64,000 nucleotides of DNA from IMG/VR virus record IMGVR_UViG_3300047476_001337, positions 10,296 to 74,295 of that record; one strand, 5' to 3'. The DNA comes from a virus. Lineage: Duplodnaviria; Heunggongvirae; Uroviricota; Caudoviricetes. The position numbers were made by a program, and so were the translations under genes. The notes beneath the pieces were generated by a model. That model was given only the letters and a program-made list of their open reading frames with translations, searched no databases and was not told the origin of the DNA. Positions within the stretch are counted from its first letter, which is position 1. Every line of letters starts with the position of its first letter. Positions 1 to 64,000 of the stretch are shown piece by piece.

Positions 1-11
1 CGCCACCTGAC
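1..11 (-). tRNA. partial tRNA-like gene (only the 5' acceptor/D region is inside the window)
   Basis: Minus-sense 5' sequence AGTCAGGTGGCG is identical to the 5' ends of the two tRNA-like genes downstream; the rest lies beyond the window start. Confidence 0.3.
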
Positions 12-199
12 TATGTTTAATCTTCCTTATCTGTTAATCTATACTCTAAATAACAATACCCAATATAAAAAAATAACGTTATATAGAACCACAAATCACC
101 AACCAATGGGTCCGCCTTCTTTAAGATAGTATTCAAAGATATGATAATCATTAATCCAAAGTACACCTTAAAAACATATTTTATATAATGCCACATAAT

Positions 200-472
200 T
201 TAACCTTTTAATACAAATTCAACACTCTTATCAAATGATTTTGCCAATCCTTCTTTTAACATTCTCAAATGTTCATCTTCACCTAACATCACTCTACTTT
301 CAAAGAATGGATTAGACATAAGAACTTCAATGTTCATATTGTACACGTTACCAAACGCAGTTTGTTCGTTGTACTCCTCTTTGACTTTATACCACAACTC
401 TTTGTAAATCTCCATTCGTTGTGATTCTGTTTGGCTGTACTTCCTTAATAGGAATAAGAATAGTTTTTTCAT
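200..472 (-). CDS. hypothetical protein (90 aa)
   Basis: ORF preceded directly by the -7 box TATCTTTG (477..484, minus) abutting the ATG; same-strand dense array. Confidence 0.55.
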   Translation of the reverse strand: MKKLFLFLLRKYSQTESQRMEIYKELWYKVKEEYNEQTAFGNVYNMNIEVLMSNPFFESRVMLGEDEHLRMLKEGLAKSFDKSVEFVLKG

Positions 473-476
473 ACCA

Positions 477-484
477 CAAAGATA
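477..484 (-). promoter_or_regulatory. Bacteroidota-type -7 promoter box TATCTTTG 4 nt upstream of the ATG (leaderless arrangement)
   Basis: Minus-sense TATCTTTGTGGTATG; the same cassette recurs at at least nine other starts in the window. Confidence 0.55.
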
Positions 485-508
485 ATAATTTTATTTTAAT
501 TTACCAAA

Positions 509-694
509 TTAAAGCACATCTCCATCACCCAAATCATCAAACCCTTCTTCAACATCATTAACGGCTGATGATAATAAATCTTTAGTTGCATCAGGTTCAT
601 TACCCGTTACAATATTTACTGTGTCTTTAATTACCGCAACTGGTGTTAAAACCGTTTTAATCGTTGCGCTGAACATATTTGTTAAAAATCCCAT
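509..694 (-). CDS. hypothetical small protein (61 aa)
   Basis: ORF between two tRNA-like genes, same strand. Confidence 0.4.
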   Translation of the reverse strand: MGFLTNMFSATIKTVLTPVAVIKDTVNIVTGNEPDATKDLLSSAVNDVEEGFDDLGDGDVL

Positions 695-708
695 ATTATT
701 TTGTTTTA

Positions 709-852
709 GTAGTCAGGACAGGATTCGAACCTGTAAGATAGTTTTATAAGACTTTCCGCTGTTGCACAACTATCTAAGCCTTGTGCGTAGGTTTACCGAG
801 TGCACAATCCCCATATCTTATTTTTACAGCGTCTACCATTCCGCCACCTGAC
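709..852 (-). tRNA. tRNA-like gene, ~144 nt, with a Leu-like D-arm and a ~60-nt internal insertion
   Basis: Minus-sense acceptor AGTCAGG, TG, D-arm GCG-GAATGGTAGA-CGC (as in bacterial tRNA-Leu), T-arm ACAGGTTCGAATCCTGT, 3' acceptor CCTGACT plus discriminator A. It is about 60 nt longer than any normal tRNA and holds an internal hairpin TGTGC...GCACA. I could not fold the anticodon arm by eye. Confidence 0.45.
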
Positions 853-1002
853 TATATTTTTAGGATATATAAGATACACCAACAATTGCCATCGTCAACA
901 CAAACAAAATAATGTATGTGTCAATAAGAAAAGTAAAGGCATTGAAGTGGTTACCTCTTATCCAATAAGTTATCAAAAATAGTTTTCTCCAATTCATAAT
1001 TT

Positions 1003-1296
1003 TTATTTTTTAATATCGTTTGATTGCCATGCTCTACGTTTGTCACCACTTTTCTTAGGTGTACCATCTTTTTTTAATTCGGTACCAAAATATATACAAC
1101 TTGGATTACTTAAAGGTCCCATTCTAAAACTGTAATTGATTTTCTCAATTATTATGGTTCCAATATGGTCTGTGAACTTATCACCAATCTTATATGGATT
1201 GTTTGCATCACAATATTCTTTTATGATAAGTGTTTTCCTATGTTCAAACTCGTTTTCAAGTACCTTTAATTTATCTTCTAAATCTTGTAATTCCAT
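1003..1296 (-). CDS. hypothetical protein (97 aa)
   Basis: ORF between tRNA-like genes; N-terminal coiled-coil-like segment. Confidence 0.5.
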   Translation of the reverse strand: MELQDLEDKLKVLENEFEHRKTLIIKEYCDANNPYKIGDKFTDHIGTIIIEKINYSFRMGPLSNPSCIYFGTELKKDGTPKKSGDKRRAWQSNDIKK

Positions 1297-1344
1297 AACA
1301 CAAATTTACACATTATATTTGACAATACCTAATATTTTTTTTTG

Positions 1345-1428
1345 TAGTCAGGACAGGATTCGAACCTGTATAACCATTAACGGAATCATGACACTTAGGT
1401 AGGTTCCACCATTTTCCGCCACCTGACT
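1345..1428 (-). tRNA. tRNA-like gene, 84 nt (type-II length), with the same acceptor stem and T-arm as 709..852
   Basis: 5' AGTCAGGTGGCGGAA, T-arm ACAGGTTCGAATCCTGT, 3' CCTGACT-A, and no encoded CCA. I could not resolve the D and anticodon arms by eye, so it may be degenerate. Confidence 0.45.
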
Positions 1429-1539
1429 ATTTTATCTTTCAAATCTTTTATTATCATAATCCCTAAAGTATTGACAAGTTTTATATCCACTGTACCACCC
1501 AAAAGAGAAAGTTACTAATACTAATACATAAATCATAAT

Positions 1540-1764
1540 TTAACCTGGCCAAAAACAATCTTTTGTTTTTACATTTATTTTCCAATCTTTAATCTCACCA
1601 CTATCAATCCGTTTTTTCATTTCACTCATCATTTCCTCAACATCTTTGGTAGGGTAATCATCTTGTACTTCCACCTGTAGACCAGCTTCCTTAAGTGCTT
1701 TTACAATTACCTCTTTTGGGTAATCAATTGTCCCACCAAGACCTGCTATTTCTATTGTTGTCAT
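1540..1764 (-). CDS. hypothetical protein (74 aa)
   Basis: ORF whose start is 4 nt inside the stop of the upstream gene (1761..2021), as in an operon. Confidence 0.5.
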   Translation of the reverse strand: MTTIEIAGLGGTIDYPKEVIVKALKEAGLQVEVQDDYPTKDVEEMMSEMKKRIDSGEIKDWKINVKTKDCFWPG

Positions 1765-2021
1765 CGCTTACCTCCTTGTATTTTATCACGCATCGATTTT
1801 GCACCTACATGAAATCCTACATTCAAATATCCATCCCTTTCTGAATCTTTATGAACCATTGTATTGACATGCTCGATGTAGGCTTTATACATTTTGTTAA
1901 TCTCCTCATCACTTGGCAGTTCAATGGGTGTTAATATCTCAATCAATTCATCAATCGATAACCCTTCATCGTATTTTTCAGTAAAAAACTTTCTAATTTC
2001 TTCTTCTGTGTATAGTTTCAT
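1761..2021 (-). CDS. hypothetical protein (86 aa)
   Basis: ORF in the same-strand array. Confidence 0.5.
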   Translation of the reverse strand: MKLYTEEEIRKFFTEKYDEGLSIDELIEILTPIELPSDEEINKMYKAYIEHVNTMVHKDSERDGYLNVGFHVGAKSMRDKIQGGKR

Positions 2022-2076
2022 ACTTTGTTATCTTTTTTCATATTTTATTAGTAGTCGTACCAACTTGTTAAATAAA

Positions 2077-2313
2077 TTATAGGTAGTTGGGTGTGATTGA
2101 TATCTTGTATTTTAACGTAGTATCACTCAAATCCATAATACCGAACACAACGGAGTTATCATCAGGGTTAACCATAGTTGGTGTTATCATATAACCATCC
2201 ATTTTATCTAATGTTTGTTTTACCTCATTAAATAAATCAACAGGTATTTTAGTTTCAATTTCTGATTTTTCAAATGTTTCTGGATTGTAGTAATCCGCTT
2301 TGTAATTTTCCAT
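2077..2313 (-). CDS. hypothetical protein (78 aa)
   Basis: ORF in the same-strand array. Confidence 0.45.
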   Translation of the reverse strand: MENYKADYYNPETFEKSEIETKIPVDLFNEVKQTLDKMDGYMITPTMVNPDDNSVVFGIMDLSDTTLKYKISITPNYL

Positions 2314-2349
2314 AATTTTTTCTTTTTAATAATTTATTAAATAACTTTT

Positions 2350-2535
2350 TCATTTGTTACCACCATACAATTCGTTATAAAACCATTCAACATCGTCAAT
2401 TCCACCTCTAAAGAGATGAGAGTCATATTCCGTTAAAAATTCTTCTTGTACTTCTTTAGTCATTTGTTTTTCTTTTACAAATGCTTTTACATTTTCATCC
2501 AATCCATTTAATTCTTGTTCTTTATTGTTTTTCAT
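2350..2535 (-). CDS. hypothetical protein (61 aa)
   Basis: ORF abutting the start of the downstream 2538..3089 gene. Confidence 0.45.
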   Translation of the reverse strand: MKNNKEQELNGLDENVKAFVKEKQMTKEVQEEFLTEYDSHLFRGGIDDVEWFYNELYGGNK

Positions 2536-2537
2536 TG

Positions 2538-3089
2538 TTATTTATTTTTTACTATTTCAATTAATTTTTTAAGACTAGCAAGTTCTGATTCTTCGTAATC
2601 TACGGGCTCGTCCATTACCATTTCTAAGCTGTTTCCTGTAATAAGATTTTCGATGCAGGCAAGAAATTTTCCTCCAGCTCCAATTCTGTGAATGTCGGGG
2701 TATAATCCATACTTCTCTCTAAACCATCTAAATGCTTGTGAATATGTTGGTGCGGTAATACAGTCCGAATTAAATACACTAATTATATTGGAATTATTAC
2801 ATGCCTTAGACGACCACTTCTTATAAGTGTCAGGAGCAATTTGTAATTCTTTGTTTTCTGCATACCATGCAATACAAGGTTCGTCAAATCCAAGTTGTTT
2901 TAACGCTAAAGCAAGTTCGTAGGGTATAAACTCTTTTTGCACTGCCGTTTGTTCTTTATTGGGTTTTTGCTGTTTTGACTTAAGCAATTCAACTACTTCA
3001 ATCATGTCTTTGGGTTCTAATTCATCCATCATACTGATGATTACCTTTTTGTCGTGTATTGGTGAGTTCTTAAATTTATCGTTGCTCAT
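2538..3089 (-). CDS. hypothetical protein (183 aa)
   Basis: Long ORF with no recognisable motif. Confidence 0.6.
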   Translation of the reverse strand: MSNDKFKNSPIHDKKVIISMMDELEPKDMIEVVELLKSKQQKPNKEQTAVQKEFIPYELALALKQLGFDEPCIAWYAENKELQIAPDTYKKWSSKACNNSNIISVFNSDCITAPTYSQAFRWFREKYGLYPDIHRIGAGGKFLACIENLITGNSLEMVMDEPVDYEESELASLKKLIEIVKNK

Positions 3090-3272
3090 TTGTTACCTCC
3101 GTATAATATTTTTGAAATTATAAAAGCCAATACAACTATTACCGTATTTTCAAACCCAGAAGACCAATTAACAATACCAATAATTGCAATCCAATAAAAA
3201 AACAAGAAAAAACTTTTTATTTCTTTTTTTATAAATTCTAATATGTCTTTTTTCATTTGTTACCTCCGTAGG

Positions 3273-3509
3273 TTAGTGTAAAAAAGTTACATTTCCCGTT
3301 ATTGTTCTTGTTTCTTTTGTTTTTGGGTTTTGTAGTAATGCAGAACAATCTAAACCTATAAAAATAATTTGGTATGTCACCATTTTTGAAAATGGTAAAT
3401 ACCAAAACAAAAAACTTCTTTTTTCTTTAATTTGGATTAAATCACCAAATTTATACCATACACCTTCGTGTTCAATATGTGGTGTCATTTGTTCTTTATT
3501 GTTTTCCAT
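3273..3509 (-). CDS. hypothetical protein (79 aa). I moved the start to the ATG that follows the -7 box.
   Basis: The track ORF 3273..3581 reads through the promoter cassette (which translates as ...YLCGME...). TATCTTTG at 3514..3521 abuts the ATG at 3509. Confidence 0.5.
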   Translation of the reverse strand: MENNKEQMTPHIEHEGVWYKFGDLIQIKEKRSFLFWYLPFSKMVTYQIIFIGLDCSALLQNPKTKETRTITGNVTFLH

Positions 3510-3539
3510 ACCACAAAGATACAAAGAATATTTGAAATA

Positions 3540-3580
3540 AAAAAGGGGGTAGGGGGATTCGGGAACCGTTTCCGGCATCA
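3540..3580 (-). terminator. conserved intergenic hairpin/terminator cassette (copy 1 of 3) followed by a promoter
   Basis: Minus-sense TGATGCCGG...CCCCTACCCCCTTTTTTATTT directly after the stop of 3587..3895; near-identical flanks recur at 9422..9461 and 9980..10020 on the plus strand. Confidence 0.5.
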
Positions 3581-3586
3581 TTCAAT

Positions 3587-3895
3587 TCATGAACATTGCT
3601 TGTTATAAATCTTAACAAGTTGTTTCCCAAATAAATCAACAAGGAAATGATAAAGGCCATCGCTATGTTTCCCTAATGGTATGCCATAATCCTCAACATA
3701 TCTATAGGCGAGCAAATCACAGGCTTCAGAAACAAAATCACCAGCAGAATTAAACTCACAAGGAATCAACTCATCTTCAACAAGGCTCTTCATATCATCT
3801 TCCATTCTATCAAAGTCCAACCTCCTACGAGAGGTGGTGGATAGTTGTTCCATCAATGCGGTTCTATACTGTGATTCGGTGATAACGTATTTCAT
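3587..3895 (-). CDS. hypothetical protein carrying the N-terminal leader MKYVITESQY
   Basis: I placed the start at the ATG giving MKYVITESQ. This leader motif is shared with 12503..12865, 33141..33425 and 56326..57459. Confidence 0.5.
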   Translation of the reverse strand: MKYVITESQYRTALMEQLSTTSRRRLDFDRMEDDMKSLVEDELIPCEFNSAGDFVSEACDLLAYRYVEDYGIPLGKHSDGLYHFLVDLFGKQLVKIYNKQCS

Positions 3896-3919
3896 ACAAT
3901 CATAAATACCCCCACACAC

Positions 3920-4216
3920 TTATTTAATTTCGAGGTCAATAACTTTATTATTCATTTTTTCCCAATGTGATACAACCTTTGTTCTAATCAAATACTTTAT
4001 AATGGGAATTATCTCATTAAGCTTTTTGCAATAATCTGGTGATACCCAATAAAAATCATACGTCAGAATAAACCATTCAGATACATCACGAGTCATCCTA
4101 TTCAAATACCCTTCCACATGTTGTGAAACAAGATAATATGGATGGTCTATTAACTTTTGGGTTATGTAATCATCTATCTGAACAGCTCTTCTTTTTATAT
4201 ACGGTGGGATAATCAT
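3920..4216 (-). CDS. hypothetical protein
   Basis: Track ORF 3920..4306, trimmed to an internal Met to avoid an 89-nt overlap with 4218..4607; the start is uncertain. Confidence 0.4.
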   Translation of the reverse strand: MIIPPYIKRRAVQIDDYITQKLIDHPYYLVSQHVEGYLNRMTRDVSEWFILTYDFYWVSPDYCKKLNEIIPIIKYLIRTKVVSHWEKMNNKVIDLEIK

Positions 4217-4217
4217 A

Positions 4218-4607
4218 TTAATCACGTAATGGAGATGGAATAATTCTAAATTTCTTATATGAATGGTTAATTTCCAACCAAAGTCCAAAATACTTAACGG
4301 TATCAAAACTGTTCTTCAAACCCAAGGTCCTTTCAAGACCATGAAAAATATCGTCCTTAACCAAAAATATTTGCTGGGGAACCATTACCGCACCAACAAG
4401 CGTATTATCATCCCTCATTAAATAAATGTGGTCATTATCAATACCTGCCAAATAAAGGGTGTATTTACCAAATCTCTTGGTTATATAATGTAACGATATT
4501 TCCATTAACTTATCCAAATGAATAACCCTATCTCCACCTAACTTATGTCTTTCTATATAAACCAAAGCATCCCCCAATGTGACTGGACCATTTTTATTTT
4601 TTTTCAT
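4218..4607 (-). CDS. small-paralogue family member F (129 aa) with an internal LGGDRVIHL motif
   Basis: Shares the [KR]x[KR]MGGDxGIHL motif with five tandem ORFs downstream. Confidence 0.5.
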   Translation of the reverse strand: MKKNKNGPVTLGDALVYIERHKLGGDRVIHLDKLMEISLHYITKRFGKYTLYLAGIDNDHIYLMRDDNTLVGAVMVPQQIFLVKDDIFHGLERTLGLKNSFDTVKYFGLWLEINHSYKKFRIIPSPLRD

Positions 4608-4608
4608 A

Positions 4609-4785
4609 TTACAATTTATCGTCCTCTTTAATTATAGGGTCTTTTTTTAAGAACTCCAAATGAATCCCCTTGTCTTCCCCCATTCTAGCTCTTGATATTA
4701 CAAGTTCTAGTTTTTTCTTATATTCTTCAGTATAATCATACTGGCCAAAAGTATAATATTCAGTTTCCATTTTTTCAGTTTCCAT
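4609..4785 (-). CDS. small-paralogue family member A (59 aa; METEKMETEYY...RARMGEDKGIHLEFLKK...)
   Basis: Hand-translated; it falls below the 60-aa track cutoff. Conserved MGEDKGIHL motif; the reading frame was checked. Confidence 0.45.
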   Translation of the reverse strand: METEKMETEYYTFGQYDYTEEYKKKLELVISRARMGEDKGIHLEFLKKDPIIKEDDKL

Positions 4786-4945
4786 TTTCTATATCGATGT
4801 CCAAGTTTATTTGGGGGGTGTTTTTTAAGAATCCCAAATGAATACCTTTGTCTTCCCCCATAATAGCTCTTGACATTATAAAGGTAAGTTCTTCCAAAAA
4901 CTCGTCATCAGGTTTATAATCATTCAAAGTATATTCAGTACCCAT
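4775..4945 (-). CDS. small-paralogue family member B (57 aa; MGTEYTLNDYKPDDEF...AIMGEDKGIHLGFLKN...)
   Basis: Hand-translated; conserved motif. Its start lies 10 nt downstream of the palindrome AATTTTCCAGAAAATT. Confidence 0.45.
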   Translation of the reverse strand: MGTEYTLNDYKPDDEFLEELTFIMSRAIMGEDKGIHLGFLKNTPQINLDIDIENGN

Positions 4946-4954
4946 TTTTTCAAA

Positions 4955-4970
4955 AATTTTCCAGAAAATT
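4955..4970. promoter_or_regulatory. imperfect palindrome AATTTTC-CA-GAAAATT, copy 1, just upstream of a start codon
   Basis: The same 16-mer with a shared A-rich flank recurs at 6477..6492 upstream of the HNH endonuclease gene. Confidence 0.4.
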
Positions 4971-4975
4971 CTTTT

Positions 4976-5113
4976 TTACAATTTGACCCCTTCTTGAATT
5001 AGGGGGTCTTGTTCTGGGGAAACAACTAAATGAATCCCCTTATCTCCACCCATCTTATCTCTTAAAATTGATGTACGTATTTTTTCAATAGCTTCATCAT
5101 GTAGATTCCTCAT
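4976..5113 (-). CDS. small-paralogue family member C (45 aa; MRNLHDEAIEKIRTSILRDKMGGDKGIHLVV...)
   Basis: Hand-translated; conserved motif. Confidence 0.4.
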   Translation of the reverse strand: MRNLHDEAIEKIRTSILRDKMGGDKGIHLVVSPEQDPLIQEGVKL

Positions 5114-5331
5114 TTCGTTGAGGATTGTTTCAAAGTCCATTTCCCCCATAATAATATCTTCTTATCCTTTAACTTGTATTCCAAATGAATTCCTTCATCT
5201 CCTCCCATCTTTTTTCTTTCACGGAGATTCTCCATAGCTTCCATGATTTCTAAAATAGGATAAGATTCATGGGTGACAATATTGTATGCCCCAAACATAC
5301 CATTGTTTATTATCATATCTTTAGTTTCCAT
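5110..5331 (-). CDS. small-paralogue family member D (73 aa; ...RERKKMGGDEGIHLEYKLKDKK...)
   Basis: Track ORF; conserved motif. Confidence 0.5.
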   Translation of the reverse strand: METKDMIINNGMFGAYNIVTHESYPILEIMEAMENLRERKKMGGDEGIHLEYKLKDKKILLWGKWTLKQSSTK

Positions 5332-5500
5332 CTTCAGTATTTTTAACTATTGAATGAATACCCTTGTCTCCCCCCATCTTAAATCTAATTCGTCCAGTAT
5401 ACAGGTCATCATATATTTGAATATCTGATTCACCAAACATATTAATATCAAAGTCACCAAACATATGATAATCTACAAAAACTTGATTATTAGGTTCCAT
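5321..5500 (-). CDS. small-paralogue family member E (60 aa; MEPNNQVF...RFKMGGDKGIHSIVKN...)
   Basis: I moved the start to the ATG that follows the -7 box TACCTTTG (5504..5511). Confidence 0.5.
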   Translation of the reverse strand: MEPNNQVFVDYHMFGDFDINMFGESDIQIYDDLYTGRIRFKMGGDKGIHSIVKNTEDGN

Positions 5501-5520
5501 CTCACAAAGGTACAACAAAA

Positions 5521-5544
5521 AACCCACACTACCAAATGTGGGGG
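5521..5544. terminator. bidirectional intrinsic terminator hairpin CCCACA...TGTGGG flanked by an A-run and a T-run
   Basis: 6-bp perfect stem between the HNH gene and paralogue E. Confidence 0.5.
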
Positions 5545-5625
5545 TCTTTTTTACCGTTCAGGAATATTGACAATAATATACCCCCCATTTATAACCTATA
5601 TTCCCGTTCAGGAATATGTGGGTCT

Positions 5626-6438
5626 TTAAGAGTGGGGGGTTCTCTCAAGAAACTTACCAAATCTAACCACCAATTCATCAGGTATTTTATCCGATAGTAT
5701 TTTGTTGTTTTTAGATTGATTCTCACTTGCCCACAAAGGTTGATAATTTGTATGATGACAAAGTTCAATTACTTCATCTTCATTAACCCCCAATGAAACA
5801 GGAACAATGTGGTCCAAATGCCATGCACCATAATTATCCCAAGACATTCCATCAATAAATTGTTTTTCAATGTATTCTTTGAATTCATAAAAATTACATC
5901 CCAATATATCAATGGTTTTACTTTTCTTTCTCATGCTTACTACATCGACTCTCTTGATGTAGTTTTTAATTAATACCCTAACTCTACAGGTTAATTTGAA
6001 TAAAGGGTCATTATTACTTCGTTCTTGTTTTTGTCTATATTCATTTTTTCTATTTTCATCAGACTTCCTAAATTTACGACTGTTTTTTGTCTGACAGTTT
6101 CTACAGTAGTAATTCAACCCCATAGGTCTATTTTTAGACTTATTGAAGTTTGTTTCATTAGAGTCCAACCATAAGTTACAACGAGAACATTTTTTTTGGT
6201 TTGTTTTCAAATTGTATGTCTCATAACACTTATGACATAATGATTCATTTTTACAAGAAATATCCAACTTACCTTTTGATTGAGTAATGGTGTGACCACA
6301 GAATCTACAAGATTTTGTAAATTGATGTCTTGGATATTTTGTATTATTATCAGGATAATATCCCTCGTATTTTGTTACAATAAATGAACCACATGTTTTA
6401 CCAATATACTGTTTGATGATTTCTCCACGTTGTTTCAT
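5626..6438 (-). mobile_element. HNH homing endonuclease with multiple CxxC zinc-finger pairs (271 aa from the ATG; the track used a TTG at 6447)
   Basis: C-terminal HNH signature AWHLDHIVPVS...NYQPLWASENQSKNNK and many CxxC pairs; flanked on both sides by G/C-run hairpin-rich sequence. Confidence 0.8.
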
Positions 6439-6476
6439 TTTAACCAATATAGTAAAGGGACCTCATTTTTCCAAAA

Positions 6477-6492
6477 AATTTTCCAGAAAATT
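6477..6492. promoter_or_regulatory. imperfect palindrome AATTTTCCAGAAAATT, copy 2, upstream of the HNH gene start
   Basis: Identical 16-mer to 4955..4970. Confidence 0.4.
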
Positions 6493-6606
6493 TCATCGTT
6501 AGTATTGTACCCCCTTTTCGACCTGTCAAAGTGTCATATAGGGGGGGATACGGGAGGGGGGACCCCCACCATGGGGGGTATGCCATACTGCCCCCCGAGG
6601 GTATAG

Positions 6607-6687
6607 TGTGGATAACTTTATTCCCCCTCCCCCTATGACACCATGTCATGTGGATAACTTATGGTCCCCCTCATATGGTGTGTATAA
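6607..6687. promoter_or_regulatory. DnaA-box-like cluster I: TGTGGATAA at 6607..6615 and 6649..6657, plus a one-mismatch TGTGTATAA at 6679..6687
   Basis: Perfect matches to the bacterial DnaA-box consensus TTATCCACA/TGTGGATAA. They lie next to G7/G6/C6 homopolymer runs (6541..6600) that are atypical for this AT-rich sequence. Confidence 0.45.
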
Positions 6688-6715
6688 CTATATGACATTA
6701 ATTTGACGTGGGGGT

Positions 6716-7252
6716 TTGGTAGTGTCAAATAGATTACCTATCTTTGTATTATGGTTCAGTCATATACTAACCATGGGCGTGGGGGCTTATGTGGTCACGG
6801 GAGAGTATACTCCGACCTGCCTTATATTTTTTTATAAGGGGTTTGGAAATGTCAAAGGTATGTTGTACCTTTGTAGTGTTATGAAGTTGATTGATTCCCC
6901 CACTCATATTAAAAGACTTAACAAGGTCATGAGGAGTAAGCTCATTGACTGTGATGTTAAATCCTTTTACTATGAATCCCTTAAGGGTTACTACTCATTA
7001 CATGTTAAGAGGGGGAATAACTATACACCCCCATCATTGTATCTTAAGTTTAATGTCACTGAGTGTCTATATAAAAACCATTATTGGGATAATAAATTAT
7101 TATCCATGTATAGTGGAAATCAAAGAATCAGGAATATTAACATATCCATTAGATATCCTATTACCGTGGAAGGTTGTCATATGTTCCTTAAACACTTTGG
7201 TATTAAGCACTATGAACTTAACAAGACTATGATTGTTTGGCCCACTCGTTAA
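6716..7252 (+). CDS. doubtful plus-strand ORF (TTG start) inside the DnaA-box-flanked segment
   Basis: Only support is ORF length. A plus-strand TATCTTTG box at 6739..6746 abuts an out-of-frame ATG at 6751, giving a 28-aa ORF. Confidence 0.2.
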   Translation: MVVSNRLPIFVLWFSHILTMGVGAYVVTGEYTPTCLIFFYKGFGNVKGMLYLCSVMKLIDSPTHIKRLNKVMRSKLIDCDVKSFYYESLKGYYSLHVKRGNNYTPPSLYLKFNVTECLYKNHYWDNKLLSMYSGNQRIRNINISIRYPITVEGCHMFLKHFGIKHYELNKTMIVWPTR

Positions 7253-7640
7253 TGGTCTCATACGCCATTGTCGATAGTGTCACCCTTGTAATGTTGAAAT
7301 CCCCCTCGTTAAGATGAAAGTACTTGTGGAGTATCTCATGTAGTGGCTTAAGGTCACAGTCCACCATCATCCATACGTTCTGACTTAGGGGTTTCCTACT
7401 GAACCCTGTCTTACCCTTATGGAACCATATGATTGCCTCAGGTAATACATTCCCCCTGTTTGGGACATATCTTAGTATTATCCCATTGGATGACTCCTCT
7501 ATCTTGGGGGTAAAGTATTTCAGTACAATTAAACGTATGTTATCGTCCGTTAGTTTGGATGGTCCATATACATCACCTCCCATTAATTGAATCTCACTCA
7601 TATTGTTGATAAATATAATGTTATCCACACTTTTGTCCAT
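7227..7640 (-). CDS. hypothetical protein (137 aa)
   Basis: ORF; a DnaA-box 9-mer (7621..7629) lies inside its first codons. Confidence 0.45.
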   Translation of the reverse strand: MDKSVDNIIFINNMSEIQLMGGDVYGPSKLTDDNIRLIVLKYFTPKIEESSNGIILRYVPNRGNVLPEAIIWFHKGKTGFSRKPLSQNVWMMVDCDLKPLHEILHKYFHLNEGDFNITRVTLSTMAYETINEWAKQS

Positions 7641-7686
7641 ACTGACACCCTGTCATGTGGATAAAAAAAATTGGGATTGTGGATAA
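7621..7686. promoter_or_regulatory. DnaA-box-like cluster II: TTATCCACA at 7621..7629, TGTGGATAA at 7656..7664 and 7678..7686
   Basis: Three perfect 9-mers within 66 bp in both orientations. The 22-bp direct repeat TGACACCNTGTCATGTGGATAA occurs at 6636..6657 and 7643..7664. Confidence 0.45.
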
Positions 7687-8306
7687 CTTTGGGGGTAAAA
7701 ATTTGGAATTGTCAAAATGTCAGGTCCCTCTTTCGCATGGGGATAATGCCTTTACGGGGTTTTCATTTCCCCCACTATCTCCCACAGGGATATAATTGTA
7801 TAGTAGAATTCCCCCTGACGCTATCAGGAGAACCAATTTTATCCCCCTCACAGTAGCAAGAAGACCACTTTTTTTACTATATATAAAACCCAGAGAATAA
7901 TAGTTGTTATGAGTGCCTAGTCGGGTGGACACGTAGTGTCTTAGAATATTCCTTCAAGGAGGACGAAGTCTATTACTAAGATGACCCCTAATATAGACCA
8001 ATATATTCCTGTCCCCTTAGTTTATATGGATATTACATGATGTTAAATATATGTGGGAGAAAGTGGGAGTTATAGTTTATATCTAATTAGTCAGGTGAAA
8101 CCTGACCATTGTGATATACATAATAATAACTCCGTAATCTCCCCCACAATCTATGTCTACTCTATATGTCTCTACATATAATCTTTCATGTTCCTTAATG
8201 ATTATATCTGATTACATATAATATCAGACAACTATATAACATCTCACTGTATCCATCTCCTTTAGTGGGGGACAAACTACAAGTGGGGGTTCTTGTGGTG
8301 GGGGAA

Positions 8307-8798
8307 TTAGTTTTCCGTAATGGCCGTTACGGTAATCGGTGTTACCATAGGTTCTAAGAAATTACATAAGTCATTTACGTAATTAACATACTCAGGGTCC
8401 TTTAGACTACCATCTATAAGTTCTATCCTCTTAGGGTCTTCTAAGTACCATTGTGCAAGTTTGAGTGACTTAACTGTAGTATCATATACATCACCAAACT
8501 CATGGTCATCATTGTACCATCCTGTTTGAGTTTTATACTTAGTAAACTCTATAGAGAAGTTTAGATTTGAACCATCATTATAATGTTCAGGTATATAATG
8601 AATATACACACCATTATCCTCTAATGTCTTAAGGGAACTTAATACAAGGTTATCATATATCTCAGCCATTATCTCTCTTGTAAGATGTCCTGCAGTCTTG
8701 GTATTGTCATTTGCCCATCTTATAATAATGTCTTCTACCTTGGAGTATAATTCTTTGTACATAGTGTTAATAATAATGAATTCCCCCCACATAATCAA
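8307..8798 (-). CDS. hypothetical protein (163 aa)
   Basis: Long ORF followed downstream by a 666-bp ORF-free hairpin-rich stretch (7641..8306). Confidence 0.55.
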   Translation of the reverse strand: MIMWGEFIIINTMYKELYSKVEDIIIRWANDNTKTAGHLTREIMAEIYDNLVLSSLKTLEDNGVYIHYIPEHYNDGSNLNFSIEFTKYKTQTGWYNDDHEFGDVYDTTVKSLKLAQWYLEDPKRIELIDGSLKDPEYVNYVNDLCNFLEPMVTPITVTAITEN

Positions 8799-8987
8799 TA
8801 TAAGGTTGTGGACTTATAATGGACTATTATTAGGCTGTAGACTTATAGTGATACGATATGATACGGAAATATCCGATGGTGATACTATAAACAGAATAAA
8901 GTAAAAGTATGAACGAATGTGTGGAGTGATAACGACACACCCTGAGTGAATAGTTTTACTTTATGATGTGTAGTAATATTTACTATT

Positions 8988-9416
8988 ATGTCTAATCCTG
9001 ATTTATTTGAATATATCCCGAAATTTATACTATCTAATTATGACATGAATGTGGATGTACGAATTAAAAACGCTCCTAATAATAATAAAACTTTCATTTA
9101 TACATGGATTATTTTTACACCAAAAAAGATTAATTCTTTAACACCTCATGAGACAAACTTTTTTGCTAAGTACGATTGGATTCATCCTAAGGATGGAAAA
9201 GAAGAACTTTCTTACGATGATGCAATTTATATTAGAAAAGATGATATGCCGATTATAAAATATGTTGCAGGCGAATATTACTTAGATGAATTCTGTGAAA
9301 AGATGGCTAAAGACTTAACATTACAAACCATTGAGAAAATCAAATCAGGTGAAGAACTTCCGAAAATACCATTAGGTGATTTAGTTTACTTTAACTACGG
9401 TAAAAATAACTTTTGA
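8988..9416 (+). CDS. hypothetical protein (142 aa)
   Basis: First gene of a three-gene plus-strand island; followed by conserved terminator cassette copy 2. Confidence 0.6.
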   Translation: MSNPDLFEYIPKFILSNYDMNVDVRIKNAPNNNKTFIYTWIIFTPKKINSLTPHETNFFAKYDWIHPKDGKEELSYDDAIYIRKDDMPIIKYVAGEYYLDEFCEKMAKDLTLQTIEKIKSGEELPKIPLGDLVYFNYGKNNF

Positions 9417-9421
9417 TTAGG

Positions 9422-9461
9422 TCTCTGATGCCGGGGACTGATTATCCCCTACCCCCTTTTT
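9422..9461 (+). terminator. conserved hairpin/terminator cassette (copy 2), GCCGGGGACTGATTATCCCCTACCCCC followed by a T-run
   Basis: Lies directly after a stop codon, with a GGGG/CCCC stem and TTTTTT; copies at 9980..10020 and, in minus orientation, 3540..3580. Confidence 0.55.
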
Positions 9462-9480
9462 TATTTGAAATATTATCATT

Positions 9481-9488
9481 ACCTTTGT
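9481..9488 (+). promoter_or_regulatory. -7 promoter box TACCTTTG 4 nt upstream of the ATG at 9493
   Basis: Plus-strand TACCTTTGTGGAATGG, the same cassette architecture as the minus-strand genes. Confidence 0.5.
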
Positions 9489-9492
9489 GGAA

Positions 9493-9974
9493 TGGAATTG
9501 TCTAATTTATCATTTGAGGAACTTATTGAGTTAAGAAGTAAGATTAACGATATGATTTATTCATATGAAGATGGATATCTCTATATCTGTAATGTTCGTT
9601 CTTATGGTAGGAATTGGACTGAGAGGGTTAAAAATACTCTTGAGTTGGAAGAGTTATGTAATAAATACGATGGTCAAGATGGTATTGTGGATGTTTATTC
9701 TACCAACCCTAATTTAGATTTTATGCATAACTACGGTGCTTTGATGTATATTGAATCACAAGAAGATTATGCTAATTGGAATGGGTATAACAAATTAAAC
9801 AGTCTTATACCCCAAATTAAGGAGGAATTGGATGAATGGGATAATAGAAATAATGTTCCGTTTAATCAACGTCCATTATTTGAACCAACTTATACTCGTG
9901 GAGATTTGGCAAACTATGAACTTCAGTTGGCTGTGTATGACATGTCTTTCGTACCACCGAAACCATATCATTAA
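9493..9974 (+). CDS. hypothetical protein (160 aa). I moved the start to the ATG that follows the -7 box.
   Basis: The track ORF 9465.. begins with the translated promoter cassette (...YLCGME...). Confidence 0.6.
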
Positions 9975-9979
9975 ACATA

Positions 9980-10020
9980 TCTCTGATGCCGGGGACTGAT
10001 TAACCCCAACCCCTTTTATT
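9980..10020 (+). terminator. conserved hairpin/terminator cassette (copy 3)
   Basis: TCTCTGATGCCGGGGACTGATTAACCCCAACCCCTTTTATT directly after the stop codon. Confidence 0.55.
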
Positions 10021-10032
10021 ATATTTATTGTT

Positions 10033-10338
10033 ATGGAAGTATCTGAAAAAATGATTAAGAAAGTATTAGAACACTTGGTTTCACCTAAGTGGAATGGTAT
10101 TGTGGAATATAATATTGAACCTTCTACACACGATGATACAGGTGTTGTGTACTACATGATAGATGTTATATTTGATATTAATAAGTATTGGTCAATATAT
10201 CACGCAGGTAAATATGATTATCCAGTAGAAATGGATATAGAGATTGAAACTGATGTTAGAAACGCGATGAAGTATTTGGGTATTAACACAACATTTGTAA
10301 CAATGTATGTTAGGGATGAAGATGGAATTTGGAAATAA
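10033..10338 (+). CDS. hypothetical protein (101 aa)
   Basis: Third gene of the plus-strand island. Confidence 0.55.
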   Translation: MEVSEKMIKKVLEHLVSPKWNGIVEYNIEPSTHDDTGVVYYMIDVIFDINKYWSIYHAGKYDYPVEMDIEIETDVRNAMKYLGINTTFVTMYVRDEDGIWK

Positions 10339-10353
10339 TTAATAGAATTACCA

Positions 10354-10692
10354 TTATGGACAAACATATTGATGCATAAGACGTAATTTCTCACCGTATT
10401 TGTCTCTAGCATATTTCTCCATCATCTTATACGCTTCCCCCCACTCAGGTGAACTATTACTAACATCACTAAAGTAATCCCAATAGATTGTATCTAATGT
10501 TTTGGATATTGTTGCATCAATAAAATCATCCTCATCAATTTCACACATAGAATATTGGTGATTGACTTCATCTGCAGATACAAAGATTAACTCATCAACA
10601 TTACGTATTCTTCTTTGTGCGGCAACCAAAAGATTGGCCTCATTTAATCCCATCATCTCTTGTATTCTATTTACCTGCTCTTGTAAGTTCAT
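10354..10692 (-). CDS. hypothetical protein (112 aa)
   Basis: ORF whose stop overlaps the start of the upstream gene by 4 nt. Confidence 0.5.
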   Translation of the reverse strand: MNLQEQVNRIQEMMGLNEANLLVAAQRRIRNVDELIFVSADEVNHQYSMCEIDEDDFIDATISKTLDTIYWDYFSDVSNSSPEWGEAYKMMEKYARDKYGEKLRLMHQYVCP

Positions 10693-11420
10693 TTCTTTTT
10701 CTTCACACAGTTAGGGTATCTTTTACCGAACATTGTCTTCATACCTTTTTGAGTATAACCTGCCCAACATCTTTCAGTTAGTTCACCCTCTTTAATTTCT
10801 TTGAGTCTATTCTTTGGCATTGATTTGATGATTGAGAAGTTATACCCCCAAGTATTTCCCTCATCACCAATACTCTTTATCCTTAACGGACGGCTATTCA
10901 TTGTACCTGAGAATGTATCTTCAGGATATTCATTAATACTATCCAATTTATTTTTTACCTCATCCCAATCAACATCAACCCAATCACCATACTTCGTTAT
11001 CATTTCATCAAATGACTTAAAACCTTCGGCAAATCCACGCCAATCTCTATTACCATAAGGTTTATCGTGTTTAACAAAGATATAGGTTTCACCTGTTGAA
11101 CTTCTTTCCTCTTCTTCCGCATCTCTTTGTCTTTTCTCAAAATATTGTGTTAACTCTTCACTGTAATTGTCTGTTATATACTCTTTAATCTCATCCCAAA
11201 CTTTATAATATATTGTATCATCATATTCAAAATTGTCTGGCATAACTTTATACATCACTTGTGTGATTGCTGTCAACACACTATCTTCTATTGGTTGATT
11301 TTTTTTGAAAGCCCCCATCTTATATTGGTTTAATATCTTTTCAATATCCCCAAATTTTAACCTACGTCTTATTGATGGTGTAAGTTCCTCTCTTAATATT
11401 CTTCTAATCAGGTCTTTCAT
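10689..11420 (-). CDS. MKDLIRRILREE-leader family protein 1 (243 aa)
   Basis: Shares the N-terminal MKDLIRRILREE with the two upstream paralogues; the C-terminal part is unrelated. Confidence 0.6.
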   Translation of the reverse strand: MKDLIRRILREELTPSIRRRLKFGDIEKILNQYKMGAFKKNQPIEDSVLTAITQVMYKVMPDNFEYDDTIYYKVWDEIKEYITDNYSEELTQYFEKRQRDAEEEERSSTGETYIFVKHDKPYGNRDWRGFAEGFKSFDEMITKYGDWVDVDWDEVKNKLDSINEYPEDTFSGTMNSRPLRIKSIGDEGNTWGYNFSIIKSMPKNRLKEIKEGELTERCWAGYTQKGMKTMFGKRYPNCVKKKK

Positions 11421-11422
11421 AA

Positions 11423-11965
11423 TTAATAAAAAGTCTTTACACCCATGTATTTTGATAAATTGTATTTATCTATTATCTGTTTGAAGATTTGTTGTCTGTA
11501 TCTTTTACCTAATGTGTTTCGTTTGTTAATATGAACATAACCAAACCCTGAATCACCACTTCTCCCAACAACTTTGTAATAGTTTTGGTTATGAAGTTTT
11601 GTCGGTACTAAGTTAGCTGTGAACGAGTATAAATAGAGATTCTTGGAACCAAATCTAAATTTACCCAATTCTTTTTCAACCGAATTATACAAAAATTGCG
11701 ATTTTTTATCTTCAAACCCAAGTTCATCAACTAACGCCTTATGTAAATATAAATCCATTCCGTCCGTTGACAAGTAAGCAAGTGGAGTTGTTGTTTCTTC
11801 ACTAAACTTAATTATATCACCGTCATAAAGAATTTTTATTAAACTATCTACCCCACCCATAACTTTGGCAGCAGTTTCTAATCCTGATTTTTTTATCATG
11901 GATTTAATGGCGTCTTTTTTAGATTCAGTTTCCTCTCTTAATATTCTTCTAATCAAATCTTTCAT
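11423..11965 (-). CDS. MKDLIRRILREE-leader family protein 2 (180 aa), a tandem paralogue of 11968..12501
   Basis: Near-identical to the next gene over its whole length; a ~545-bp tandem DNA duplication is visible. Confidence 0.6.
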   Translation of the reverse strand: MKDLIRRILREETESKKDAIKSMIKKSGLETAAKVMGGVDSLIKILYDGDIIKFSEETTTPLAYLSTDGMDLYLHKALVDELGFEDKKSQFLYNSVEKELGKFRFGSKNLYLYSFTANLVPTKLHNQNYYKVVGRSGDSGFGYVHINKRNTLGKRYRQQIFKQIIDKYNLSKYMGVKTFY

Positions 11966-11967
11966 AA

Positions 11968-12501
11968 TTAATAAAAAGTCTTTACACCCATGTATTTCGA
12001 TAAATTGTATTTATCTATTATCTGTTTGAAGATTTGTTGTCTATATCTTAGACCTAATATATTTTTTTTATTAATAAAACTATAACCAAATCCTGAATCA
12101 CCACTTGTTCCAACGACTCTATAATATTTTTGGTCATGAAGTCTTGTTGGAGTTAATGTGGCGCTGAAAGCATATTTCTGACCATTCTTGGAACCATAAG
12201 CGAATTTACCTAATTCTTTTTCAATACGGCTACCCCATGGCATATCTTTTAGTCCAAGTTCATTAACTAATGCCTCGTGTAAATATAAATTCATTTTATC
12301 CAAAGACATATAAGCAAGTGGAGTATTTGTTTCTTCACTAAACTTAATCATATCCCCATCATAAAGAATTTTTATTAAACTATCTACCCCACCCATAACT
12401 TTAGCAGCAGTTTCTAATCCTGATTTCTTTATCAGGGATTTAATAGCATCTTTTTTGAATTCAGTCTCTTCTCTTAATATTCTTCTAATTAAATCTTTCA
12501 T
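11968..12501 (-). CDS. MKDLIRRILREE-leader family protein 3 (start placed at MKDLIRR)
   Basis: Paralogue of 11423..11965; start placed at the conserved leader. Confidence 0.6.
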   Translation of the reverse strand: MKDLIRRILREETEFKKDAIKSLIKKSGLETAAKVMGGVDSLIKILYDGDMIKFSEETNTPLAYMSLDKMNLYLHEALVNELGLKDMPWGSRIEKELGKFAYGSKNGQKYAFSATLTPTRLHDQKYYRVVGTSGDSGFGYSFINKKNILGLRYRQQIFKQIIDKYNLSKYMGVKTFY

Positions 12502-12502
12502 A

Positions 12503-12865
12503 TTAGCAATAATGTTCATCTTTTATATCCTGAATCAAATGACCGCCAGTAAATTTATCGGAATACCTATTGTTAAAATAATCAATTATTACCTTAGTAA
12601 TTTCTTTTTTAGACAAACCGAAAGACCTTCCATATTGTGTTAATCGTTTCCAATCACCACAACTTGCAACCCAAAGATTCCCCCACCTATTCTTATGGAA
12701 AGATAATGACTTACTATTAGGTGGGTACCACCTAACATAACCTTCACCATCATTTTCAACAACAAAGTCTTTTAACACTCTATCAAAAAAATGACTCAAG
12801 ACATTGTAATGATTGTCCTCAGTCATTAAATTAGAAAGTTGGCTCTCTGTGATAATAAATCTCAT
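12503..12865 (-). CDS. hypothetical protein with the N-terminal leader MRFIITESQL
   Basis: Shares the FI(I/V)(T/S)E(S/T)Q(L/Y) leader with three other proteins in the window. Confidence 0.55.
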   Translation of the reverse strand: MRFIITESQLSNLMTEDNHYNVLSHFFDRVLKDFVVENDGEGYVRWYPPNSKSLSFHKNRWGNLWVASCGDWKRLTQYGRSFGLSKKEITKVIIDYFNNRYSDKFTGGHLIQDIKDEHYC

Positions 12866-12881
12866 ATATCAATAAATATAA

Positions 12882-13157
12882 CTACATTGATTTGAGGATT
12901 ACTTCCAACATCTGAATCTTATCTTTATCTTCCTTTGTTTTCTTTGGTTTACTCTTGAGGTATGCAATCGCATCCATAATCTCCTTTTGTTTGTCGTTAA
13001 CTACAGGAGCAGGTTTGCTTACGGTCTTTCTTACGCCAGCAGTTTTGGCGGTGATTGCTTTTGGTCTCTCACCGTACAACACATCCATAACCATCTTAGC
13101 TTTTTTCTCATCCTTGGTGATGGCTAGTATCAATAGGTATGTAAGTATCTTATCCAT
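12882..13157 (-). CDS. hypothetical protein (92 aa). I moved the start to the ATG after the TATATTTG box.
   Basis: -7 box at 13162..13169; the track ORF begins with the promoter-derived ...YICGMD... Confidence 0.5.
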   Translation of the reverse strand: MDKILTYLLILAITKDEKKAKMVMDVLYGERPKAITAKTAGVRKTVSKPAPVVNDKQKEIMDAIAYLKSKPKKTKEDKDKIQMLEVILKSM

Positions 13158-13176
13158 ACCACAAATATAATGAAAA

Positions 13177-13198
13177 ACCCCCACGTTTCCATGAGGGT
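13177..13198 (-). terminator. intrinsic terminator of the CCCCCAC/GTGAGGG family (ACCCCCACgtttccaTGAGGGT plus a T-run)
   Basis: Hairpin directly after the stop of 13210..13749. Confidence 0.55.
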
Positions 13199-13209
13199 CT
13201 CAGACTTTA

Positions 13210-13749
13210 TTACGTATAGAGTTCTTTATCTACCAATCCACAAAGAAAGGTAGAAACCAATTCAGCTTCAGGGTTTCTCCAAGCGTGATTAAGATATACA
13301 TCAGCATTTTTATGGTAATGATAGTGGTTCTTATCCAAATGTTCTTGGGCGGCTTTTGCCGTAAAAAAAGAATTAGTGTATTCGGGAACCAACGAATATG
13401 AATGTTCTACAATATCCGAAACACGTTCCTGTAACCAATCTACAAGGTCAGATTGCCATGAATACTCAGCTCTATTGTCCCACATTTCTTTAATTTCATC
13501 TTCAACAAATTCAATTTCAAAATCATTCAAATATTCAATAAGTTGGTCATATGTTTCAATTTCAATACCATTACCTCTATCCAAAATTATATGAACATCA
13601 CCATTTAAGTCCGCATCATAAACTTTTTTCCAATCTCTAATTTGGAATATGTGTGGCATCCTCGTACCTCTTGGGTCCTGTGTTGTCATTTCTGTTGCGA
13701 GTTCAATTAACTTCACATACATTTCGTCTGATAGTTCTATTGTTTTCAT
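13210..13749 (-). CDS. hypothetical protein (179 aa)
   Basis: Long ORF followed by a terminator. Confidence 0.6.
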   Translation of the reverse strand: MKTIELSDEMYVKLIELATEMTTQDPRGTRMPHIFQIRDWKKVYDADLNGDVHIILDRGNGIEIETYDQLIEYLNDFEIEFVEDEIKEMWDNRAEYSWQSDLVDWLQERVSDIVEHSYSLVPEYTNSFFTAKAAQEHLDKNHYHYHKNADVYLNHAWRNPEAELVSTFLCGLVDKELYT

Positions 13750-13781
13750 TATGATAAAGAGTTAGGTAAAAATACTATATT

Positions 13782-14525
13782 TTATTTATATTTCCAAATA
13801 AAACCACCCGATGTTTTTTGTTTATGTCTCAAACATCCATTTATTGATTTGTAGCATAAATTTAATTCTTTCGATGCTTTTAACGCGTTAACCCATTCTT
13901 TTATAAATTTACCATCTAATGAGTATTGTAAAACAGGTTTGGATTTTACATGAGGTAATCCAGTACGGGTCAGGTATCTTTTATAATTGTTATTATCACC
14001 TTTCGCAGAATCGCTCATCTTGTTTTTAGTTTCAAGTGATTTTGATTTACCTTTTGAAGATTCGCTCATTTTCTTTTTTGTTTCATTAGTAACTTTTTTA
14101 CCAATTGCGGATTTACTCATCTTCAATTTGGTTTCCTCATTGTGTTTTTTACCGTACCAAAACGGTTTTAACACACCATTTACAACCAATTCATCGTCTT
14201 TAGATATTCTAAAAACTTTACCATTTTCATCAACATATTGCCCTAACCCTACAGTTTTGAACCCAACACCTGGAATGTGAGCGTTTTTATTTAATTTATC
14301 GGAACGATGAGTGATAATCAATTTTCGTTCATAACTAATACATTGTTCTCTATCTTGAAAATCAAATTTGATTATAGTTTTTACCAATGTTTTTTTATCA
14401 GGTTTCCAAGATTTCATAGAACCCAAATAATAAATGTCTTTATTGGGTTCAACTTTGGAGGTTCTGCTTCCGAAGTAATACTCCCCTGTTTCAGGTAATT
14501 CTAATTTATAAACATAATGATACAT
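13782..14525 (-). mobile_element. GIY-YIG homing endonuclease (Seg/I-TevI-like) with three NUMOD3 repeats and a C-terminal NUMOD1/IENR1 HTH
   Basis: N-terminal YVYKL...GEYYFGS (GIY-YIG), repeats ETKLKMSKSAIGKK / TKKKMSESSKGKS / ETKNKMSDSAKG, and a C-terminal VLQYSLDGKFIKEW...GGFIWKY. I placed the start at MYHYVYKL; the track N-terminus is hydrophobic junk. Confidence 0.8.
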
Positions 14526-14571
14526 ACACAATAAATATATCATGACATTCAAAAAAACAATTTTAAGAAAA

Positions 14572-15180
14572 TTAAAGTGAATTAGGGTAATATAATAAAG
14601 TGGGATTCTTTTTAGCAATATCAGGCACATCACCTTGTAATGACATAATCTTATTGAACTCCATTACGTCAAATCTACCTGTGATTAAATGAAAACCATT
14701 TTTGGTTGGGATAGTTGCGTATATTTTATTTCCTTCGGGTCTACATTCATTAACAAGCCTCATAATCCTTAAAAGGACTTCCTCATCTTTCATATCAACA
14801 TCAACAATCCATCTCTTCTCTTGGGTTTTGATTTGACCAACAACCGAATCAAATAAGCCTTTTTGGTTAGTTTGACCATTTTGTAGTCTTTGAGCTAATT
14901 CAACCATCATATTAAAAGATACATCTTTGTGGTTTTGTTTTTGAACATGAATGTAAGCACGAGCTTTGAACATCTCACAAAGTTGTTTAATCTCATCATA
15001 CCTACGCTCAAGATGTCCAATACTTTCAATACAATAAGTCTTAATTGTTCTTACCGATTGGTGGTTATCTCTTTCACCCTCAGGTTGGTCTTTCTTTCTC
15101 TTGAATACATAAAGCATGTAGAAGTCACCTTTATCAGTGAAGTTCAAAAGTGGTTTAATTATTTCTAAGTTATCAATCAT
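14572..15180 (-). CDS. hypothetical protein (202 aa)
   Basis: Long ORF with no recognisable motif. Confidence 0.55.
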   Translation of the reverse strand: MIDNLEIIKPLLNFTDKGDFYMLYVFKRKKDQPEGERDNHQSVRTIKTYCIESIGHLERRYDEIKQLCEMFKARAYIHVQKQNHKDVSFNMMVELAQRLQNGQTNQKGLFDSVVGQIKTQEKRWIVDVDMKDEEVLLRIMRLVNECRPEGNKIYATIPTKNGFHLITGRFDVMEFNKIMSLQGDVPDIAKKNPTLLYYPNSL

Positions 15181-15466
15181 TTTCTTTGTTAATTTCTTTT
15201 AGATGTTTCAATAATTTATCTGCCTGATAATTCATTCTGACTAATGTTTTTGTTGATTCAGGATATTCGTGACATTCCATAATTCCAAATGATTCGTTAG
15301 ATTTACGGTTACCATTATCCTCCCACCATTTGTTTAATTTATCCGTGTTACCTAAATTACAAGTCCTTTCAATTGGTGTATATTTCCCATCAATCCAATC
15401 ATATTTTGACAACGCATGGACACACTCATTGCATCCACTTTTTTCATATAAGATGTCGTTAGTCAT
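15173..15466 (-). CDS. hypothetical Cys/His-rich protein (97 aa)
   Basis: ORF with CNEC...CNLG...ECHEY cysteines; overlaps its neighbours by 8 nt. Confidence 0.5.
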   Translation of the reverse strand: MTNDILYEKSGCNECVHALSKYDWIDGKYTPIERTCNLGNTDKLNKWWEDNGNRKSNESFGIMECHEYPESTKTLVRMNYQADKLLKHLKEINKEND

Positions 15467-15920
15467 ATTCGTTTGTTTTCTTTAATACTTTCTTAATCTT
15501 GTTGTCACCAACTTTTGTTGGTAAACCTTTTAGGTATTTGATGAATTGACCTCTTGTCATTTTTGGGAATGTTGATTTTGGATATTCATCATATGAGTTA
15601 GGGTCAAAATTTGTGGTATCAATATGTTCCCAATATAATCTTTCCAATACTACATCAACAACACTATGTTCATCAGACTCACCCCAATAATCACTAGTAG
15701 AGAAATGAATTGCTGGCATATAGATAGGAAATCTATATCTCTTACCATCGTATGGATTGGGTTTTGTTTTATAACATTTTTTATTAAACCAATTATATGA
15801 TTCCCAATACAAATCTTCCAATTTGAATTCACCCTTGATGAATCCTTTTTTGTAAAGAAGCTCAACAATTTGTTTTTCCTCTTTAATCCATCGTCTTTTT
15901 ATTTTCGGTGTGCGTGCCAT
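15459..15920 (-). CDS. hypothetical protein (153 aa)
   Basis: ORF in the same-strand array. Confidence 0.55.
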   Translation of the reverse strand: MARTPKIKRRWIKEEKQIVELLYKKGFIKGEFKLEDLYWESYNWFNKKCYKTKPNPYDGKRYRFPIYMPAIHFSTSDYWGESDEHSVVDVVLERLYWEHIDTTNFDPNSYDEYPKSTFPKMTRGQFIKYLKGLPTKVGDNKIKKVLKKTNEYD

Positions 15921-15933
15921 ATTTTATAATTTA

Positions 15934-16554
15934 CTAAATGTATTTTCCAACTAACACTGTTTGACCTTGTGAGTTGGTAATTGTTTTAGGCTCCTCCCCA
16001 TCTTTCATAAAAACATCGCAATCAAATTGTCCATAATCTTCCATCTCACACTCAAAATACTTAGGACGTTTTGGTTGTTGGATATGTTGGATAATTTCAT
16101 CTGTGGTTATATCGTCTCCAACTCCTAAAGCATTAAATATTAAGGAACAACATTCTCTCAAATCTTCTTCAGTGTACTTGTAGGTTTCTTTTGCTTTGTT
16201 GTAACCTCTAGTGAATGTTCCTTGTAGCATACCTATTAAAATAGCTTTTTGTACTTTTTTGGTAACTCCTAATTCTTCAAACAAAGGTGATTCCATTTCC
16301 AAATAAAACTGTTTTTCAGATATTTTCTTAACATCCTCTTCTTGACTAAACTCAGGTAACAAAGGAACTCCTTCAAGAATCGCAGCATCTGTAAATGGTC
16401 GGTGTCCAATAATGACTCTATCACCATAATTCCACCCAACTACAGTGTGTATTATGTTTTCTTTAGTTAAAAATACTTGACCTTCTTTTCCGGGTGATGT
16501 TAGTTCGATTACAATAAGTGCACAGTCATCTGTGTAAATTATTTCGTGTTTCAT
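15934..16554 (-). CDS. hypothetical protein (206 aa)
   Basis: ORF in the same-strand array. Confidence 0.55.
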   Translation of the reverse strand: MKHEIIYTDDCALIVIELTSPGKEGQVFLTKENIIHTVVGWNYGDRVIIGHRPFTDAAILEGVPLLPEFSQEEDVKKISEKQFYLEMESPLFEELGVTKKVQKAILIGMLQGTFTRGYNKAKETYKYTEEDLRECCSLIFNALGVGDDITTDEIIQHIQQPKRPKYFECEMEDYGQFDCDVFMKDGEEPKTITNSQGQTVLVGKYI

Positions 16555-16557
16555 ATT

Positions 16558-17307
16558 TTATAGTTCTGTTGTTGGTTTAAGCCATAATCCCTTCCCAAAC
16601 ATAATTTCTAATATCTTTGGGTTAGTATATTTAATTTTTTCAAATAAGTCCAATGTTTTCAATGTATCATGTTTCATCATCTTGAATATCTCATCTCTAA
16701 TTCTTTCCTGTGATACAACTTGTTCAAGTTTGTTAACAATATCATCAACATGACATGTTTCCCATATTCTTGGTGAAATGTCAAATCCTTTGGTAATTGA
16801 GAATCTAAACGCTCTCAACAATCTCAATGGGTCATCCAACATGGTTGTCCATGCGGTTTGTGGTGTCATAAGAATTTTGTTCTCCAAAGCCCACATACCA
16901 TCAAACATATCAATAATATTACCATCTTCGTCTTTTGCCAATGCGTTTAAGGTAAAATCCCTACGAATCAAATCGTCTCTCAACGTGCCAGGAACCACCA
17001 TTGGTTGTCTTGTATCAGGAATGTATCCAACTTCTTTACGAGCCATTACAAAGTCCGCTACACCTTGATATTTGTGGTCTTTTGGAAACTTTGCTCTGAT
17101 GGTAAAACAATCAGGAGTAATCAAGAAGATTTCAAATCCTTTACTTCTTAAGTATGTCTCAAGGATTGAGAACATGGTGTCCGCATAGGTGATTTTTTCT
17201 AATAAACCTTCATCAGGAACCGCAACGTAATCAATGTCTTTGGATTTCAATCCAAGAAGTTCGTCTCTGACGCAACCACCTACTTCATAAAACTTAAATT
17301 CTTCCAT
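16558..17307 (-). CDS. cca: tRNA nucleotidyltransferase (CCA-adding enzyme, minimal head domain)
   Basis: GGCVRDELLG...DIDY, RRDFTLNA and DDPLRLLRAFRF match the polymerase-beta-type CCA enzyme head domain. Confidence 0.85.
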   Translation of the reverse strand: MEEFKFYEVGGCVRDELLGLKSKDIDYVAVPDEGLLEKITYADTMFSILETYLRSKGFEIFLITPDCFTIRAKFPKDHKYQGVADFVMARKEVGYIPDTRQPMVVPGTLRDDLIRRDFTLNALAKDEDGNIIDMFDGMWALENKILMTPQTAWTTMLDDPLRLLRAFRFSITKGFDISPRIWETCHVDDIVNKLEQVVSQERIRDEIFKMMKHDTLKTLDLFEKIKYTNPKILEIMFGKGLWLKPTTEL

Positions 17308-17308
17308 A

Positions 17309-17836
17309 TTATCTAAACCTTTCCATTCTTTTTCTTAACTTATCAGCCATCTCATAATTTTCATCTTCAATGGCCTTTTTCAAATATATTTCACACATGG
17401 TTTCGCTCAAGGTTTCAATTGGTTGTCCATCCACCATATCACTATTAGATGTTGATGATTCAACAATATCCGTTACTATCGGTCTAAAACTAGGAACTTT
17501 ACCCATATATTCTTGACAATTATTGTGTTGCGTTCTCCAATAATCACTTTTATTCGTTTTAAGACTTTTCCAATCTTCAATGAAAACTTTATCTTGAAAT
17601 TCATAAATGATATTATTTTCATTCCAACCTGATAATTTAACAGCATTTTTACCATTGTGTTTCTGAAGATATTGCTCTAAACCCAAACTTACATATGACA
17701 TATCCAAAATAATCACATCACCAACTTCCCAAGTTGATGTTAATTTTTTTCTCTTAGAACTTGAAATGGATGAACGTAACGCTCCAATTAATAATCCTGC
17801 AATCAAAAAACCGATAAAATATAAGAATGTCGTCAT
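17309..17836 (-). CDS. membrane protein with an N-terminal TM helix and a C-terminal UVR-like motif (175 aa from the ATG after the TACCTTTG box)
   Basis: -7 box at 17844..17851. The N-terminus MTTFLYFIGFLIAGLLIGAL is hydrophobic; the C-terminus reads EDENYEMADKLRKRMERF. Confidence 0.5.
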   Translation of the reverse strand: MTTFLYFIGFLIAGLLIGALRSSISSSKRKKLTSTWEVGDVIILDMSYVSLGLEQYLQKHNGKNAVKLSGWNENNIIYEFQDKVFIEDWKSLKTNKSDYWRTQHNNCQEYMGKVPSFRPIVTDIVESSTSNSDMVDGQPIETLSETMCEIYLKKAIEDENYEMADKLRKRMERFR

Positions 17837-17922
17837 AATGAAACAAAGGTAATAAAAAATCCCCATACTTTCATATGAGGATTAACATTTTTTGAATTCT
17901 ATTTTTTAGTTACAACGGAGAC

Positions 17923-18489
17923 TTAATACGACAACTGAACAAACATCTCTTTTATAGGTAATTTTTCATGAAGTGCGTTCCAAAAAGCTTTATGGTAATC
18001 ATCATATAAGTCTTTTTTTAATCCAACATAAAGTATAAATTCAGGATAAGAAACACCTCTTTGTCTAATTGATATTTCATTAAGTTCTGGCAAATTTGTT
18101 TCAGTTTCAATCCAATATTCCATTTCAACCTCGTCCCACTTATCATAAATCATTTTCTCAATCATTTTGATAAAATCATCCTTTTTATCAATTACAAAGG
18201 TTGTTAAAAGTTCATAAGAATCAACACCAATATACTTAACATTATCAGATATAATGTCTTCAGCATTAATCATAAAATCATAATATTCTTCATTATATTC
18301 ATCTGTAACATTGTTAAACTTAAATGGGTCAACGTGAATGTTTACTACGTATTTACGCCAAGATGGATATCCCCCACTTTTGTGTTGAGCAGCCGAAATA
18401 GGTTCAACATCAATTTTAATATTTCTCTTATCAAATAATAATTTTGATAATAGTTTTTCAATTTGTTTCGCCTTTTGTTTACGGTCCAT
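17923..18489 (-). CDS. hypothetical protein (188 aa)
   Basis: ORF in the same-strand array. Confidence 0.55.
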   Translation of the reverse strand: MDRKQKAKQIEKLLSKLLFDKRNIKIDVEPISAAQHKSGGYPSWRKYVVNIHVDPFKFNNVTDEYNEEYYDFMINAEDIISDNVKYIGVDSYELLTTFVIDKKDDFIKMIEKMIYDKWDEVEMEYWIETETNLPELNEISIRQRGVSYPEFILYVGLKKDLYDDYHKAFWNALHEKLPIKEMFVQLSY

Positions 18490-18501
18490 TAGTATTAAAT
18501 A

Positions 18502-18870
18502 TCACTTAAAATGATAATTGAATATCTTACAATCGGGATTTAGTTTTGTAAAATCAGGGAATACCACATCACCAATATCGTTATTGTCAATGTGTGATAT
18601 ATGTAATTCAGTAAACAATGGTGAGTATTTTTCATATGTTTTCTTTCCACCAATACACCAATCAACCTCAAAATTAAATTCCTCTCGTATATCAATCATG
18701 ACCTCACGACCTTTTAGTATTGGTAATTCAAGTGATGTATTATATCCTACAAGTAAGGAACATCCCATAGTATTTTCTTTGAAGTGTTTGAAATCTTCGG
18801 GACAATTCCATAACATTTTATTACCAATACCTATGAACCCAAGATTATTTACCGCAATTATCGCTTTCAT
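18502..18870 (-). CDS. folA: dihydrofolate reductase (short, 122 aa)
   Basis: IIAVNNLGFIGIGNKMLWNCPEDFKHFKENTMG...LLVGYNT...LP.LKGRE and CIGGKKTYEKYSPLFTELHISHID align with the FolA motifs IGMENAMPW...DLAWFKRNT...IMGR...LPGR and VIGGGRVYEQFL...LYLTHID. Confidence 0.8.
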   Translation of the reverse strand: MKAIIAVNNLGFIGIGNKMLWNCPEDFKHFKENTMGCSLLVGYNTSLELPILKGREVMIDIREEFNFEVDWCIGGKKTYEKYSPLFTELHISHIDNNDIGDVVFPDFTKLNPDCKIFNYHFK

Positions 18871-18896
18871 AATGAAAAGATACTATATTTATCAGT

Positions 18897-19193
18897 ATGT
18901 ATCAATCAGATAAAATGTTGGCAGTTAAAAAACTGTTAGATAAATTAATCAAACCAAAACATCCAAATATTATTAGATTTGATGTTCGTGCTTATGATAC
19001 TGACAAAATGGGTTCAATTCCACATATTTATGTTTACTTAAAAGACCATGATGATGAAGACGAACTTAACATAGATTGGGAAATTAAAGATGTTTTAAGA
19101 TATCTCACAATTAAAAATCACATGGTAAGATTCACACTTGGTGATGACAATGATGACACACATTCTCGATATGTAGGAAGAGATTGGCAGTAA
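18897..19193 (+). CDS. hypothetical protein (98 aa) on the plus strand
   Basis: Sits in a gap with no minus-strand ORF and is followed by a plus-strand hairpin AGAGGA...TCCTCT with a T-run (19255..19282). Confidence 0.55.
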   Translation: MYQSDKMLAVKKLLDKLIKPKHPNIIRFDVRAYDTDKMGSIPHIYVYLKDHDDEDELNIDWEIKDVLRYLTIKNHMVRFTLGDDNDDTHSRYVGRDWQ

Positions 19194-19324
19194 ATCAATT
19201 AGCCTCCCTGTAATCAGGGTGTTTTAGGACCGTTACCGTTTCGGTAACAAAAAAAAGAGGAATTCGCTACTCCTCTTTTTTTATTTTGATACGTAATGAT
19301 ACGCAAATATACGAAAGTGATACG

Positions 19325-19759
19325 TTACAAACCAGAAGTATAACACTCCTCGATTGTAAAATAGTATTGTTCTTTTGATAGATATTCCATCGTTGGGTGT
19401 GGGTCGAAACAAGGTTTCAACATTCCATCGTCATTTTTATATATAACACAATGTGGTCTATTTCTTTTTGATAAACCTCTCATAATAACATAAGGTTGAA
19501 CTGTTGGTTCATCCTTATCATGTACTTTGAAACATTTATTGTATTTCAATATTAACCACTGATTCAATACTTGGAACCAAACATTTTGTTCGATGTTCTC
19601 ATGTTTTACACCAAGATTATAAAATGTATAGATATTTGGTATCTCATCAATTGGTTCCTCTAATATTGAAGCAACACAAGCAATTAAACAATTACCATAT
19701 GTCAATCTTGTCCCATCCGAAAAGAAAAGGGAATTTTTAGTTTGTGAAATAGGTTTCAT
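19325..19759 (-). CDS. hypothetical protein (144 aa)
   Basis: ORF; a GNCLIACVASIL motif is weakly reminiscent of cysteine peptidases but I could not classify it. Confidence 0.5.
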   Translation of the reverse strand: MKPISQTKNSLFFSDGTRLTYGNCLIACVASILEEPIDEIPNIYTFYNLGVKHENIEQNVWFQVLNQWLILKYNKCFKVHDKDEPTVQPYVIMRGLSKRNRPHCVIYKNDDGMLKPCFDPHPTMEYLSKEQYYFTIEECYTSGL

Positions 19760-20760
19760 GAATCTTCTTTTGTAAAATTATAATCGAAATCAAAGTCCAC
19801 ATTGAATGAAGTTAATAATGGTTTCAACTTTTTATAAATCATGTCATTAAAATCTTCGGACCAAATCCATTCAGGAACATCATGGTAACTAGCACTTACC
19901 CAAGTGTCATCCTCTTCATTACCAATCATTAGTCTATTGATTGTTAAATGTACAGTTCCCTCATATCTAGTTGGTTCATCATCATCCATATCATTAATTA
20001 CTTTCCAAAAAGTTGTATCGTTATCATCAAAACTATACTCAATATAAACATCAACTCTTTCATTATTATCATATGGTTCTGTGAACCAAGATTCAAATGT
20101 TGAGTTGTCAGGAATATATTTTTCTATTAATGAGTTAAATATTTGAGTAGCCTTACCATCATATTCATCTTTTGACTCTTTGATAGTTTTTGGTTCTAAT
20201 GGTGGGTCCAACAAAAATCTTTGATTAACCCAATTTCTTAATTCGTTTTCAACAAAGTACTCAGGTACTGGCTCATCATTAGGTTGTTCAGAAGCTAATT
20301 GTGAAATGTATCTTGCAAACTTAACTTTATTTTCTTCATCTAACATCCTCATTAAACCATCACTAACAAAGAATATTTTACTAAATGGGTCAGATGGGTT
20401 TAACTCACCCTCTGCAATGTCAAATAGTCTTAAAATAGTTTTACCCCACCACGTTTTATAGTTGGTTGTTTCAGTTAACGCAGGTTTTAATATTTTATTT
20501 GCAGCTCTAATAGATGCACCTATAAATCCTGCAACCGCAACCTGTGGAAAAAACCAAGGTAACAAACGTAAAAACGCTTTGTAACCACCTTCACCAATAT
20601 GAAGTCTAACTCTTTTACTCATCGCAGCCTCAACAATTGCTTTGAGTTGTCCAAATGTTATTGGACCTTGAGCCTTACAAAATTTTTCAGAATCACAGAT
20701 AGATTTAATAACCCTTTCCGATGGTTCTACTTCAATTTCATTGATGTTTAATTTAGACAT
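19756..20760 (-). CDS. hypothetical protein (334 aa; start placed at MSKLNINEIE)
   Basis: The track start at 20796 would lie inside the terminator hairpin at 20789..20810, so I chose the downstream ATG. Confidence 0.55.
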   Translation of the reverse strand: MSKLNINEIEVEPSERVIKSICDSEKFCKAQGPITFGQLKAIVEAAMSKRVRLHIGEGGYKAFLRLLPWFFPQVAVAGFIGASIRAANKILKPALTETTNYKTWWGKTILRLFDIAEGELNPSDPFSKIFFVSDGLMRMLDEENKVKFARYISQLASEQPNDEPVPEYFVENELRNWVNQRFLLDPPLEPKTIKESKDEYDGKATQIFNSLIEKYIPDNSTFESWFTEPYDNNERVDVYIEYSFDDNDTTFWKVINDMDDDEPTRYEGTVHLTINRLMIGNEEDDTWVSASYHDVPEWIWSEDFNDMIYKKLKPLLTSFNVDFDFDYNFTKEDS

Positions 20761-20788
20761 TACATATAAATACCTGATAATTAAAAAA

Positions 20789-20810
20789 ACCCCCACAATT
20801 AAGTGAGGGT
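20789..20810 (-). terminator. intrinsic terminator of the CCCCCAC/GTGAGGG family
   Basis: ACCCCCACAATTAAGTGAGGGT flanked by A- and T-runs. Confidence 0.55.
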
Positions 20811-20835
20811 TTCTATTACCTTGTGATTTTTGTTT

Positions 20836-21816
20836 TTAGTCAATTACAATTGCTCTTAGTCCATTTGACCTAAGAGAATCTGTTTGTATGTAAATTAGTT
20901 TATTTTCATTCTTCTTTAGAAAATTATCTAAAGTTTCTCTATAAGTTACCATCGTATAAAGTTTATTACCAACACTTACATTATTGTCCGTTGTGTAATG
21001 AATCTCAGTTTTAGTTCTTACCACTTGATTTCCACACTGAGGACAAAACTTATAATTGTCTTTAACTTTGGTGCCACATCCACTACATTTTTTAATCAAA
21101 TCTTTTGTAGTAATATTTTTTGCACTGAATGGTAATATTTTCCATTCTTTTGTCCAACTAACATAAGTGTTAAACATTTCGTAACTTACACCAAATTCTT
21201 GGTTACTTTCACCACCCTTTTCAACTCTCCCTGTTTCAATTTTTACGTCAGAAGTGCTTGTTGTTCCTACGATATTCGAATTTCCAAGAGTTGTTGTGGT
21301 AAAAACATTTGGACTCCCATTTACTGTTCCACTATTAGTAAATAGCGGTGCGCTGTTTACATATGTATATCCGCCAAGATGACCAAAGTTAGTGAAAAGC
21401 ATTTTACTGAAAAATTCAACGGTAACCAATCCGTTATTCTCAATAGCCTTCTGATTAGTTTTACTATCTGAAACTTCATAGGTCTCAAATAAAAACTTTC
21501 GGTCTTCGTCCAAGTATCTTTCTAAAAAGATTCTCTGACCAGGTTTTAATACAACACCTGAACTTGAAATGCGTTTACCATTCAAGTTGATTTTTGCTAA
21601 AATACTATCGTTTGTGGGATTATGGAGTTCAATCTCAAACTCCGTTCTGTCGTGTAGATACACATTTTTACCGTTCTGTTTTTGTCTTTGCTTTCTAACG
21701 GTAATGAAAGCCGTTGGTTCCGCAGAACCAAAATTGTAGTTTTGTTGATACATTTTCTTTTTCCTTATTTTTGGTTTATTTGAACTCCACTTCGTTGGGT
21801 GTTTATTCCAACTCAA
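20836..21816 (-). CDS. hypothetical protein with a C-terminal zinc ribbon (CSGCG...CPQCG)
   Basis: 326-aa ORF with two CxxC pairs near the C-terminus; the true start may be the internal MYQQNY. Confidence 0.55.
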   Translation of the reverse strand: MSWNKHPTKWSSNKPKIRKKKMYQQNYNFGSAEPTAFITVRKQRQKQNGKNVYLHDRTEFEIELHNPTNDSILAKINLNGKRISSSGVVLKPGQRIFLERYLDEDRKFLFETYEVSDSKTNQKAIENNGLVTVEFFSKMLFTNFGHLGGYTYVNSAPLFTNSGTVNGSPNVFTTTTLGNSNIVGTTSTSDVKIETGRVEKGGESNQEFGVSYEMFNTYVSWTKEWKILPFSAKNITTKDLIKKCSGCGTKVKDNYKFCPQCGNQVVRTKTEIHYTTDNNVSVGNKLYTMVTYRETLDNFLKKNENKLIYIQTDSLRSNGLRAIVID

Positions 21817-21895
21817 CCGACTCTATGTTCGGGTGGACCTCAATCACAAGGTGTATCAATAATTATATTCAATAATTGTTTTGTGTAAATAAAAA

Positions 21896-21916
21896 ACCCC
21901 CACAATTAGTGAGGGT
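21896..21916 (-). terminator. intrinsic terminator ACCCCCACAATTAGTGAGGGT
   Basis: A 21-mer identical to 22866..22886, flanked by A- and T-runs, directly after the stop of 21924..22799. Confidence 0.55.
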
Positions 21917-21923
21917 TCCAAAT

Positions 21924-22799
21924 TTATTTTTTTATTTCTTTTCTGCGGGTTCCATCATCATAGATATAAATAAGAACCTCATCTTCTCTAATATGTTTCA
22001 CAGGTCTACCTAACATATCATATACACCGATTACTTTAGGTTCACGAGTAGTCATAGTTAGGTCTTCTGTCTTAAGGGTTACACATGGGTCAATTGTGAG
22101 ACGCCTTAGCATAATTGTATCATTATTGAAACACCAATTCATCCAATAGGACACTAATACATATCTACCTGGTTTAGTAAACTTGTAATTAATAAATCTT
22201 GCAGCGTCCATAGAATCAAATTTAGAATACACAATGCAATTCTGATTACGTGAGGTCCATTCCCAAATAGCACTGTCTGTTCCGTGCACCCATTGACTAT
22301 CTGAAATACTGTTAAGTTTTGCATCTCCAAAGTATAACTCCATCATATAAGTCCAACAGTAGTCAGTTTTAGGTACGGATTTCGTCATCTGACCATCTAT
22401 TGAATCTTTGCATTTAGGGTCGTATGTTGAACCCAATTGGTAAGAAAATTGACATTGAGTGAAGTAATCATAAGTCAACACATCGCTGTAAATTATAGTG
22501 TCACATCCTGTACATTTGTTTGTAAGTTTTAAGTTAAACCTATATTTACCTTTGCTTCTAAAATAAACATAGGCTTTAGTTCCTTGCTTCATTAAGTAGG
22601 GTGATTCTTTTCCGTTACTTAGGTCGATGAGATTATAATCATACTTTACGCAAGTATCCTTGAATACATCACCTTTTAGTAACCATAAATAGTAATTATT
22701 AGAACCCATCTGGTCAATTTTGATAGAACCCCATGTACATTTTGCATTTGCTGTTGCTAAGGAGACCAAAAGCATTAACAGCGATATTAGTTTTTTCAT
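21924..22799 (-). CDS. secreted protein with an N-terminal signal peptide (291 aa, Cys-rich)
   Basis: MKKLISLLMLLVSLATANA signal peptide; multiple cysteines. Confidence 0.6.
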   Translation of the reverse strand: MKKLISLLMLLVSLATANAKCTWGSIKIDQMGSNNYYLWLLKGDVFKDTCVKYDYNLIDLSNGKESPYLMKQGTKAYVYFRSKGKYRFNLKLTNKCTGCDTIIYSDVLTYDYFTQCQFSYQLGSTYDPKCKDSIDGQMTKSVPKTDYCWTYMMELYFGDAKLNSISDSQWVHGTDSAIWEWTSRNQNCIVYSKFDSMDAARFINYKFTKPGRYVLVSYWMNWCFNNDTIMLRRLTIDPCVTLKTEDLTMTTREPKVIGVYDMLGRPVKHIREDEVLIYIYDDGTRRKEIKK

Positions 22800-22865
22800 T
22801 GTATTTTACAAATATAATATAAGATTATGAAATTTTCTTGATAAGAATTTATCATTTTAACAAAA

Positions 22866-22886
22866 ACCCCCACAATTAGTGAGGGT
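22866..22886 (-). terminator. intrinsic terminator ACCCCCACAATTAGTGAGGGT (overlaps the stop codon of 22876..23076)
   Basis: Identical 21-mer to 21896..21916. Confidence 0.5.
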
Positions 22887-23076
22887 TTTCTTTTTTATAT
22901 CTTTTCCATTCTATCCAAAATCCTGTTGCAACTATCAGGTTCATTCCTAAAGACATTGATATCTCATATATGTCTTTATATACATTCATTGTGAGGTGTA
23001 TGTGACCCACAACCCAAAATGGTATTGAGAGGTTACTTGCTATCCAAACAATCAAATACGTGATGAACTTACGCAT
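22876..23076 (-). CDS. small membrane protein (66 aa, two predicted TM helices)
   Basis: Hydrophobic stretches LIVWIASNLSIPFWVVG and LIVATGFWI. Confidence 0.5.
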   Translation of the reverse strand: MRKFITYLIVWIASNLSIPFWVVGHIHLTMNVYKDIYEISMSLGMNLIVATGFWIEWKRYKKENPH

Positions 23077-23437
23077 AGTGTTTAACCAAGATGTGACCGC
23101 TTTTATAATTGGTCGCTAATGGAATATCATGTACATCACATAGTCTCAATAACATTTGGACATCAGGTTCATGTGGATGTCTGTCCAATGGGTCTCTGAA
23201 GAATATTACACCTTCAAGTTCGCCTTTGGCAACCATTGCACCTATCTCAGCATCTCCACCCATTGGTCCCGAGTTAACTGTCTGAACTTTCTCAACACCT
23301 GCGTGTTTGATTCTTTTACCTGTTGTACCTGTGGCAACAATCTCCACATCAGGTCGATTAAAGAAGTCCAATCGTTTCATAACAAAGGCAACCATGTCAG
23401 CCTTTTTTCCATCGTGAGCAATAAGGGCAAATTTCAT
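23069..23437 (-). CDS. mgsA: methylglyoxal synthase homologue (122 aa)
   Basis: FALIAHDGKK, VATGTTG, SGPMGGDAEIGAMV and IFFRDPL...PHEPDV...LLRL...IPLATN line up with E. coli MgsA (IALVAHD, ATGTTG, SGPMGGDQQVGALI, IFFWDPL..PHDPDV..LLRLA..IPVATN). Confidence 0.85.
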   Translation of the reverse strand: MKFALIAHDGKKADMVAFVMKRLDFFNRPDVEIVATGTTGKRIKHAGVEKVQTVNSGPMGGDAEIGAMVAKGELEGVIFFRDPLDRHPHEPDVQMLLRLCDVHDIPLATNYKSGHILVKHYA

Positions 23438-23440
23438 ATA

Positions 23441-23713
23441 TTAAATTTCTTCTTCAGTTGGTTCTGTTGGATTCAAAATTACCGTTTCACCTTCAGCAAT
23501 GTCTTCAGTACATGGTGCAATGTGAACTTGGTTATCTTTCCTGAACACAATAACTTTATTAATGTCTTCAAGTCCAGGTATTTTAGTTGTTTCATTTAAG
23601 TCAACAATAATTCCTTGGTCTTCATCTAATATCAATCCTAAAGCTTTAGCGAATATCATCGATGCCTTGTACCAATCTTGTTGATTTTGATTTGGGTCTG
23701 TAGTATTTTCCAT
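23441..23713 (-). CDS. hypothetical acidic protein (90 aa)
   Basis: ORF 3 nt upstream of the mgsA-like gene. Confidence 0.5.
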   Translation of the reverse strand: MENTTDPNQNQQDWYKASMIFAKALGLILDEDQGIIVDLNETTKIPGLEDINKVIVFRKDNQVHIAPCTEDIAEGETVILNPTEPTEEEI

Positions 23714-23766
23714 GATTAAAGTATATATAATTGATATATTTTATAAAGTCAAAGTTATTATTACAT

Positions 23767-24081
23767 ATGAATTTATTTGAAGAATCTATTAGAATGAAAA
23801 AATTAATGATGTTGGAACAAACATCAGATGAAACGTACATGAAAGATTTTTCTGCAGGTAATTTTGATAAACTAAAAGAGTTGTTATTAAACAACAAAGA
23901 ATTGTTAACCAAGTTACAAGAATTACTTAAAACAAAATCAGTTGAAGAAACTGAACAGGTTTTATTAAAACCAAATAAAACCATATTAATACGTGGTATG
24001 GCAGATGCCAAAACAAAGAAAGATATGGACTTTTATCAGTTTTTAGAAATATTCTTAAAGAATGTTGAATCTTTATCTTAA
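23767..24081 (+). CDS. hypothetical protein on the plus strand (start placed at MNLFEESIR)
   Basis: Sits in a gap of the minus-strand array and is convergent with the rmlC-like gene. Confidence 0.45.
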   Translation: MNLFEESIRMKKLMMLEQTSDETYMKDFSAGNFDKLKELLLNNKELLTKLQELLKTKSVEETEQVLLKPNKTILIRGMADAKTKKDMDFYQFLEIFLKNVESLS

Positions 24082-24629
24082 AACTGTAACTCTTTTTCAA
24101 TCTCAGCCAGTCGTGGAAGGACTCTGTCTTTCTCTGATATTATTAGTTCATTAATATCAACACCCCAATCTATATTCAATTCCTCATCCTTAAAGTTAAT
24201 TCCACCATCGGTTGTTGACATGTATAACTCATCACATTTATAATGGAATACAGCGTGTTCTGATAGTGTTAAGAACCCATGAGCAAATCCTTTTGGGATA
24301 AACATCATCTTTTTATTTTCTTCAGATAACTTAACACCAAACCATTGTTTATAAGTCTCAGATGATTTTCTTAAATCAACAACAACATCATAAATTTCAC
24401 CAACAATACATCTAACCAATTTAGCCTGTGGTGCCATGGTTTGAAAATGTAATCCTCTTAAAACATTTTTGGTACTGTAAGACTGATTGTCCTGTACAAA
24501 GTTTGTATATATCCCTTTTTCCCTGAAGAATCTTTGGTTATAACTTTCATAAAAATAACCTCTATCATCAGGATAAATGGTGGGTGTCAAGATTAACAAA
24601 TCTTTTATACCAGTCTCTTCAACTTTCAT
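24078..24629 (-). CDS. rmlC: dTDP-4-dehydrorhamnose 3,5-epimerase (RmlC, cupin)
   Basis: Near-colinear with E. coli RmlC: FVQDNQSYS..NVLRGLHFQ, KLVRCIVGEIYDVVVDLRK, FIPKGFAHGF..LSE, DRVLPRLAE. Confidence 0.85.
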   Translation of the reverse strand: MKVEETGIKDLLILTPTIYPDDRGYFYESYNQRFFREKGIYTNFVQDNQSYSTKNVLRGLHFQTMAPQAKLVRCIVGEIYDVVVDLRKSSETYKQWFGVKLSEENKKMMFIPKGFAHGFLTLSEHAVFHYKCDELYMSTTDGGINFKDEELNIDWGVDINELIISEKDRVLPRLAEIEKELQF

Positions 24630-24631
24630 GA

Positions 24632-25192
24632 TTAATCAGTTACATCGGTCAAATACTGACCTGATTTTAATTTAACTTTGTATGGATATGGCGATGGTTC
24701 AATTGAATCAATCTCATCCATCCAAGTGTCCCAATTTTTATCCAATAACTTGATAAAGTCATCGTTGTTTCCTCTATCTTTATATCGTTGGATATATTCA
24801 TCTTTAAGACTTCTATCAGGATAAACCAAAACAAATGGAATACCTTTTTTGATTAAACTGTCTCTAACATCTTTATGTGATGATACCAGAATCTTGTCAA
24901 CCTTAGGGTCTTCAATATTTCTTTCAATGTGTTCAATGTAGTTTGCTGGAAAGTTTTTCTTATCAAACTTAGAACTATCACTATCTAACACATTTTTTTG
25001 TGTTGTATTAAAATAAGTTGTTTTTCCAACCCCTGGGAACGCAGAATATACTTTTGTTTTCATAGTTTTATACTTTCGTAAACCATAACCAATAATTTCC
25101 TCATTGTCAATTAACGAACAAATCTCAACCTTAAATAATTTTCTTAAGATAGGGTTAAATGTTCTTTTAATCCATGTTGAGTGTGATTTCAT
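24632..25192 (-). CDS. P-loop nucleotide/nucleoside kinase
   Basis: Walker A motif AFPGVGKTT; the N-terminal 43 aa may be an extension; packed 2 nt from the ThyA homologue. Confidence 0.55.
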   Translation of the reverse strand: MKSHSTWIKRTFNPILRKLFKVEICSLIDNEEIIGYGLRKYKTMKTKVYSAFPGVGKTTYFNTTQKNVLDSDSSKFDKKNFPANYIEHIERNIEDPKVDKILVSSHKDVRDSLIKKGIPFVLVYPDRSLKDEYIQRYKDRGNNDDFIKLLDKNWDTWMDEIDSIEPSPYPYKVKLKSGQYLTDVTD

Positions 25193-25194
25193 TA

Positions 25195-26253
25195 TTAGTT
25201 ACTTAAAGGTGCTTTAATTGCTGGGTGTGATTGATAATCTATAAGGTAAAAATCATCAGGAACAAAGTCTGTTAAATTTTTATCATACTCACCTTCTCTA
25301 TAGTCCATACCTAATTTAGGTAACTCAAACGGCTCTCTATCAATCTGTTCTTTAGCTTGTTCAATATGATTCAGATATAAATGAACATCACCTAAGTTAC
25401 CAATTAATTCATCAGGTACCATATTAACTTCTTTAGCAATGATTTTAAGTAATAGACCATAAGAAGCAATGTTGAACGGTAAACCTAAGAATGTATCTAC
25501 TGAACGTTGATTCCACATTAAAGAGATTGCTCGTTTAGGGATATGTTCGTAGTAATTATCTATCGTATAATGAACTTCATCATACTTATCATCAGGATAC
25601 ATCATAGGTCTCATTGCAATAATAAAGTTTTTCTTTTCTGATTCCGATAATAAATTGTATCTTTCATCACTACTCAACTCTCTTGTATAAACTTGAAATC
25701 CATAATGACAAGGTGGAAGAACCATTTGGTCTAATTCACCTACATTCCAAGCATTAACCATTAAACGTCTTGAATCTGGATTTGTTTTAAGGTCGTTGAT
25801 TAGGTTTGCGATTTGGTCAATGCCCCAAGTATGGTTTGGATTTGCTGACCAGTCTCTCCATTGCTTACCATAAATTGGACCTAACTCACCCCACGTATTG
25901 GCAAACTCATCATTGGTCTTAATTTTATAAATAAACCAATCCATAGTTCCAACCTCTTCAGTGTCTTGATGTTTTACATAATTCTTGTAAGCATCACCAT
26001 TCCAAATATGACAACCATTCTCAACAAGGAACCTAATGTTTGTATCACCACGAAGGAACCATAATAACTCGGTCACCATAGTTTTCCAAGCCATTTTCTT
26101 GGTTGTGAGTAATGGAAATCCATCACTCATTTTATGACGAATAGTATAACCAAATATTGATTTGGTTCCTGTTCCTGTTCTATCTTTCTTTTCAACTCCA
26201 AAATCAATGATATCTTGAAGTAATTGTTGGTATTGTTTATCTAATTTATTCAT
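25195..26253 (-). CDS. thyA: thymidylate synthase (ThyA) homologue with insertions (352 aa), possibly a dUMP hydroxymethylase
   Basis: DRTGTGTKSIFG, LLWFLRGDTN, GPIYGKQWR, DSRR...NAWN, catalytic LPPCH, LGLPFNIASY (Asn retained, so a uracil substrate). It is ~90 aa longer than canonical ThyA. Confidence 0.8.
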   Translation of the reverse strand: MNKLDKQYQQLLQDIIDFGVEKKDRTGTGTKSIFGYTIRHKMSDGFPLLTTKKMAWKTMVTELLWFLRGDTNIRFLVENGCHIWNGDAYKNYVKHQDTEEVGTMDWFIYKIKTNDEFANTWGELGPIYGKQWRDWSANPNHTWGIDQIANLINDLKTNPDSRRLMVNAWNVGELDQMVLPPCHYGFQVYTRELSSDERYNLLSESEKKNFIIAMRPMMYPDDKYDEVHYTIDNYYEHIPKRAISLMWNQRSVDTFLGLPFNIASYGLLLKIIAKEVNMVPDELIGNLGDVHLYLNHIEQAKEQIDREPFELPKLGMDYREGEYDKNLTDFVPDDFYLIDYQSHPAIKAPLSN

Positions 26254-26257
26254 TATT

Positions 26258-26497
26258 TTAATCTTGTTTTGTTCCTAACGCCCATACTGAATTTGGAAAT
26301 AATTCTTTTCGTAATTTTAATATAATGTCTCTATGTTCTTGGAATTCATCACCAACAACTGACTTGTGTCCATTCAATACCGCTTTGGTGATTTCATAAT
26401 CTAATTTAGAAATTATTGCCGATTTCTCAGTATTACTTAAATTATCATATTGTTTAGTCAAATCACTCATGTCCAAATGTTTGAATTTTTGCATCAA
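26258..26497 (-). CDS. hypothetical protein (79 aa)
   Basis: ORF overlapping the end of the HAD phosphatase gene by 35 nt; the start is uncertain. Confidence 0.45.
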   Translation of the reverse strand: MMQKFKHLDMSDLTKQYDNLSNTEKSAIISKLDYEITKAVLNGHKSVVGDEFQEHRDIILKLRKELFPNSVWALGTKQD

Positions 26498-26831
26498 CTT
26501 CTTTTAATTCAGTCCAAGTACCCATGTATGTTACTGCTCTAACTTTTCTGTTATCAATCCATACATACTCTTGACCATCTTTAATTCTTGGTTTATCCAT
26601 AACCAATCCATGGTATTTGAATCCTTTATCTTTCAACCATTGTTCGGTAACTTCTCTATCCTTTCCTTCTCTAGCAGTAAAGAATGTTATTACATTACCT
26701 TCATCATACCATTTATTAATGATAACCAATGCTGGTTCGAAATGATTTGCCGTTGGGTACAAGTGACTTTCTTCATTTTTTATGTCGTCACAGATTGTTC
26801 CATCAATGTCAATTAGAAATACTTTGTTCAT
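26463..26831 (-). CDS. HAD-superfamily phosphatase (small, capless)
   Basis: Motif I LIDIDGT, motif II FFTAR, motif IV VWIDNR. Confidence 0.65.
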   Translation of the reverse strand: MNKVFLIDIDGTICDDIKNEESHLYPTANHFEPALVIINKWYDEGNVITFFTAREGKDREVTEQWLKDKGFKYHGLVMDKPRIKDGQEYVWIDNRKVRAVTYMGTWTELKEVDAKIQTFGHE

Positions 26832-27021
26832 GTAATTCGGTCTCCTCTTCGTGTTGTCTTTTTAATTCAATATATGCCAATTCAGCACATTCAATATTAT
26901 TTAAGTCAGGATGTCTTTTTCGACATTCTTCTACTTTACCATGCATTTCACCGTACTTACCAATTTCATGGGCTAAATGGTAGAGTTCTTCAATCCATTC
27001 TTCGTTTGTCATATATACCAA
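26809..27021 (-). CDS. hypothetical protein (70 aa)
   Basis: ORF in the same-strand array. Confidence 0.45.
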   Translation of the reverse strand: MVYMTNEEWIEELYHLAHEIGKYGEMHGKVEECRKRHPDLNNIECAELAYIELKRQHEEETELHEQSISN

Positions 27022-27566
27022 TTATCTTTTTTGTCTTTTCTTATAAACCACATGATTATTGGTCCTGGTATTAAAGATAAGAAAAAAATAACAATATTGT
27101 CAATTATTCGTTTCATATTATGATTTTTTTTTGAAATTACTTATCGCAATACCGAATAACCCACCCGATATAAAACAAGAAAGGATTGATAACAATCCTG
27201 TCATGTTAAATGATACAATAAGACATGTGATAGTGAAAAGTAAAAAGGTAAAATTATTCATGAACTCAATAAAGTTCAATTTTTTTTTACCATTTCTTTA
27301 ATCTCTGATAAAACACCAAGAAGTATAAAACCCAAAAATAAAGTTAAGAATGGGTGTTCTGACATTACATCAAATGCTTCTCTCATATTATGGTTGTTTA
27401 ATTTGTTGAGCCTCTTTAATTTTGATGGCTTCTTGAATCATGTTGTCGGTACTATTACCATACTGACAAGAACAGGTTGGTTTACCAGCCGCTCTTAATA
27501 TTTGTCTAGCTTCTTCTAAGTTCATAATATAATAAATACGTTTTTAAGTTATAATTGTAAAGAAAA

Positions 27567-27587
27567 ACCCCCGATTTCTCGAGGGTT
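27567..27587 (-). terminator. intrinsic terminator CCCCCGAtttcTCGAGGG
   Basis: Hairpin flanked by A- and T-runs, directly after the stop of 27593..28384. Confidence 0.5.
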
Positions 27588-27592
27588 TATTT

Positions 27593-28384
27593 TTATTTCT
27601 TTTTGTAATTATATTTATGACATTCCATCCACTTCTTATACCTTGTTTTACCAAGTATATCCAACACTTTGTTTAGATACTCTTTCTCACAATCTTTTAT
27701 TTTACCAGATGTTGTTGTTCTATCTGAGTTTGTTTTAATTTTTTCTTTTACCTTACCATTTAATAAATTCAATCCGTTTGCATATGATTTTTCAAGTGCT
27801 GCAATATCATTTTTATATTTTGTTTCAAGTTCGGTTAAAGATTTTTTCTTTTGGTCAGCGGTTATTAAGCCTTTATCGTACTTATCATTCACATAAGCAA
27901 CTTTCATTTGAAAGTCTCTATATAAACTATCACGAGTTGCTAAATACTTTTTATACATTGTAGCCTTTTCAGTTTTAGCCCAACTTTCGATTTCTCTATG
28001 TAACTTATAAAGTATTTCTTTGTTAGTTTTTTCACATTCTAATTTTGCCAAATGAGCCTTATTTAACAATTCTTTTTCAGCTTTAGTTACTTCAATACCT
28101 TTTACACAAGAATCCACATCACCTTTACCTCTTGAAACAATCATAGTGAATGGGTCGTAATCTAAAAATAATGGGTAATCCATTATTGTTACATCAGTTG
28201 ATTCTGTAACATCAGATAACATAGGATTGTCAAAAATGACTGTTCCCATAGAATCTACTACAGCGTTTGGTTCTTCATCTACCAAAAGATTAACTGTTGG
28301 GTTTGGACTTGGTATAGGTTCTTTTTCACAACCCATAAAACCAATCATACCAACTAAAACGAGTGATAATATTATTTTTTTCAT
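27593..28384 (-). CDS. putative lipoprotein (263 aa) downstream of the giant adhesin gene
   Basis: MKKIILSLVLVGMIGFMGC is a signal peptide followed by a Cys (lipobox-like); the rest is coiled-coil/Lys-rich. Confidence 0.55.
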   Translation of the reverse strand: MKKIILSLVLVGMIGFMGCEKEPIPSPNPTVNLLVDEEPNAVVDSMGTVIFDNPMLSDVTESTDVTIMDYPLFLDYDPFTMIVSRGKGDVDSCVKGIEVTKAEKELLNKAHLAKLECEKTNKEILYKLHREIESWAKTEKATMYKKYLATRDSLYRDFQMKVAYVNDKYDKGLITADQKKKSLTELETKYKNDIAALEKSYANGLNLLNGKVKEKIKTNSDRTTTSGKIKDCEKEYLNKVLDILGKTRYKKWMECHKYNYKKK

Positions 28385-28498
28385 GTTTTTTATTTATAAA
28401 TAGTTTTTATTTTTTTCAAAATTTTTGGAACATTGAATGTTCTTTTACCCATTCAATACTTTTTTTAATCAGTGTTAAAAGTTTTTTTATCTTCATTT

Positions 28499-31400
28499 TT
28501 ATCGTAATAGTGTAAAGGTTCCATTATATTGGAATACTTTATCCTCCATTGATGTTACAAATATTTTATAAACATACACACCGTCAGGAGCCTGTTTACC
28601 TAAATAATTACCATCCCAACCTCTATTAAGGTCAGTTGTTTCATACATCTTTTCACCCCAACGATTATAAACACCCATATAATATGTTTTGTTGTTTATA
28701 ACTTGTGGTCTGAATGTATTGTTTTCATTTGGTCCTGCATCATCAGGTGTAAAAGCATCTGGTACAAATATAATAATATCAGGACCAATTACAACTCTTT
28801 GTAAAGAAGAATCTTTACAACCTTTATCTGTGGTAACAACTAATTTAATCCAATAAGTGCCCGTGTCTTTTCCAAATATAATGTTTGAGTTCTTAAGCGT
28901 ATCACTACCAATCTTAAATGTTTTACCCCAACCCCAATTGTATTTCATATTGGTAATGAATGGGTTTTGACTAACACTTGATGTATTAATAGTTTTGAAC
29001 TTAGGTAACGCCACAGTTGTTTTGTATAACGGGTCAGTAGTGAACACAACACTTGGTTTTGGATAAACTTCAAATGTTTTTGTGATAGATGTTCCACATA
29101 TCTTTTCAGGAAAGAATGTATTGTTAATCGCAGTTAATGATGTTCTGTAATAACCAAAATTGTTAAACGTTTTTGACCAACTAAGATTATTTCTTAAAAA
29201 GAAGGTATCATTTACCACCCACGAATAATCAATTGATTTTATTCCACGTTTCTCAATTGGTGTGAATGTTGAAAAATGTGGTTGACATCCATTTGTTGTG
29301 ATGAAGTCAGGTTCAGGATAAGGTGTAATTAAAACCTTGATACTATCAATTACTTTAGAACAAAGTGGAGCGTTCCAAGATTTGAATTTAACTGTAAAGT
29401 ACCCATTAGCAGTATCTTTGTCTGATGGTATGTATTGTTTTTTACCAAAACCTTTAGTTCCACCAATCACTTGACCACCAGGAGGTGTTAATGTATCATA
29501 AAGACCAGTATTAACCACCCATCTAAATTTAACTGCAGGGTCAATATTTGCCGTATCTAACTTGAGAGTCCAAGTATCTTTACCACAACTTACAAATGGT
29601 GGAACAAATTTAATCTCAGGTTGATTCATTACTGTAAGTTTTAATATCTCAGTATCTTTACAACCATATTGACTTTCCCCAACCATCATAAGTTTGTAAG
29701 GATTATTAAAACCTCCAATATATCCTCTTGCCTTCGGTGTTGGTGTAAAAAATCCTGCATCAGGGTAAATTATTTTTGTCACACCAAAACTACCAGCAGT
29801 TATTACATTTTTCAAATCATATGGCCAAGGGTAGGTAGAACAAAAACCCATATCCATAACCTTCAAGTCAGGTTTATAACTAATAACAACGTCAAAGCTA
29901 TCCACTTTTGAACAAGTAATTGATTGGTCAGGAGATGTAATATTACTTACAAACTTAATGTTATAAGTCCCCACACCTATGCTAGTTTTGAATATACCTG
30001 TTGATATGTCTGTTGATACTTTAGGGTCATTTCTATCCCCATTTCTATCCTGAATAAAGATGGTACCTTTGGTAGGTTTAACCCCATCTACCAAAATGTA
30101 ATCAAATAAATTGATATTCACACCTGAGTTTTCACAATAAAGAGGTACGGTTGTCAATTCAACTCTTGGTTCCGTAATAACGTTGACATCCACTGTATCT
30201 GTACTTTGACAACCTGTAATCAAATCTTTAACGGTAAGTTTGAAAGTATACAAACCTTTGTAAAAATCCTGTGAAGGTGCACCAAAGTTAAACTTAATAT
30301 TTGGAATTGAGTTTGTAGAAACATTATATAGTAATTTAGATGTGTCGACGCCATTAGGTGCTCTAACAACTTCCCATAACATGTACACACCATTTTTTGT
30401 TGCGGGTCTTACTCTCAAGTTATCCATCATCAAAAATCCAATGTCTTGACACACCGTAGCCTTTCTTAATTGAATAATTGGTGTACCATATATGGTTTGT
30501 GTTGTCGAATCTATATTAGAACAACCATTTGTGTCGTTGAACTTAACATATATTTTTGTGGTGTAGTTGTTTCCACCTTGTAATTTATTATTGTCTACTG
30601 ATATTGTGTTGAATAAGAACCTTCCATTATTAAGATAAGTAACAATATTACCAGTCTTATTTTTAGTTCCACTCCAAATATCATAAGTTCCAAAATTGTG
30701 AGGTTTAACAATAAATGGTTCCATCCAAATACTACCATAAGAATAACATTGAGGTTTCAATGGTTTTGGGTCCCAACCAATTTTTGGTAATGGTTTGACT
30801 CTCACGAACATTGTGTCCATATCTTCACAAGTGTGTCCGTTTTGTGTAATAACAGTCTTCAATGTAAACATATAAGCTGATTTTGTAATATCAGATTTTA
30901 ACTTATAGGTTGACAAATTACCCAATCCACCCCAAGTATATGTTGGAGTCAATATAAATGGATTGTGAGACGCTTTTAACGTAAACGTGTCCTTATCACA
31001 GATTGCTTGGTTTGGTCCCGCATTTGACACCACAGTATCATTTACGACTAATATTGCAGTATCATATTTAACACACCTAAATCTTTTATCTGTAATTTTA
31101 ACCCAGTATGAACCCTTAAGGTTTGTTGTTAAGTATCGTGTTGTATCACCTGTGTTCCACAAATATTTAACAGTATCATTATTTTGACCATCAAATGTAT
31201 TTGTTTCATAAGTACAAATCACTTTATCTGAACCCAAACTAACTACAGGTAATGGTTTAACATATGTTAATGTAGTATCACGAAACTTACAACCATCACC
31301 ATCAGTTACTTCTAATCTTAGAGTTGAGTCAGACTTAAAGTTTTTGATTGTAGTGTAATCAGTTGTATCGCCGTTATTCCATTTATACTTTAACGTTGGT

Positions 31401-33034
31401 TTACCAGCAATTACTTTAGCCTTTAATGTGAATGTTGTACCATAACAAGCAAAACTATCAGCATCAGCAAGTATAACCTTTGGTGGTTGTTTCAGATAAA
31501 CAGTATCACTATAGATAGTAACACAAGATTGTGAACTTGTTAACTTATGAACTATAATATACTTCCCTTCATAGTAATAATTCATTGTATCAGTCTTCTT
31601 TGAAGAATAAAACAATTCCTTCGCTAAAGTATCTCTTACACTCCATGAATAACTTGATGCAGCATATATTTCATAAGCTTCCATGGCAAATCTACCACAT
31701 TTAAGTTGGGTATATCTACGTTTAGATTTTGGTTTTGGATTAACTTTAATTTTGAATGAGCGAATCGATGTTGCTGGTGGTTCACAATGTTGGTCACTTA
31801 CAGTTACTGTAAATGAATATGAAACATCAGACGCCGAACCAATTGGTGGTGTCCACTCAAACCAAGCGTATGATTTTCTTTTTTCAGGCCAATCATTCTT
31901 ACTTGCTAATGTAAACTTCGCACCAGGTATACCAGCATTCCATTTCATTGTTGTTGTATCAGGTGTTGTTTGATATGGCGTAAAAGTTTCGTCATCTGAT
32001 TCAACCTTGAATTTCAAAGTTTCACCCTCACAAACTTGGTATGTAAATTTTGGACCTAATGTTGGTGCTTTATTATAACCACAATCATCCCTAACCCATA
32101 TCTGCATGTCACGTCTTGTTCTACCAATAACTCTCCACACACCTGAGGTGTCTTTTCTCCATTCTGTTTGTTCAACACAAATAACCGCAGATTCATCACA
32201 TTTAGTAGGTGTAACAATAACATCACCATTTGTTGTATCAAAATAAAAACCTCTTGGTGGATTAGTCTTTGGGTTTGGAACACAATTAATTGTTGTTGGT
32301 GGGACACAGTATGGTGTCATTGGAACTTTGGATGTAAATGGTGAAGAATATGATACAGAACTATTTGGTATTCCTTGAAGACCATTTACTAATTTATAAG
32401 AAATTGAATCGTAATCAATCGTATCGGTAGCTCCGTTATTATAATACCAAGGCTGATTACAACATAAAAAGGCAATTGGTGGGTTTGATAATTGTGGCGA
32501 ACTATTACATTTATTCTTCATTTTTTGAAGGTTACAAATGTTTACCATGGCAGTAGCATAAAAATTTTGTGATGCTTGTCCTGTTGTTATGGCACCATTT
32601 CTACAACATTCATTTACATAAAATGTAACCTCACAACATGTTGATTTATTAACAAAGTTATTTAATGGTGATACGTTAAAATCAACTGTTGCTTCGAATG
32701 TATGTTCCTCAACACCTTTATTTGCAAACGCACTATTTGCTGTACCACATGGATTACTTGTAGTAGAACATCGTGTTGTAACATCTTTTATCGAAACTCT
32801 CGTTAACCCTGATAAAGTATAACTACCACAACCGTTACCACCATTTAGTCCAGCATATGCACCAAAACTTGGTGTTCCCATAGATACACCTCGACAATCT
32901 CGGTATACCTTTGCAATAATTTTATACTTACCATTTCCCAAACATTGGTAGGAAACATCGGCACCCATCATGTGAGTCGCCTGAACGCTCAGAAAACTGA
33001 ACAAAAACGCAAATAAAAATAGCAGTCTTTTCAT
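28499..33034 (-). CDS. giant (~1511 aa) secreted SprB/adhesin-like protein with a T9SS type-B C-terminal sorting domain (CHU_C / gliding-motility-associated CTD)
   Basis: Signal peptide MKRLLFLFAFLFSFLSVQA; start placed after the TATCTTTG box (33040..33047). The C-terminal ~90 aa (FTPDDAGPNENNTF...VYNRWGEKMY...WDGNY...GVYVYKIF...GTFTLLR) match the FTPNGDG..ND.F...IYNRWG....WDG....GVYYY signature of the type-B T9SS CTD. The body is rich in Thr/Asn/Gly/Cys/Trp repeats (beta-rich). Confidence 0.8.
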   Translation of the reverse strand: MKRLLFLFAFLFSFLSVQATHMMGADVSYQCLGNGKYKIIAKVYRDCRGVSMGTPSFGAYAGLNGGNGCGSYTLSGLTRVSIKDVTTRCSTTSNPCGTANSAFANKGVEEHTFEATVDFNVSPLNNFVNKSTCCEVTFYVNECCRNGAITTGQASQNFYATAMVNICNLQKMKNKCNSSPQLSNPPIAFLCCNQPWYYNNGATDTIDYDSISYKLVNGLQGIPNSSVSYSSPFTSKVPMTPYCVPPTTINCVPNPKTNPPRGFYFDTTNGDVIVTPTKCDESAVICVEQTEWRKDTSGVWRVIGRTRRDMQIWVRDDCGYNKAPTLGPKFTYQVCEGETLKFKVESDDETFTPYQTTPDTTTMKWNAGIPGAKFTLASKNDWPEKRKSYAWFEWTPPIGSASDVSYSFTVTVSDQHCEPPATSIRSFKIKVNPKPKSKRRYTQLKCGRFAMEAYEIYAASSYSWSVRDTLAKELFYSSKKTDTMNYYYEGKYIIVHKLTSSQSCVTIYSDTVYLKQPPKVILADADSFACYGTTFTLKAKVIAGKPTLKYKWNNGDTTDYTTIKNFKSDSTLRLEVTDGDGCKFRDTTLTYVKPLPVVSLGSDKVICTYETNTFDGQNNDTVKYLWNTGDTTRYLTTNLKGSYWVKITDKRFRCVKYDTAILVVNDTVVSNAGPNQAICDKDTFTLKASHNPFILTPTYTWGGLGNLSTYKLKSDITKSAYMFTLKTVITQNGHTCEDMDTMFVRVKPLPKIGWDPKPLKPQCYSYGSIWMEPFIVKPHNFGTYDIWSGTKNKTGNIVTYLNNGRFLFNTISVDNNKLQGGNNYTTKIYVKFNDTNGCSNIDSTTQTIYGTPIIQLRKATVCQDIGFLMMDNLRVRPATKNGVYMLWEVVRAPNGVDTSKLLYNVSTNSIPNIKFNFGAPSQDFYKGLYTFKLTVKDLITGCQSTDTVDVNVITEPRVELTTVPLYCENSGVNINLFDYILVDGVKPTKGTIFIQDRNGDRNDPKVSTDISTGIFKTSIGVGTYNIKFVSNITSPDQSITCSKVDSFDVVISYKPDLKVMDMGFCSTYPWPYDLKNVITAGSFGVTKIIYPDAGFFTPTPKARGYIGGFNNPYKLMMVGESQYGCKDTEILKLTVMNQPEIKFVPPFVSCGKDTWTLKLDTANIDPAVKFRWVVNTGLYDTLTPPGGQVIGGTKGFGKKQYIPSDKDTANGYFTVKFKSWNAPLCSKVIDSIKVLITPYPEPDFITTNGCQPHFSTFTPIEKRGIKSIDYSWVVNDTFFLRNNLSWSKTFNNFGYYRTSLTAINNTFFPEKICGTSITKTFEVYPKPSVVFTTDPLYKTTVALPKFKTINTSSVSQNPFITNMKYNWGWGKTFKIGSDTLKNSNIIFGKDTGTYWIKLVVTTDKGCKDSSLQRVVIGPDIIIFVPDAFTPDDAGPNENNTFRPQVINNKTYYMGVYNRWGEKMYETTDLNRGWDGNYLGKQAPDGVYVYKIFVTSMEDKVFQYNGTFTLLR

Positions 33035-33039
33035 ATCTT

Positions 33040-33047
33040 CAAAGATA
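33040..33047 (-). promoter_or_regulatory. -7 promoter box TATCTTTG just upstream of the adhesin ATG
   Basis: Minus-sense TATCTTTGAAGATATGAAAAGA. Confidence 0.5.
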
Positions 33048-33093
33048 GACAAAATTTTTGACAAAATTGCATTATGACTGTAAAAAAATAAAA

Positions 33094-33115
33094 ACCCCCA
33101 ATTCTCATTGAGGGT
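33094..33115 (-). terminator. intrinsic terminator ACCCCCAATTCTCATTGAGGGT
   Basis: Hairpin flanked by A- and T-runs after the stop of 33141..33425. Confidence 0.5.
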
Positions 33116-33140
33116 TAATTATTACTAATGTAGTAGTTTC

Positions 33141-33425
33141 TTAGTAAGGTATCTCTTCACTATTCCCGTGTTCTAATTTGTCATACATATAGGATTTGAA
33201 TGCTGATACCATTGATTGTTCTGCTTGGGCAATCTTGGTATTCATCCAATCTTCCAACTCTTCACCTTCAGGCATCGCTTCCCACATTTTATAAGCGGTA
33301 ACTGCTATGGTAAACAATTGTTGTTTTGCCATATAGTTTCCATCAGAACCTTCATTTGTTTCTGATTTCATATCTTCAACTATCTTCTTAAGTTGTGATT
33401 CACTAACTATAAAGTTTTTTCCCAT
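33141..33425 (-). CDS. hypothetical protein with the N-terminal leader MGKNFIVSESQL
   Basis: Member of the ITESQL-leader group. Confidence 0.5.
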   Translation of the reverse strand: MGKNFIVSESQLKKIVEDMKSETNEGSDGNYMAKQQLFTIAVTAYKMWEAMPEGEELEDWMNTKIAQAEQSMVSAFKSYMYDKLEHGNSEEIPY

Positions 33426-33497
33426 ATCTTATAAATATACTTAAAGTAAAAAAGGTCAGACGAATCTGACCTTTTATTGGGATTGACCGAATTTCGG

Positions 33498-33809
33498 TCA
33501 ATCAACTCCACCAACCTGTTTTTTAGGAGAAGGTGCTCCCGTAAAGATATTCAAAATATCTTCCACTTTTTCAATCGTGCAATAACCCATAACATCTGCA
33601 CCACCACAGAACAGTTTTGTTACGAAATTACCACCATTATTTTCTAGTATGGCAATTTCAAATGTAGTTTCAAAATCACCATAAAGACCTTTTGTTCCAC
33701 CAACAATTGATACAACATATTTACCAAATTCAAAGATACTTTGATATCCCCCAAGTTCTTTTGGTTGTTTCTTATCAAGTACGTCTTGTATTGTTAATCG
33801 TTTAACCAT
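33498..33809 (-). CDS. hypothetical protein (103 aa)
   Basis: ORF in the same-strand array. Confidence 0.5.
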   Translation of the reverse strand: MVKRLTIQDVLDKKQPKELGGYQSIFEFGKYVVSIVGGTKGLYGDFETTFEIAILENNGGNFVTKLFCGGADVMGYCTIEKVEDILNIFTGAPSPKKQVGGVD

Positions 33810-34089
33810 TTCTTAATTCTCCCAATTTTTTCCTTAAATAAGTAAGGTGTGAGTAATCCATATCAGTCTTAATTGGTTTTGAAACTAAATTGTCAATAAG
33901 ACTTTCAATAATTTCAATTTCAGATACATTTTCTTTTTCCTTTGTAGTCTTTTCAGGTTCAACTTCTTTTTTGTCATTAGATAAGGTTTGAATTGCTTTA
34001 ACAGCAACCGCACCTAACAAAAGTCCACCAACAAATGGCCAAAATCCACCACGTTTACGTTCCGTAACAATAATTCTTTCGTTTCCCAT
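33802..34089 (-). CDS. membrane protein (95 aa, one TM helix)
   Basis: Hydrophobic segment GGFWPFVGGLLLGAVAVKAI. Confidence 0.5.
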   Translation of the reverse strand: MGNERIIVTERKRGGFWPFVGGLLLGAVAVKAIQTLSNDKKEVEPEKTTKEKENVSEIEIIESLIDNLVSKPIKTDMDYSHLTYLRKKLGELRNG

Positions 34090-34090
34090 A

Positions 34091-34378
34091 TTATTTTGTA
34101 ACTAACGCTTCGATTTTAGACTTAACCAACTCAGTCATAGATACTTCAGATACGTTGGTCATGATAACTGAATCCTTTAAGATACGAAAAGGGATGTGAC
34201 TCAAGAAGTCTTCACCATTGAAGAAGTCAAAATCAGACTTGTGAGCCATACAACCATCCACCAAACGAAGGAATAGTTTGAATTGGTCACCACTTGAAAA
34301 TGTCTCGTTCAACAAAGTACCCATTGACTCGTGTACAATCTTGATGTTAAATCCCTTATTCATAATACAAAGATACAA
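34091..34378 (-). CDS. hypothetical protein (95 aa)
   Basis: ORF in the same-strand array. Confidence 0.5.
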   Translation of the reverse strand: MYLCIMNKGFNIKIVHESMGTLLNETFSSGDQFKLFLRLVDGCMAHKSDFDFFNGEDFLSHIPFRILKDSVIMTNVSEVSMTELVKSKIEALVTK

Positions 34379-34400
34379 TTAGTTTTTGAATTACCAAACT

Positions 34401-35426
34401 TTATTTTTCAGATAACAAAAATTTGTTTGAGATTGCTTTGAAAGAGATTGTGTTATCCAATGAACGAACAACAACACCTTCACGTTCGGTAAGCTTATTC
34501 AAACGAGATTTGTCTTCAGCCAGTTTCAACATACCTTCAACAGTATCAGGTAATAAGAATGCCACATCCAAGATTGGAACGGATAACAATTCTAACTCAT
34601 CCAATAAGATTAAGAAGTCATTGATGTTCATTCTTGTTTGTGTATCAATATCAAACCCATTGAAGAAGTGAACTGTCTGACCTTTGATTTTATATGGGTT
34701 ACCTTGGATACCTTCACCAATCAACTCACCTTGTAGACAGATGTTTCCTTTATCTTTCAATTTGTTTTCCAAGTCAAGTTCACGGGCAACTTTCCAAAAA
34801 GTATTTCCTTCAGTTTCCAATAACTCAAGGTTACGAGAACATACACCGAACACACCATCATTCATGTAGAATGTTGCAGATGAACCATCCAACTTTTCAG
34901 TCATGTAGAACTGATGTTTAGATGTTAACTTATATTCTTCATACTCCTTAACCAAGTTCTGAATTCTTTCCTCATCAGTCTTACGTAAGAAAGATGGGAA
35001 CCCACCTTTTACTTTACCAGATAGTTCAGCAGGAATTGGTGGTTCGTATTTCACAATACCCAACATTTCGGTAACATCCATACCTTCAGGTAAATCATGT
35101 CCTGTTGCAAATTGTACAATTGGAACAACACTAATTGGAAGAATAAGTCCTTGGGAGACTTGTCCACGAAGTTTAATTGTCTTCAAACGGAAACCTTCTT
35201 GGTCATCCATTTTTTTGTAAGATGATTTACGTAAAAACTCAAACTCTTCCCTGATAGGTAAGAATGAATCAATTTCACAGTAAACTACTTTGTCACCAAT
35301 CTTATGCCCAACATTTTTGGCAACAACAACATTCCATCCGCCAACAGATGCCAATTCAATCATGTCCGCACCTTCAATAGGTCGAATGTCTGTAATTTCT
35401 CTAATAGTCGCTAACTTTCTTTCCAT
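34401..35426 (-). CDS. RNA ligase-like nucleotidyltransferase with an N-terminal OB-like domain (Rnl5/DraRnl-like architecture)
   Basis: Adenylyltransferase motif I EKLDGSS (KxDG); the N-terminal ~110 aa (IEGADMIELASVGGWNVVV...GDKVVYCEIDS) look like an OB fold. I could not distinguish an RNA from a DNA ligase by eye. Confidence 0.55.
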   Translation of the reverse strand: MERKLATIREITDIRPIEGADMIELASVGGWNVVVAKNVGHKIGDKVVYCEIDSFLPIREEFEFLRKSSYKKMDDQEGFRLKTIKLRGQVSQGLILPISVVPIVQFATGHDLPEGMDVTEMLGIVKYEPPIPAELSGKVKGGFPSFLRKTDEERIQNLVKEYEEYKLTSKHQFYMTEKLDGSSATFYMNDGVFGVCSRNLELLETEGNTFWKVARELDLENKLKDKGNICLQGELIGEGIQGNPYKIKGQTVHFFNGFDIDTQTRMNINDFLILLDELELLSVPILDVAFLLPDTVEGMLKLAEDKSRLNKLTEREGVVVRSLDNTISFKAISNKFLLSEK

Positions 35427-35429
35427 ATT

Positions 35430-35612
35430 TTAATCCTTTCCGTAATTTAATCCGATTACAAACCCTGCCATCCAATAATGTTTATCATTGGCATCACCAT
35501 CATTATCCATTTGTTCCCAAACCAATTCAGCAAGTTCACGTCTTTCTTGTAATTTGGTTTTTCTTTCTTGTATAGCATCAGGGGTCATATCGACCAATGG
35601 TTCGTTTTTCAT
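35430..35612 (-). CDS. hypothetical small protein (60 aa)
   Basis: ORF with a hydrophobic C-terminus. Confidence 0.4.
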   Translation of the reverse strand: MKNEPLVDMTPDAIQERKTKLQERRELAELVWEQMDNDGDANDKHYWMAGFVIGLNYGKD

Positions 35613-35660
35613 AAAGCAAAGGTACGAAAAATATTTCTTATTGACAAGGTATTTATTGTT

Positions 35661-36158
35661 ATGACCGAAATTACACCAAAAGAAAAAATGTTGGTTAGTG
35701 TATTAGTAAGATTATACAGTAAGGAACAACTTGAGGAAGAATTAAAAGACTTATTAGAGTCTTTCGATGGAAATTCTAAATTAGTTCGTGGTGCGGCAAA
35801 ATTAATCGGTATCGATTCTTATTTGGTAAGTAGACTTGGAATTCAATATGTCAACTATGCAATTGAAAATTACGAAAAGATTCAAAATAAAGAATTTCCT
35901 GAATATATTGACAGAGTCAAAACAGCGTATTTCTACGGAGAAGAGGTTGAAGATGTTAGAACATATAGTATAAAAAGAGCCAAGGTTAATGTCTTATCAA
36001 AATACTTTGAAGATGTTGAAGACTATCTATATCACAATTTTTATGAGTTTGACCCTGATACTATAGATGTACACTACGGTGATGGTGATTTTATTTCTTT
36101 TAAGCCAGACAAAGATTCAAATGAAATTGTTGATACAAAAGATAATGTTATAAATTAA
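35661..36158 (+). CDS. hypothetical protein on the plus strand (165 aa; start placed at MTEITPKEK)
   Basis: Followed by a bidirectional terminator at 36160..36181. Confidence 0.55.
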   Translation: MTEITPKEKMLVSVLVRLYSKEQLEEELKDLLESFDGNSKLVRGAAKLIGIDSYLVSRLGIQYVNYAIENYEKIQNKEFPEYIDRVKTAYFYGEEVEDVRTYSIKRAKVNVLSKYFEDVEDYLYHNFYEFDPDTIDVHYGDGDFISFKPDKDSNEIVDTKDNVIN

Positions 36159-36159
36159 A

Positions 36160-36181
36160 AACCCCCAACTTTCGCTGAGGG
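36160..36181. terminator. bidirectional terminator ACCCCCAACTTTCGCTGAGGGT between convergent genes
   Basis: Hairpin flanked by A- and T-runs. Confidence 0.55.
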
Positions 36182-36205
36182 TTTCATTATAAAAGTATTT
36201 TAAGT

Positions 36206-37960
36206 TTATTTGTTTACCACAACCTGATATACTATTTGGTTGTTTCCACCTTGTATGTGGAAGAAATACAATCCACTATTCAAATCAGACAAGTTTACAT
36301 TTACAAAGTTATTACCTGAGATAACATTCATTGTTGTTACCTTTCTTACCATTCTACCATTCAAATCTGTAATATACACATCAGCATTAAATCCTTTTGT
36401 CGATGTAAACTCAACGGTATATTCACCATTTGTTGGGTTAGGGTAAGAATTAACTGAAGTGATTTTACCTACTGATTTAACATGTAACACACCATATTGA
36501 CCTAAAACACCATATTCAAAGTTTGATGGGTAGTTTGTTGTTGGTCTAAAATCAGGTTGATTAAAGTCGTTTGTATTGACCAATATGCCTGGGTTGAAAG
36601 TGTTGGTATCAATAAAATTGTTGTTGATTGAATTACGAACCCAACTATCCAATAGATTTACATTACCACCTGAACTTACCTCAACCAAACCTGTATTAGT
36701 TGGTCCAACAGGTGCTGATGCTTTTACACCATAAATGTAATTGTTTCTGAACAAGTTGTTTTTATCTGAAATTATATTTGATTTAACACCTGAATTAATC
36801 AATACAGAATCACCATCAAACATTACGAAGTTTCTGTAACCCATAAAGATTGAGTTGATGATACTCAAACGAGAGTTTCTACGAATTCTTACTCCACGTC
36901 TAAATGCTCCCTTTTGTGTTGTAGTTAATTGAGACCATGTCATACCAGCAGGTACTGGACCAACACAAGTCATATTTGAGAATACTGCGGATGTCAATGG
37001 TAATCTACCTGAACCTGATGCGTCATTGTCCGATTCAAATGTTTCAGAAGTTGATGCCCCTGATGGTGCATTCCAAGACATATCATATAGTTGTGAATCC
37101 TTAAATGCAATACCAAATTGAACCGCGCCTCTGTATCCAAAGTCTGTATCAAAATCGTCATCAGTAGTTTTGAATGAGATTAGATGTTTACAGTTAACAG
37201 TACCACCAAACCATTCATACGAATCATCACCTGAGTATGAAACTTGAACATGGTCAACTGTAGTATTTCTTCCAACCGAAGCAAATGTTAATCCATTAAT
37301 TTCTTTGTTGGGTTCAAACGCCAAACCACAAAATTCAATCCTTGTATATCTGATTAGACCACTATTATCATCATCGTTGATTCCACCATGCTTTGCTAGT
37401 GTTGAGTTTGTTGAAATGTTATTAAATCCTTCAACTTGAATGTCAGTACCTTGGTTATTTCTTGCCTTACCACAGATAACGATTCCACCCCAATCACCTC
37501 TACCTTTATATCCAATATCCTTTGCCGATGTAAACACAACAGGACTATTTGAAGTTCCTTCACATGAAATATAACCACCTCTTTCAACTATAATTGTTGC
37601 ATATTGTTTTGGTGTCATACTCAAATTCGCAATACCTCTGATTATAGTTCCAGCAGGGATAATCAATTTACCACCGTCTCTAACAACAACAATACTTCTT
37701 AATACGTAAGTACGTTTTGCAACCAAAGTTACAGTTCCAGTAATTTCAACAATACCTGTTGGACTATTGAAAGCCGTAGTGTCCCATCCATAATCCGCAG
37801 CCCAATAAATGCTTTTAGGGTTCCAATGTGTCCATCCACTGGTCCAATCTTTTGATTTGTCAGCCGATAAGGCTCCAACGTAATCAACTTTCTCAAAGAA
37901 TTGAGCATGTCCTGTAATACACAACAAGACCGATAATAATGTAAAAATTATTTTTTTCAT
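36206..37960 (-). CDS. secreted beta-helix-like protein (584 aa) with a T9SS type-A C-terminal sorting domain (Por_Secre_tail)
   Basis: Signal peptide MKKIIFTLLSVLLCITGHAQ. The C-terminal ~80 aa (SYPNPTNGEYTVEF...ADVYITDLNGRMVRKV...LSDLNSGLYFFHIQGGNNQIVYQVVVNK) match the type-A T9SS CTD. Gly/Asn/Asp/Thr-rich repeats in the middle suggest a parallel beta-helix, which would fit a depolymerase or lyase. Confidence 0.8.
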   Translation of the reverse strand: MKKIIFTLLSVLLCITGHAQFFEKVDYVGALSADKSKDWTSGWTHWNPKSIYWAADYGWDTTAFNSPTGIVEITGTVTLVAKRTYVLRSIVVVRDGGKLIIPAGTIIRGIANLSMTPKQYATIIVERGGYISCEGTSNSPVVFTSAKDIGYKGRGDWGGIVICGKARNNQGTDIQVEGFNNISTNSTLAKHGGINDDDNSGLIRYTRIEFCGLAFEPNKEINGLTFASVGRNTTVDHVQVSYSGDDSYEWFGGTVNCKHLISFKTTDDDFDTDFGYRGAVQFGIAFKDSQLYDMSWNAPSGASTSETFESDNDASGSGRLPLTSAVFSNMTCVGPVPAGMTWSQLTTTQKGAFRRGVRIRRNSRLSIINSIFMGYRNFVMFDGDSVLINSGVKSNIISDKNNLFRNNYIYGVKASAPVGPTNTGLVEVSSGGNVNLLDSWVRNSINNNFIDTNTFNPGILVNTNDFNQPDFRPTTNYPSNFEYGVLGQYGVLHVKSVGKITSVNSYPNPTNGEYTVEFTSTKGFNADVYITDLNGRMVRKVTTMNVISGNNFVNVNLSDLNSGLYFFHIQGGNNQIVYQVVVNK

Positions 37961-38036
37961 ATTTTTTATTTTGTTCCCAATAAGTAGTAAATTTTATTCA
38001 GATGGTTGTTAATTCAATATTAATAATATGTTAAGG

Positions 38037-38494
38037 TTAAAACCAACTTGGTGTATCTCTCATTTTCCAATTGGCAAATCCACTTTTGGCACCACGATAG
38101 TAGTTCCTGTAAGATTCAACAACACTCTTAACTTTATATTCTTCAGGCATTGCCTTTGCCGGTTCAGTAAATCCTTTGTCAGGAATATTAGGTCTATTAC
38201 TAATACACCACAAAATAACTTGTTCTGATTTGTGACGTTTACCATAACGGTATGTGTATTCATTACACAACTCCAAACCCAACTCACAAAGGTATAGATA
38301 GTTAGACAAACTCTCACGAGTCCAAATAGCACATGGGTGATTTTTGTGTGATAACTTATAAGGAATGTCAGGATTAGGGTCAGGTAATACATGATGAACC
38401 CCACACAATAGTTGCGCTGTCTCCAATATCATTTTTACTACATGTTTGTCAACATGATACTGAGCACATTTTTTAACATCATTATCCAATATGA
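38037..38494 (-). CDS. hypothetical protein (152 aa; start MNIFILDNDVKK after the TATCTTTG box)
   Basis: -7 box at 38499..38506. The conserved-looking AQYHVDKHVVKMILETAQLL segment is unclassified. Confidence 0.55.
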
Positions 38495-38530
38495 AAATAT
38501 TCATACTACAAAGATAATAAAAAAATTGAA

Positions 38531-38804
38531 TTATACTAACTGTACATGAAATTGATGTACAAACAAACCATTTTGGTCCCATGTATATGTCGCTATTACG
38601 TTTGTACTAAAAATCATTTTACACATGTGTGACACCTTATAATAAAGACCATCACCATCTTCATCAACAAAGTCAAGAACTAATTCGATTGAATAAATAT
38701 TACCCTTAAGGTCCCTTTGCTCACTAATATTAGACCCAATCCTTCCTGCAAATTCAGGGTACTTCCTATTCCATGAGTTGAAAAATATATCTATGTTATT
38801 CATA
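38531..38804 (-). CDS. hypothetical protein (91 aa; trimmed)
   Basis: The track ORF 38531..38992 reads through a perfect terminator hairpin (38811..38828), so I placed the start at the Met directly downstream of it. Confidence 0.4.
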
Positions 38805-38810
38805 ATAAAA

Positions 38811-38828
38811 CCCCCACCGAAGTGGGGG
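38811..38828 (-). terminator. intrinsic terminator CCCCCACcgaaGTGGGGG (perfect 7-bp stem)
   Basis: Hairpin flanked by A- and T-runs. Confidence 0.5.
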
Positions 38829-39015
38829 TTGTGTGAGTGTCCGTGTGGCATTGAAAAGTTAAAAAGAGTTTTAAGGGTGTGTGTGTTGAACCATGTTGAC
38901 AAGTTGAATTCTGAGTCTTTTGAGTACGTATCAGTATCAATTATCGTTATCTTTTTTGTCGGAAAGTAGATATTATCTACCATTCTCAACACCCACTGAC
39001 GACAAACACAAGGTT

Positions 39016-39450
39016 TTATATCTGAGTGGTTGCGTTGTGCGTATCCAACTCAGTCTGAAGATTATCAATCAACGTTTCGTATTTTTCTACTAAAGCATCT
39101 CTTTCAACCTCAGTAATTACAGTTGTCATTTGACGAGTCGTACTATCACCATAACGACTAGTTACAATAGTACCTTGACTACAATTCAAAGTTTTCAAGT
39201 ATTTCACTAAAGATTTATACTCAGACATACGGAAAATCTTATCGTATACCTCAGAGTTTGCCATGTGCATTTTTGTTTTAAGGTTAACCAAATCGTCAAC
39301 CATTTGTAAGGCTTGTTCCAAACTTTCTTTTGGGTCATAAGAACGAACAGCTCCCTCATCCATTGAGTTGTTTCTATTTGTTCTATCCATCAAATCAGTT
39401 ACTTTCTTCGCCAATTTGTTTTTCTCTTTAAGTGCTTGTTTAATGTTCAT
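39016..39450 (-). CDS. hypothetical coiled-coil protein (144 aa)
   Basis: ORF rich in Lys/Glu/Leu heptad-like sequence. Confidence 0.5.
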   Translation of the reverse strand: MNIKQALKEKNKLAKKVTDLMDRTNRNNSMDEGAVRSYDPKESLEQALQMVDDLVNLKTKMHMANSEVYDKIFRMSEYKSLVKYLKTLNCSQGTIVTSRYGDSTTRQMTTVITEVERDALVEKYETLIDNLQTELDTHNATTQI

Positions 39451-39463
39451 ATGTTAAATTATA

Positions 39464-40069
39464 TTATATATTTTTTGTATTGTCAACTACCTCAGGGTAA
39501 TTTAATTCTATGCAGGACTTATCAAGCATTGCCTTCGCAATTTCGTAATAATGCAGATTAAATCCGTCAATATTACGTGGTGATGGTAATACATGAACAA
39601 AGTGATTTCTCTGATTATATAACATGTCAGAGTCATCATCAATGATAATGTAGTTATCAACTCCTGATTCATCCATTCTTTTTTGTTGTTCATCTTCAGA
39701 CCAGTTAATGTGTGTAAAACCCATCTCTTCAAGATAGAATTTAATTTCCATTCCTCTTGGAATACGAATTCCATTGGCTCTCATACTTGGAGTAATTCCA
39801 ATTATCTCACCACTCATTTTCTCCATCTCCCAAACTTTTTTCATGAATTCAATACCACTTTGTCTCCAAGTTGAACTAATCACAATCTTAGCTCCTGTCT
39901 CATCAATCAACTTATTAAGGAGTTCTTTACTGCGAACACAGAATCTTTGGTAGTGGTCTTTACGACCATCTTCCCAAACCCATTCCTGATACTGGCACTC
40001 ACCATTACGGTAAGCACTTTCACAGTTTAGAACCCCATCAATATCTAAAAAAATAATTTTCATTACCAA
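39464..40069 (-). CDS. HAD-superfamily phosphatase, PNK 3'-phosphatase-like
   Basis: Motif I IIFLDIDGVLN, motif II VISSTW, and IIIDDDSD correspond to the T4 Pnk phosphatase motifs DVDGTL...SGR...DDR. Confidence 0.6.
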   Translation of the reverse strand: MVMKIIFLDIDGVLNCESAYRNGECQYQEWVWEDGRKDHYQRFCVRSKELLNKLIDETGAKIVISSTWRQSGIEFMKKVWEMEKMSGEIIGITPSMRANGIRIPRGMEIKFYLEEMGFTHINWSEDEQQKRMDESGVDNYIIIDDDSDMLYNQRNHFVHVLPSPRNIDGFNLHYYEIAKAMLDKSCIELNYPEVVDNTKNI

Positions 40070-40308
40070 CTATCAATATCTGTGAAATCTTTTTCTATTT
40101 TAGCAATATGACTATAAACTCTTATCCCTGTACCAATACCATTTGGTGTGAACGTAAAGTCAAATAAACCATATTCACCATAAATCTTTTTGATGGCATC
40201 TTGCCACTCTTTGATTTCGGTTTCTTCTTTTTCATTTAATTCAAATTTTGTAATCATATTAATCCTCTCTACATTTATAATACCAAACACTATCACTATA
40301 CTCCACAA
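40063..40308 (-). CDS. hypothetical protein (81 aa)
   Basis: ORF in the same-strand array. Confidence 0.45.
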   Translation of the reverse strand: MWSIVIVFGIINVERINMITKFELNEKEETEIKEWQDAIKKIYGEYGLFDFTFTPNGIGTGIRVYSHIAKIEKDFTDIDSW

Positions 40309-40645
40309 TGAAGAATAGATAACCTGGTGAATCAGATACGGGCATTACCAACAGATTACAAAGTTTACCTTCACTATCAGTACATCGGTAGCTGGTTCCA
40401 TTATCAGTCTTCTTGAGAAGACTTACCAAATGATACTCCTGAGTTGTTTGAGAAAAAACCGTTGCAGTTGTCTGTGTTATTTTAATCAGAACATTTACAG
40501 GTTTAGTTTCACCCCAAGAAATTTCAGCACCTTGTTCATATCTGAATCCAAGTGTGACAGTACTAGCTCTTAAAAATAAGTTGGATTGAGCATAAGAGCT
40601 AATACTAACCAACGCAAATAACAATATACTTAATAATTTTTTCAT
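40259..40645 (-). CDS. secreted protein with a signal peptide (128 aa)
   Basis: MKKLLSILLFALVSISSYAQ signal peptide. Confidence 0.5.
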   Translation of the reverse strand: MKKLLSILLFALVSISSYAQSNLFLRASTVTLGFRYEQGAEISWGETKPVNVLIKITQTTATVFSQTTQEYHLVSLLKKTDNGTSYRCTDSEGKLCNLLVMPVSDSPGYLFFIVEYSDSVWYYKCRED

Positions 40646-41049
40646 AGTTTTATTTCAAATCTATCCTTCATAACTTGTAACTTATCTTCAGGTACTCCGT
40701 GTTCGTTAACACCACCATGTCTGTTTTCCACGATGATACTGAATACACGGTAACCATATTGTTTTGCCAATTCATAATAAGCACCCATCTCCCACTCTTG
40801 AGTGAATGTATTCGATACAACAATGTCTGAGTTATCCAAACCACCAGTAACATGGTTGTTAATCATTGCCAGTTCAACCTCAGATTGACACCACTCGTGA
40901 GCCCTTCTTAACTTGGTTGGGTCAAATTTGTATTCACCATCAACCATAAAAAATCTATCAGTCTCAAAGTGAGAATCACCAAATTGTTTTGCCAAGGTGG
41001 ACTTACCTGCACCAGGAATTCCACGTAATAGATATAAATTCTTATTCAT
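40642..41049 (-). CDS. P-loop polynucleotide-kinase-like kinase (135 aa from MNKNLYLL)
   Basis: LLRGIPGAGKSTLAKQF and VVSNTFT resemble the T4 Pnk kinase motifs LTIGCPGSGKST and IISDTNL; I placed the start at the Met preceding the Walker A. Confidence 0.65.
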   Translation of the reverse strand: MNKNLYLLRGIPGAGKSTLAKQFGDSHFETDRFFMVDGEYKFDPTKLRRAHEWCQSEVELAMINNHVTGGLDNSDIVVSNTFTQEWEMGAYYELAKQYGYRVFSIIVENRHGGVNEHGVPEDKLQVMKDRFEIKL

Positions 41050-41311
41050 TGTCTTCTTCTTTTTCAGGGTTAAATTCTTCAAATATAGTATTTTCGTCCA
41101 TCTCTTTCCACCCACCTTCACCTTCTTTATAAGTGAATGCTAATGTTACGATACAACTTCTTAAACCGTCCATTTCTTTTTGAATGTAATCAGGGTCAAT
41201 AACAATTTGTGGGTCCCAACTAGCATCGGTAATTCTGCTATTTAGTTTTTCTGTGAGGGAATTGTAGTTCCTTAACAACTGTCTCCTCAATCCGTCCATT
41301 GAAACTTCCAT
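41042..41311 (-). CDS. hypothetical acidic protein (89 aa)
   Basis: ORF in the same-strand array. Confidence 0.45.
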   Translation of the reverse strand: MEVSMDGLRRQLLRNYNSLTEKLNSRITDASWDPQIVIDPDYIQKEMDGLRSCIVTLAFTYKEGEGGWKEMDENTIFEEFNPEKEEDNE

Positions 41312-41478
41312 TATTCTTTCTCCTCATTTTCAATAGGGTCAGTCAAACCAGCCTTAATACAATCATGCATACCTTCTTCAAGGTCTTTGATTCTTTTTGC
41401 CATTGGTCTGTACCACTCAATATAGGTCAAAATCATACCAATCCAAGCACCGATTACGATATATAATAATTCCATTAT

Positions 41479-42129
41479 TTAGTCAATTCTTTTTTCATGG
41501 TGGTCTTTAGGAAGAGTCAATTTCGCAATTGGTCTGTTCTTCAATAAAGAAATGATTTCTTCAACATTCATTGGATATAGGTTGTTACCATCACATCCAA
41601 CGTCCATAGCACGTCCATCAGCAATTCTTAAATGAGGTGGTAAGTGAACGTGACCGTGTAAGTGCATTACATTTGCGTTCATACCATCCCAAGAACAGAT
41701 TGGGTAATGCATACATACAAAAGTATATTTACGTACTTCTTTTCCATTAGGAATACGTAAATCAAGATGGATATAATCACTACAACTAGTAAACATGTCT
41801 TGAATATCACCTTTATTTCTACGAATGTGGTGGTCGTGGTTTCCGTGAACCAAGTGAATGTTCTTACAGATGATTCTGTTTCTGAACTCTTGAATGTTTT
41901 CAAATCCACCAAAACTGAAATCACCTAAGTGAATCAAAATATCATTCTCACCAACGGTCTCATTGATTCTATTAACCAATGTGTCATTCATATGTTCAAG
42001 TGATTTGAAATCTCTTGTAACGGAATCAGCATCAGTCCACTTTGTGGTTGCTCTACAAATATTACTGTGCCCGTAGTGAGTATCACTTGTGAAATATAAA
42101 CGTTGTCCTTTTTCTAATACGATTTTCAT
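41479..42129 (-). CDS. calcineurin-like metallophosphoesterase
   Basis: Motifs SDTHYGH, HLGDF, GNHD, HGHVH. Confidence 0.8.
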   Translation of the reverse strand: MKIVLEKGQRLYFTSDTHYGHSNICRATTKWTDADSVTRDFKSLEHMNDTLVNRINETVGENDILIHLGDFSFGGFENIQEFRNRIICKNIHLVHGNHDHHIRRNKGDIQDMFTSCSDYIHLDLRIPNGKEVRKYTFVCMHYPICSWDGMNANVMHLHGHVHLPPHLRIADGRAMDVGCDGNNLYPMNVEEIISLLKNRPIAKLTLPKDHHEKRID

Positions 42130-42131
42130 AA

Positions 42132-42225
42132 CTTATTTATGTTGTAGGTAAAATGAAAATACAATAACTATAATGAAATAACCGAACCAAAAAAACATCG
42201 GTATCATTTTTTTCTGTATTTTCAT
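42132..42225 (-). CDS. small hydrophobic peptide (30 aa, MKIQKKMIPMFFWFGYFIIVIVFSFYLQHK)
   Basis: Hand-translated; preceded by a -7 box TATCTTTG (42229..42236) and a terminator. Confidence 0.35.
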
Positions 42226-42246
42226 ACCACAAAGATAAACAAAAAA

Positions 42247-42268
42247 CCCGAGACTTCAAAATCTCGGG
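42247..42268 (-). terminator. intrinsic terminator CCCGAGActtcaaaaTCTCGGG after the nadV stop
   Basis: Perfect 7-bp stem flanked by A- and T-runs; a sister hairpin lies at 46839..46860. Confidence 0.6.
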
Positions 42269-42275
42269 TCATTTT

Positions 42276-43805
42276 TTATTTCAATAGAGACCTAATCTGT
42301 GTCAGTGTCGTTTCATTATGAAACTCTCCGTTGAAGTATATTGTTCTTAGTTCTCCAGAATTTTCCGTTTTCCAATCACAATGGTCAATCAACTCATAGG
42401 TACCATCGTTTTCGTTTTCAAAAACCGCCAACAAACCAGTTGCGGATTTTTTAGTTCCATCATCAGTAATTGGGTCTTTGAAGATTTCTCTACCAACAAT
42501 TTTAGTGTTTAATCCTTGGTCAATCATATCACCGTATACAGGTTCTTGAAGTTCTACATAAGTTGCTTTCATTGCGAAACCAAATGTGTCACGGGTATTG
42601 TATTGGTATGTGAATGAACCGATACCTAATACTACGTTTGTAGATGCGAAACCTTTAGCTTCTAAACGTCTACAAATCTCATCCGCCCTTTCAATAGTGA
42701 TTGAGTCACCATAGATTGCTCCTATGTGTGGGTCAAGAACTTTGTAACCTTGTTCGTTAATTGTTCCACCAAATACATCCCATAGTAATTCGATTACACC
42801 TTTTTCTCTTACTTTATATGACTTATGGTAATCTTCACCTGTACTACTATCATAAGCTTTCAAGGTACCACAAAGAATATCTACTGGGTCACCTGAATCA
42901 GGACGAATAACCAATTTACCATCACGAGCCAAAATCTCGTCTTTCAATGTAACCACGTGCTCGGTACATACTTTCCATAAGTCCCAAGTGTCCGATACAA
43001 CTGAAAGAATACCTTTAGGATATGTATTCAACAATCTACGGAATGTTTCAACTTCATCTTCTTTGGTTCCCGCACACATTACAGAGTGTTCTGTTGCCGG
43101 TACTGAACCACAAACAAACTCAGTTTCACCATAGTATTTACGTGCTCCATAGATAGTTGGTAATGAATCTGAACCGAAGAATGAAGTTAAGTGACCAAGA
43201 CCTGAACTGATGGTTGCTTCCGCCGAATCCATACCTCTCATTGAGAAGTCGTGTCCTTGCCAATCAATGAACCAAGCATTTTCTTTATCGGTTTTTTCCA
43301 TCCACTTAGTCAATACCTTACGATATTGGTTAGCAATGGTTGCTGATGTCATTGGTTTCCACATTAAGTTAGACAAAAGGGTTTCCAAATAGTTGGTCAA
43401 CCAATAGAAATCAGGATGTGTATTGTAGATAGTCAACACAGGTACCTTAATTGGAACTTTCTTACCTTCAGTAATACTTTTTACAATGATTGGTAGGTAA
43501 CCCAAGTCATGTAATTTTTCAATGTGTGTTACATCATAATCAGTTCCCAAGTACATGGACAACTCACGTTTAACTTCACCACAAACCACGTCTTTTGGTT
43601 GATAGAAAAACCCTTCTTGGAACATTTCATGGATTTGTTTCATAACCATTTGACTTCCAAAGACAACAACTTGGTCACACCCTTTTGGTGCGTACTTGTT
43701 ACTTCTTGGTGTGAAGTTGGAATACACTAAGGTAGTTCCTTCAGGGTATTGTTGGTGATGGCCAGTCTTGTAGCCATCTGTCAATAAAAATGGATTTATT
43801 TTCAT
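42276..43805 (-). CDS. nadV: nicotinamide phosphoribosyltransferase (NadV/NAMPT)
   Basis: MKINPFLLTDGYKTGHHQQYP..., 509 aa, typical NAMPT length and N-terminal signature. Confidence 0.85.
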   Translation of the reverse strand: MKINPFLLTDGYKTGHHQQYPEGTTLVYSNFTPRSNKYAPKGCDQVVVFGSQMVMKQIHEMFQEGFFYQPKDVVCGEVKRELSMYLGTDYDVTHIEKLHDLGYLPIIVKSITEGKKVPIKVPVLTIYNTHPDFYWLTNYLETLLSNLMWKPMTSATIANQYRKVLTKWMEKTDKENAWFIDWQGHDFSMRGMDSAEATISSGLGHLTSFFGSDSLPTIYGARKYYGETEFVCGSVPATEHSVMCAGTKEDEVETFRRLLNTYPKGILSVVSDTWDLWKVCTEHVVTLKDEILARDGKLVIRPDSGDPVDILCGTLKAYDSSTGEDYHKSYKVREKGVIELLWDVFGGTINEQGYKVLDPHIGAIYGDSITIERADEICRRLEAKGFASTNVVLGIGSFTYQYNTRDTFGFAMKATYVELQEPVYGDMIDQGLNTKIVGREIFKDPITDDGTKKSATGLLAVFENENDGTYELIDHCDWKTENSGELRTIYFNGEFHNETTLTQIRSLLK

Positions 43806-43834
43806 ATATTGTTTTTATTTATTTTTTTCTTTTT

Positions 43835-44155
43835 TTACCAAGAATATCTTACGTATTCTATTTTATAGATATCCCACACTCGATATACTGCCTCAACAAA
43901 TTCACGAACCCACTCTCCGTTTTTCTCTATCAAATATTCAAGTTTAATTTCTAACCTTTCACCTAAATCATTACTAACAATTGTGTCATTTCTAACCTCA
44001 TCAAAATATTCAAGCCATATATGCCACAAGTCTTTATAATCACCTCCAATTAGTTTATGATAATCCCTGAAGTATTTTTTATCGATACCCATTTCTTTAC
44101 AGATTTCTGTTTGGATATCATCCCACTCATAGTAAGCAATTACATTCTCTTTCAT
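43835..44155 (-). CDS. hypothetical protein (106 aa)
   Basis: ORF between nadV and the membrane protein. Confidence 0.5.
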   Translation of the reverse strand: MKENVIAYYEWDDIQTEICKEMGIDKKYFRDYHKLIGGDYKDLWHIWLEYFDEVRNDTIVSNDLGERLEIKLEYLIEKNGEWVREFVEAVYRVWDIYKIEYVRYSW

Positions 44156-44159
44156 TTTT

Positions 44160-44579
44160 TTATTTTGTTAAAAAATAATAGGTTCCAAATAATTGAATAT
44201 AGTGTAACACTTGGTCAAATCCAATAACAGTAAATGCTCCAAGATTTGGAATTGGTGAACCGTATTCATTGTTAGCAAATTTACGACTTACAATTTTACT
44301 GGTCAAATAATCTGTCGCTGTGTGGAAAACAAAAGTTATTACAGGAAATAATATCATCCATTCAGACCATCCAAGGTCTTCAATCGTAGGTCCTCCAAAA
44401 TGATTTCCCCATATTGAAATTCCTGACATTACTAATAACCAAATAAGGGAATATGTTGCCGTGTGTTTTACAAGAGCCTTAAAACTCTTACTTTTGTTTA
44501 CCGCCCATTCTTCCGCTTGGAAGATAAAATCCGCAACCCAATGGATGAAGATAATTGATAAAATTACTGTTAGTATCAT
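44160..44579 (-). CDS. DUF3307-like polytopic membrane protein (HxxxDFxxQ motif)
   Basis: HWVADFIFQAEEWAVNKSKS followed by several TM segments and further His residues. Confidence 0.5.
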   Translation of the reverse strand: MILTVILSIIFIHWVADFIFQAEEWAVNKSKSFKALVKHTATYSLIWLLVMSGISIWGNHFGGPTIEDLGWSEWMILFPVITFVFHTATDYLTSKIVSRKFANNEYGSPIPNLGAFTVIGFDQVLHYIQLFGTYYFLTK

Positions 44580-44580
44580 A

Positions 44581-45054
44581 TTATTTTATTTTATTTTTAA
44601 CAAGATTTAACGCCTGTCCTAATAAATTAAGACCCAACCAATACGAAGGGTCTTCAATACCTTCAGCATTTTCTTCAAGACCTATTCCCCAAATGTTATC
44701 AAGTGGAGATGCCTCAACAAAGATTCTATCTCCTGTACTTAACATTGATGCCATTAAGTCTGAGTTTTGGGTAAACTTTGCCAAGTTTCCCTCATATACA
44801 ATTGCCAAACAATTTTTTTCCCAAACGGATTTGTCAAAGTTCTTAATCATTCGACCATACTTCTTTTGTTCTCTTGGGTTCGACTCTTTCATAATCAACT
44901 CAGCAATTTCAATGTCTTCAAATAACAATGCCTTTTGATGCATCATATATTGTTCACATGAATTGTATTCGACCTTGTCGATTACCATTGGTGCTTTGTG
45001 CCATTGGGAATAAATTCCATTCCAAAAGAACACGTAGTTATCTGTTATTTTCAT
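44581..45054 (-). CDS. NADAR-domain protein (YbiA-like)
   Basis: YVFFWNGIYSQW...EQYMMHQKALLF...FDKSVWE...AKFTQNSDL...LLSTGD...VEASPLDNIWGIGL...NLLGQAL matches the NADAR consensus throughout. Confidence 0.8.
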   Translation of the reverse strand: MKITDNYVFFWNGIYSQWHKAPMVIDKVEYNSCEQYMMHQKALLFEDIEIAELIMKESNPREQKKYGRMIKNFDKSVWEKNCLAIVYEGNLAKFTQNSDLMASMLSTGDRIFVEASPLDNIWGIGLEENAEGIEDPSYWLGLNLLGQALNLVKNKIK

Positions 45055-45055
45055 A

Positions 45056-46003
45056 TTAAAATACGTTAAGTTGTTTTACTAATTTGTGGATTGATTTGTG
45101 TTTTGAAAAGGTATTTACGATAATCCCGTCTTGGATATCTTTAACACTATTTGTTGTATAGATGCCTGAGATATAATCCGCCAATCCTTCAAAACCATAA
45201 CTAAAAATTCCGTGTGTTACAACAAGGTAAATCTCACCAATAAATTTTTTATCCGATTTAATTGCTTTAGCAACTTCAATAAAAGTTCTTCCACCATCAC
45301 AAATATCATCAATGATGAAGATGTCTTTATCACAATAATCAGTGATATTCAAAGGAACATTGGTTCTTTCAATCTGACCCGTTATAGGGTTTCTATATTT
45401 TGTCGCCACAATAACATCAGACTTATACCCAATGTGTTGAGCCACACCATAAATCTTTTTCAATGCACCTGCGTCAGGTGAAACAAGTAATATATTATCA
45501 ACATTCTCTTGTTTCCATGTTTTATGACCTTTTGAAATAAAATAATCTCTGAAAGTAAAGTTGAGTAATTCTCCAGTACCTATCTTACTGAAGTTGTTGA
45601 TACAAGCCTCAAGTACATCACTATGTGGGTCCATAATTTCAACCTCTTCATAACCTTGTAGATTTATGATAGGTGCAATAACATCCTTAATGTAGTTGAT
45701 ACTACCTTTCATGAATTTACGGTCACTTCTTCCACCTAAACAATAAGGAATATAAAGACGAATTCGTTTGATACCAATATTCTTTAATGCTTGTGTAGCA
45801 CAAAGAATAATCTCCAAATCTTCAAAACTATTCAATCTTGATTTAATTGTTATACCATGTTCTTGAGAATACTCTCTCAATGACTCAAAGGTATTGTCTT
45901 CATCTTCAATCAAATTGAATGAATGTTGACCATCGGGGAAATGACTAATCTCATATTTGAATGAGAACATGTCGTTTGGGTTAACTAAATTTATAAAGTC
46001 CAT
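45056..46003 (-). CDS. prs: ribose-phosphate pyrophosphokinase (PRPP synthetase)
   Basis: RIRLYIPYCLGGRSDRK resembles the Prs signature IPYFGYARQDR; the PRPP-binding loop DIFIIDDICDGGRTFIEVAKAI resembles VLVDDMIDTGGT. Confidence 0.8.
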   Translation of the reverse strand: MDFINLVNPNDMFSFKYEISHFPDGQHSFNLIEDEDNTFESLREYSQEHGITIKSRLNSFEDLEIILCATQALKNIGIKRIRLYIPYCLGGRSDRKFMKGSINYIKDVIAPIINLQGYEEVEIMDPHSDVLEACINNFSKIGTGELLNFTFRDYFISKGHKTWKQENVDNILLVSPDAGALKKIYGVAQHIGYKSDVIVATKYRNPITGQIERTNVPLNITDYCDKDIFIIDDICDGGRTFIEVAKAIKSDKKFIGEIYLVVTHGIFSYGFEGLADYISGIYTTNSVKDIQDGIIVNTFSKHKSIHKLVKQLNVF

Positions 46004-46006
46004 ATC

Positions 46007-46570
46007 TTAATTTTCAAATAAGTCTAATAAGTAATCAAACATTGTCGAGTATTCATGACTGTTGTTAAATCCATAACCTAACTTAGTCATAAAATTATCG
46101 TTTTCTTTTCTATACATCTCAAACATACGACTTTTGGTCATCTTTGAGTATTGGACATTGGCAATTCGGTCACACAATTTAACAAACACAGCACCTTTAG
46201 TATTTCTGATACCCTCGTAGTATTTGTCGTTGGCTCGTTCTGACCTGTTCTTACCTTTTTCGTTTGTAACTGCGTAGATGATATCAGCAGCTTCTTGACC
46301 CAAATGATTTTTAACATCATTGTATGAAACACGACAATCCTCAATAAGGTCGTGACCCCACGTCGCTCTTAAACAAGCGGTTCTTAAACTAGTATGACTA
46401 ACGTCAACTTGATTATAATCCTTTCCTGTAAAGTAATCTTTGGTATCATCCAAAAGATGTTTGAAATCTTGGGCTACCTGATTAACCATACGTAAGTGAA
46501 ATTCGTAAGGTAAGTACGTATCATAAAAATGATTGGTACTTCTGTGACATTCTATACACCATTTATCCAT
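46007..46570 (-). CDS. HD-domain phosphohydrolase
   Basis: H...GHDLIED motif with a downstream Asp; 187 aa. Confidence 0.55.
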   Translation of the reverse strand: MDKWCIECHRSTNHFYDTYLPYEFHLRMVNQVAQDFKHLLDDTKDYFTGKDYNQVDVSHTSLRTACLRATWGHDLIEDCRVSYNDVKNHLGQEAADIIYAVTNEKGKNRSERANDKYYEGIRNTKGAVFVKLCDRIANVQYSKMTKSRMFEMYRKENDNFMTKLGYGFNNSHEYSTMFDYLLDLFEN

Positions 46571-46593
46571 AATACAAATATAGTTATTTTTTT

Positions 46594-46818
46594 TTAATAA
46601 AACGAATATGAATTCAAACTAAAATTCTTAATTGACATCAAAAAAGCATATTCTTCATTCAATTCTTTTCTACGTTTTTTCTTAAGTTTCCTTGGAAGTT
46701 TTGGAGTGTCTTCATGGTACTCTCGTTTCAATTCAGCAATTTGTTCATCACATTTGTTTCTACCATCTTCCAAGGTATTTACAATATTAATTGTGTAGGG
46801 CAAATAAACACTTATCAT
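46594..46818 (-). CDS. hypothetical basic protein (74 aa)
   Basis: Start directly after the TATCTTTG box (46823..46830). Confidence 0.45.
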   Translation of the reverse strand: MISVYLPYTINIVNTLEDGRNKCDEQIAELKREYHEDTPKLPRKLKKKRRKELNEEYAFLMSIKNFSLNSYSFY

Positions 46819-46838
46819 ATCACAAAGATAATAAAAAA

Positions 46839-46860
46839 CCCGAGACTTTTATATCTCGGG
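46839..46860 (-). terminator. intrinsic terminator CCCGAGActtttataTCTCGGG
   Basis: Perfect 7-bp stem flanked by A- and T-runs, after the stop of 46872..47738. Confidence 0.6.
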
Positions 46861-46871
46861 TTGATTTTTTT

Positions 46872-47738
46872 TTACTTATTTAATCCAAACATTAGGTTTT
46901 GATTACTTCCAAGAACTGTACTTGGAACATCACCTCTCCATTTCTCAATCCACATTTGTTGTAGCAAAAGTGGTGTTAAGGTTTGTTGTCGTAATTTATT
47001 CGACTCGGCCTCAGCTCTTGCGTTTGTTAGTAATGCTTGTGCGTTACCTTCAGCTGTTGCAATTTTGATTCTTGCCTGTGCTTCTGCCGTCTTCACTTGA
47101 TTTTCCGCCATCAATGCTGATTGTACCGCATTGTTCTTAGCCTCAATTGCTTTCTTAAATGTTTCAGGGTAAACCAAGTTAGATGTAAATTGTTGGAGAA
47201 TAAAACCTTCAGGTGCCAATTGTTTTTCTAAAACCTGACGAACTTTAATCTCAAATTCTTGTCTGTTAGATATAAGTGCGTCTGCCGTATAACTGTTAGC
47301 CACGACACGGAATGCATCAAAGATAGATGTTTTCAAGAATCCTTCTTCAATACGGTCCAACTCAACACGATACTTAGCGAATATATATGGGACTTTCTCA
47401 CGTTTAACAGCGTAGTTTACCATTGGAGAACAGTGAAACTCTGAACCGTCTTTTGAGTTTACAACAAACGATTCGTCACTTGTTAGTTTACCATCTTCAA
47501 TAATAGCTTTGTATTCTTTATGTTGTACATATGTTGGAAACTCAACAATTTTGGTTGAAATTGGGTTATACAACACCCATCCTGTAACCTCAGTTACATC
47601 ATCAACACCTTTACCATCACCATAAAGGTTTACTTTAACACCTACGTGTCCTGCGTCAATTCTTTCACATCCTGTGAAAGAGAAAATCATAAGTACCAAT
47701 ACTGATACACCGATTAAAAGTTTAGTTAGATTGCTCAT
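46872..47738 (-). CDS. SPFH/Band-7 (stomatin/prohibitin-like) domain lipoprotein
   Basis: N-terminus LLIGVSVLVLMIFSFTGC (signal peptide plus Cys); a central SPFH-like region with a C-terminal Ala/Gln-rich coiled coil (AEAQARIKIATAEGNAQALL). Confidence 0.6.
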   Translation of the reverse strand: MSNLTKLLIGVSVLVLMIFSFTGCERIDAGHVGVKVNLYGDGKGVDDVTEVTGWVLYNPISTKIVEFPTYVQHKEYKAIIEDGKLTSDESFVVNSKDGSEFHCSPMVNYAVKREKVPYIFAKYRVELDRIEEGFLKTSIFDAFRVVANSYTADALISNRQEFEIKVRQVLEKQLAPEGFILQQFTSNLVYPETFKKAIEAKNNAVQSALMAENQVKTAEAQARIKIATAEGNAQALLTNARAEAESNKLRQQTLTPLLLQQMWIEKWRGDVPSTVLGSNQNLMFGLNK

Positions 47739-47979
47739 TGTTATTTTTTGTTTTTGTTTGTTTTACGTAGTTAATAATTGCCATACCTCCAAGATAAATT
47801 GATATGGTTTGAATGAAAAATAATACAAAAGTTAGTATGATACCCATATTAAATGAGATTGTACTAGCAATGTTAGCCATACTCAACGTATATGTAATAA
47901 GTTGGTTTGAAAAAAATAGGACAAGACAAGTGATAATCATTTGTAGTCCAAAGTCTAATTTATAAAATTTGTTAAACAT
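47722..47979 (-). CDS. small polytopic membrane protein (85 aa)
   Basis: Very hydrophobic; overlaps the start of the SPFH gene, so it is a possible membrane partner. Confidence 0.5.
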   Translation of the reverse strand: MFNKFYKLDFGLQMIITCLVLFFSNQLITYTLSMANIASTISFNMGIILTFVLFFIQTISIYLGGMAIINYVKQTKTKNNNEQSN

Positions 47980-47994
47980 GATTCAAATATACTA

Positions 47995-48372
47995 TTATTT
48001 TTTTAACCAATCAACAAAGTTCTCAAATGGTTCAATAAAAATTCTACCAATCCATCCATCAAGTGAGTAACGATAATCAACATCTTTTTGAAACTCACTA
48101 ATAATTGGTCCCAATGTTTTAATAAAATCATTCATGAATATTTCATCGCTAACCCATTTACCACCAAAAGTTATATTTCTAATGTAACTATTGGCAATAC
48201 TACTAACAGTATACCTTGAAAAATCACTTATATCGTGTGAGTGGTAATTACCATTAAATTTAACGGTTAATTCTTGATACGATTTAGTTGTAAATTTATC
48301 TTTAACCCAATAAATCTCAAACGTCAGACCTTTTTTATCTGTAACTGAGTAATATGTTTTTGACTTACTCAT
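47995..48372 (-). CDS. hypothetical protein (125 aa)
   Basis: ORF in the same-strand array. Confidence 0.5.
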   Translation of the reverse strand: MSKSKTYYSVTDKKGLTFEIYWVKDKFTTKSYQELTVKFNGNYHSHDISDFSRYTVSSIANSYIRNITFGGKWVSDEIFMNDFIKTLGPIISEFQKDVDYRYSLDGWIGRIFIEPFENFVDWLKK

Positions 48373-48626
48373 AAATATTTTGACACCAACTCCTTAATGG
48401 TCTCCTCCTCTTTAAGGGTAATCCTTTGCCTCAATTTAGATAATTTAGCAATGTTATTTAACCACTCAATCTCAAGAAGGTTTCGTTGTTTTTCATGAGG
48501 TGATGATATTTGTAAAACCCATCCTTTTTCAACTAATTCATCAATTAATTCTTGTACTTCACGTGTTGAACATTCATACACATACTCGTGTGGTTCAATG
48601 TCAATTTCTGCGGTAAATTCTGGCAT
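48369..48626 (-). CDS. hypothetical protein (85 aa)
   Basis: ORF with a 4-nt overlap to its neighbour. Confidence 0.5.
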   Translation of the reverse strand: MPEFTAEIDIEPHEYVYECSTREVQELIDELVEKGWVLQISSPHEKQRNLLEIEWLNNIAKLSKLRQRITLKEEETIKELVSKYL

Positions 48627-48630
48627 AACT

Positions 48631-48864
48631 TTATATTTTAATTTCTATTATTTTTCCTTGTTTAACTCTTTCTTCAATTTCAATTTCATCAACACATTGA
48701 GCGTAGGCGGATTTCAATGACCGCCCACCCCAATCTTTATTTGTTATTGAACTAGTAATCCAATTGTCATCATTCCACAATGATGTCCATCCGTGTAACT
48801 TAACAACCTCAATCATTTCTTCTTTTGTTACAACTTTTTCCATTCCGGTTTTATTATGTTCCAT
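48631..48864 (-). CDS. hypothetical protein (77 aa)
   Basis: ORF whose start overlaps the end of the ligase gene. Confidence 0.45.
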   Translation of the reverse strand: MEHNKTGMEKVVTKEEMIEVVKLHGWTSLWNDDNWITSSITNKDWGGRSLKSAYAQCVDEIEIEERVKQGKIIEIKI

Positions 48865-49868
48865 ATCAATTTATCATAAGGTTTTCCATCCCACATGGCA
48901 AACATCACCGCTCTATAAGGTGGATGTCCATGTTCCAATACATGTTGAGCGAACTCTTTCTTAGTTGGTTCAACTTCTCTATCACCATACTTTCCGTAAC
49001 GGAAATAGTCATGAGCCTTTCCACAATGTTCAGACACTTGGTAATAACCATATTTCAATCTCTCAGCATATTCCTTTACCTTAGCATAGAACTCATCAGG
49101 TACATCCTTCAAGAACTCATTGATGTCACCACCATTAGCCAAGAACTCCCATACACCAGTGGTTGAAACATTTGTCATTATCTTATGAAGACGCAAATAT
49201 TCCTCACCCTTGATTTTCATTCGGTTTCCATTAGAGAAACGAACAACAAACCCTTCAGCGTTCTGTTCAACTTTATCCTTCAATTCGGAATAATCCCGAA
49301 TTCCATCGTATTTTTTGACAACATCAAACCCTTCAAACAATTCATTGTATGGAAGTTCTTCACCAGTATCAGTGTTGATTATACCAAGCAATACCAAACG
49401 CTCCTCACCGTTGTAGTCAACCACGATTCTATTCTCAGGATAGATTATCTCAAACAAATAAGTGTACCCTTCAACGATAATGTCTTGGTAGTTGTACTTC
49501 ATAGCAAAGTCGGTCATCCACTTTGATTGGTCTGAAGTAAATGAACCACGAGTGGCACATATCATCGCACCATTGTACTTGAACATGATTCCCAAAGAAC
49601 CATCCATCTTTTCAAAGACCTCAAAGTCAGATGTTGGTACGTGTTTGTTCTCCTCTATGTTGAAGAACTTTTTGAATGGTCGGGCAATTACATTACCTCT
49701 GTTATCAGTAACCAATCCACGACATGACAATGTAACATCGTCCCACAAGTCACCGTACTGAACGTTCGGTGTGTAGTTCCATATGGATAATGGCAAACTA
49801 CGGTGTGTCTGTTTGAACAACAAACCCCTTTTTGTGTAGTCATCTAATATGGCCATTGGGAATTTCAT
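48828..49868 (-). CDS. RNA ligase, T4 Rnl1-like (tRNA repair ligase)
   Basis: SCRGLVTDNRGNVIARPFKKFFNIEEN...FEVFEKMDGSLGIMF aligns with T4 Rnl1 [31 protein letters not shown]...YILTKEDGSLVSTY (motif I KxDGS); 346 aa. Confidence 0.7.
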   Translation of the reverse strand: MKFPMAILDDYTKRGLLFKQTHRSLPLSIWNYTPNVQYGDLWDDVTLSCRGLVTDNRGNVIARPFKKFFNIEENKHVPTSDFEVFEKMDGSLGIMFKYNGAMICATRGSFTSDQSKWMTDFAMKYNYQDIIVEGYTYLFEIIYPENRIVVDYNGEERLVLLGIINTDTGEELPYNELFEGFDVVKKYDGIRDYSELKDKVEQNAEGFVVRFSNGNRMKIKGEEYLRLHKIMTNVSTTGVWEFLANGGDINEFLKDVPDEFYAKVKEYAERLKYGYYQVSEHCGKAHDYFRYGKYGDREVEPTKKEFAQHVLEHGHPPYRAVMFAMWDGKPYDKLIWNIIKPEWKKL

Positions 49869-49894
49869 GGTACAAATATAGTATTAATTTTTGA

Positions 49895-50509
49895 TTATTC
49901 CCACTCTTTTTTTTGTTTTGCTATCTTAATGATTTGTTTGTCCAAGTATTTGTTCACCTCGACCTTCAACTTATCATACCAATCTTCCTTACCTTCAGTT
50001 GAAATAACCAAATCATGGTTCAGGTTCTTAATCTGAAGTTGCCCCTTACCCAAAGCTCCGATACCCAACATGGACATATCAAGTTCCCAAAGGAACAATA
50101 CTTTTACGTTCTTAATCAAAATAGTTTGTCCTTCTATCTTATAGTCAACAAAGACATACAATAACTCTTCGTTGGGTGTACGATACAACTTCTTAATCTT
50201 ACTGATGGATGTCAAGTTGGGCATTGAGAACTCAGAGTCAACATTGTGACTCTTGGGGTCCAACATATATCTAACACCATTAGAGAATACGGAAACATCT
50301 TCCATGGATTTCTTACCTGTAGACAACTTAACCTCACTAATTAATGGGTTGGTATCAGTAGTAATAATCTCAATGACTTTACTCTCAACCAAATCACCAA
50401 TGGTTCTCTGTTGTCCACCATCAACCAACTCAAAATCCTGTAAGTTCTGAGTAATCAAATCGGTAAAATAATTCTTAATGTTCTGGTGTATTTCTTTCAT
50501 ACGGTGCAA
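49895..50509 (-). CDS. hypothetical protein (204 aa)
   Basis: Long ORF with no recognisable motif. Confidence 0.55.
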   Translation of the reverse strand: MHRMKEIHQNIKNYFTDLITQNLQDFELVDGGQQRTIGDLVESKVIEIITTDTNPLISEVKLSTGKKSMEDVSVFSNGVRYMLDPKSHNVDSEFSMPNLTSISKIKKLYRTPNEELLYVFVDYKIEGQTILIKNVKVLFLWELDMSMLGIGALGKGQLQIKNLNHDLVISTEGKEDWYDKLKVEVNKYLDKQIIKIAKQKKEWE

Positions 50510-50517
50510 AGATAGTA

Positions 50518-50862
50518 TTAATCCTGTAAAAATTTTACAGAAGTCCCCAATGTTTTTGAAATTCTATCAATCGCAGCATTAAAACCACCAATGTCTTTAT
50601 TGGTTAACACATAAATGTCACCAAGTTCTTTATACAAACCCCTTAATTTAACTGAGTTTGGCATGTCATCATAATTGGTGTAAACTGTAGCTCCAAACAT
50701 TTTAGTCAACTCGGTTCCTGTCGGTAATTTATTACCATACACACCATCTAAAATATCTTTAACAAGATTGTAATAGTTCATTGTGTAAGACTTGTTATCG
50801 TAGTGTTTTCCATTATAAATAAAACCTACTTTATCTTCAAATAAATGCTTATAAGTTTTCAT
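50518..50862 (-). CDS. hypothetical protein (114 aa)
   Basis: First ORF downstream of the 1.1-kb ORF-free region. Confidence 0.5.
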   Translation of the reverse strand: MKTYKHLFEDKVGFIYNGKHYDNKSYTMNYYNLVKDILDGVYGNKLPTGTELTKMFGATVYTNYDDMPNSVKLRGLYKELGDIYVLTNKDIGGFNAAIDRISKTLGTSVKFLQD

Positions 50863-50904
50863 GGTTAAAACATAATAAAAGTTAATTTATGAATCAATGC
50901 TTTT

Positions 50905-51951
50905 GCGATAAAATTATTATAAAAAAAGAAACCCCGAACAATTTCTCATTCGGGGTCGGACATAGGATACTATCCTATGTGGGGTTGGCTAAAACATTGA
51001 GACTACATGTTTCGTTGACCTGTCTTTTGTAGAGATTATACCGACCAAGGTTTCCTCTCGTGTCCACTCGTGTTGCCACAAGTATCAAGTCATCACCGAT
51101 TGTTTACGACAATCACACGTTTCGATTAAACCTACTCAACTATTACTTGCCTCTATAGAATCTTGCGGACTCTCTAAACCCGTGCCCAGGTACTAGGACT
51201 TTCTTAGTCAAAACTGAAGGACTTGGGGTCCTGTCAATTTCCTCGTTGGTATTTCTACCCAAGGAATTAGGTGACTTTCAGTTTAATCGCTCAGAGACTT
51301 CTCCTTTTTATCTTGATTCTTCTATCAACGAGAATTCAACATTGTGAGTCTATGAAGGTTGAGCTCTGAGGTGGCTAGCTTCTCTTTTGGAAAAGGAAAT
51401 ACCACTCAACCTTCTGTAATCCGCCAAGACTACGATTTATCTTGATGTCGTTAGATTGCTCTTTGGACACCTATGATAAACTGGTACCTAGCCCTACGTC
51501 AGATTGGCGTCTGAGTCGAACCATCACCTTTACCTATTCCTATTGATGTCTCCATCTCAACCCTGACACTCACGTAGTCAGAATAGATACTTTCTCTCAG
51601 CTGTCGCCCATGAGAATTTATCTGTAGGTAATTTGTTTAGTTGTGAGCCACTTTCGTGACACCGAAGTATTAAGCCGTTGAAACCTTTCCTCCCTATAGT
51701 CCCGTTACCGGGGTTATCTTAATCGACGCTAAACCGCCGAAGATACAAACCAATTTAATTTTGGGGGTAAATTGGTGTTTTCAAAGAACGTTTTGAGTGA
51801 AGGGAACCACGGTTTTAAGGAATATCTCCAACCTTTTTCTCAATTGTTTTACAAAGTTACGAAGACTTTTCCGAAGAGTCAAGTAATATTGTAATTTTTT
51901 TATTTGGTAAGTAATAAATATGTTATTGTTTACCAAAGTTATAAAAACATA
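50905..51951 (-). ncRNA. candidate large (~1 kb) structured non-coding RNA
   Basis: The 1126-bp interval 50863..51988 has no ORF of 60 aa or more in any frame and is visibly GC-richer than its surroundings. Its minus-sense 3' end carries two strong hairpins (CATAGGATA..TATCCTATG at 50961..50979 and CCCCGAA..TTCGGGG at 50932..50955) followed by TTTCTTTTTTT. Two minus-sense TAACTTTG -7 boxes sit near its 5' end (51944..51951 and 51852..51859). I could not assign a family by eye. Confidence 0.4.
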
Positions 51952-51988
51952 GTAATTTTTTTTCTTCTGTCAATACCTTTAGAAAAAA

Positions 51989-53224
51989 TTATTTCTCTTT
52001 TGGTATCCAAGGTTGTAAATTGTCTGACTTAGATATAATATCAGATGCCGGTAAGAACATTACATCTCTTTGATATTGACCAGGAGCCAAGTTCTTTGAA
52101 TCAACTTCCAATGCCTTTGTTCCCGTAACATAAATCCATCTATCTTGTTTTGAATTAACAGGTGTTCTACCTGACACACCATATATAATGGCATTTCCAT
52201 CAGGAGCAATTCTATAAAACTTAAATGGTTTAACTTGGTAGTTAATTGTCTGACCATTTTTCATGTTTACAACAATATCAACACCTGACTTATCAAGTTC
52301 ACCACCAGTCTCAGCAACAACCGTGATGTTTTCAATATCATCACCATATTGTTTTTCCAAATATGCTTTGGCTTTAATCTCATTATCATCACCCGTTACT
52401 CTACTTCTTGACAATAAGTCCATGATGATTTGGTTTTCAGAACTATCAGAGTTTAACAAAACATCCTCAAATCTATCTTCCAACCCACGTTCAATCATTT
52501 CAACGGCTTGTTCTTTGGTAGCATCTTTTGGTACGTTAAACAAATTCATTAAGTAAGTAGCAACTCCGTAGTGTGTGTTCAAGTAAGAAAGTGGGTGACC
52601 CTTTTCTGTTCCCTTGAAGAAGTAGTGACCTCTTACATTTTCAATCCCACGTTTATCCAACAAGTCCAAATGATTGTTCAATACTCTTTCAATCATTCTT
52701 CTATATAAACCTTGTTCAGGATTTGACTTGGATAGTTTTTCATTTGGTTTAACCAATTCATTTGTTTTCTTCACATTCCAAGTCTCAACAAGGATTGCCG
52801 ATTTTAGGGAATTGATTAAAGTTATGTTAGACATTTCGTATATAGTTTCTTTTTTCTCAGGGAATTCTTCTTGGTATTGTTTCATTAACATACCTGAATA
52901 TATGTTACAACCATCTTCATTACGTCCCCCAATATCAGGACCTTTCTCCCAACCTAAGAAGTCATGTTGAGCAGCATGTATCCACTCATGTGATAAGGTT
53001 CTTAATACATCAATCAACATTCTACCTTTAGATAAAACTCTAATAACACCGGACTCAATCGTATAAGAACCTGTTGTCATATCACCCTCTTTATCACCAA
53101 CAAATATAATTTTGTCGATGTTGTCGACAGGCATTTTATCCATCAAAAACTTAATGAAGTGATTAATCACCTCACGTTTTTTACTATCTAAATCTGAATT
53201 TTTGTATGTAACCTTAATTGACAC
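51989..53224 (-). CDS. hypothetical protein with an HExxH (zincin-like) motif (411 aa)
   Basis: RTLSHEWIHAAQHD contains HEWIH; there are no other recognisable domains. Confidence 0.55.
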   Translation of the reverse strand: MSIKVTYKNSDLDSKKREVINHFIKFLMDKMPVDNIDKIIFVGDKEGDMTTGSYTIESGVIRVLSKGRMLIDVLRTLSHEWIHAAQHDFLGWEKGPDIGGRNEDGCNIYSGMLMKQYQEEFPEKKETIYEMSNITLINSLKSAILVETWNVKKTNELVKPNEKLSKSNPEQGLYRRMIERVLNNHLDLLDKRGIENVRGHYFFKGTEKGHPLSYLNTHYGVATYLMNLFNVPKDATKEQAVEMIERGLEDRFEDVLLNSDSSENQIIMDLLSRSRVTGDDNEIKAKAYLEKQYGDDIENITVVAETGGELDKSGVDIVVNMKNGQTINYQVKPFKFYRIAPDGNAIIYGVSGRTPVNSKQDRWIYVTGTKALEVDSKNLAPGQYQRDVMFLPASDIISKSDNLQPWIPKEK

Positions 53225-53237
53225 AACAATAAATATC

Positions 53238-53648
53238 TTACTTCATGAAGTTTGTCACGAAGTCACGCAATGTTTCATTCATTGGTTCAGGTAATTCATC
53301 AATACCAAAGTATCCACACTCGGTATGTTCCTCACCATCAATGGCGTTTTCTAAGTCAGGATGAATCTCATCTTTGACATCGGTACCGAATACATACATC
53401 ATACCTTTTTGTTTTGTACCTTCACGGTTCATTCTATTTATCACCCCCAAGAAATAAATGGGTGTGTTTAATTCATGTGCGGTTTCTTCATAGAACTCTC
53501 TATGAGCAGCATGTGGAATCCCTTCACCCTTCTCAACACGTCCACCTGGTAAACTCCATTCACCAGGAAAGTTACTCATGTCAGCATTTCTTTTACAGAA
53601 TAAACACTTATCATCTTTACGAACAATTACCCCTGCGTATTTTTTCAT
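53238..53648 (-). CDS. Nudix hydrolase
   Basis: The Nudix box GGRVEKGEGIPHAAHREFYEETAH matches GX5EX7REUXEEXGU. Confidence 0.8.
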   Translation of the reverse strand: MKKYAGVIVRKDDKCLFCKRNADMSNFPGEWSLPGGRVEKGEGIPHAAHREFYEETAHELNTPIYFLGVINRMNREGTKQKGMMYVFGTDVKDEIHPDLENAIDGEEHTECGYFGIDELPEPMNETLRDFVTNFMK

Positions 53649-53668
53649 ATCTTATATTTATCTTAATA

Positions 53669-54010
53669 ATGGTTATTTCAATTAATAATAATAAATTTAA
53701 CTGCAAAGTTGTATCCTCCCCATCACAAATTCGTGAAGGAATGATGGGAAAAACATTTCAAGGATTTGATGGAATGTTTTTTATCATGCCTGAAGACGGT
53801 GAACAAAGTTTTTGGATGAAAAATTGTATCATCCCATTGGATATCATCTTTATTTCAAAAAATATTATTAATGATATTTCACCAAACTGCCCACCATGTG
53901 ATACAGATGATTGTCCCTCGTACAAAGGTAATGGTGGTTTTGTATTAGAAGTGCCTGCGGGAACATGCAGGAACCAAAACATCAAAATCGGCGACAAGGT
54001 TGATTATTAA
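53669..54010 (+). CDS. DUF192 (COG1430)-family protein, first gene of the plus-strand cassette
   Basis: SQIREGMMGK...GMFFIMPE...FWMKNCIIPLDIIFISKN...GFVLEVPAG...IKIGDKV matches the DUF192 consensus (R.GLM.R...GMLF.F....FWMKNT.IPLDI.F......VLE...G......GD.V). The start is placed at the first in-frame ATG and could instead be 53741. Confidence 0.55.
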   Translation: MVISINNNKFNCKVVSSPSQIREGMMGKTFQGFDGMFFIMPEDGEQSFWMKNCIIPLDIIFISKNIINDISPNCPPCDTDDCPSYKGNGGFVLEVPAGTCRNQNIKIGDKVDY

Positions 54011-54034
54011 GGATTTCTTCCATACATTTGTGGT

Positions 54035-54385
54035 ATGGAAAACAAAATCAAAATTTATTGGAACAAAGTATCTGAGAGCGTTAAGAAGTTTTTCTCACAT
54101 GTTTTTTGGGTTGCCTTGGTAGTTACAGGACTTGGCATAGGTTTTGGAGTAGGGTTCTACTACAAACAAATAAAAACAGTTGAGATGCCATCAAAAATGG
54201 TTGTCATTGAAAAACAAGACATCATTTTGGCTGTCGATGAAAACCAAAGACTTATGGTTATAGATAAAAGTACTGGTAACTATACCATCTACGATAACGA
54301 AATCGGTAAGACAATCTTCACCCTATATGCTCGTAACATTTGGGGTCAACACAATCCAAATCAAACACCAACACCTGTAAAATGA
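54035..54385 (+). CDS. membrane protein (116 aa, one TM helix), holin/spanin-like by position
   Basis: TM segment VFWVALVVTGLGIGFGVGFYY; its stop overlaps the start of the transglycosylase gene (ATGA). Confidence 0.55.
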   Translation: MENKIKIYWNKVSESVKKFFSHVFWVALVVTGLGIGFGVGFYYKQIKTVEMPSKMVVIEKQDIILAVDENQRLMVIDKSTGNYTIYDNEIGKTIFTLYARNIWGQHNPNQTPTPVK

Positions 54386-54942
54386 GAAATATAAATTTCA
54401 AGACCGCTATCTTCTTATGGTTCCTCGTAATCTTCGGAGGTATCGGTCTTGCAATTTATGGTGTGAATCGAATCGAAGAACAAGCCGAGGAACAATACTT
54501 GGAACAGATGGGTGGTGAACCTAATGCACCTGCTTGTCTTAAAATGTACAACAGTATTGAAAAGTACTCAAAAAAATATAAAGTCCCAAGGTATGTTGCT
54601 TACAATGTTGCATACAGGGAAACTCGTTATCAAGGACCGTTTCATTGGTCTTATAGTCCTAATCACATATCTTCAGCTAGCGCTATGGGTCCAATGCAAA
54701 TCATCACAAGATGGGCTCACAGTTATGCTGGTAGACATGTTACAGCAAATGAATTATTAACCAATATTGATTTGAATGTTATGGTTAGTATGAAAATGTT
54801 AAGAGCCCGATACAACATGTATCATAGTTGGGCATTAGCTTGTGGTGGATACAATACTGGTTCACCAATCATTAATGATTACGCACACTACTGTGCAACT
54901 AACAAAGATTACAAACGTAATTGGATTAGGTATTCTCGTTAA
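54382..54942 (+). CDS. lytic transglycosylase (SLT-domain) with an N-terminal TM anchor; putative endolysin
   Basis: TM segment AIFLWFLVIFGGIGLAIYG; YRETRYQG...SSASAMGPMQI resembles the SLT motifs ES...S.AGA.GLMQ. I placed the start at the ATG overlapping the upstream stop (the track start 54340 lies inside the previous gene). Confidence 0.65.
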   Translation: MRNINFKTAIFLWFLVIFGGIGLAIYGVNRIEEQAEEQYLEQMGGEPNAPACLKMYNSIEKYSKKYKVPRYVAYNVAYRETRYQGPFHWSYSPNHISSASAMGPMQIITRWAHSYAGRHVTANELLTNIDLNVMVSMKMLRARYNMYHSWALACGGYNTGSPIINDYAHYCATNKDYKRNWIRYSR

Positions 54943-56326
54943 TCTTCTCTTGTAACTTAGTAACAAATTCGTTTTGAAGTCTCTTAAGAGCTTGAACGTA
55001 TGGTGCATCCTCTTCACTACCAAATCTTGGAGCTGTCTTAGGTGGTCTTCTACTTCTTGCCAAGTAATTGATACCTGATATGTTTGTTATACATTTGTGT
55101 CCACCTGAATTTGCCTGAATTAAATCCCAAGCGTTTACACCAAACTTATCTAAGAACTGAAATTCTTCCTCAGTCAATTCTCTTGCTGGTTTGTTCATTA
55201 ATGATTCTAACGTATTCAAAAACTCTCTACCTTGTTCTGAACCACTGAACTTATCACCGTAAATTGCTTTGAAGTCTTTGAATGTAAATCCAACTGACTC
55301 AGGACCCGCCTTACCCTCAGATATCCATTTAACAGTAGATAAAGGAATTACTGTAGACTTCATCTTGTCTTCGTGTTTACTTAATACTTCTTGAGCAATA
55401 TCACCCAAGTTAACACCTTTAAGTTCTCTTTCTTTCTTAAAAGGATTACAAGACGCTTGTAACAGACCCAATGGCCATGCAATAACTAAGAAGTCAGCTT
55501 CAGGGTTATTTTTGAATGGAGTGTATCTATCGTATGAACCAGGGTTCATCATGGAACCTCCACCGTATTGAACTATAATATTGCCAACCAATTTTACATT
55601 AGGACTTGATTTCATTGTGTCCATATATTGTTTGGCATTTTTTTGTAATTGTTCAGGACCAGGTAATCTTCTTGAACCCATCTCATTCTTAATTTGATTT
55701 AAGATTGAATACAATGATGGTTCAGAATTCATAACCAAGTTCTCTAAAAATTGTGGTTTGTTTTTGAATGCTAATAATAATTTATTTAACACCAAACCCA
55801 TCGCAAACTTATTCTTTCTTAAGTCAGCATCTTTATCCATTTTGAACAAATAGTTAACCACTTGTTCAGGTGTGATATCATATTTGGCATAATCCGCAGA
55901 ATCTACTGTAGATATTAATCTTAAGTCTGTCTCAGGAAAAATCTCTTTTGGTGAAACTATTTGTGATATTGTTTCAACATTAGAACGTGATGGTCTGAAA
56001 GATGTTGCCCCTGTTTCCTCAGCACCTGCTTGTCTATCATGGTGGTCTGTGTGAATCACAAACATTGGTTTACCATGAGCAAAGTCAACAAGTACCGGCA
56101 TTGTATCACCATTAGCATCAAGTTTCTTAACTGTAAATTCTTTATCACCATATTGGATAATTTCAGAATCAACCACTTTGATACCGTTATCCTCCAAATA
56201 TTTTTTCATGGCAATTGCCGTTGCAACACCATCCAAATCTTGGTGAAAATAAATTTTAGCTTTTGGATATCTTTTAGCCAAAGCTTTGATATCACGTAAT
56301 CCAGATTCTTTTAATAGTTTTTTCAT
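54926..56326 (-). CDS. DHH-DHHA1 family phosphoesterase (NrnA/RecJ-like)
   Basis: Motifs HQDLDG, VDFAH and HTDHHD (DHH), plus a C-terminal NSGGHKCITNISG (GGGH motif of DHHA1). Confidence 0.75.
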   Translation of the reverse strand: MKKLLKESGLRDIKALAKRYPKAKIYFHQDLDGVATAIAMKKYLEDNGIKVVDSEIIQYGDKEFTVKKLDANGDTMPVLVDFAHGKPMFVIHTDHHDRQAGAEETGATSFRPSRSNVETISQIVSPKEIFPETDLRLISTVDSADYAKYDITPEQVVNYLFKMDKDADLRKNKFAMGLVLNKLLLAFKNKPQFLENLVMNSEPSLYSILNQIKNEMGSRRLPGPEQLQKNAKQYMDTMKSSPNVKLVGNIIVQYGGGSMMNPGSYDRYTPFKNNPEADFLVIAWPLGLLQASCNPFKKERELKGVNLGDIAQEVLSKHEDKMKSTVIPLSTVKWISEGKAGPESVGFTFKDFKAIYGDKFSGSEQGREFLNTLESLMNKPARELTEEEFQFLDKFGVNAWDLIQANSGGHKCITNISGINYLARSRRPPKTAPRFGSEEDAPYVQALKRLQNEFVTKLQEKINENT

Positions 56327-57459
56327 TATAATGTTGCCGAACCTGTTAAAGGTCCAAATACTAATTTATTAATTATATCTTTAGTCCAGTCAGTTTCAGT
56401 TTCCTGTGTTCCGCTGTCCATAGTATCATTACTCATTGTTTCACCACCCATTGTATCATCAGGAACATTGGCAAAATCCTCATTCCAATTTTGTTGTGCC
56501 TCACCTGTTTGAGAATATTGATTCATTTTCTCATCGAACGCAGCACCCATTTTTTGTTTTAACTCTTCAGGTCCAACGAAATTTGCAACACCTAACCAAT
56601 CCAAAAATCCCGCCCAAAATTTAGTTCTTGTCATTAAACTTCTTGTCGCTCTATTACCAAATAATCTTGGTACACCACCAGCTTTATAATTTTTAAGTCC
56701 TTTCAAACCTTTTGCCGCGCCACCACCGAAACTTCTAAATAAGTTAGCATCTTGTTTCACAGCAGTTTGCATTTGTTTTAACACATTTATAGTTTCTTTT
56801 TGGGTTAATGGTTTTTTAACAGCCCTTCTCGCAATTGCTGAAGCTTTTTGAGTTCCTGAACCAACTTTTTCAAATAAAGTGACCCAATCTTTTAATGTAT
56901 TTCTTAAACCACTTGATAATTTACCACCAGGTATTTTATCAATAATTTGTTTTAATTTTGGTGCCCATCTTCTAACCATACCCATCAACTTACCCATCAT
57001 ACTATCACTCTTAGCAGCATCGGCAATTATTTTACTTGCTTCAGCCGTTTTACCTGCTTTAGCCAACCTAAGAGCTGAGTTTGTACTTTTTACTAATTTA
57101 CTACCTTTACCCGCCATCATTATCGGTTTTGCGGCAATGTCACCAACATAAGGTATTGCCGATATCATAGACAACATACCAAAAAACGTATCACCCTGAT
57201 ACAAATAAGACAATCCATTTGCAATATCTACAAGTCCTGTTGGGTCAAAAATACCAACCACATCACCTAATGTGTTGTACCAAGCTTCACTTAAAACACC
57301 ATTTGAATTAGGATATAAATCATTATAAATCTCATTAAATATTGTTTTGGCTTCGTCTGACATTGAATTATATTTCCCTTGGAACTCATTGTTTCTTTGT
57401 TCCATTAGATTTGTGTCAACAATTTTTTGTAATTGTGTTTCGGTAATAATTGCTTCCAT
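56326..57459 (-). CDS. hypothetical protein (377 aa) with the N-terminal leader MEAIITETQL
   Basis: Member of the ITESQL-leader group; the remainder is Ala/Lys/Gly-rich. Confidence 0.55.
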   Translation of the reverse strand: MEAIITETQLQKIVDTNLMEQRNNEFQGKYNSMSDEAKTIFNEIYNDLYPNSNGVLSEAWYNTLGDVVGIFDPTGLVDIANGLSYLYQGDTFFGMLSMISAIPYVGDIAAKPIMMAGKGSKLVKSTNSALRLAKAGKTAEASKIIADAAKSDSMMGKLMGMVRRWAPKLKQIIDKIPGGKLSSGLRNTLKDWVTLFEKVGSGTQKASAIARRAVKKPLTQKETINVLKQMQTAVKQDANLFRSFGGGAAKGLKGLKNYKAGGVPRLFGNRATRSLMTRTKFWAGFLDWLGVANFVGPEELKQKMGAAFDEKMNQYSQTGEAQQNWNEDFANVPDDTMGGETMSNDTMDSGTQETETDWTKDIINKLVFGPLTGSATL

Positions 57460-57497
57460 AATGTTTTACTATAAATACCAAGTAATATAAAAAAGAA

Positions 57498-57519
57498 ACC
57501 CCCACTATGAAGTGAGGGT
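57498..57519. terminator. bidirectional terminator ACCCCCACTATGAAGTGAGGGT overlapping the MTase stop codon
   Basis: CCCCCAC/GTGAGGG family hairpin flanked by A- and T-runs. Confidence 0.5.
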
Positions 57520-58386
57520 CTCAGTTTTTTCAAAATCAATTACTTGTTGTCGTCTACTATCAACGAATACGTTGACTCGTTTCTTGGCAACCTCAGCATA
57601 ATTCGGACTGAGTTCTATTCCAATCCATCTGCGGTCCAAGGTTTCTGCTGCAACCAAACTAGTTCCACTGCCAGCGAATGGGTCCAACACAACATCATTC
57701 TTATATGTAAGAATCTTAATCGCTTTGGTTGGGATATCCATTGAGAATGTCGCTTTGGTCATACTCTTTGTATCTGCAAAGTATTTCCATTGACCAAATA
57801 CCAAGTCAATAAACTCACGTTTATTTTCTTCAGTATACATTGTTTTATTCCTGAATGAACCTTCATTCTTTTCATCAGGAACTTGTTCAACCCAAGATTC
57901 CCATTCAGGTTTCCCCTTAACAGTTTTAATGTGTTTCTTCTTGTAAGCCAATACAACACATTCTTTTGGATTATAGATGTATGGTGCTGATGGTGACATC
58001 CAAGAACCCCAAGCAGTTGTTCTACTTCTGTGTGGTGATTCTTCTTCAAGGTCAACAATCCCAAAGAACTTATATCCAATCTTCTTCATGATTTGCCATA
58101 TCTCACTCACAATAAATACACGACCACCTTTTGCCTGACGATTAACTTCATAAGGAATGTTAATGGCAATACGTCCGTCATCTTTAAGAACTCTAAACGC
58201 TTCTGTCATCCACTCTTCAGTAAACTTCAAATATTCCTCAACCAACATATCATCATCGTGTACATCATAATCGATACCCACACCATATGGAGGACTGGTT
58301 ACTATCAGGTCAACACAACCTTCTTCCATGGTTTTCATCACTTCACGACAATCACCGTTTACTATTTTTCCTATAAAATTTTCCAT
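57505..58386 (-). CDS. DNA methyltransferase, beta class (N6-adenine or N4-cytosine)
   Basis: Motif IV VTSPPYGV near the N-terminus and motif I DPFAGSGTS near the C-terminus, the beta-class order; there is no adjacent restriction gene. Confidence 0.8.
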   Translation of the reverse strand: MENFIGKIVNGDCREVMKTMEEGCVDLIVTSPPYGVGIDYDVHDDDMLVEEYLKFTEEWMTEAFRVLKDDGRIAINIPYEVNRQAKGGRVFIVSEIWQIMKKIGYKFFGIVDLEEESPHRSRTTAWGSWMSPSAPYIYNPKECVVLAYKKKHIKTVKGKPEWESWVEQVPDEKNEGSFRNKTMYTEENKREFIDLVFGQWKYFADTKSMTKATFSMDIPTKAIKILTYKNDVVLDPFAGSGTSLVAAETLDRRWIGIELSPNYAEVAKKRVNVFVDSRRQQVIDFEKTETLTS

Positions 58387-58943
58387 TAAAAATCTGCGTT
58401 TGTTATTCTTAAATCATAATCACTAAACCCTGTAAAGTCCACCTCATCAGCTTTAATTCTTCTATCCATACTATCACCAGGCATATTCCTGTTTGCTAGT
58501 CTTGTCATTCTTGTTGACATCTCAATATCCGTATAAATGATAAATGAGGTAAGTCTATCTTCAGGTTTAATATGTGAAACACCTGCAGGTGTCATAATGA
58601 ATAAGTCATCACTGTAGAACTGTTCTACAGTTGTACCATACAACCAACCATTGAAATAAACATATTCATAAAACATATTTGATTCAACCATTTTAGTTGC
58701 CTCTTCATCGGTTAAAAAGAAATAATCTTTACCATCAACTTCACCTTCTCTTGGTGGTCTTGTGGTATAACTCACAGCATATTTGAATCCACGTGACTCA
58801 TATTTCTTTCTCAGGTAATCTTTACCTGATGCCGCCTTTCCAACAAGGATAATCCTTTTATGGTTTCTCATTAGTGTCAACATCTTTTTTGTGTGTTTTT
58901 TGATATACTTCCTTGAAACAGTCAGCACATAATTGTCCTGCAC
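58386..58943 (-). CDS. guanylate-kinase-like nucleoside monophosphate kinase
   Basis: P-loop GKAASGKDYL and YTTRPPREGEVDGKDYFF resemble the Gmk signature TTRPPRPGEVDGVDYHF. Confidence 0.6.
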   Translation of the reverse strand: MQDNYVLTVSRKYIKKHTKKMLTLMRNHKRIILVGKAASGKDYLRKKYESRGFKYAVSYTTRPPREGEVDGKDYFFLTDEEATKMVESNMFYEYVYFNGWLYGTTVEQFYSDDLFIMTPAGVSHIKPEDRLTSFIIYTDIEMSTRMTRLANRNMPGDSMDRRIKADEVDFTGFSDYDLRITNADF

Positions 58944-59076
58944 CTTCTATATAAGTTTTACGTGAATCAACATGGTCATTGATTGAATAACCAGTATTCA
59001 ATCCACAACTTACACATTTTTCAATATTACTGTCGCCCATTTGAATTAATAAATTTGATTTCTTCAGTTGGTACAT
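58858..59076 (-). CDS. small zinc-ribbon protein (72 aa)
   Basis: CVSCG...CADC cysteine pairs; overlaps both neighbours, so it is uncertain. Confidence 0.35.
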   Translation of the reverse strand: MYQLKKSNLLIQMGDSNIEKCVSCGLNTGYSINDHVDSRKTYIEGAGQLCADCFKEVYQKTHKKDVDTNEKP

Positions 59077-60235
59077 TTGCCCTTGACTCCATCATCTCAG
59101 ATGTTAATTCATAATCATCATCATTAACGAATGATTCTAATAACTCTTCATTAGAGATTGCTCCGTACTTTTCAGCTTCAACATTAACACCTTCAGTCAT
59201 GTAATTTTTCATATTCATAAGTTTTTCTGCGAACTTCAAACTATCCAAAATTACTTTAACAATTCTGTATGGGTCAGCGTTTGAACCTGGTCTTCTATCT
59301 TCCAAATATCCAGTCCAATTAGTTGCAGTAGACAAAGGAACTCTAATTGATGCACCACGGTCAGCAATACCCCAAGAAAATTTATCAATCGATTGTGTCT
59401 CGTGTTTACCTGTTAATCTAAATTCATTTTCTGAACCATAATTTTGAATATGAACATCATGTCTTGATTCAAATGCGTTGAATATAGATTTGAAATATTC
59501 CTCACCACCTTCACTTCTCATTCTTTCATTAGAGAAGTTACAGTGCATTCCTGACCCGTTCCAATCACCAATCCTTAATGGTTTTGGCTTCAAATCAACA
59601 ATCAAGTCATAATACTCAGCAGTTTTGTACAACAAATAACGAGACATCCATAAGTCGTCAGATGCTTTAATTGCACCTTTAGAAAATAATTGGTACTCCC
59701 ATTGTCCTAATAAAACTTCAGCATTTATACCTGTAATATCTAACCCAGCATTTAGACATAGTTGTAAGTGCATATCCACAAATTCTCTTTGTGCAACATT
59801 CTTAGTACCTATACCACAATAATATTCACCTTGTGGTGGTGGAAATCCGTCTTTGGGGAAACCCGCAATCTTACCATCTTTGGTTCTTAAAACGTATTCT
59901 TGTTCAAATCCAAACCAAACTGAATCATCTTCCAAACCTATTTCGGCCCTTAAATTTGATACATGTTCATTTCCCGTATTTGGGTCCATTACTTCACACA
60001 AAACATAAGTAGTTGGGTATTGGGTAATGTCGAATGAACGATAAAGTCTAACAGGTCTCAGAATACAATCTGAAAAATTACCTTCAGCCTGTTTAGTTGA
60101 TGAACCATCAAAAGACCATAATGGTAAATCTTCTAATTGAAATTCCATTGGTAGGTCAAGAATTTTAATCTTACTCCTTAAGTTTGGTTCAGGTGTATAA
60201 CCATCTAACCAAATATATTCTAACTTTGTTTTCAT
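59027..60235 (-). CDS. glutamine synthetase family protein (short, 402 aa)
   Basis: YIWLDG (beta-grasp N-domain), GSGMHCNFS (like GS GSGMHCHMS), RGASIRVP (like RSASIRIP), and NADPYRIV. Confidence 0.6.
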   Translation of the reverse strand: MKTKLEYIWLDGYTPEPNLRSKIKILDLPMEFQLEDLPLWSFDGSSTKQAEGNFSDCILRPVRLYRSFDITQYPTTYVLCEVMDPNTGNEHVSNLRAEIGLEDDSVWFGFEQEYVLRTKDGKIAGFPKDGFPPPQGEYYCGIGTKNVAQREFVDMHLQLCLNAGLDITGINAEVLLGQWEYQLFSKGAIKASDDLWMSRYLLYKTAEYYDLIVDLKPKPLRIGDWNGSGMHCNFSNERMRSEGGEEYFKSIFNAFESRHDVHIQNYGSENEFRLTGKHETQSIDKFSWGIADRGASIRVPLSTATNWTGYLEDRRPGSNADPYRIVKVILDSLKFAEKLMNMKNYMTEGVNVEAEKYGAISNEELLESFVNDDDYELTSEMMESRANVPTEEIKFINSNGRQ

Positions 60236-60236
60236 G

Positions 60237-60419
60237 TTATTTATTTACATAATATCCAGGTGCTAATGAGGATTCTTCTAACACACCTTCGTTAATTAAT
60301 TCATCTAAAATCTTTTTGGTATCTTTTTCAGATAACTTTAGAATGTATTTTGAAATGTAAGTAATGTGAACTGGTTGTCTTAATTTTGAGTTAAGAAGTT
60401 TTTTACTCTTGTCATCCAT
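60237..60419 (-). CDS. hypothetical small protein (60 aa)
   Basis: ORF 2 nt downstream of the GS-like gene. Confidence 0.4.
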   Translation of the reverse strand: MDDKSKKLLNSKLRQPVHITYISKYILKLSEKDTKKILDELINEGVLEESSLAPGYYVNK

Positions 60420-60482
60420 GATTTTTGTTTATTATCTTTTTTAAGATTCCAAAATTTCTTTCTAACCAGTTCCCCTAATTTA

Positions 60483-60719
60483 TTATCGTTTGGATTTTCG
60501 AGAACTTCCTTTTCCGTAAGACACACTTTTTTGTCCATCATCTTTAGATTTACTTGTCTGTTTATCCGGCTTCTCTTCAGTTACTACTGACTTATCTTTT
60601 TTCCATTCAGACTTGGGAACGTAACCCCAACCTAAGAAAGTTTGTACTACTAATTTGTGAGCGGCTTTGTCGTGTAATCTTTTGATTTCACCTGTCTTTG
60701 AATTTCTGAGTGTTTTCAT
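60483..60719 (-). CDS. hypothetical basic protein (78 aa)
   Basis: ORF with a Lys/Ser-rich tail. Confidence 0.45.
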   Translation of the reverse strand: MKTLRNSKTGEIKRLHDKAAHKLVVQTFLGWGYVPKSEWKKDKSVVTEEKPDKQTSKSKDDGQKSVSYGKGSSRKSKR

Positions 60720-60737
60720 GTTCTAAAATATATGTGA

Positions 60738-60950
60738 TTAATTTTGTTCAATCAAGTGGGTATTATTATTCAATAATATTTCTTTTATTTCCTCATCGGA
60801 ATGTCCCTCCATAGACAATTTATAGGCTTGTCTTGAATCCTCATCTGTAAATATACAGGCATCAACGTTAAAATATTTGTGTAAAGGAAAGTTGTTCTCA
60901 ATATGTTTGAGAATTAATTCTTTGGAAAAGTACCGTTTTGTAAAACCCAT
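60738..60950 (-). CDS. hypothetical protein (70 aa)
   Basis: ORF in the same-strand array. Confidence 0.45.
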   Translation of the reverse strand: MGFTKRYFSKELILKHIENNFPLHKYFNVDACIFTDEDSRQAYKLSMEGHSDEEIKEILLNNNTHLIEQN

Positions 60951-61288
60951 TGTCCTTCAGTATTAAGAGATACACTACAAATATATAAAAAATTACACTC
61001 ATGTGGAGCAATCATTGATAAATAATTTTTAGAATTTTCATTTTGATATACGTGATAAGTTTCACCAATTAATGGTTCAAATCTAAGTTCAAGTCCAAAT
61101 ATGAATTCATTTAACTGATACAACTCAGATAATTCATCAATTTGTTTTTTTAACTCTTCAAATTTTTTATCAACAAAGTTGTTGAACTTTGTTACTTGTT
61201 TTTGTTTGAAGTGACTAGTATCTTCAACTTTGATTACTGGTGACCCTATACTTCCTGCATATGGTAACAAATTGAACTTAGTACTCAT
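60914..61288 (-). CDS. hypothetical protein (124 aa)
   Basis: ORF in the same-strand array. Confidence 0.5.
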   Translation of the reverse strand: MSTKFNLLPYAGSIGSPVIKVEDTSHFKQKQVTKFNNFVDKKFEELKKQIDELSELYQLNEFIFGLELRFEPLIGETYHVYQNENSKNYLSMIAPHECNFLYICSVSLNTEGQWVLQNGTFPKN

Positions 61289-62016
61289 TTGATTGTTTGA
61301 GTGAAATAACTTTGGACCTTCCTCTTGAATAGTGGGAGTAATGTTTGTTCTAATGGTAAGTTTTGTGTTGAGAAAGCTTCAAATATTGGGTAGGTAATAT
61401 CTTTTGTTTCAGAGTTTTCTTCTATTACCTTACTAAATTTTTTATCATTACCTTTATAAATTAAGTTGAATGATATTTTTGTATCGTGTTTTTTCTTTGA
61501 TAGTTTTTCAAATTTACATTCCCAAACATAAACTTCTTTATTAAATAAATCTTGATATACTGTGTATGATTTATTTAGTGATAAATTTTTCTTGTTCTTT
61601 CTTAATTTGATTGATGTAGATTCAAATGATAAATCCCAAATCCCACGACATATTGCAAAATATTGGAGTAACTTATCTTGAGCACTTATTAAGATATCTT
61701 TTAATTCTATAAGTTGTTGGTCGGTAAACTTTCTTCTTGATTTTTTTGATTTCAATTCATATAACATGACTTCATCATCACAAGAGGTAAACTCTTTATT
61801 GATGAATACATATTTTGAACTCTTTAGGTAATTTCCAATCGATGCTAAGTGTAATGAAATTTCTGTAAAATATGGATATATCTCACCACGAGATAAAGCT
61901 TCTTCCACCTTAAGTAAAAAAGAATTAAGAACATATTCTTTATGTTCAAAATCGATTGGGTCTTTTAAGTACCAATCGGGTGATAATACAAAATTCATGG
62001 GTTTTTTATTTTCCAT
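61285..62016 (-). CDS. hypothetical protein (243 aa)
   Basis: ORF with a 4-nt overlap to its neighbour. Confidence 0.55.
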   Translation of the reverse strand: MENKKPMNFVLSPDWYLKDPIDFEHKEYVLNSFLLKVEEALSRGEIYPYFTEISLHLASIGNYLKSSKYVFINKEFTSCDDEVMLYELKSKKSRRKFTDQQLIELKDILISAQDKLLQYFAICRGIWDLSFESTSIKLRKNKKNLSLNKSYTVYQDLFNKEVYVWECKFEKLSKKKHDTKISFNLIYKGNDKKFSKVIEENSETKDITYPIFEAFSTQNLPLEQTLLPLFKRKVQSYFTQTIK

Positions 62017-62054
62017 AAACTAATAATAAATAATGTTTACGGAATTATGAATAC

Positions 62055-63854
62055 TTAAATGCTCAAGTCTCCGTTCTCAAATAAATAATAACCTTCACCG
62101 TTGTAATACACTTCTTCCTGACTACCATCCCAACTATTAAGTGTATGTCCATAACCATCCGTATCCACAACATCTTGAATTAACGAATTTTCATCTATGA
62201 ACTCTTTAGCCCATTCATCAAATTCTCTACTTCCACCACCAAAAAATGAATCATAAAAATTTTTAGGGTCATCTCTATAATCAGATACTCTATCATCCAC
62301 AACAGATTCTAACTTATCATCATCATAATCACCATCTGGGTCAGATTCAATTTCTTCTATTTCATCATTTTTTTCTTGAATTTCGTTTTCTATTCTTTCA
62401 TATTCAGAATCATAATCCTCATCTTCATCATCTAAATTATTTAACTCGTCATTCAATTGTGATATTTCTTGTTTTAATTCAGTAATTCTCGCTTCTTGAC
62501 CACGACTTAAATTTCTATCACTATCTTCTAAATAAGCTTCAGGATTATTATAAACATCTTCCTCAAAAAATTCTCTTAAATAATCTCTAAATTTATCATC
62601 ATCAAAATGACCCATAACAAATGAAGGATTAAATCCTTCTATTCCAACATCATCAAGTAAATTTCTAACAGATTCAATAGCGCTTCTTTCAGTTTTAGCT
62701 GAGTCCCCCACATACCATTCTTTATCAAAATCACTTGTTGTTAACACATATAAATCATAATGTTGATATCCTAATGGGATTATATCATACACATCTTTTC
62801 TATTTTTTAACTCTTGAATTTCTTCCTCTAATGATTCAATATCGCTAACTAAATCAGTAATTTCATTAGCATTTTCAATATTAGCATAGGTTTCTTGTAA
62901 TTGTTCCAACTCAACTTTAGCTTCTTCTAAACGTTGAGTCGATTCTGGTGTTTTTGGTGTTATTTCACCTTCATTAACAAGGTGTGTATATAATGCCCAT
63001 GCACAAGAACCTAAATCGCCACTATCTAAAATTTCAGGGTTCCACTCGTCATCTTCACGTCTAACGTTAGCCGTTTCAAGTTTTTCATTAATTTGAGCTT
63101 GTCTTCTTTCCCTTTCTATTCTTGCTTTTTCAAGACGTACTTTTTCTTTATCCTTATACAATTCAATTTGTTCAGCATATTTTGAATTCATATAAGAAGT
63201 AATGGCTTGGTTTATTTTCTCAAATTCTTTGGTATCTAAAATCCAACCTTTGGTAAATTTTTGGTCAGGAGCATCAAAGAAAGAAACATCACCTTCAAAT
63301 TTTTTCAACATAGCAACTTTATAAAATTTGTCAGAAGTTGGTTTTGTCTTATCAATAAAATAAAATAACTTACCATCATCCATATAATTCTTAAAGTGTG
63401 TATTATCGGCACTTGACGCTGTACACCATTTTGTACCAGCACCATAATAACATGAGGCTTGTGTTGTTAAAGGAGCAACCACCGTAAACTTATTATCTTC
63501 ATAAACCAAATCAGCACCTTCAATAGTTTGAACCTCACGTCTTATTCTATTCTCATACTTTTGAATTGCAGTATTTAATTCCGCAAATGTTTTATACTGA
63601 TTAATATCTTTAACTTCTAAATTTGAACCTATTGCAACAAATTTCTTTAATACAGGTTTAACCGTATCTTGTAAAATACCATCACTTACAGTATTAGGTA
63701 ATACTCTTCCTAAGAAAGTTAAAAACTTGGAACCACCTGGTACTTCATTTGCAATATTGATAATTGCATCCAACTTTTCAGGTGAAAACTTTTCACCGTA
63801 GGTTACTTTGAAATCATCTTCTCTTCCTTCAAAAATTAAATCAACAAACTTCAT
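62055..63854 (-). CDS. hypothetical highly acidic protein (599 aa) with a central coiled coil
   Basis: Long ORF; the C-terminal third is Asp/Glu-rich (EDEDYDSEYERIENEIQEKNDEIEEIESD). Confidence 0.6.
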   Translation of the reverse strand: MKFVDLIFEGREDDFKVTYGEKFSPEKLDAIINIANEVPGGSKFLTFLGRVLPNTVSDGILQDTVKPVLKKFVAIGSNLEVKDINQYKTFAELNTAIQKYENRIRREVQTIEGADLVYEDNKFTVVAPLTTQASCYYGAGTKWCTASSADNTHFKNYMDDGKLFYFIDKTKPTSDKFYKVAMLKKFEGDVSFFDAPDQKFTKGWILDTKEFEKINQAITSYMNSKYAEQIELYKDKEKVRLEKARIERERRQAQINEKLETANVRREDDEWNPEILDSGDLGSCAWALYTHLVNEGEITPKTPESTQRLEEAKVELEQLQETYANIENANEITDLVSDIESLEEEIQELKNRKDVYDIIPLGYQHYDLYVLTTSDFDKEWYVGDSAKTERSAIESVRNLLDDVGIEGFNPSFVMGHFDDDKFRDYLREFFEEDVYNNPEAYLEDSDRNLSRGQEARITELKQEISQLNDELNNLDDEDEDYDSEYERIENEIQEKNDEIEEIESDPDGDYDDDKLESVVDDRVSDYRDDPKNFYDSFFGGGSREFDEWAKEFIDENSLIQDVVDTDGYGHTLNSWDGSQEEVYYNGEGYYLFENGDLSI

Positions 63855-64000
63855 TGTTTATAAATATTGATAAACCCATTATAGTACTTAAATTGAATAT
63901 AAGAATATTTATCTACATAAACAAACTTAAATAAGATATCATGGGATGCGGAATATATAAACTAACTAACACAAAGAATATGAAAACATATATTGGTAGT

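Follow-up and report, generated by a model that had tools for sequence, protein, structure and literature searches.

Why do several unrelated proteins encoded in the window, the whole 64 kb stretch of viral DNA analysed here, begin with nearly the same few residues? The seven N-termini listed in an earlier note all read as given there, and the sharing was real and wider than had been noted. Motif A (M-x-h-I-I-T-E-S-Q-L) was searched with the pattern [ILV][ILV][TS]E[TS]Q in the six-frame translation of the window, a total of 127,996 residues. Exactly four matches were found, all within residues 3–12 of minus-strand ORFs (starts at 3895, 12865, 33425 and 57459), the motif being ORF-initial in each of its four copies in all six frames. 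The number expected from composition was 0.15 anywhere and 0.0008 at an N-terminus, and none of 2000 residue shuffles gave four or more N-terminal matches. Leader B, MKDLIRRILREE, was present in three copies, solely at the starts 11420, 11965 and 12501. A third class, leader C (MNLQEQVNRIQEMMGLNE), was found on the gene at 10354–10692, so that the operon running from 12865 to 10354 consists of five consecutive leader genes in the order A-B-B-B-C. Approximately 7% of the window genes bear a leader. Past the first 18 residues the eight leader proteins were mutually unrelated (all E>1), as had been claimed for those with motif A, except for the tandem pair 11423–11965 and 11968–12501, whose 77% identity confirmed the duplication proposed for two of the three motif-B proteins. 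The third motif-B protein (10689–11420) had only the 12-residue leader in common with these two paralogs.

The genes and promoter motifs located below all lie on the minus strand. The five-gene operon is headed by the leader-A gene at 12503–12865 (120 aa; leader MRFIITESQLSNLMTE at 12818–12865), with the late-type promoter motif TATATTTAT at 12872–12880, 6 nt upstream of the ATG at 12865; an ortholog beginning with MKIIITESQLSNLM in two related loci (L034 and L082) was 79% identical. The first leader-B gene, 11968–12501 (177 aa; leader at 12466–12501, LRE at residues 9–11), is the duplicate of the second, 11423–11965 (180 aa; leader at 11930–11965). Its reading frame stays open as far as 12519, with MNIIAN upstream, and the internal Met at 12501 is the likelier start because relatives retain MKDLIR behind unrelated upstream residues. 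The third leader-B gene, 10689–11420 (243 aa; leader at 11385–11420), encodes a C-terminal CWAGYTQKGMKTMFGKRYPNC motif, to which its weak PHROG matches were confined. The leader-C gene, 10354–10692 (112 aa; leader at 10639–10692, LNE at residues 16–18), closes the operon; 19 distinct class-C N-termini were present in related loci.

The leader-A gene at 3587–3895 (102 aa) starts with MKYVITESQYRTALME at 3848–3895, with ITE at residues 5–7 and LME at 14–16; its cargo was unrelated to the other leader proteins, a homolog in locus L053 was 41% identical, and the late-type promoter motif GTATTTAT lies at 3902–3909, 6 nt upstream of the ATG at 3895. The leader of the gene at 33141–33425 (94 aa), MGKNFIVSESQLKKIVE at 33375–33425, has VSE at residues 7–9 and IVE at 15–17. 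Its homolog in L115, beginning with MGRIIITEEQLEEVV, was 61% identical and reads IITE where the window has V-S-E. The (I/L)-x-E site that the earlier note saw in both leaders was accordingly present in most copies but not at the first site of this one, where V-S-E is followed further on by I-V-E. Its late-type promoter motif, TATATTTAT at 33431–33439, is located 5 nt upstream of the ATG and is preceded by a terminator-like hairpin (ggtcagattcgtctgacc plus a T run). The longest leader-A gene, 56326–57459 (377 aa; leader MEAIITETQLQKIVD at 57415–57459), encodes a conserved protein that is helical throughout and whose hydrophobic segment at approximately residues 58–112 is invariant; it had 687 homologs and the leader was retained down to 41% identity. 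Here the late-type motif GTATTTAT at 57471–57478 lies 11 nt upstream of the ATG, again behind a terminator-like hairpin. The gene at 27388–27525 (45 aa), starting with MNLEEARQILRAAG (MNLEEARQIL...) and with GTATTTAT at 27532–27539, is a candidate degenerate class-C leader gene; it shows resemblance to class C only and was left out of the totals. Finally, orthologs of the DHH-family gene at 54926–56326 carry leader A elsewhere. The window copy begins exactly behind the MKIIITESQ of these orthologs, which shows that the leader is a unit that can be detached.

The window comes from a clade of T4-like giant phages that is uncultured and very abundant, with contigs of up to ~333 kb, and whose host is probably a member of the Flavobacteriia. 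No cultured close relative of the clade was found. Leaders were all but absent from the ~150 kb scanned of Flavobacterium phage immuto, the nearest phage in culture. The two recurrent leaders of the earlier note both exist, but their scope had been drawn too small: beyond the extra class in the window (10354–10692), the search for further copies revealed four interchangeable N-terminal classes of 11–23 residues on more than 100 unrelated protein families in the clade. The consensus is MK-I-I-I-T-E-S-Q-L-x-x-L-I-(E) for class A, MKKIVRLTESDLxRIVKRVIxE for type 2 and MNLQExIxRIxxMMGLxE for class C, class B being the peptide seen in the window. In IMG/VR, 222 distinct leader ORFs were collected in a first set and later ~345, corresponding to 112 and then 138 cargo clusters mutually unrelated by BLAST. 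Among the relatives motif A was located at residue 3 in 183 cases versus approximately 4 internal ones. The cargo, 50–620 aa in size, included a lysozyme, M23 peptidases, an ECF sigma factor, an HD domain and a CCA-adding enzyme, and its Pfam domains (Phage_lysozyme, Peptidase_M23 with GH19 or PG_binding_1, Hydrolase_2, PolyA_pol, HD, Sigma70_r2/r4, DHH and L5_gp82) start 15–58 residues in. No modification-enzyme domain was detected in Pfam scans of those window proteins that were scanned. Leaders were gained, lost or exchanged between classes among orthologs, the DHH protein and 19756–20760 being examples with leaderless orthologs. Eight cargo families bear different leader classes, and in these the homology starts directly past the (L/I)xE, as in ...ELINE/ALGVPD versus ...KILKE/EVGVPR.

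All classes conform to a hydrophobic-x-E grammar. In class A the E was present in 218 of 222 leaders and I, L or V at P3 in all 222; type 2 had LTE in 50/50 and x-E at +10 in 50/50, class B had L-x-E in 14/14, and class C mostly had hydrophobic-x-E behind MMG. An (L/I)xE with its E at residues 5–12 was found in 12% of the other window proteins. In an AF2 model residues 1–6 form a coil and a helix starts from residue 7, both at low confidence, which would place the site at an exposed junction.

A T4-type head module exists in the same clade. Homologs of gp13, gp17, gp18, gp19 and gp20 were found in leader loci, and a Peptidase_S77 gene (E=7e-24) and a Gp23 gene (E=6e-74) adjoin the portal gene in the clade, where a scaffold-like gene is also present. 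The clade protease was 31% identical to T4 gp21, kept the ELNHP and SSRG motifs and had PDB 5jbl as its sole solved relative. The same contig holds leader-A genes together with gp17, gp20 and gp21 in two cases, of 286,845 bp (L009 + L368) and 60,393 bp (L119 + L366). The prohead protease that the earlier note had proposed to look for was located on leader contigs of relatives; its linkage to the window runs through these contigs, the window's own head module lying outside the 64 kb. The clade capsid protein has a conserved YLINE/AA in the region equivalent to FLTE/A of T4 gp23. Leader genes were scarce near the head module, with 4 in ~800 kb of portal loci.

In phage T4, the capsid-targeting sequence (CTS) is a 10-residue N-terminal propeptide that gp21 removes and that is common to unrelated internal proteins (PMC9026906, PMC3012670), and Alt (MELITE/LFDE) is cut by gp21 at ITE-6 and LTE-619 (PMC5694885). 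The leaders are like the CTS of IPI, IPII and IPIII (MKTYQEFIAE) in being short N-terminal peptides on unrelated proteins that end in an (L/I)-x-E, cut by gp21 in T4 and putatively cut here. In both cases the phage is T4-like with a scaffolding core, and the cargo is encoded by variable accessory genes that lie outside the head cluster. The differences are considerable: there are four classes of 11–23 residues, conservation extends beyond the first Glu whereas the T4 CTS lies wholly upstream of the cut, and the cargo comprises more than 100 families including enzymes versus three small basic proteins in T4. Apart from the terminal x-E, no resemblance to MKTYQEFIAE was visible by eye; the leaders are therefore classed as a CTS analog or variant and not as the same sequence family. 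The closest T4 N-terminus was MELITE of Alt, a packaged and ejected enzyme with an h-I-T-E core at residues 3–7, whose ITE and LTE recur unchanged as the core tripeptides of leader A and type 2. Its propeptide is 6 residues long, belongs to one protein (plus an alt.-1 fragment) and lacks S-Q-L-x-x-L-I, and the 4–5 residues in common are too few to judge common descent. T4 gp24 starts with MAKINELLRE/S, and we take its LRE-10, as well as LTE-65 in the FLTE/A of gp23, to be gp21 sites; the leader tripeptides ITE, LTE and LRE thus include published or inferred sites of the T4 protease.

Other parallels were also considered. The ejection or inner-body propeptides of phiKZ-like phages, for example SPN3US gp53 and gp54 with their identical 15-residue N-terminus and AXE/SXE sites, also belong to giant phages in which diverged proteins keep one N-terminal peptide with a prohead-protease motif and many proteins are packaged and ejected. 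Those proteins are paralogs with often much longer propeptides, whereas the cargo here is mutually unrelated; their motif is (A/S/G)-x-E and their protease is distant from gp21, whereas the clade protease is a clear S77 member. The cargo-loading peptides of encapsulins likewise send diverse enzymes into an HK97-fold shell by a short transferable terminal peptide, but they are usually C-terminal, uncleaved and without scaffold or protease, and the similarity is functional only. A Sec or lipoprotein signal peptide was rejected, as the leaders have just 3–4 hydrophobic residues followed by T-E-S-Q or R-R-I-L-R-E-E; true signal peptides in the window occurred on type IX secretion system (T9SS) proteins, e.g., MKRLLFLFAFLFSFLSVQA. 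A RiPP precursor leader was rejected in view of cargo of 50–620 aa with folded enzyme domains.

The sequence TATTTAT was located 5–12 nt upstream of the ATG in all four motif-A genes of the window, compared to 8 of 102 (8%) other window genes (p=1e-4). In related loci it preceded 47% of the leader genes versus 21% (p=3e-14), approximately half of the leader genes being without it. In relatives it was found within 45 nt upstream of 44/44 portal, 35/36 protease, 39/47 terminase, 11/12 sheath and 5/5 neck genes. Judging from this promoter motif, the leader genes are presumably expressed late, with the head proteins.

On this evidence we consider it reasonably probable that the leaders are capsid-targeting propeptides processed by the prohead protease, analogous to the T4 CTS and with far more varied cargo. 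The earlier note had seen in them packaged and processed internal proteins; its testable comparative predictions (modularity, hydrophobic-x-E, S77 protease, tripeptides, promoter) came out positive, packaging, cleavage and ejection being what we infer from them, and its suggestion of anti-restriction cargo received no support in this analysis. It is possible, although unlikely, that the peptide instead docks or localises the proteins to something else than the prohead core, for instance a phage assembly factory, a membrane, a chaperone or an adaptor for timed degradation, the Glu belonging to a binding helix and not to a cut site. Class-A conservation indeed runs on past the first putative cut (S-Q-L-x-x-L-I) into an amphipathic helix, the AF2 model has a helix from residue 7, the highly varied cargo extends to housekeeping-like enzymes, some orthologs manage without a leader, and there are many leader genes per genome. 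Docking leaves unexplained why hydrophobic-x-E closes all four of the differing classes and directly precedes the cargo junction, why tripeptides are identical to proven T4 gp21 sites and why the promoter motif is shared with head and tail genes. One other destination would also be ill-suited to both peptidoglycan hydrolases and a sigma factor.

The Ser codons of motif A in the window were TCA, AGC and AGT, and leader codon use equalled that of the gene bodies at 6/7 leader positions. Because the codons vary freely, selection acts on the leader peptide. This bears on the idea that the shared N-termini are a by-product of gene-cassette shuffling, in which the promoter and first codons move together, or recombination occurs at conserved 5' ends, and the peptide has little function. 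Leader genes are often independent units (terminator, TATTTAT, ATG), variable slots exist, such as a 57-aa or 137-aa leader gene at one position upstream of the sheath gene, and the motif-B copies of the window belong to a tandem duplication whose upstream DNA is identical. We nevertheless regard shuffling as improbable, since amino-acid conservation with free synonymous variation over hundreds of contigs can only be maintained if the peptide is under purifying selection, head genes have the same promoter without a leader, and about half of the leader genes are without the promoter motif. We consider it very improbable that the leader acts on translation or at the mRNA level, its A/U-rich, unstructured start raising initiation on late transcripts that are nearly leaderless where the host lacks Shine-Dalgarno pairing: the promoter motif ends 5–12 nt from the ATG, so 5' UTRs would be very short, and the leader codons are A/T-rich, but they match the gene bodies with Ser as both TCN and AGY, the portal, protease and terminase under the same promoter have unrelated N-termini, and the specific residues conserved (T-E-S-Q-L, invariant E) are not needed for low RNA structure.

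We propose the following model for capsid targeting and processing. The TATTTAT promoter would drive late transcription of the leader genes alongside the head genes. With its short hydrophobic stretch and the amphipathic helix behind it, the leader would bind the scaffolding core while the prohead assembles, and the cargo would thereby be enclosed. The gp21-type serine protease of the clade (Peptidase_S77) would then cut behind the conserved (L/I)-x-E and free the cargo in the head, from which it would leave with the DNA at ejection. The peptidoglycan hydrolases would act in the periplasm, and the ECF sigma factor, the HD, DHH and CCA-adding enzymes and many proteins of unknown function in the cytoplasm.

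Several observations count against packaging. A leader on ~7% of the genes would imply 30–40 packaged species per genome, which is many, and the CCA-adding enzyme and a 57-aa zinc ribbon have no obvious reason to be injected. Leader loss in orthologs, the near absence of leaders from the scanned part of phage immuto, the V-S-E in 33141–33425 and the small number of leader genes near the head module were also counted, as were the conservation past the first cut, the second (L/I)xE present in approximately one-third of class-A leaders and the low information content of the (L/I)xE motif.

A broader proposal, which we advance tentatively and with less assurance than the targeting role itself, is that the clade uses its four interchangeable leaders as a general cargo-loading system, by which the phages would load each virion with dozens of different proteins from a pool of more than 130 families, trim them and inject them. 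The cargo of such a system would include several peptidoglycan hydrolases, an ECF sigma factor and nucleotide- or RNA-acting enzymes, and in thousands of uncultured phages the injected proteome could then be predicted from the leader alone.

The earlier note had listed seven N-termini, four with motif A and three with motif B, and all seven read as written. Motif A, in the loose form [ILV][ILV][TS]E[TS]Q, had four matches and no more in the six-frame translation of the 64-kb window, always at residues 3–12 of minus-strand ORFs (3587–3895, 12503–12865, 33141–33425 and 56326–57459, with starts at 3895, 12865, 33425 and 57459). By composition, 0.15 matches would be expected in the whole translation and 0.0008 at N-termini; four were not reached in any of 2000 shuffles. 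The six-frame scan found three copies of MKDLIRRILREE, only at ORF starts (11968–12501, 11423–11965 and 10689–11420). The two recurrent leaders of the earlier note stood, and a third, MNLQEQVNRIQEMMGLNE on 10354–10692, had been overlooked; with it, five leader genes follow one another in the operon between 12865 and 10354, in the order A-B-B-B-C. Without their first 18 residues the eight leader proteins were mutually unrelated (E > 1), except for the tandem pair 11423–11965 and 11968–12501 (77% identical), with which the third motif-B protein had only its 12-residue leader in common. Paralogy as the source of the shared leaders was rejected, as the cargo proteins are unrelated. Pfam and PHROGs searches with the eight proteins gave no significant match, only weak PHROG matches to the CW...PNC C-terminus of 10689–11420. 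The sequence behind these weak matches, which were to several families without known function, is the C-terminal CW(x)GY(x)3G(x)K(x)3GK(x)2PNC, at 10689–10775 in the 243-aa protein; it recurred on unrelated phage proteins, at L134:16567–16986 and in zinc-ribbon proteins of related loci. L142 and L191 have another recurrent motif, RWFKEKWVDVSKK..GKHPPCGR.

A scan of IMG/VR at the DNA level, with M-x-x-I-I-T-E-[ST]-Q-[LF] back-translated, gave at least 119 loci, the matches being almost all genuine ORF starts on low-G+C contigs. Motif A stood at residue 3 in 183 ORFs of the related loci, compared with approximately four where it lay deep inside the ORF. The class-A consensus from 222 distinct proteins was M-K-[IY]-I-I-T-E-S-Q-[LFY]-x-x-[LI]-[IV]-(E). 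The same loci carried the type 2 leader MKK[IV][IV][RK]LTESDLx[RNK][IL]V[KR][RK][VI]IxE (50 distinct copies), the class B leader M[KR][DEQ][LI]I[RK][RK][IV]L[KR]E (14 copies) and the class C leader MNLQExIxRIxxMM[GIN][LI]xE (19 copies); leader peptide sequences are MKIIITESQLKKLIEE, MKKIVRLTESDLTRIVKRVINEQ, MKDLIRRILREETE and MNLQEQVNRIQEMMGLNEA. All classes together, about 345 leader ORFs fell into 138 cargo clusters unconnected by BLAST. The recognisable cargo domains, starting 15–58 residues after the protein start in every case, included those of peptidoglycan type (Phage_lysozyme; Peptidase_M23 with GH19 or PG_binding_1; Hydrolase_2 with PG_binding_1) and others (CCA-adding/PolyA_pol enzyme, HD, ECF-type sigma-70, DHH and L5_gp82). 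The majority of the cargo had no match in Pfam or PHROGs, and PHROGs gave none for ten large cargo proteins.

Judged from the aligned leaders, a hydrophobic-x-Glu grammar is common to all classes. In class A, Glu was present in 218 of 222 leaders, and I, L or V stood two residues before that position in all 222. Type 2 leaders had L-T-E and, ten residues later, another x-E (both 50/50), class B had L-x-E in 14/14, and class C nearly always had hydrophobic-x-E directly behind MMG. As background, (L/I)xE occurred at 1.2% of the positions of the window proteome, and only 12% of non-leader proteins had an (L/I)xE with its Glu at residues 5–12.

The window has 32% G+C, nearly all coding on one strand and no tRNA genes, and encodes RNA ligases, a DHH phosphoesterase, a glutamine synthetase, a guanylate kinase, a methyltransferase and a NUDIX enzyme. 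No DNA relative or close protein relative was found among 50,697 deposited phage genomes, nor a close cultured relative in DNA and protein searches of INPHARED with the window genes; database DNA identical to the window was limited to 2–13 kb fragments. Relatives were found as IMG/VR contigs, the longest of about 333 kb, with freshwater and marine samples among their sources (for example IMG 3300027804, 3300027621 and 3300042892), and the clade prohead protease had more than 5600 database relatives at E ≤ 1e-20, at least 88% identical among the 120 matches listed. Two proteins, at 28499–33034 (1511 aa) and 36206–37960 (584 aa), carry type IX secretion C-terminal sorting domains (CHU_C, Por_Secre_tail) and Sec signal peptides, the larger one also a PKD domain; by their domains, both are apparently exported through the type IX secretion system of the host. 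From these sorting domains, a clue to Bacteroidota, from a 248-kb contig binned in a Flavobacteriaceae MAG (its protease 80% identical to the clade protease of L142), and from Flavobacterium phage immuto, the nearest cultured phage by capsid protein (43% identity), we infer a host among the Bacteroidota/Flavobacteriia. At 4609–5500 the window also contains five small paralogs in tandem (56–73 aa, pairwise 36–61% identity over 23–56 residues). Two distant paralogs lie on the minority strand, at 10033–10338 (+) and 18897–19193 (+), each with the TATATTTAT motif immediately ahead, and the N-terminus of 17923–18489 (…KLLSKLLFDK…) resembles theirs.

The leader loci contained homologs of T4 gp13, gp17, gp18, gp19 and gp20. 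The portal neighbourhood was present in at least 600 IMG/VR stretches (72–77% identical among the 80 listed) and consisted of genes for the terminase, the portal, a 227-aa Peptidase_S77 protease (E = 7e-24; L142:13318–14001), an acidic scaffold-like protein (396 aa; L142:14082–15272) and the Gp23 capsid protein (E = 6e-74). The protease was 31% identical to T4 gp21 and retained the ELNHP and SSRG motifs, presumably the bearers of the catalytic His and Ser as in the gp21 structure. T4 gp21 (PDB 5jbl) was its sole solved relative. The capsid protein showed an invariant ...YLINE|AAV... in the region equivalent to the T4 maturation site ...FLTE|AEI..., and the starts of the scaffold and the protease contained SILE and GILIE, the T4 counterparts being LIAE and LLIE. 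By contig-name match following a DNA scan for the protease motif, a leader-A gene was linked twice to gp17, gp20 and gp21 on one contig, of 286,845 bp (loci L009 and L368) and 60,393 bp (L119 and L366). No common contig was found for the protease and the family of the 377-aa protein (56326–57459), the near pairs being of different lengths (315,312 and 316,079 bp; 206,768 and 206,809 bp). These homologies indicate that the clade possesses the T4 head-maturation machinery, the linkage being seen on contigs of relatives, as the head module of the window lies outside the 64 kb.

The sequence (G/A)TATTTAT was located 5–12 nt upstream of all four motif-A genes of the window, just after a terminator-like hairpin in two cases. 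Sites of this type were at 3902–3909, 12872–12880, 19756–20766, 27532–27539, 33431–33439 and 57471–57478, and on the + strand ahead of 10033, 18897, 35661 and 53669. In relatives, the motif was present within 45 nt upstream of the start of portal (44/44), protease (35/36), terminase (39/47), sheath (11/12), neck (5/5) and tube (2/2) genes; it also preceded the terminase and portal genes of immuto. It was commoner ahead of leader-A genes than ahead of other genes, both in the window (4/4 versus 8/102, 8%; p = 1e-4) and in related loci (47% versus 21%; p = 3e-14). Given the class of genes that carry it, TATTTAT is probably the late promoter of the clade, and with 5–12 nt between motif and start codon the 5' UTRs would be very short. 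The T4 late promoter TATAAATA has the reverse-complementary sequence, in the opposite orientation.

The T4 capsid targeting sequence (CTS) is a 10-residue N-terminal sequence common to otherwise unrelated internal proteins; it brings proteins, foreign ones included, into the scaffolding core, and gp21 cuts it off (PMC3012670; PMC9026906). The packaged ADP-ribosyltransferase Alt is cut at ITE-6 and, at the other end, at LTE-619 (PMC5694885). The Alt N-terminus reads MELITE|LFDE, and leader A and type 2 have exactly the two cut tripeptides as their cores. In T4 gp24 the first (L/I)xE, where we take the protein to be cleaved, is LRE (MAKINELLRE|S), the same as the class-B core. We propose by analogy that the leaders have the role of the CTS and the Alt propeptide. 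They fall outside the T4 IP-CTS sequence family, as they have no similarity to MKTYQEFIAE, and they differ from the CTS by their four exchangeable classes, their greater length, conservation past the first Glu, and a use on more than 100 cargo families, in a clade that is uncultured and very abundant. The C-terminal tail of T4 gp21 (L123:18449–19087) contains EITESQ at about residues 184–189, which agrees with the leader-A core in five residues; C-terminal autoprocessing is expected in this region, and EITESQ is a candidate site. The leaders appeared undescribed in the searchable literature, where the motif strings gave nothing relevant in full text, and a search on capsid targeting, jumbo phages and Flavobacter gave SPN3US papers only.

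The leader scan of immuto covered three of four 40–50 kb blocks (about 150 kb, 100–110 kb excluded) and gave a single internal GIITESQF, in gp083, behind the class-C-like MKKQILSEQFRRMQKLAG. This gene (L209:1675–2139) starts with MKKQILSEQFRRMQKLAGIITESQF, in which the leader-A core is joined to a class-C-like segment. Its neighbours gp079, gp080 and gp072, located immediately ahead of the head module, start with MKKLIRIVE…, MKKSQLRQIIKE… and MKKSQIVKAVQEVLEE…. These N-termini may be degenerate leaders in a cultured phage, immuto being a weak model of the leader system at best.

The simplest account, which was that of the earlier note and which we hold to be rather probable, is that the leaders are capsid-targeting, protease-trimmed signals. 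They would load proteins into the prohead, where a gp21-type protease would trim them, and the cargo would then travel with the phage DNA; packaging, cleavage and ejection are what we infer from sequence. It was also the only account found to fit, behind one signal, both the cell-wall hydrolases of four kinds, which act in the periplasm, and cargo that acts in the cytoplasm (sigma factor, HD, DHH, CCA-adding enzyme). Several observations are against it: conservation extends beyond the first Glu, unlike in the T4 CTS; the second site is found in only about one-third of class-A leaders; one window leader has V-S-E; a leader on about 7% of genes implies many packaged species; orthologs without leader exist; leader genes are rare beside head genes; and the protease and head linkage comes from relatives. 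A docking peptide for another partner, left uncleaved, seems unlikely to us. The AlphaFold2 model of the 377-aa protein (all-helical, mean pLDDT 61.7, residues 1–6 in coil and a helix from residue 7) is compatible with this account but contributes little to it at such low confidence. Conservation in this protein is strongest at residues 58–112; this part (…NEAWWNTLGDVVGIFDPTG…FFGMLSMISAIPYVGD…) is hydrophobic with pLDDT < 50 and may be a membrane-inserting or oligomerising segment.

By alignment, the leader is a detachable and exchangeable unit. Residue 1 of the window DHH protein (54926–56326) aligns with residue 10 of orthologs starting MKIIITESQ, and in the 377-aa family the leader was retained down to 41% identity and lost in some lineages. 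Members of eight cargo families differed in leader class, the homology between swapped-leader members beginning immediately after the last (L/I)-x-E of the leader, as in MKIIITESQLELINE|ALGVPD aligned to MRDLIKKILKE|EVGVPR; the zinc-ribbon family starts either with MRYIITESQLNKIIE... or with MNLQEQIQRIQEMMNLVTE.... Shared N-termini arising as a by-product of cassette shuffling would be a more doubtful explanation still than a docking peptide. In loci L043, L051 and L007, a variable leader gene occupies the slot between the 171-aa LVPITRLGKFFG gene and a 346-aa gene upstream of the tail sheath, encoding either a 57-aa zinc-ribbon or a 137-aa L5_gp82-like leader protein; these alternative occupants mark a replaceable leader-gene cassette within the tail module. 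The 334-aa gene 19756–20760 has the late-type promoter and lacks a leader; its 65% identical homolog in L088 (377 aa) begins with a leader A, MKIVITEEQY…, and is extended N-terminally by about 185 residues, including a hydrophobic stretch.

Selection acts on the leader peptide. The conserved Ser of the four window leaders is encoded by TCA, AGC and AGT, and most third positions differ; among 105 distinct leader genes, codon use was that of gene bodies at six of seven conserved positions. This codon freedom, together with head genes that have the same promoter motif yet N-termini unrelated to the leaders, counts against an mRNA or translation-initiation element, which we regard as very improbable, and leader codon use led us to reject an RNA-level explanation as main cause. 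A Sec-type signal was rejected by leader composition.

Proteins carried in the head and injected by giant phages are largely unknown outside T4 and phiKZ-like phages, and their identification normally requires a cultured phage and mass spectrometry. If the leaders are capsid-targeting signals, a tag of about ten residues would reveal the packaged or ejected proteome of a very large clade straight from metagenomes, and candidate effectors of host takeover and anti-defence, mostly without known fold, could be picked out with it. The T4 CTS principle would then extend to more than 100 cargo families, and the leaders would provide new short, naturally interchangeable tags for putting foreign proteins in phage capsids.

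Follow-up and report, generated by a model that had tools for sequence, protein, structure and literature searches.

The six consecutive open reading frames (ORFs) at positions 4218-5500 of the window (the whole stretch of viral DNA analysed here, 64,000 nucleotides long) raise the question of what the short motif that they share represents, a protein core, a nucleotide-level element or both, and of which role the encoded proteins may have for the phage. As shown in Table 1, all six ORFs lie on the minus strand and encode proteins of 56-129 aa, each carrying the 12-residue motif R-x-[KR]-(M/L)-G-(G/E)-D-x-(G/V)-I-H-(L/S). A six-frame regular-expression scan of the whole 64 kb found this motif at six sites only, each in the frame of its ORF, and the corresponding DNA forms one family of six copies of ~41 nt, with 61-76% identity to the reference copy and a spacing of 142-192 nt. 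The tandem array of diversified small paralogous genes described in the first-pass annotation was therefore borne out, and the motif strings quoted there for the six ORFs were all correct; the number of ORFs also stands, and their sizes, given as 45-129 aa, are corrected to 56-129 aa (with 53 aa for ORF2 if its second ATG, at 4770, is the start). The array is a lineage-specific tandem multigene family of ~55-aa proteins in a large, uncultured, AT-rich phage. Our best explanation of the whole, to which we assign a probability of about 0.6, is a coding family that recombines at the motif and whose members would have an early role in the interaction with the host.

Table 1. Positions in the window of the array genes, their motifs and the neighbouring elements.
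Feature	Positions	Strand	Description
ORF1	4218-4607	-	129 aa; motif M..H 4518-4541
ORF2	4609-4785	-	58 aa; motif M..H 4660-4683; tail LEFLKKDPIIKEDDKL
ORF3	4775-4945	-	56 aa; MGTEYTLNDYKPDDEFLEELTFIMSRAIMGEDKGIHLGFLKNTPQINLDIDIENGN; motif M..H 4838-4861
Palindromic element AATTTTCTGGAAAATTTTT	4952-4970	-	In the ORF4-ORF3 gap
ORF4	4976-5149	-	57 aa; MGEMDFETIL...ILRDKMGGDKGIHLVVSPEQDPLIQEGVKL; motif M..H 5030-5053
ORF5	5110-5331	-	73 aa; METKDMIINN...RERKKMGGDEGIHLEYKLKDKK...; motif M..H 5185-5208
ORF6	5321-5500	-	59 aa from ATG at 5500; first gene of the array; MEPNNQVF...RIRFKMGGDKGIHSIVKNTEDGN
ORF6 motif M..H	5354-5377	-	
Head cassette	5501-5542	-	Terminator-like hairpin interleaved with a Bacteroidota-type promoter match, before ORF6
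Hairpin CCCACA-N8-TGTGGG + T-run	5523-5542	-	Consensus match, terminator-like
Putative promoter	TTTG 5533-5536, 20 nt, TACCTTTG 5505-5512, 4 nt, ATG 5500	-	Consensus match, -33/-7 type
Putative HNH-type endonuclease gene, free-standing	5626-6447	-	Directly upstream of the array; phrog_1035, E=1.6e-20

The genes of the array are packed or overlapping. The stop of ORF6 overlaps the start of ORF5 (ATGGAAACTAA) and the stop of ORF3 overlaps the start of ORF2 (ATGGAAACTGA), the unusually long tail of ORF5 extends 40 nt into ORF4, and the sole true intergenic gap lies between ORF4 and ORF3. The N- and C-terminal extensions of the proteins had been considered unrelated, a view that does not hold: the five small proteins can be aligned from end to end, at 20-50% identity to ORF2; they share an ME(T/P) start and an amphipathic helix that leads into the motif, and their tails are of related types. 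The C-terminal 99 aa of ORF1 alone are unique, forming a domain that is fused to the N-terminal 30 aa, where the motif has its most divergent form (RHKLGGDRVIHL); a search for relatives of this domain found none beyond clusters at least 90% identical. A hairpin GACCCC...GGGGTC (4985-5008, within the VVSPEQDPLIQEGVKL tail) was also considered as a feature of the family and discarded, since it is confined to one tail class.

In the family proteins the motif begins at residue 20-45. Among 50 diverse members its R and H are invariant and its M, G, D, G and I near-invariant; of 72 unique copies, 15 have Glu in place of the second Gly, and Asp or Lys sometimes takes the place of the first. A pI of 4.1-4.9 was computed for four of the five small proteins, and 96% of the N-modules (the variable parts before the motif) are net acidic. 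In the AlphaFold2 model of ORF4 (mean pLDDT 72) a single helix spans residues 6-32 and is followed by the motif as coil, at a pLDDT of only 50-70; a Foldseek comparison of this model with the PDB gave no match, and the model of ORF1 (pLDDT 43) was too poor to use. The mini-domain is composed of a variable N-terminus, an amphipathic alpha-helix ending in the invariant Arg, the motif as turn or strand, and a short tail. GGDEF-, GIY-YIG- and ubiquitin-tail-like readings of the motif were rejected because the resemblance extends to 3-5 letters only, with the wrong spacing or the wrong fold size for a 55-aa protein.

The relatives of the family amount to 135 proteins, all unnamed and from metagenomes, and an exhaustive search of 1.84 billion proteins gave 32 representative clusters. 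Three of these metagenome proteins are identical to ORF6, ORF5 and ORF4 (P0135, P0004 and P0029, respectively), and P0006 and P0012 are close variants of ORF2. The six array proteins matched nothing in Pfam, PHROGs or PADLOC (best PHROG E-value 0.036), the 50 family members matched nothing in Pfam, and a profile search of PDB sequences returned nothing even at E up to 10. Among deposited phage genomes, megablast of 5 kb gave no match and tblastn with a family member only a chance hit (E=0.4); a 1521-aa protein compared with the same genomes gave weak matches only, in a short bacteriophage record and in two ~640-kb records of uncultured phages. Scans of IMG/VR and GTDB genomes found no relatives.

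Comparison with related metagenome contigs, from samples such as JGI 3300043425 and 3300043449, revealed an array of very changeable composition. The number of genes varies from 3 to at least 7, and array length differs even among contigs that are ~96% identical. At least 27 N-module classes and ~10 or more tail types were found, and 12 of the N-module classes are joined to two or more tail classes: the N-module of ORF5, for instance, is joined to at least six other tails in relatives, and the protein P0070 combines the N-terminus of ORF1 with the tail of ORF3. ORF1 is precisely missing from two contigs (L013 and L011). Three crossovers could be mapped, all of them inside the motif, as seen from the stretches that the two alignment blocks have in common: query 10163-10202 in L007 (motif start 10172), 3977-4012 in L013 (motif start 3987) and 2776-2811 in L010 (motif start 2786). 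As these comparisons show, the array expands, contracts and reshuffles by homologous recombination, yielding new combinations of N-modules and tails, with crossover points in three short conserved sequences: the ~27-40 nt of motif DNA, the head cassette and the overlap of start and stop in ATGGAAAC.

A further variable element is the gene directly upstream of the array, whose product contains ...HLDHIVPVS...HHTNYQPLWASENQSKNNK. It is missing from one contig (L002, where window position 6459 joins 5638), and in L007 the same slot holds a 339-aa member of the same family, with 39% identity over the aligned C-terminal 131 residues. The HNH homing endonuclease that had been noted beside the array is thus supported by its PHROG match, Pfam giving no hit, and by its presence or absence at a fixed site in relatives; the gene is a mobile insertion encoding a predicted free-standing homing endonuclease of the HNH type. 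A second exact copy of the palindromic element AATTTTCTGGAAAATTTTT lies upstream of it (6474-6492), and two exact copies in 64 kb compare with 0.33 expected at up to three mismatches. The array lies downstream of both the HNH gene and a cluster of exact DnaA boxes that lies ~1 kb away, in the region 6450-7750. An Rfam scan of positions 3000-10000 gave nothing significant, and no tRNAs were found.

Do these exchanges concern a DNA element or a coding sequence? In the 29 sequences compared (the window plus 28 related contigs), all 97 motif copies found lie on one strand, in frame and within intact ORFs, so the motif was not found in another frame in any of these relatives. The invariant Arg (position -3) is encoded by AGA, AGG and CGT, the third positions of the Gly, Asp and Leu codons wobble, variation in the motif follows codon-position periodicity, and helix periodicity at the amino-acid level extends upstream of the motif, beyond the point where the DNA can be aligned. 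Estimates of pN/pS were below 1 in seven of the eight comparisons (seven N-module groups and ORF1): 0.13-0.72 in six N-module groups and 0.44 for full-length ORF1, against 2.0 in the remaining group, each from 3-6 sequences. These observations agree with the earlier claim of selection on the protein motif. The second half of that claim, which set protein-level selection against a DNA repeat, is not sustained, given the codon usage of the motif and the position of the crossovers in its DNA. Codon usage was compared with that of the genome by taking one representative of each unalignable N-module class (17 classes). The motif Lys is encoded by AAG in 9 of 9 cases (27% in the genome), GGG is used in 10 of 16 (8%) and GGA in 13 of 15 (28%), ATT and CAT are invariant (15/15 and 17/17), and the variable codon +4 has G as its third base in 13 of the 17 classes though the residue varies among K, E, R and Q. 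Since these synonymous choices are strongly biased and far from genome usage, part of the conservation of the motif is not protein-driven, and homogenisation or constraint also acts on its DNA. Paralogues that are otherwise unalignable retain near-identical motif DNA because of the same exchanges or of a further constraint at the nucleotide level.

One possible extension of these findings, which we consider doubtful, is that the motif serves both as an invariant protein core and as a selected, nucleotide-conserved recombination joint, and that the head cassette, the ATGGAAAC junction and the motif jointly form a combinatorial system which continually yields early host-targeting proteins with new pairings of N-module and tail, perhaps stimulated by double-strand breaks from the endonuclease in the adjacent slot. 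If true, the phage would have a built-in means of diversifying its repertoire that needs neither a reverse transcriptase nor a site-specific recombinase. The codon bias, the mapping of crossovers to the motif and the nearby DnaA boxes could also be taken to mean that the conserved 27-40 nt work mainly at the level of DNA or RNA, for instance as an operator, a recombination site or iteron-like repeats, and that the ORFs are incidental or secondary. This alternative is unlikely, because it does not account for the intact frame of every copy, the three Arg codons and wobble positions, the helix periodicity where the DNA cannot be aligned and the mostly low pN/pS; furthermore, the 142-192 nt spacing is unlike that of iterons and no Rfam family was matched. 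Between the motif and the following start codon lie 23 to ~300 nt, a spread that leaves no fixed promoter or ribosome-binding-site geometry and rules out the motif as either signal for the following gene.

The coding family remains the preferred reading. There is one head cassette per array, and it is kept upstream of at least six different first-gene N-modules in relatives. The TAnnTTTG-N4-ATG layout of its putative promoter occurs at seven other genes of the window, and Shine-Dalgarno sequences are not enriched (7 of 70, against a background of 9%). A host-type promoter match 4 nt before the first ATG would imply that the host RNA polymerase makes an early, leaderless transcript. The host is probably a member of the Bacteroidota, as judged from promoter style alone. 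The genes around the array encode thymidylate synthase, nicotinamide phosphoribosyltransferase and RNA ligases, a nucleotide-metabolism, early-type context, and a PHROGs scan of 34 window ORFs brought up no recognisable structural gene. The first-pass annotation suggested anti-defence, superinfection exclusion or host takeover; the acidity of the proteins and the early-type promoter match are indirect hints of such a role, and the Pfam, PHROGs, PADLOC and PDB searches gave no match that would identify it. By analogy with other small, acidic, early and hypervariable proteins, we propose with low confidence an early host-interaction role. In this role the array proteins might target the host or a defence system; contact or oligomerisation might take place through the invariant Arg, Asp and His of the motif that they share, and specificity might come from the variable acidic N-termini.

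An array of small, variable and mostly acidic proteins with only a short motif in common, at a locus that is plastic between relatives, is also what would be expected of internal proteins packaged in the virion and ejected, as in T4, with the motif as a capsid-targeting or prohead-protease signal and the variable parts as anti-restriction effectors. We find this quite improbable, since the motif is central or C-terminal, whereas the T4 capsid-targeting sequence is N-terminal, no protease gene was identified, and the host-type promoter match, the early-type surroundings and the lack of structural genes among the scanned ORFs all point elsewhere. It may also be asked whether the array is a recently amplified segment whose copies are drifting and mostly without function. 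The lack of a normal stop in ORF5, which reads into ORF4, the frameshifted metagenome variants P0103, P0157 and P0163, and the single N-module group with a pN/pS of 2.0 would fit such decay; nevertheless, N-modules less than 40% identical retain ORFs, start codons and motif in all 29 sequences, pN/pS is 0.13-0.72 in most modules, and at least 27 module classes persist across many samples, which makes decay very unlikely. Double-glycine-leader and RiPP precursors have a conserved leader, with an invariant GG or GA at its end, and a variable core, and are encoded near a cognate peptidase or modifying enzyme. It is most improbable that the array encodes such precursors, cleaved after M-G-G to free D-x-G-I-H-L and the tail, for despite several tandem small genes with a helical N-terminal part ending in ...[KR]-M-G-G, the second Gly is Glu in 15 of the 72 copies and the first sometimes Asp or Lys, hypervariability falls in the supposed leader and conservation in the supposed core, opposite to known families, there is no Cys-, Ser- or Thr-rich core, and the immediate neighbours that were scanned include no peptidase, transporter or modifying enzyme.

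With the coding family that recombines at its motif as the favoured explanation, the locus is a clean example of array expansion, contraction and domain swapping through crossover at a short coding motif, in which conservation can be measured at both the protein and the nucleotide level, and it is relevant to the way in which hypervariable "ORFan" regions give rise to novelty in large phages. If the proteins interact with the host early in infection, they make up a natural library in which one invariant 12-residue motif presents more than 27 variable helices and has just three fully or nearly invariant polar residues (Arg, Asp and His) to mutate, and hence a tractable route into the phage-host interface of an uncultured phage that probably infects Bacteroidota. 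If their function is trivial, they are one more lineage-restricted family of small ORFs.

Several known systems resemble the array in part. The internal protein (IP) locus of T4-like phages encodes small variable proteins with a short N-terminal signal that is cleaved by the prohead protease, and is polymorphic between relatives; at least one of its products, IPI*, is an anti-restriction protein. The array shares with it small variable proteins that have only a short sequence in common, and a polymorphic locus, and differs in its central or C-terminal motif (starting at residue 20-45) and non-structural context. Ocr and ArdA are small, strongly acidic, early-expressed phage anti-restriction or DNA-mimic proteins. 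Small size, predicted early expression and strong acidity, the last seen in four of the five small paralogues, are the points of likeness, acidity alone being weak evidence, and neither sequence nor fold similarity to the array proteins was detectable.

In the T2/T6-type gp38 adhesins, Gly-rich motifs alternate with hypervariable segments, the variable parts being thought to determine specificity and the conserved motifs to make up the core of the structure (Trojet et al., 2011, PMC3157838). Here too, short conserved Gly-rich coding motifs separate hypervariable, interchangeable parts. All gp38 motifs, however, belong to one virion adhesin, whereas the array has one motif in each of several separate genes (56-129 aa) in an early-type operon. 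The two show no sequence similarity, no tail-fibre context was found for the array, and its proteins have no PHROG or Pfam tail or adhesin match. The nearest parallel in genome organisation is found in the hyperplastic regions of T4-type phages, which contain small non-essential ORFs of unknown function that undergo indels and replacements between close relatives and in which PeSL (promoter-early stem-loop) cassettes, pairing a stem-loop terminator with a strong early promoter, have been described (Arbiol et al., 2010, PMC2839356; Comeau et al., 2014, PMC4122927). In both cases clusters of small ORFs vary between relatives through recombination at short conserved sequences. The head of the array holds a terminator-like hairpin and a putative early-type promoter, both consensus matches, which are kept before different first genes. 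Nevertheless, the promoter match in the array follows the Bacteroidota -33/-7 pattern, not that of sigma-70, and has a leaderless start, and the shuffled genes are paralogues of one family and not unrelated ORFans. Finally, PeSL provides many intergenic copies for crossover on either side of the shuffled ORFs, whereas the array has a single head cassette and its main joint, where the mapped crossovers fall, lies inside coding sequence and encodes a conserved protein motif.

Six consecutive small ORFs with a common motif were expected at 4218-5500 and were confirmed when all 64 kb were scanned in six frames. Each gene of this tandem array, from ORF6 (first) to ORF1 (last), carries R-x-[KR]-(M/L)-G-(G/E)-D-x-(G/V)-I-H-(L/S), which occurs at these six places only, always in the frame of its own ORF, with all three minus-strand frames in use. 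Its DNA forms one family of six ~41-nt units, 142-192 nt apart. The first-pass annotation described the N- and C-terminal extensions as unrelated, which proved incorrect: the five small proteins can be aligned over their full length (20-50% identity to ORF2). They have in common an ME(T/P) start and a stretch of amphipathic helix ahead of the motif, and their tails, as we call the part after it, are related. Only the C-terminal 99 aa of ORF1 are unique. Four of the five small proteins have a pI of 4.1-4.9, the values for ORF5 and ORF1 being 8.0 and 9.3. The AlphaFold2 model of ORF4 predicts one long helix (residues 6-32) ending at the invariant Arg, with motif and tail as coil of lower confidence, and had no PDB match.

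A profile of the six copies matched 135 proteins among 5.8 billion, all unnamed and from metagenome or run assemblies, and HMMER, run exhaustively over 1.84 billion representatives, retrieved only 32 clusters at E up to 0.001. The family had no matches in Pfam, PHROGs, PADLOC or PDB sequences, nor in deposited phage genomes, IMG/VR or GTDB genomes. In 50 diverse members the Arg three residues before the Met and the His are invariant, and conservation of the M, G, D, G and I reaches at least 90%; among 141 members, 96% have a net acidic N-terminal part. The array proteins are a real, previously undescribed small-protein family confined to one lineage.

The proposal that selection acts on the protein and not on a DNA repeat holds in part. 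Coding is supported by the motif copies of the window and 28 related contigs, of which 97 of 97 share one strand and fall within an open frame, none being shifted to another frame, by variation that clusters in the third base of Gly, Asp, Leu and Arg codons (AGA, AGG and CGT all occur for the invariant Arg), and by pN/pS. In small samples, this ratio was 0.13-0.72 in six groups of orthologous N-modules (the variable part before the motif), 2.0 in one group and 0.44 for full-length ORF1. A DNA-level effect is present too. With one representative for each of 17 N-module classes (mutual identity <40%), synonymous choices within the motif were far from genome usage: AAG at Lys -1 (9/9; genome 27%; p 8e-6), GGG at Gly +1 (10/16; 8%; p 5e-8), GGA at Gly +2 (13/15; 28%; p 4e-6), ATT at Ile +6 (15/15; 58%; p 3e-4) and CAT at His +7 (17/17; 55%; p 4e-5). 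At codon +4 the third base is G in 13 of 17, although the amino acid varies (K, E, R, Q). Given this departure, the motif DNA varies less than the protein would allow, which reflects either ongoing homogenisation by recombination or an added nucleotide-level constraint; the data fit both. A fixed-distance promoter or ribosome-binding site is out, since the next start lies 23 to ~300 nt from the motif.

Three metagenome proteins (P0103, P0157 and P0163, relatives of ORF6 and other modules) are frameshifted exactly at the motif G-run (ATGGGGGGAGAC) and read ...MGEIRVFI... or ...MGGGTRVFI...; either errors of sequencing or slippage at the homopolymer, switching copies off, could explain them.

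Member number differs between close relatives with ~96% identical flanks, being three in contigs L007 and L008, five in L003, six in the window and L001 and seven in L002. At least 27 N-module and ~10-16 tail classes occur among 230 unique proteins, and 12 N-modules are found with two or more tail classes; P0070, for instance, joins the ORF1 N-terminus to the ORF3 tail, and P0010 the ORF2 N-terminus to the ORF4 tail. Breakpoints at the motif, taken directly from alignments of contigs to the window, are listed in the table. A second joint, ATGGAAACT(A/G)A, is where start and stop overlap at ORF6/ORF5 and ORF3/ORF2, and a third is the head cassette (terminator-like hairpin plus promoter match), kept before at least six different first-gene N-modules. 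Whole ORF1 shows precise presence/absence polymorphism. At the level of these alignments, combinatorial shuffling of the genes at their own motif is well documented. More distant relatives have an extra, more divergent member (...RERMGGDRGVHFGHIKRVTKLLEDRFVI) that lies ~300-600 nt past the main array and has a TATCTTTG-N4-ATG start of its own, preceded by a palindrome-like element, which suggests that a unit can be seeded along with its promoter.

Features of the array, its surroundings and related contigs
Feature	Position	Strand	Remark
ORF6	5321-5500	minus	59 aa
ORF5	5110-5331	minus	73 aa
ORF4	4976-5149	minus	57 aa
ORF3	4775-4945	minus	56 aa
ORF2	4609-4785	minus	58 aa
ORF1	4218-4607	minus	129 aa
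Terminator-like hairpin and T-run	5523-5542		upstream of ORF6
TTTG	5533-5536		20 nt before TACCTTTG
TACCTTTG	5505-5512		4 nt before ATG 5500
TA(T/C)(A/C)TTTG-N4-ATG	gene starts 49868, 46570, 34363, 13157, 1296, 472, others; also 5505-5512	minus	at least 8 genes
Palindrome AATTTTCTGGAAAATTTTT	4952-4970; 6474-6492		before ORF3; before HNH gene
HNH-type endonuclease gene	5626-6447	minus	~820-nt insertion
Collinear site lacking HNH gene	L002:83-93
339-aa family member	L007:8985-10004		same slot
Exact DnaA boxes	6607-6615, 6649-6657, 7621-7629, 7656-7664, 7678-7686
One-mismatch DnaA boxes	6679, 7604, 7738
Putative gene	6716-7252	plus	178 aa, TTG start
L007 gene call	L007:8044-8445		corresponding strand
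Joint, L007	10000-10202 = window 5549-5344; 10163-10401 = window 5062-4821		shared 10163-10202; motif start 10172
Joint, L013	3655-4012 = window 5549-5183; 3977-4216 = window 5063-4821		shared 3977-4012; motif start 3987
Joint, L010	2579-2811 = window 5412-5183; 2776-2897 = window 5063-4942		shared 2776-2811; motif start 2786
Extra member	L011:5776, L014:1580, L020:425, L025:1340

Upstream of the array, the HNH gene is a discrete insertion. Because it is missing from the otherwise collinear L002 and replaced in L007 by a member of its family (39% identity over the aligned C-terminal 131 residues), free-standing endonuclease genes have a hotspot in this slot, which separates the DnaA-box region from the array head. 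Exact TTATCCACA sites (DnaA-box consensus) number five in 64 kb, all within 1.1 kb (6600-7750), and form two clusters immediately upstream of the HNH gene and array. One of these, at 6450-6700, is apparently non-coding, contains runs of G and of C, and shows ~80% conservation in four contigs (L007, L010, L011, L013). The boxes mark a candidate replication origin or DnaA-binding region. A putative opposite-strand gene lies between the clusters; it had no family match, and L007 has a gene call on the corresponding strand.

The array genes overlap or abut, the one exception being the 30 nt that separate ORF4 from ORF3 and hold one copy of the palindrome. Genes of the window are not preceded by Shine-Dalgarno-like sequences more often than background (7/70 vs 9%). 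TAnnTTTG stands exactly 4 nt before the ATG of seven long genes, and ORF6 has the same layout, interleaved with a hairpin recognised from sequence only. Since we take this box to be the -7 element of Bacteroidota promoters, which it looks like, we infer that the host belongs to the Bacteroidota and that early transcripts are leaderless; it is the sole clue to the host. The exact 19-nt palindrome, with two copies only in the window, may be an operator; relatives without the HNH gene carry it ahead of the array head.

The window has a G+C content of 29-37%, and its minus strand carries almost all of the long ORFs. The genes that could be recognised have auxiliary and nucleotide-metabolism roles of phage type: nicotinamide phosphoribosyltransferase, ribose-phosphate pyrophosphokinase, thymidylate synthase, two RNA ligases, tRNA nucleotidyltransferase, DNA methyltransferase and homing endonucleases. 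The 5 kb around the array (3000-8000) matched no deposited phage in megablast. For a 1521-aa protein all matches were weak: two records of uncultured phages, each ~640 kb, and a short one of a bacteriophage.

Taken together, we give a probability of about 85% to the following anatomy and evolutionary mechanism: the array encodes a paralogous family of tiny, mostly acidic proteins under purifying selection, with a single invariant motif at the end of an amphipathic helix, and homologous exchange remodels it, the exchange points being the motif and two other short joints. Early transcription by the host polymerase is plausible. Function is far more tentative: the proteins might bind a host or defence target, in which case the R/D/H motif would be the site of contact or oligomerisation common to all, and specificity would come from the variable acidic N-termini.

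T4 internal proteins and acidic anti-restriction proteins may serve as functional analogies only; the former are defined by an N-terminal targeting signal, which the array proteins lack. Double-glycine precursor peptides were rejected, as the second Gly of the motif is not invariant and the conservation pattern is reversed. In gp38 adhesins, conserved Gly-rich motifs lie between interchangeable variable segments (PMC3157838), the same logic, yet there inside one virion protein. In T4-type hyperplastic regions, small ORFs are shuffled by recombination between promoter-terminator cassettes, or PeSLs (PMC2839356, PMC4122927). The array dynamics are alike and the head cassette, as predicted from sequence, has the composition of a PeSL; in our array, however, the main joint lies within coding sequence and it is paralogues that are shuffled.

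What the first reader, a model, noticed from the sequence alone, without database searches (positions are those of the whole stretch)
6440..8306. Five perfect DnaA-box 9-mers, G/C homopolymer tracts and 22-bp direct repeats around a 1-kb segment: candidate origin or inserted element
TGTGGATAA/TTATCCACA occurs at 6607, 6649, 7621, 7656 and 7678, with a one-mismatch copy at 6679. Only about 0.5 perfect matches are expected by chance in 64 kb, and here five cluster within ~1.1 kb. They flank a segment bounded by the direct repeat TGACACC(A/C)TGTCATGTGGATAA (6636..6657 and 7643..7664). G7, G6 and C6 runs occur at 6541..6600, and a further 666-bp ORF-free hairpin-rich stretch runs from 7641 to 8306. 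The whole ~1.9 kb contains only one confident small gene, so either a DnaA-dependent origin or a foreign insertion is plausible.
Basis: seen in the sequence. Interest (0 to 1): 0.65.

Follow-up and report, generated by a model that had tools for sequence, protein, structure and literature searches.

The report
Conserved DnaA-box hub in jumbo phages
The five DnaA-box 9-mers are real and belong to a mostly non-coding element that is conserved in dozens of uncultivated lake jumbo phages; it most likely recruits the host replication initiator DnaA, as an origin or an early-infection control site, and it is not a foreign insertion.

Summary
Five perfect TTATCCACA/TGTGGATAA lie at 6607, 6649, 7621, 7656 and 7678 and nowhere else in 64 kb. 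The 22-bp repeat, the G/C runs and the ORF-poor stretch are also real.

The region is a conserved hub, not an insertion. About 55 sequence variants from lake metagenomes keep two box clusters 0.83-1.64 kb apart. Each cluster is joined to a 13-bp TGWCA-N3-TGWCA dyad. They bracket a variable cassette of small genes plus a small-RNA gene under Flavobacterium-type sigma-A promoters.

The left cluster abuts a G-tract element, the only G-quadruplex motif in the window. That element occurs in 71 distinct variants, many without the right-hand module. Perfect boxes lie only on its right (54 versus 0). In six lineages it sits where gene orientation diverges and GC skew changes sign.

The right cluster adjoins a 0.6-kb ORF-free segment whose hairpins are kept by compensatory changes but show no strand bias.

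Best reading (about 0.4): a bipartite origin that recruits DnaA. Main rival (about 0.3): a T5-like early control region with the same box variants. No DnaA-trio, unwinding element, skew switch or initiator gene was found in this window. Function is untested.

The parts
6444..6475 (-). Leftward promoter-like site P0. On the - strand it reads TTTG, then 20 nt, then TATATTGG. The predicted start is about 6439, next to the ATG at 6438.
   Evidence: Read from the sequence. The sigma-A -7 consensus TAnnTTTG at -12..-5 is from PMC9723704. The equivalent A/T-rich TTTTCC..AAAA segment is conserved in relatives. In 21 of 22 loci the genes on this side run leftward. Promoter activity is inferred.
6479..6514 (.). 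Conserved upstream arm of the G-tract module (TTTTCCAGAAAATTTC...TATTGTACCCCC).
   Evidence: Conserved in alignments of 37 variants and in further lineages found through the G-tract pattern.
6524..6536 (.). TGWCA-N3-TGWCA dyad 1 (TGTCAAAGTGTCA).
   Evidence: Only four such dyads exist in the 64 kb, all in this locus. The site is conserved in relatives.
6541..6600 (+). G-tract element (GGGGGGGATACGGGAGGGGGG...GGGGGG...CCCCCC). It is the only G-quadruplex-capable motif in the window.
   Evidence: A G4 regular-expression scan of both strands finds one hit, at 6541. 31 of 37 variants keep a canonical G4 motif, always on this strand. Alignment. The pattern is found in 89 viral stretches.
6607..6615 (-). 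Perfect DnaA box (TGTGGATAACTTT on the + strand).
   Evidence: The position is conserved in L001.
6636..6648 (.). Dyad 2 (TGACACCATGTCA).
   Evidence: (D9). Conserved next to boxes in relatives.
6649..6657 (-). Perfect DnaA box.
   Evidence: Conserved in L001.
6679..6687 (-). One-mismatch box TTATACACA.
   Evidence: L001 has TTATCCACC at the same place.
6711..6746 (+). Promoter P1 of Flavobacterium sigma-A type (TTTG 6715-6718, 20 nt, TATCTTTG 6739-6746).
   Evidence: (D1). Consensus from PMC9723704. Conserved in 33 variants.
6751..6838 (+). Candidate small RNA of about 85 nt ending in the hairpin CCTTATA-T6-TATAAGG (6818-6838).
   Evidence: The cassette of promoter, about 85 nt and hairpin is conserved in 33 variants of three sequence types. 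There is no Rfam family: only a chance-level hit at E 1.5. Transcription is inferred.
6838..6873 (+). Promoter P2 of sigma-A type (TTTG 6842-6845, 20 nt, TACCTTTG 6866-6873).
   Evidence: (D1). It lies 6 nt upstream of the ATG at 6884.
6884..7252 (+). Gene Y, 122 aa, unknown function.
   Evidence: ORF list. The stretch aligns with L001, and my manual translation of L001 gives a homologous reading frame. No Pfam or PHROG family.
7227..7601 (-). Gene X, 124 aa (137 aa if it starts at 7640). It is the first leftward gene after the right box cluster in all relatives.
7604..7612 (-). One-mismatch box TTATCAACA.
   Evidence: This is the same variant that alternates with TTATCCACA in relatives and is listed for T5.
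7621..7629 (+). Perfect DnaA box ('box C' position).
   Evidence: Conserved position in relatives.
7643..7655 (.). Dyad 3 (TGACACCCTGTCA).
   Evidence: Conserved in nearly all variants.
7656..7664 (-). Perfect DnaA box, specific to this sub-lineage.
   Evidence: Absent in L001 and present in only 6 close variants, the window included.
7678..7686 (-). Perfect DnaA box ('box A').
   Evidence: At this position 34 variants have TTATCCACA, 31 TTATCAACA, 2 TTACCCACA and 2 TTATTAACA.
7691..7725 (.). Invariant 'anchor' GGGGGTAAAAATTTGGAATTGTCAAAATGTCAGG. It includes dyad 4 (7710-7722). It shares TTTGG-N3-TGTCAAA with P1 and P2 but has no -7 box.
   Evidence: (D10). It is also intact in L007-L009, which were found through a neighbouring protein.
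7726..8306 (.). ORF-free, hairpin- and palindrome-dense conserved segment. It contains GGGGATAAT(G/C)CC with a TTATCCCCA-type box at 7738-7746.
   Evidence: Conserved in 40 distinct sequences. Hairpins are kept by double substitutions (pairs 450-462). Folding z-scores are -2.8 (+ strand) and -3.8 (- strand). There is no G-U versus A-C asymmetry. No Rfam hit.

Best explanation
The stretch is a conserved cis-acting hub of an uncultivated family of AT-rich jumbo phages, probably infecting Bacteroidota. It has two modules. Each joins high-affinity DnaA boxes (GTTATCCACA type) to a TGWCA-N3-TGWCA dyad. The left module is fused to a G-tract element capable of forming a G-quadruplex. The right module is fused to a 0.6-kb palindrome-dense ORF-free segment. 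Between them lie an exchangeable cassette of two small genes and a small-RNA gene under host sigma-A-type promoters.

Most likely mechanism: host DnaA binds both box clusters and bridges them, looping out about 1 kb. A second factor occupies the dyads. The complex marks a bipartite origin where phage replication starts, helped by transcription from the flanking host-type promoters.

Shown here: the sequences, their conservation, their enrichment and their polarity. Inferred: DnaA binding, looping and origin activity.
For: - Five perfect boxes within 1.08 kb and none elsewhere in the window.
- Box positions are conserved in relatives whose neighbouring proteins are only 25-77% identical.
- Over 70 distinct loci (398 kb), perfect boxes occur at 3.68 per kb inside the two cluster zones and 0.017 per kb outside.
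- The second cluster is always 0.97-1.45 kb from the anchor. The anchor-to-G-tract distance is 0.83-1.64 kb in 37 variants. I recall bipartite oriC of Bacillus subtilis and Helicobacter pylori having this geometry.
- Boxes change within the DnaA-box family: TTATCAACA, TTATTAACA, TTTTCCACA, TTATTCACA.
- Among 71 distinct G-tract elements, 38 have at least one perfect box in the 400 nt to the right and none has one in the 400 nt to the left (54 versus 0 boxes; background 0.016 per 400 nt).
- In six lineages the element lies between leftward and rightward gene blocks with a GC-skew sign change. In those whose sequence I read there, the box is followed by a very AT-rich stretch (L111, L150).
- Genes on both sides and between the modules differ between relatives while the non-coding modules persist. 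This points to an essential cis function.
- The ORF-free segment has strand-symmetric hairpins, which fits a DNA-level role.
Against: - Within this window, GC skew is negative on both sides and cumulative skew has no minimum at the locus. Genes on both sides run the same way.
- There is no DnaA-trio array and no outstanding AT-rich repeat element next to the boxes: the maximum is 80-82% AT in a 67% AT genome.
- No replication or Rep-like gene lies nearby. Gene X has no Rep or HTH fold.
- About a third of lineages have no perfect box: 19 of 54 in the right cluster and 13 of 37 in the left. 9 of 54 have no TTWTNCACA box at all in the right cluster.
- T5-like phages carry a similar conserved DnaA-box region although their origins map elsewhere.
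- The skew and orientation switch in sister lineages could reflect divergent early operons only.
Confidence: 0.4

Rival explanations
1. It is an early-infection control region analogous to the untranslated repeat regions of the T5 first-step-transfer DNA. DnaA, possibly membrane-bound, and a dyad-binding factor dock on the incoming DNA. They gate the host-RNA-polymerase promoters (P0, P1, P2 and the gene X promoter) or DNA entry, with no role in replication.
For: - According to the T5 preprint, T5-like phages have 8 DnaA/DnaA* boxes in two modules of a palindrome-rich untranslated region. That region is more conserved than the neighbouring ORFs, the modules are a variable distance apart with small pre-early genes between them, and an HNH gene is inserted nearby.
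- The T5 variants are the same as here: TTATCCACA, TTATCAACA, TTATTAACA, TTATCCCCA. The T5 sequence reads TGTTGATAAGTCTGTGGATAACTTAAA, the same flank as window 6649.
- Here the boxes lie 58-142 nt upstream of two paralogous promoter-like elements, and the locus is dense in host-type promoters.
- The cassette genes are small, fast-evolving and unannotated, with the weak fold hits including anti-CRISPR proteins. This is typical of early accessory genes.
Against: - The number and perfection of the boxes, and roughly 1 kb of conserved non-coding DNA, exceed what regulating exchangeable accessory genes would need.
- The detailed T5 architecture is absent: box pairs 3 bp apart, a 52-bp spacer, inverted-repeat modules.
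- There is no sequence similarity to any GenBank phage.
- The role of the boxes in T5 is itself an untested proposal.
Confidence: 0.3
2. The 9-mers are sites for a phage-encoded DNA-binding protein with the consensus TGTKRATAAC. Their identity to the DnaA box is coincidental or mimicry.
For: - Many lineages have only TGTTAATAAC or TGTTGATAA sites, which break the conserved C6 of TTWTNCACA.
- The boxes always occur with a second, clearly phage-specific motif, the TGWCA dyad.
Against: - The commonest form is exactly the universal high-affinity box, with the same G flank that I recall for E. coli R1 and R4.
- The same variant set appears in unrelated T5-like phages of E. coli, where the only shared partner is host DnaA.
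- No candidate binding protein is conserved at the locus. Gene X has no DNA-binding fold.
Confidence: 0.1
3. The clusters act as a DnaA sink in the manner of datA. As phage copy number rises they titrate host DnaA and shut down host chromosome initiation.
For: There are clusters of 2-5 high-affinity boxes per genome, conserved across lineages.
Against: This does not explain the fixed polarity relative to the G-tract element, the dyads, the constant bipartite spacing or the structured segment. Boxes are lost entirely in some lineages.
Confidence: 0.08
4. The segment 6658-7642 is a foreign insertion and the 22-bp direct repeats are its target-site duplication.
For: - The 21/22 direct repeat flanks about 1 kb.
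- The gene content of the enclosed cassette differs between lineages.
Against: - Each repeat is a dyad plus a box and is present as a conserved unit in all relatives.
- No relative has the modules fused. The spacing is 0.83-1.64 kb in 37 variants.
- Gene X is conserved at its place across groups.
- No transposase or integrase gene is present.
Confidence: 0.02
5. This rival is not exclusive of the others. The ORF-free segment 7726-8306 encodes a large structured non-coding RNA, as the same window does for GOLLD.
For: - It is conserved in 40 distinct sequences, with conserved islands separated by variable hairpins.
- Whole hairpins are replaced by compensatory substitutions (pairs 450-462).
- 93.9% of cells are paired against 40-53% in the slid controls.
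- Folding z-scores are -2.8 and -3.8.
- The phage carries a GOLLD RNA elsewhere.
Against: - There is no strand signal. In helices predicted on both strands, G-U and A-C cells are equal: 26 versus 23, 5 versus 10, and 36 versus 23.
- The better-folding strand varies: the - strand in 26 of 40 sequences.
- Most pairs never vary within a group.
- No Rfam family matches.
- No promoter or terminator could be assigned unambiguously.
Confidence: 0.3

Closest known systems
[quoted passage not shown]
   Same: - A large untranslated region rich in palindromes and more conserved than the neighbouring ORFs.
- Two DnaA-box modules a variable distance apart, with small early genes between them.
- The same box variants: TTATCCACA, TTATCAACA, TTATTAACA, TTATCCCCA.
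- The same flank, AAGTTATCCACA.
- A homing-type HNH gene next to it.
   Different: - No sequence homology.
- The T5 boxes come in pairs 3 bp apart inside inverted repeats with a 52-bp spacer. Here single boxes abut TGWCA dyads and the modules are direct paralogues.
- T5 has no G-tract element.
- The T5 region lies in the terminal repeat. The position here is unknown.
- The host phylum differs.
Bipartite chromosomal origins (Bacillus subtilis incAB/incC, Helicobacter pylori oriC1/oriC2); from my own knowledge
   Same: Two clusters of consensus DnaA boxes are separated by roughly 1 kb of coding DNA, which would allow DnaA-mediated looping.
   Different: - The intervening gene is not dnaA.
- No DnaA-trio or AT-rich unwinding element is found next to a cluster in this window.
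- This is a phage genome.
Iteron-type origins with DnaA boxes (P1 oriR, RK2 oriV); from my own knowledge
   Same: DnaA boxes sit at the borders of a region that also holds repeats for a second factor and a GC-rich stretch.
   Different: - There is no tandem iteron array, only four 13-bp dyads in two pairs 1 kb apart.
- There is no adjacent Rep gene.
E. coli datA and DARS loci; from my own knowledge
   Same: Non-origin clusters of DnaA boxes that act on DnaA itself.
   Different: These are chromosomal. They have no dyads, G-tract or structured segment. An IHF site was not looked for here.
Transcription-primed origins with G-rich elements (ColE1 RNA II, T4 oriF/oriG, mitochondrial CSB II); from my own knowledge
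   Same: A promoter lies next to a G-run element that can form a G-quadruplex or a stable RNA-DNA hybrid. Here P1, with its short transcript, lies about 150 nt from the G-tract.
   Different: - No promoter was found that reads into the G-tract so as to make G-rich RNA.
- In distant relatives the small-RNA cassette is separated from the G-tract by a gene.

Membership tests
oriC-type DnaA-dependent origin (basal unwinding system) | A cluster of consensus DnaA boxes | tested here: met
   There are 5 perfect and 3 one-mismatch boxes in 1.14 kb. The clusters are conserved and 220-fold enriched in relatives.
oriC-type DnaA-dependent origin (basal unwinding system) | A DnaA-trio array next to a box | tested here: not met
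   No run of three or more TAR/YTA trios lies near any box. The only hits are at 7970 and 8121, far from the boxes.
oriC-type DnaA-dependent origin (basal unwinding system) | An AT-rich unwinding element with repeats beside the boxes | tested here: inconclusive
   The richest 40-nt windows are 80-82% AT in a genome that is about 67% AT, and none adjoins a box with repeats. In sister lineages L111 and L150 the box is followed by a very AT-rich stretch.
oriC-type DnaA-dependent origin (basal unwinding system) | A GC-skew inflection or gene-orientation switch at the site | tested here: inconclusive
   It is not seen in this window. It is seen at the homologous G-tract element in 6 of 22 testable loci. 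In phages, skew follows transcription.
oriC-type DnaA-dependent origin (basal unwinding system) | Replication actually starts there | not testable with these tools
   This needs marker-frequency sequencing, 2D gels or an autonomous-replication assay.
Iteron plasmid/phage origin (P1 oriR, RK2 oriV) | A tandem array of 17-22-bp iterons | tested here: not met
   Only four 13-bp TGWCA-N3-TGWCA dyads are present, in two pairs 1 kb apart.
Iteron plasmid/phage origin (P1 oriR, RK2 oriV) | An adjacent initiator (Rep) gene | tested here: not met
Bipartite oriC (B. subtilis / H. pylori type) | Two DnaA-box clusters separated by about 1 kb | tested here: met
   The clusters lie at 6607-6687 and 7604-7686. 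The spacing is conserved in relatives.
Bipartite oriC (B. subtilis / H. pylori type) | dnaA lies between the clusters | tested here: not met
   The intervening genes X and Y are unannotated small proteins.
T5-like first-step-transfer repeat region | An untranslated, palindrome-rich region more conserved than the neighbouring ORFs | tested here: met
   The non-coding modules are kept while the flanking and internal genes differ.
T5-like first-step-transfer repeat region | A mix of consensus and C6-variant DnaA boxes (TTATCAACA, TTATTAACA) | tested here: met
   Searches compared.
T5-like first-step-transfer repeat region | Box pairs 3 bp apart inside inverted-repeat modules with a 52-bp spacer | tested here: not met
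   In this window adjacent boxes in the clusters are separated by 7-13 nt or by a dyad, and the two modules are direct paralogues. A pair 3 bp apart occurs only in the distant lineage L111.
T5-like first-step-transfer repeat region | Located in the long terminal repeat at the end that enters first | not testable with these tools
   The genome ends are unknown. Contig ends cluster near the G-tract (23 of 65 contigs), but this is expected from assembly breaks at G-runs and at the variable cassette.
T5-like first-step-transfer repeat region | Sequence homology to Tequintavirus | tested here: not met
   There is no blastn match to any of 50,697 phage records.
Known RNA family (Rfam 15) for 6751-6838 or 7726-8306 | A covariance-model match | tested here: not met
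   The only hit is a chance-level RT-6 match at E 1.5. At gathering thresholds the window yields only GOLLD, at 50994-51414.

The most novel reading that the evidence does not exclude
A G-quadruplex-capable G-tract element followed by DnaA boxes is the shared start site of replication, or of DNA entry control, for a very large and entirely uncultivated radiation of AT-rich jumbo phages of Bacteroidota. Its convergence with the DnaA-box modules of T5-like phages would mean that capture of the host initiator DnaA by incoming phage DNA is a general strategy, so far overlooked, of large virulent phages. The adjoining 0.6-kb segment would be a new DNA-level or RNA-level structured element.
Probability: 0.2. 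Interest if true: 0.85.

Novelty: new variant of a known kind. Interest (0 to 1): 0.66.

Why it matters
Origins and early control sites of jumbo phages are almost unknown, and none is described for phages of Bacteroidota. This locus gives a concrete, conserved and testable candidate. It offers defined DnaA boxes, a second dyad motif, a unique G-quadruplex motif and a structured segment, all shared by dozens of lake-phage lineages.

If DnaA binds here, large virulent phages would be shown to depend on the host initiator or to exploit it. That would also give meaning to the unexplained DnaA boxes of T5. The conserved 26-31-nt anchor and the G-tract pattern are also practical probes for pulling related phages out of metagenomes.

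Tried and rejected
- **Similarity to GenBank phages.** Megablast and blastn of the region, and of the G-tract module, found no match.
- **RNA scans.** Rfam found only GOLLD elsewhere in the window, and there are no tRNAs.
- **Protein families.** Pfam and PHROGs on all local ORFs and 20 neighbours gave no replication genes. The hits were an endonuclease VII/HNH-like protein, a NUMOD endonuclease, a poly(A) polymerase-type nucleotidyltransferase (PolyA_pol head domain) and a dTDP-4-dehydrorhamnose epimerase. The first rightward genes in sister lineages have no family either.
- **Strand of the ORF-free segment.** Folding energies, alignment folds on both strands and G-U versus A-C counts did not resolve it.
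- **Alignment fold of all 40 sequences.** It failed because the MAFFT alignment was too gappy, so I used subgroups instead.
- **Genome termini from contig ends.** Ends cluster near the G-tract, but G-runs and the variable cassette break assemblies, so I draw no conclusion.
- **Host or prophage copies.** The anchor has no hit in 185,579 species genomes. The G-tract pattern gives mostly chance hits in GC-rich genomes. One 13-kb contig of a Bacteroidota MAG carries the real module.
- **HNH gene as an insertion relative to L001.** I dropped this idea because the whole left flank differs between the two phages.
- **The anchor as a third sigma-A promoter.** It shares the -33 part with P1 and P2 but has no -7 box in any lineage, so this stays unresolved.
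Full report
**1. The observation**

The window holds exactly five perfect TTATCCACA/TGTGGATAA. They lie at 6607, 6649, 7656 and 7678 (- strand) and 7621 (+ strand). Shuffles give a mean of 1.39 per 64 kb, and only 1 of 100 shuffles reached five. All five fall within 1.08 kb.

One-mismatch copies lie at 6679 (TTATACACA), 7604 (TTATCAACA) and 7738 (TTATCCCCA). One-mismatch copies are not enriched over the window as a whole: 26 found against 32 expected.

The 22-bp repeat is 21/22 identical (D9). The stretch 7641-8306 holds only ORFs of 70 aa or less.

**2. Context**

The window is about 33% GC, and nearly all ORFs are on the - strand. Two large proteins carry type IX secretion sorting domains. 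Relatives are IMG/VR contigs of 233-295 kb. No GenBank phage matches at the DNA level.

This is therefore an uncultivated jumbo phage, probably of Bacteroidota. It may belong to the 'moraphages' described from aquatic metagenomes, some of which also encode glutamine synthetase (PMC12619734; window 59027-60235). That membership is not tested.

**3. Anatomy on the + strand**

- A leftward sigma-A-like promoter P0 (6444-6475) lies next to the ATG of an endonuclease VII/HNH-like gene.
- A conserved arm follows (6479-6514), then dyad TGTCAAAGTGTCA (6524-6536).
- The G-tract element spans 6541-6600.
- Next come box 6607, a C-tract, dyad TGACACCATGTCA (6636-6648) fused to box 6649, and box* 6679.
- Promoter P1 has TTTG, 20 nt, TATCTTTG. 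It drives an ~85-nt candidate small RNA that ends in CCTTATA-T6-TATAAGG.
- Promoter P2 has TTTG, 20 nt, TACCTTTG.
- Gene Y (6884-7252, +) converges on gene X (7227-7601, -).
- Then come box* 7604, box 7621, dyad TGACACCCTGTCA (7643-7655) fused to box 7656, and box 7678.
- An invariant 'anchor' (7691-7725) contains the fourth dyad.
- A 0.6-kb ORF-free segment runs to 8306.

These features are read. The promoter assignment rests on the Flavobacterium sigma-A -7 box TAnnTTTG at -12..-5 (PMC9723704). The pattern TTTG-N19-21-TAnnTTTG occurs 6 times per strand in the window, against roughly 0.7-0.9 expected by my estimate.

The left and right modules are parallel copies with the order dyad, box, spacer, box, then GGGGG..TTTGG-N3-TGTCAAA.

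**4. Comparative evidence for the two-cluster hub**

The closest relatives (L001-L004) align over the whole 1.9 kb. Four of the five perfect boxes and the imperfect one are in place.

Scans for the anchor found 12 viral and 73 metagenome stretches, mostly from lakes. These give about 55 distinct versions of the box region.

All versions share the following order, read on the - strand:
- the anchor;
- box A (TTATCCACA in 34 variants, TTATCAACA in 31, TTACCCACA in 2, TTATTAACA in 2);
- a T-rich spacer;
- the dyad;
- box B (TGTGGAWAA);
- box C (TGTGGATAA, TGTTAATAA or TGTGAATAA);
- gene X.

A second cluster of perfect boxes lies 0.97-1.45 kb away in most loci that reach that far, and almost none occur elsewhere. 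Over 70 distinct loci, perfect boxes occur at 3.68 per kb inside the two zones and 0.017 per kb outside.

The anchor-to-G-tract distance is 0.83-1.64 kb in all 37 variants. No relative lacks the intervening segment, so the insertion reading fails.

The content does vary. Gene X is conserved: 25-32% identity between groups with a fixed core. Its partners differ, and so do the genes outside both modules. The non-coding modules are the conserved core of a hot spot for gene exchange.

One caveat applies. 19 of 54 right-cluster variants and 13 of 37 left-cluster variants have no perfect box, and some have only TGTTAATAAC-type sites.

**5. The G-tract element is much more widespread**

It is the only G-quadruplex motif on either strand of the window. 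31 of 37 variants keep a canonical motif, always on the same strand.

The pattern GGGGGGATACGGGNGGG hits 89 viral stretches. Nearly all are 27-37% GC, many come from contigs of 200-360 kb, and most lack the anchor. All share the same upstream arm and the sequence TATATAAGGGGGGATACGGGAGG.

Among 71 distinct elements, 38 have at least one perfect box within 400 nt to the right and none has one within 400 nt to the left. The totals are 54 boxes against 0, with a background of 0.016 per 400 nt.

Genes to the left run leftward in 21 of 22 testable loci. In six lineages the genes to the right run rightward and GC skew changes sign at the element. In those six the element is followed by zero to three boxes and then sigma-A-type promoters; L111 and L150 also show a very AT-rich stretch after the box.

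**6. The ORF-free segment**

Forty distinct homologues, 49-94% identical to the window, show conserved islands separated by variable hairpins. Whole hairpins are exchanged by double substitutions between groups (pairs 450-462).

Within one group, 93.9% of cells pair against 40-53% in the slid controls. Nine pairs show double changes, though most pairs never vary.

Neither strand is favoured:
- Window folding energy is -162.9 kcal/mol (z -2.8) on the + strand and -175.7 kcal/mol (z -3.8) on the - strand.
- The - strand folds better in 26 of 40 sequences.
- Helices predicted on both strands have equal G-U and A-C cells.

No Rfam family matches. I read this as a structured element whose level of action, DNA or RNA, is open.

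**7. Proteins**

**8. Interpretation**

The 9-mer, its G flank and its variants point to host DnaA as the binding partner.

Several findings favour an essential cis function, and an origin is the simplest one. They are the conservation of about 1 kb of non-coding DNA amid changing genes, the strict polarity of the boxes next to the G-tract, the bipartite spacing, and the divergent, skew-switching setting in sister lineages.

Against this, the window itself shows no skew inflection, no DnaA-trio or clear unwinding element and no initiator gene.

The closest described thing is the T5 first-step-transfer repeat region. It has the same box variants and the same flank but is not the T5 origin, and its own function is only proposed.

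I therefore rate a DnaA-recruiting bipartite origin at about 0.4 and a T5-like early control region at about 0.3. The remaining rivals are a phage-encoded binding protein (0.1), a DnaA sink (0.08) and an insertion (0.02).

**9. Novelty**

DnaA-box clusters in phage DNA are known from P1, lambda and T5. Three things appear undescribed, since they have no match in GenBank phages or Rfam: the combination with a conserved G-quadruplex motif, the dyad partner motif and the structured segment. Their spread through uncultivated jumbo phages also appears undescribed.

Noticed in passing
window 50994-51414 (-): A full-length GOLLD RNA (RF02032, 298 bits, E 3e-84). There is no tRNA gene anywhere in the 64 kb.
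   Followed up: no
window 5626-6438 (-): An endonuclease VII/HNH-like gene (phrog_1035, E 1.5e-20) starts right at the leftward promoter of the hub. It is probably a free-standing homing endonuclease. The whole left flank differs from L001, so I cannot call it a simple insertion.
   Followed up: partly
window 13782-14633 (-): A second homing-endonuclease-like gene with NUMOD3 and NUMOD1 motifs.
   Followed up: no
window 28499-33064 (-) and 36206-37960 (-): Large proteins carry C-terminal type IX secretion sorting domains (CHU_C, Por_Secre_tail) and a PKD domain. This points to a Bacteroidota host.
   Followed up: partly
window 16558-17307, 42276-43805, 48828-49868, 59027-60235 (all -): Auxiliary genes: a poly(A) polymerase-type nucleotidyltransferase (PolyA_pol head domain), a NAMPT/NAPRTase, a T4-type RNA ligase and a glutamine-synthetase-like protein. 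Together with GOLLD these suggest an RNA-repair and NAD-salvage theme.
   Followed up: no
window 6751-6838 (+); for example L007 about 11700-11850 (-): A candidate small-RNA gene of about 85 nt with a perfect sigma-A-type promoter and an A/T-only hairpin. It is conserved as a cassette in 33 variants, but in three unrelated-looking sequence types.
   Followed up: partly
window 3500-13200: Runs of five or more G or C are concentrated here. About 50 of 72 run positions fall in 15% of the window, in coding as well as non-coding DNA.
   Followed up: no
window 10354-10692 (-); L001 11123 and 11629; L013 9848-10192; L150: Families of small paralogous proteins share N-termini MNLQE.I.RI.EMMG and MKIIISESQ..RL. 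They are scattered on both sides of the hub in many relatives.
   Followed up: no
L007 8060-8130 and 10420-10490; L013 about 7380-7450: A repeated intergenic element, TTCACTCACT-hairpin-TTCGTTCAYTCAT, with compensatory changes in the hairpin. It looks like a terminator and precedes the ORF-free segment in distant relatives.
   Followed up: no
window 8318-8335; L007 8144-8161; L008 about 6403-6420: The hairpin CCGTAACGGCCATTACGG (on the - strand in the window) lies inside the 3' end of ORF 8307-8798 in the window but in non-coding DNA in relatives. The end of that ORF may be mis-called.
   Followed up: no
L111 about 1050-1120; L112 and L128: In distant lineages the G-tract element is followed by two perfect boxes. 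In L111 they are 3 bp apart (TGTGGATAACTATGTGGATAAC), as in T5, and are followed by a long A/T run. In L112 and L128 they form a convergent pair, TTATCCACA-N6-TGTGGATAA.
   Followed up: partly
L190 (a 13-kb contig of Bacteroidota MAG ELA565), position 10 onward: This contig starts inside the G-tract element and carries the box and promoter module. It is probably a phage contig binned with a Bacteroidota genome, which gives weak support for the host assignment.
   Followed up: no
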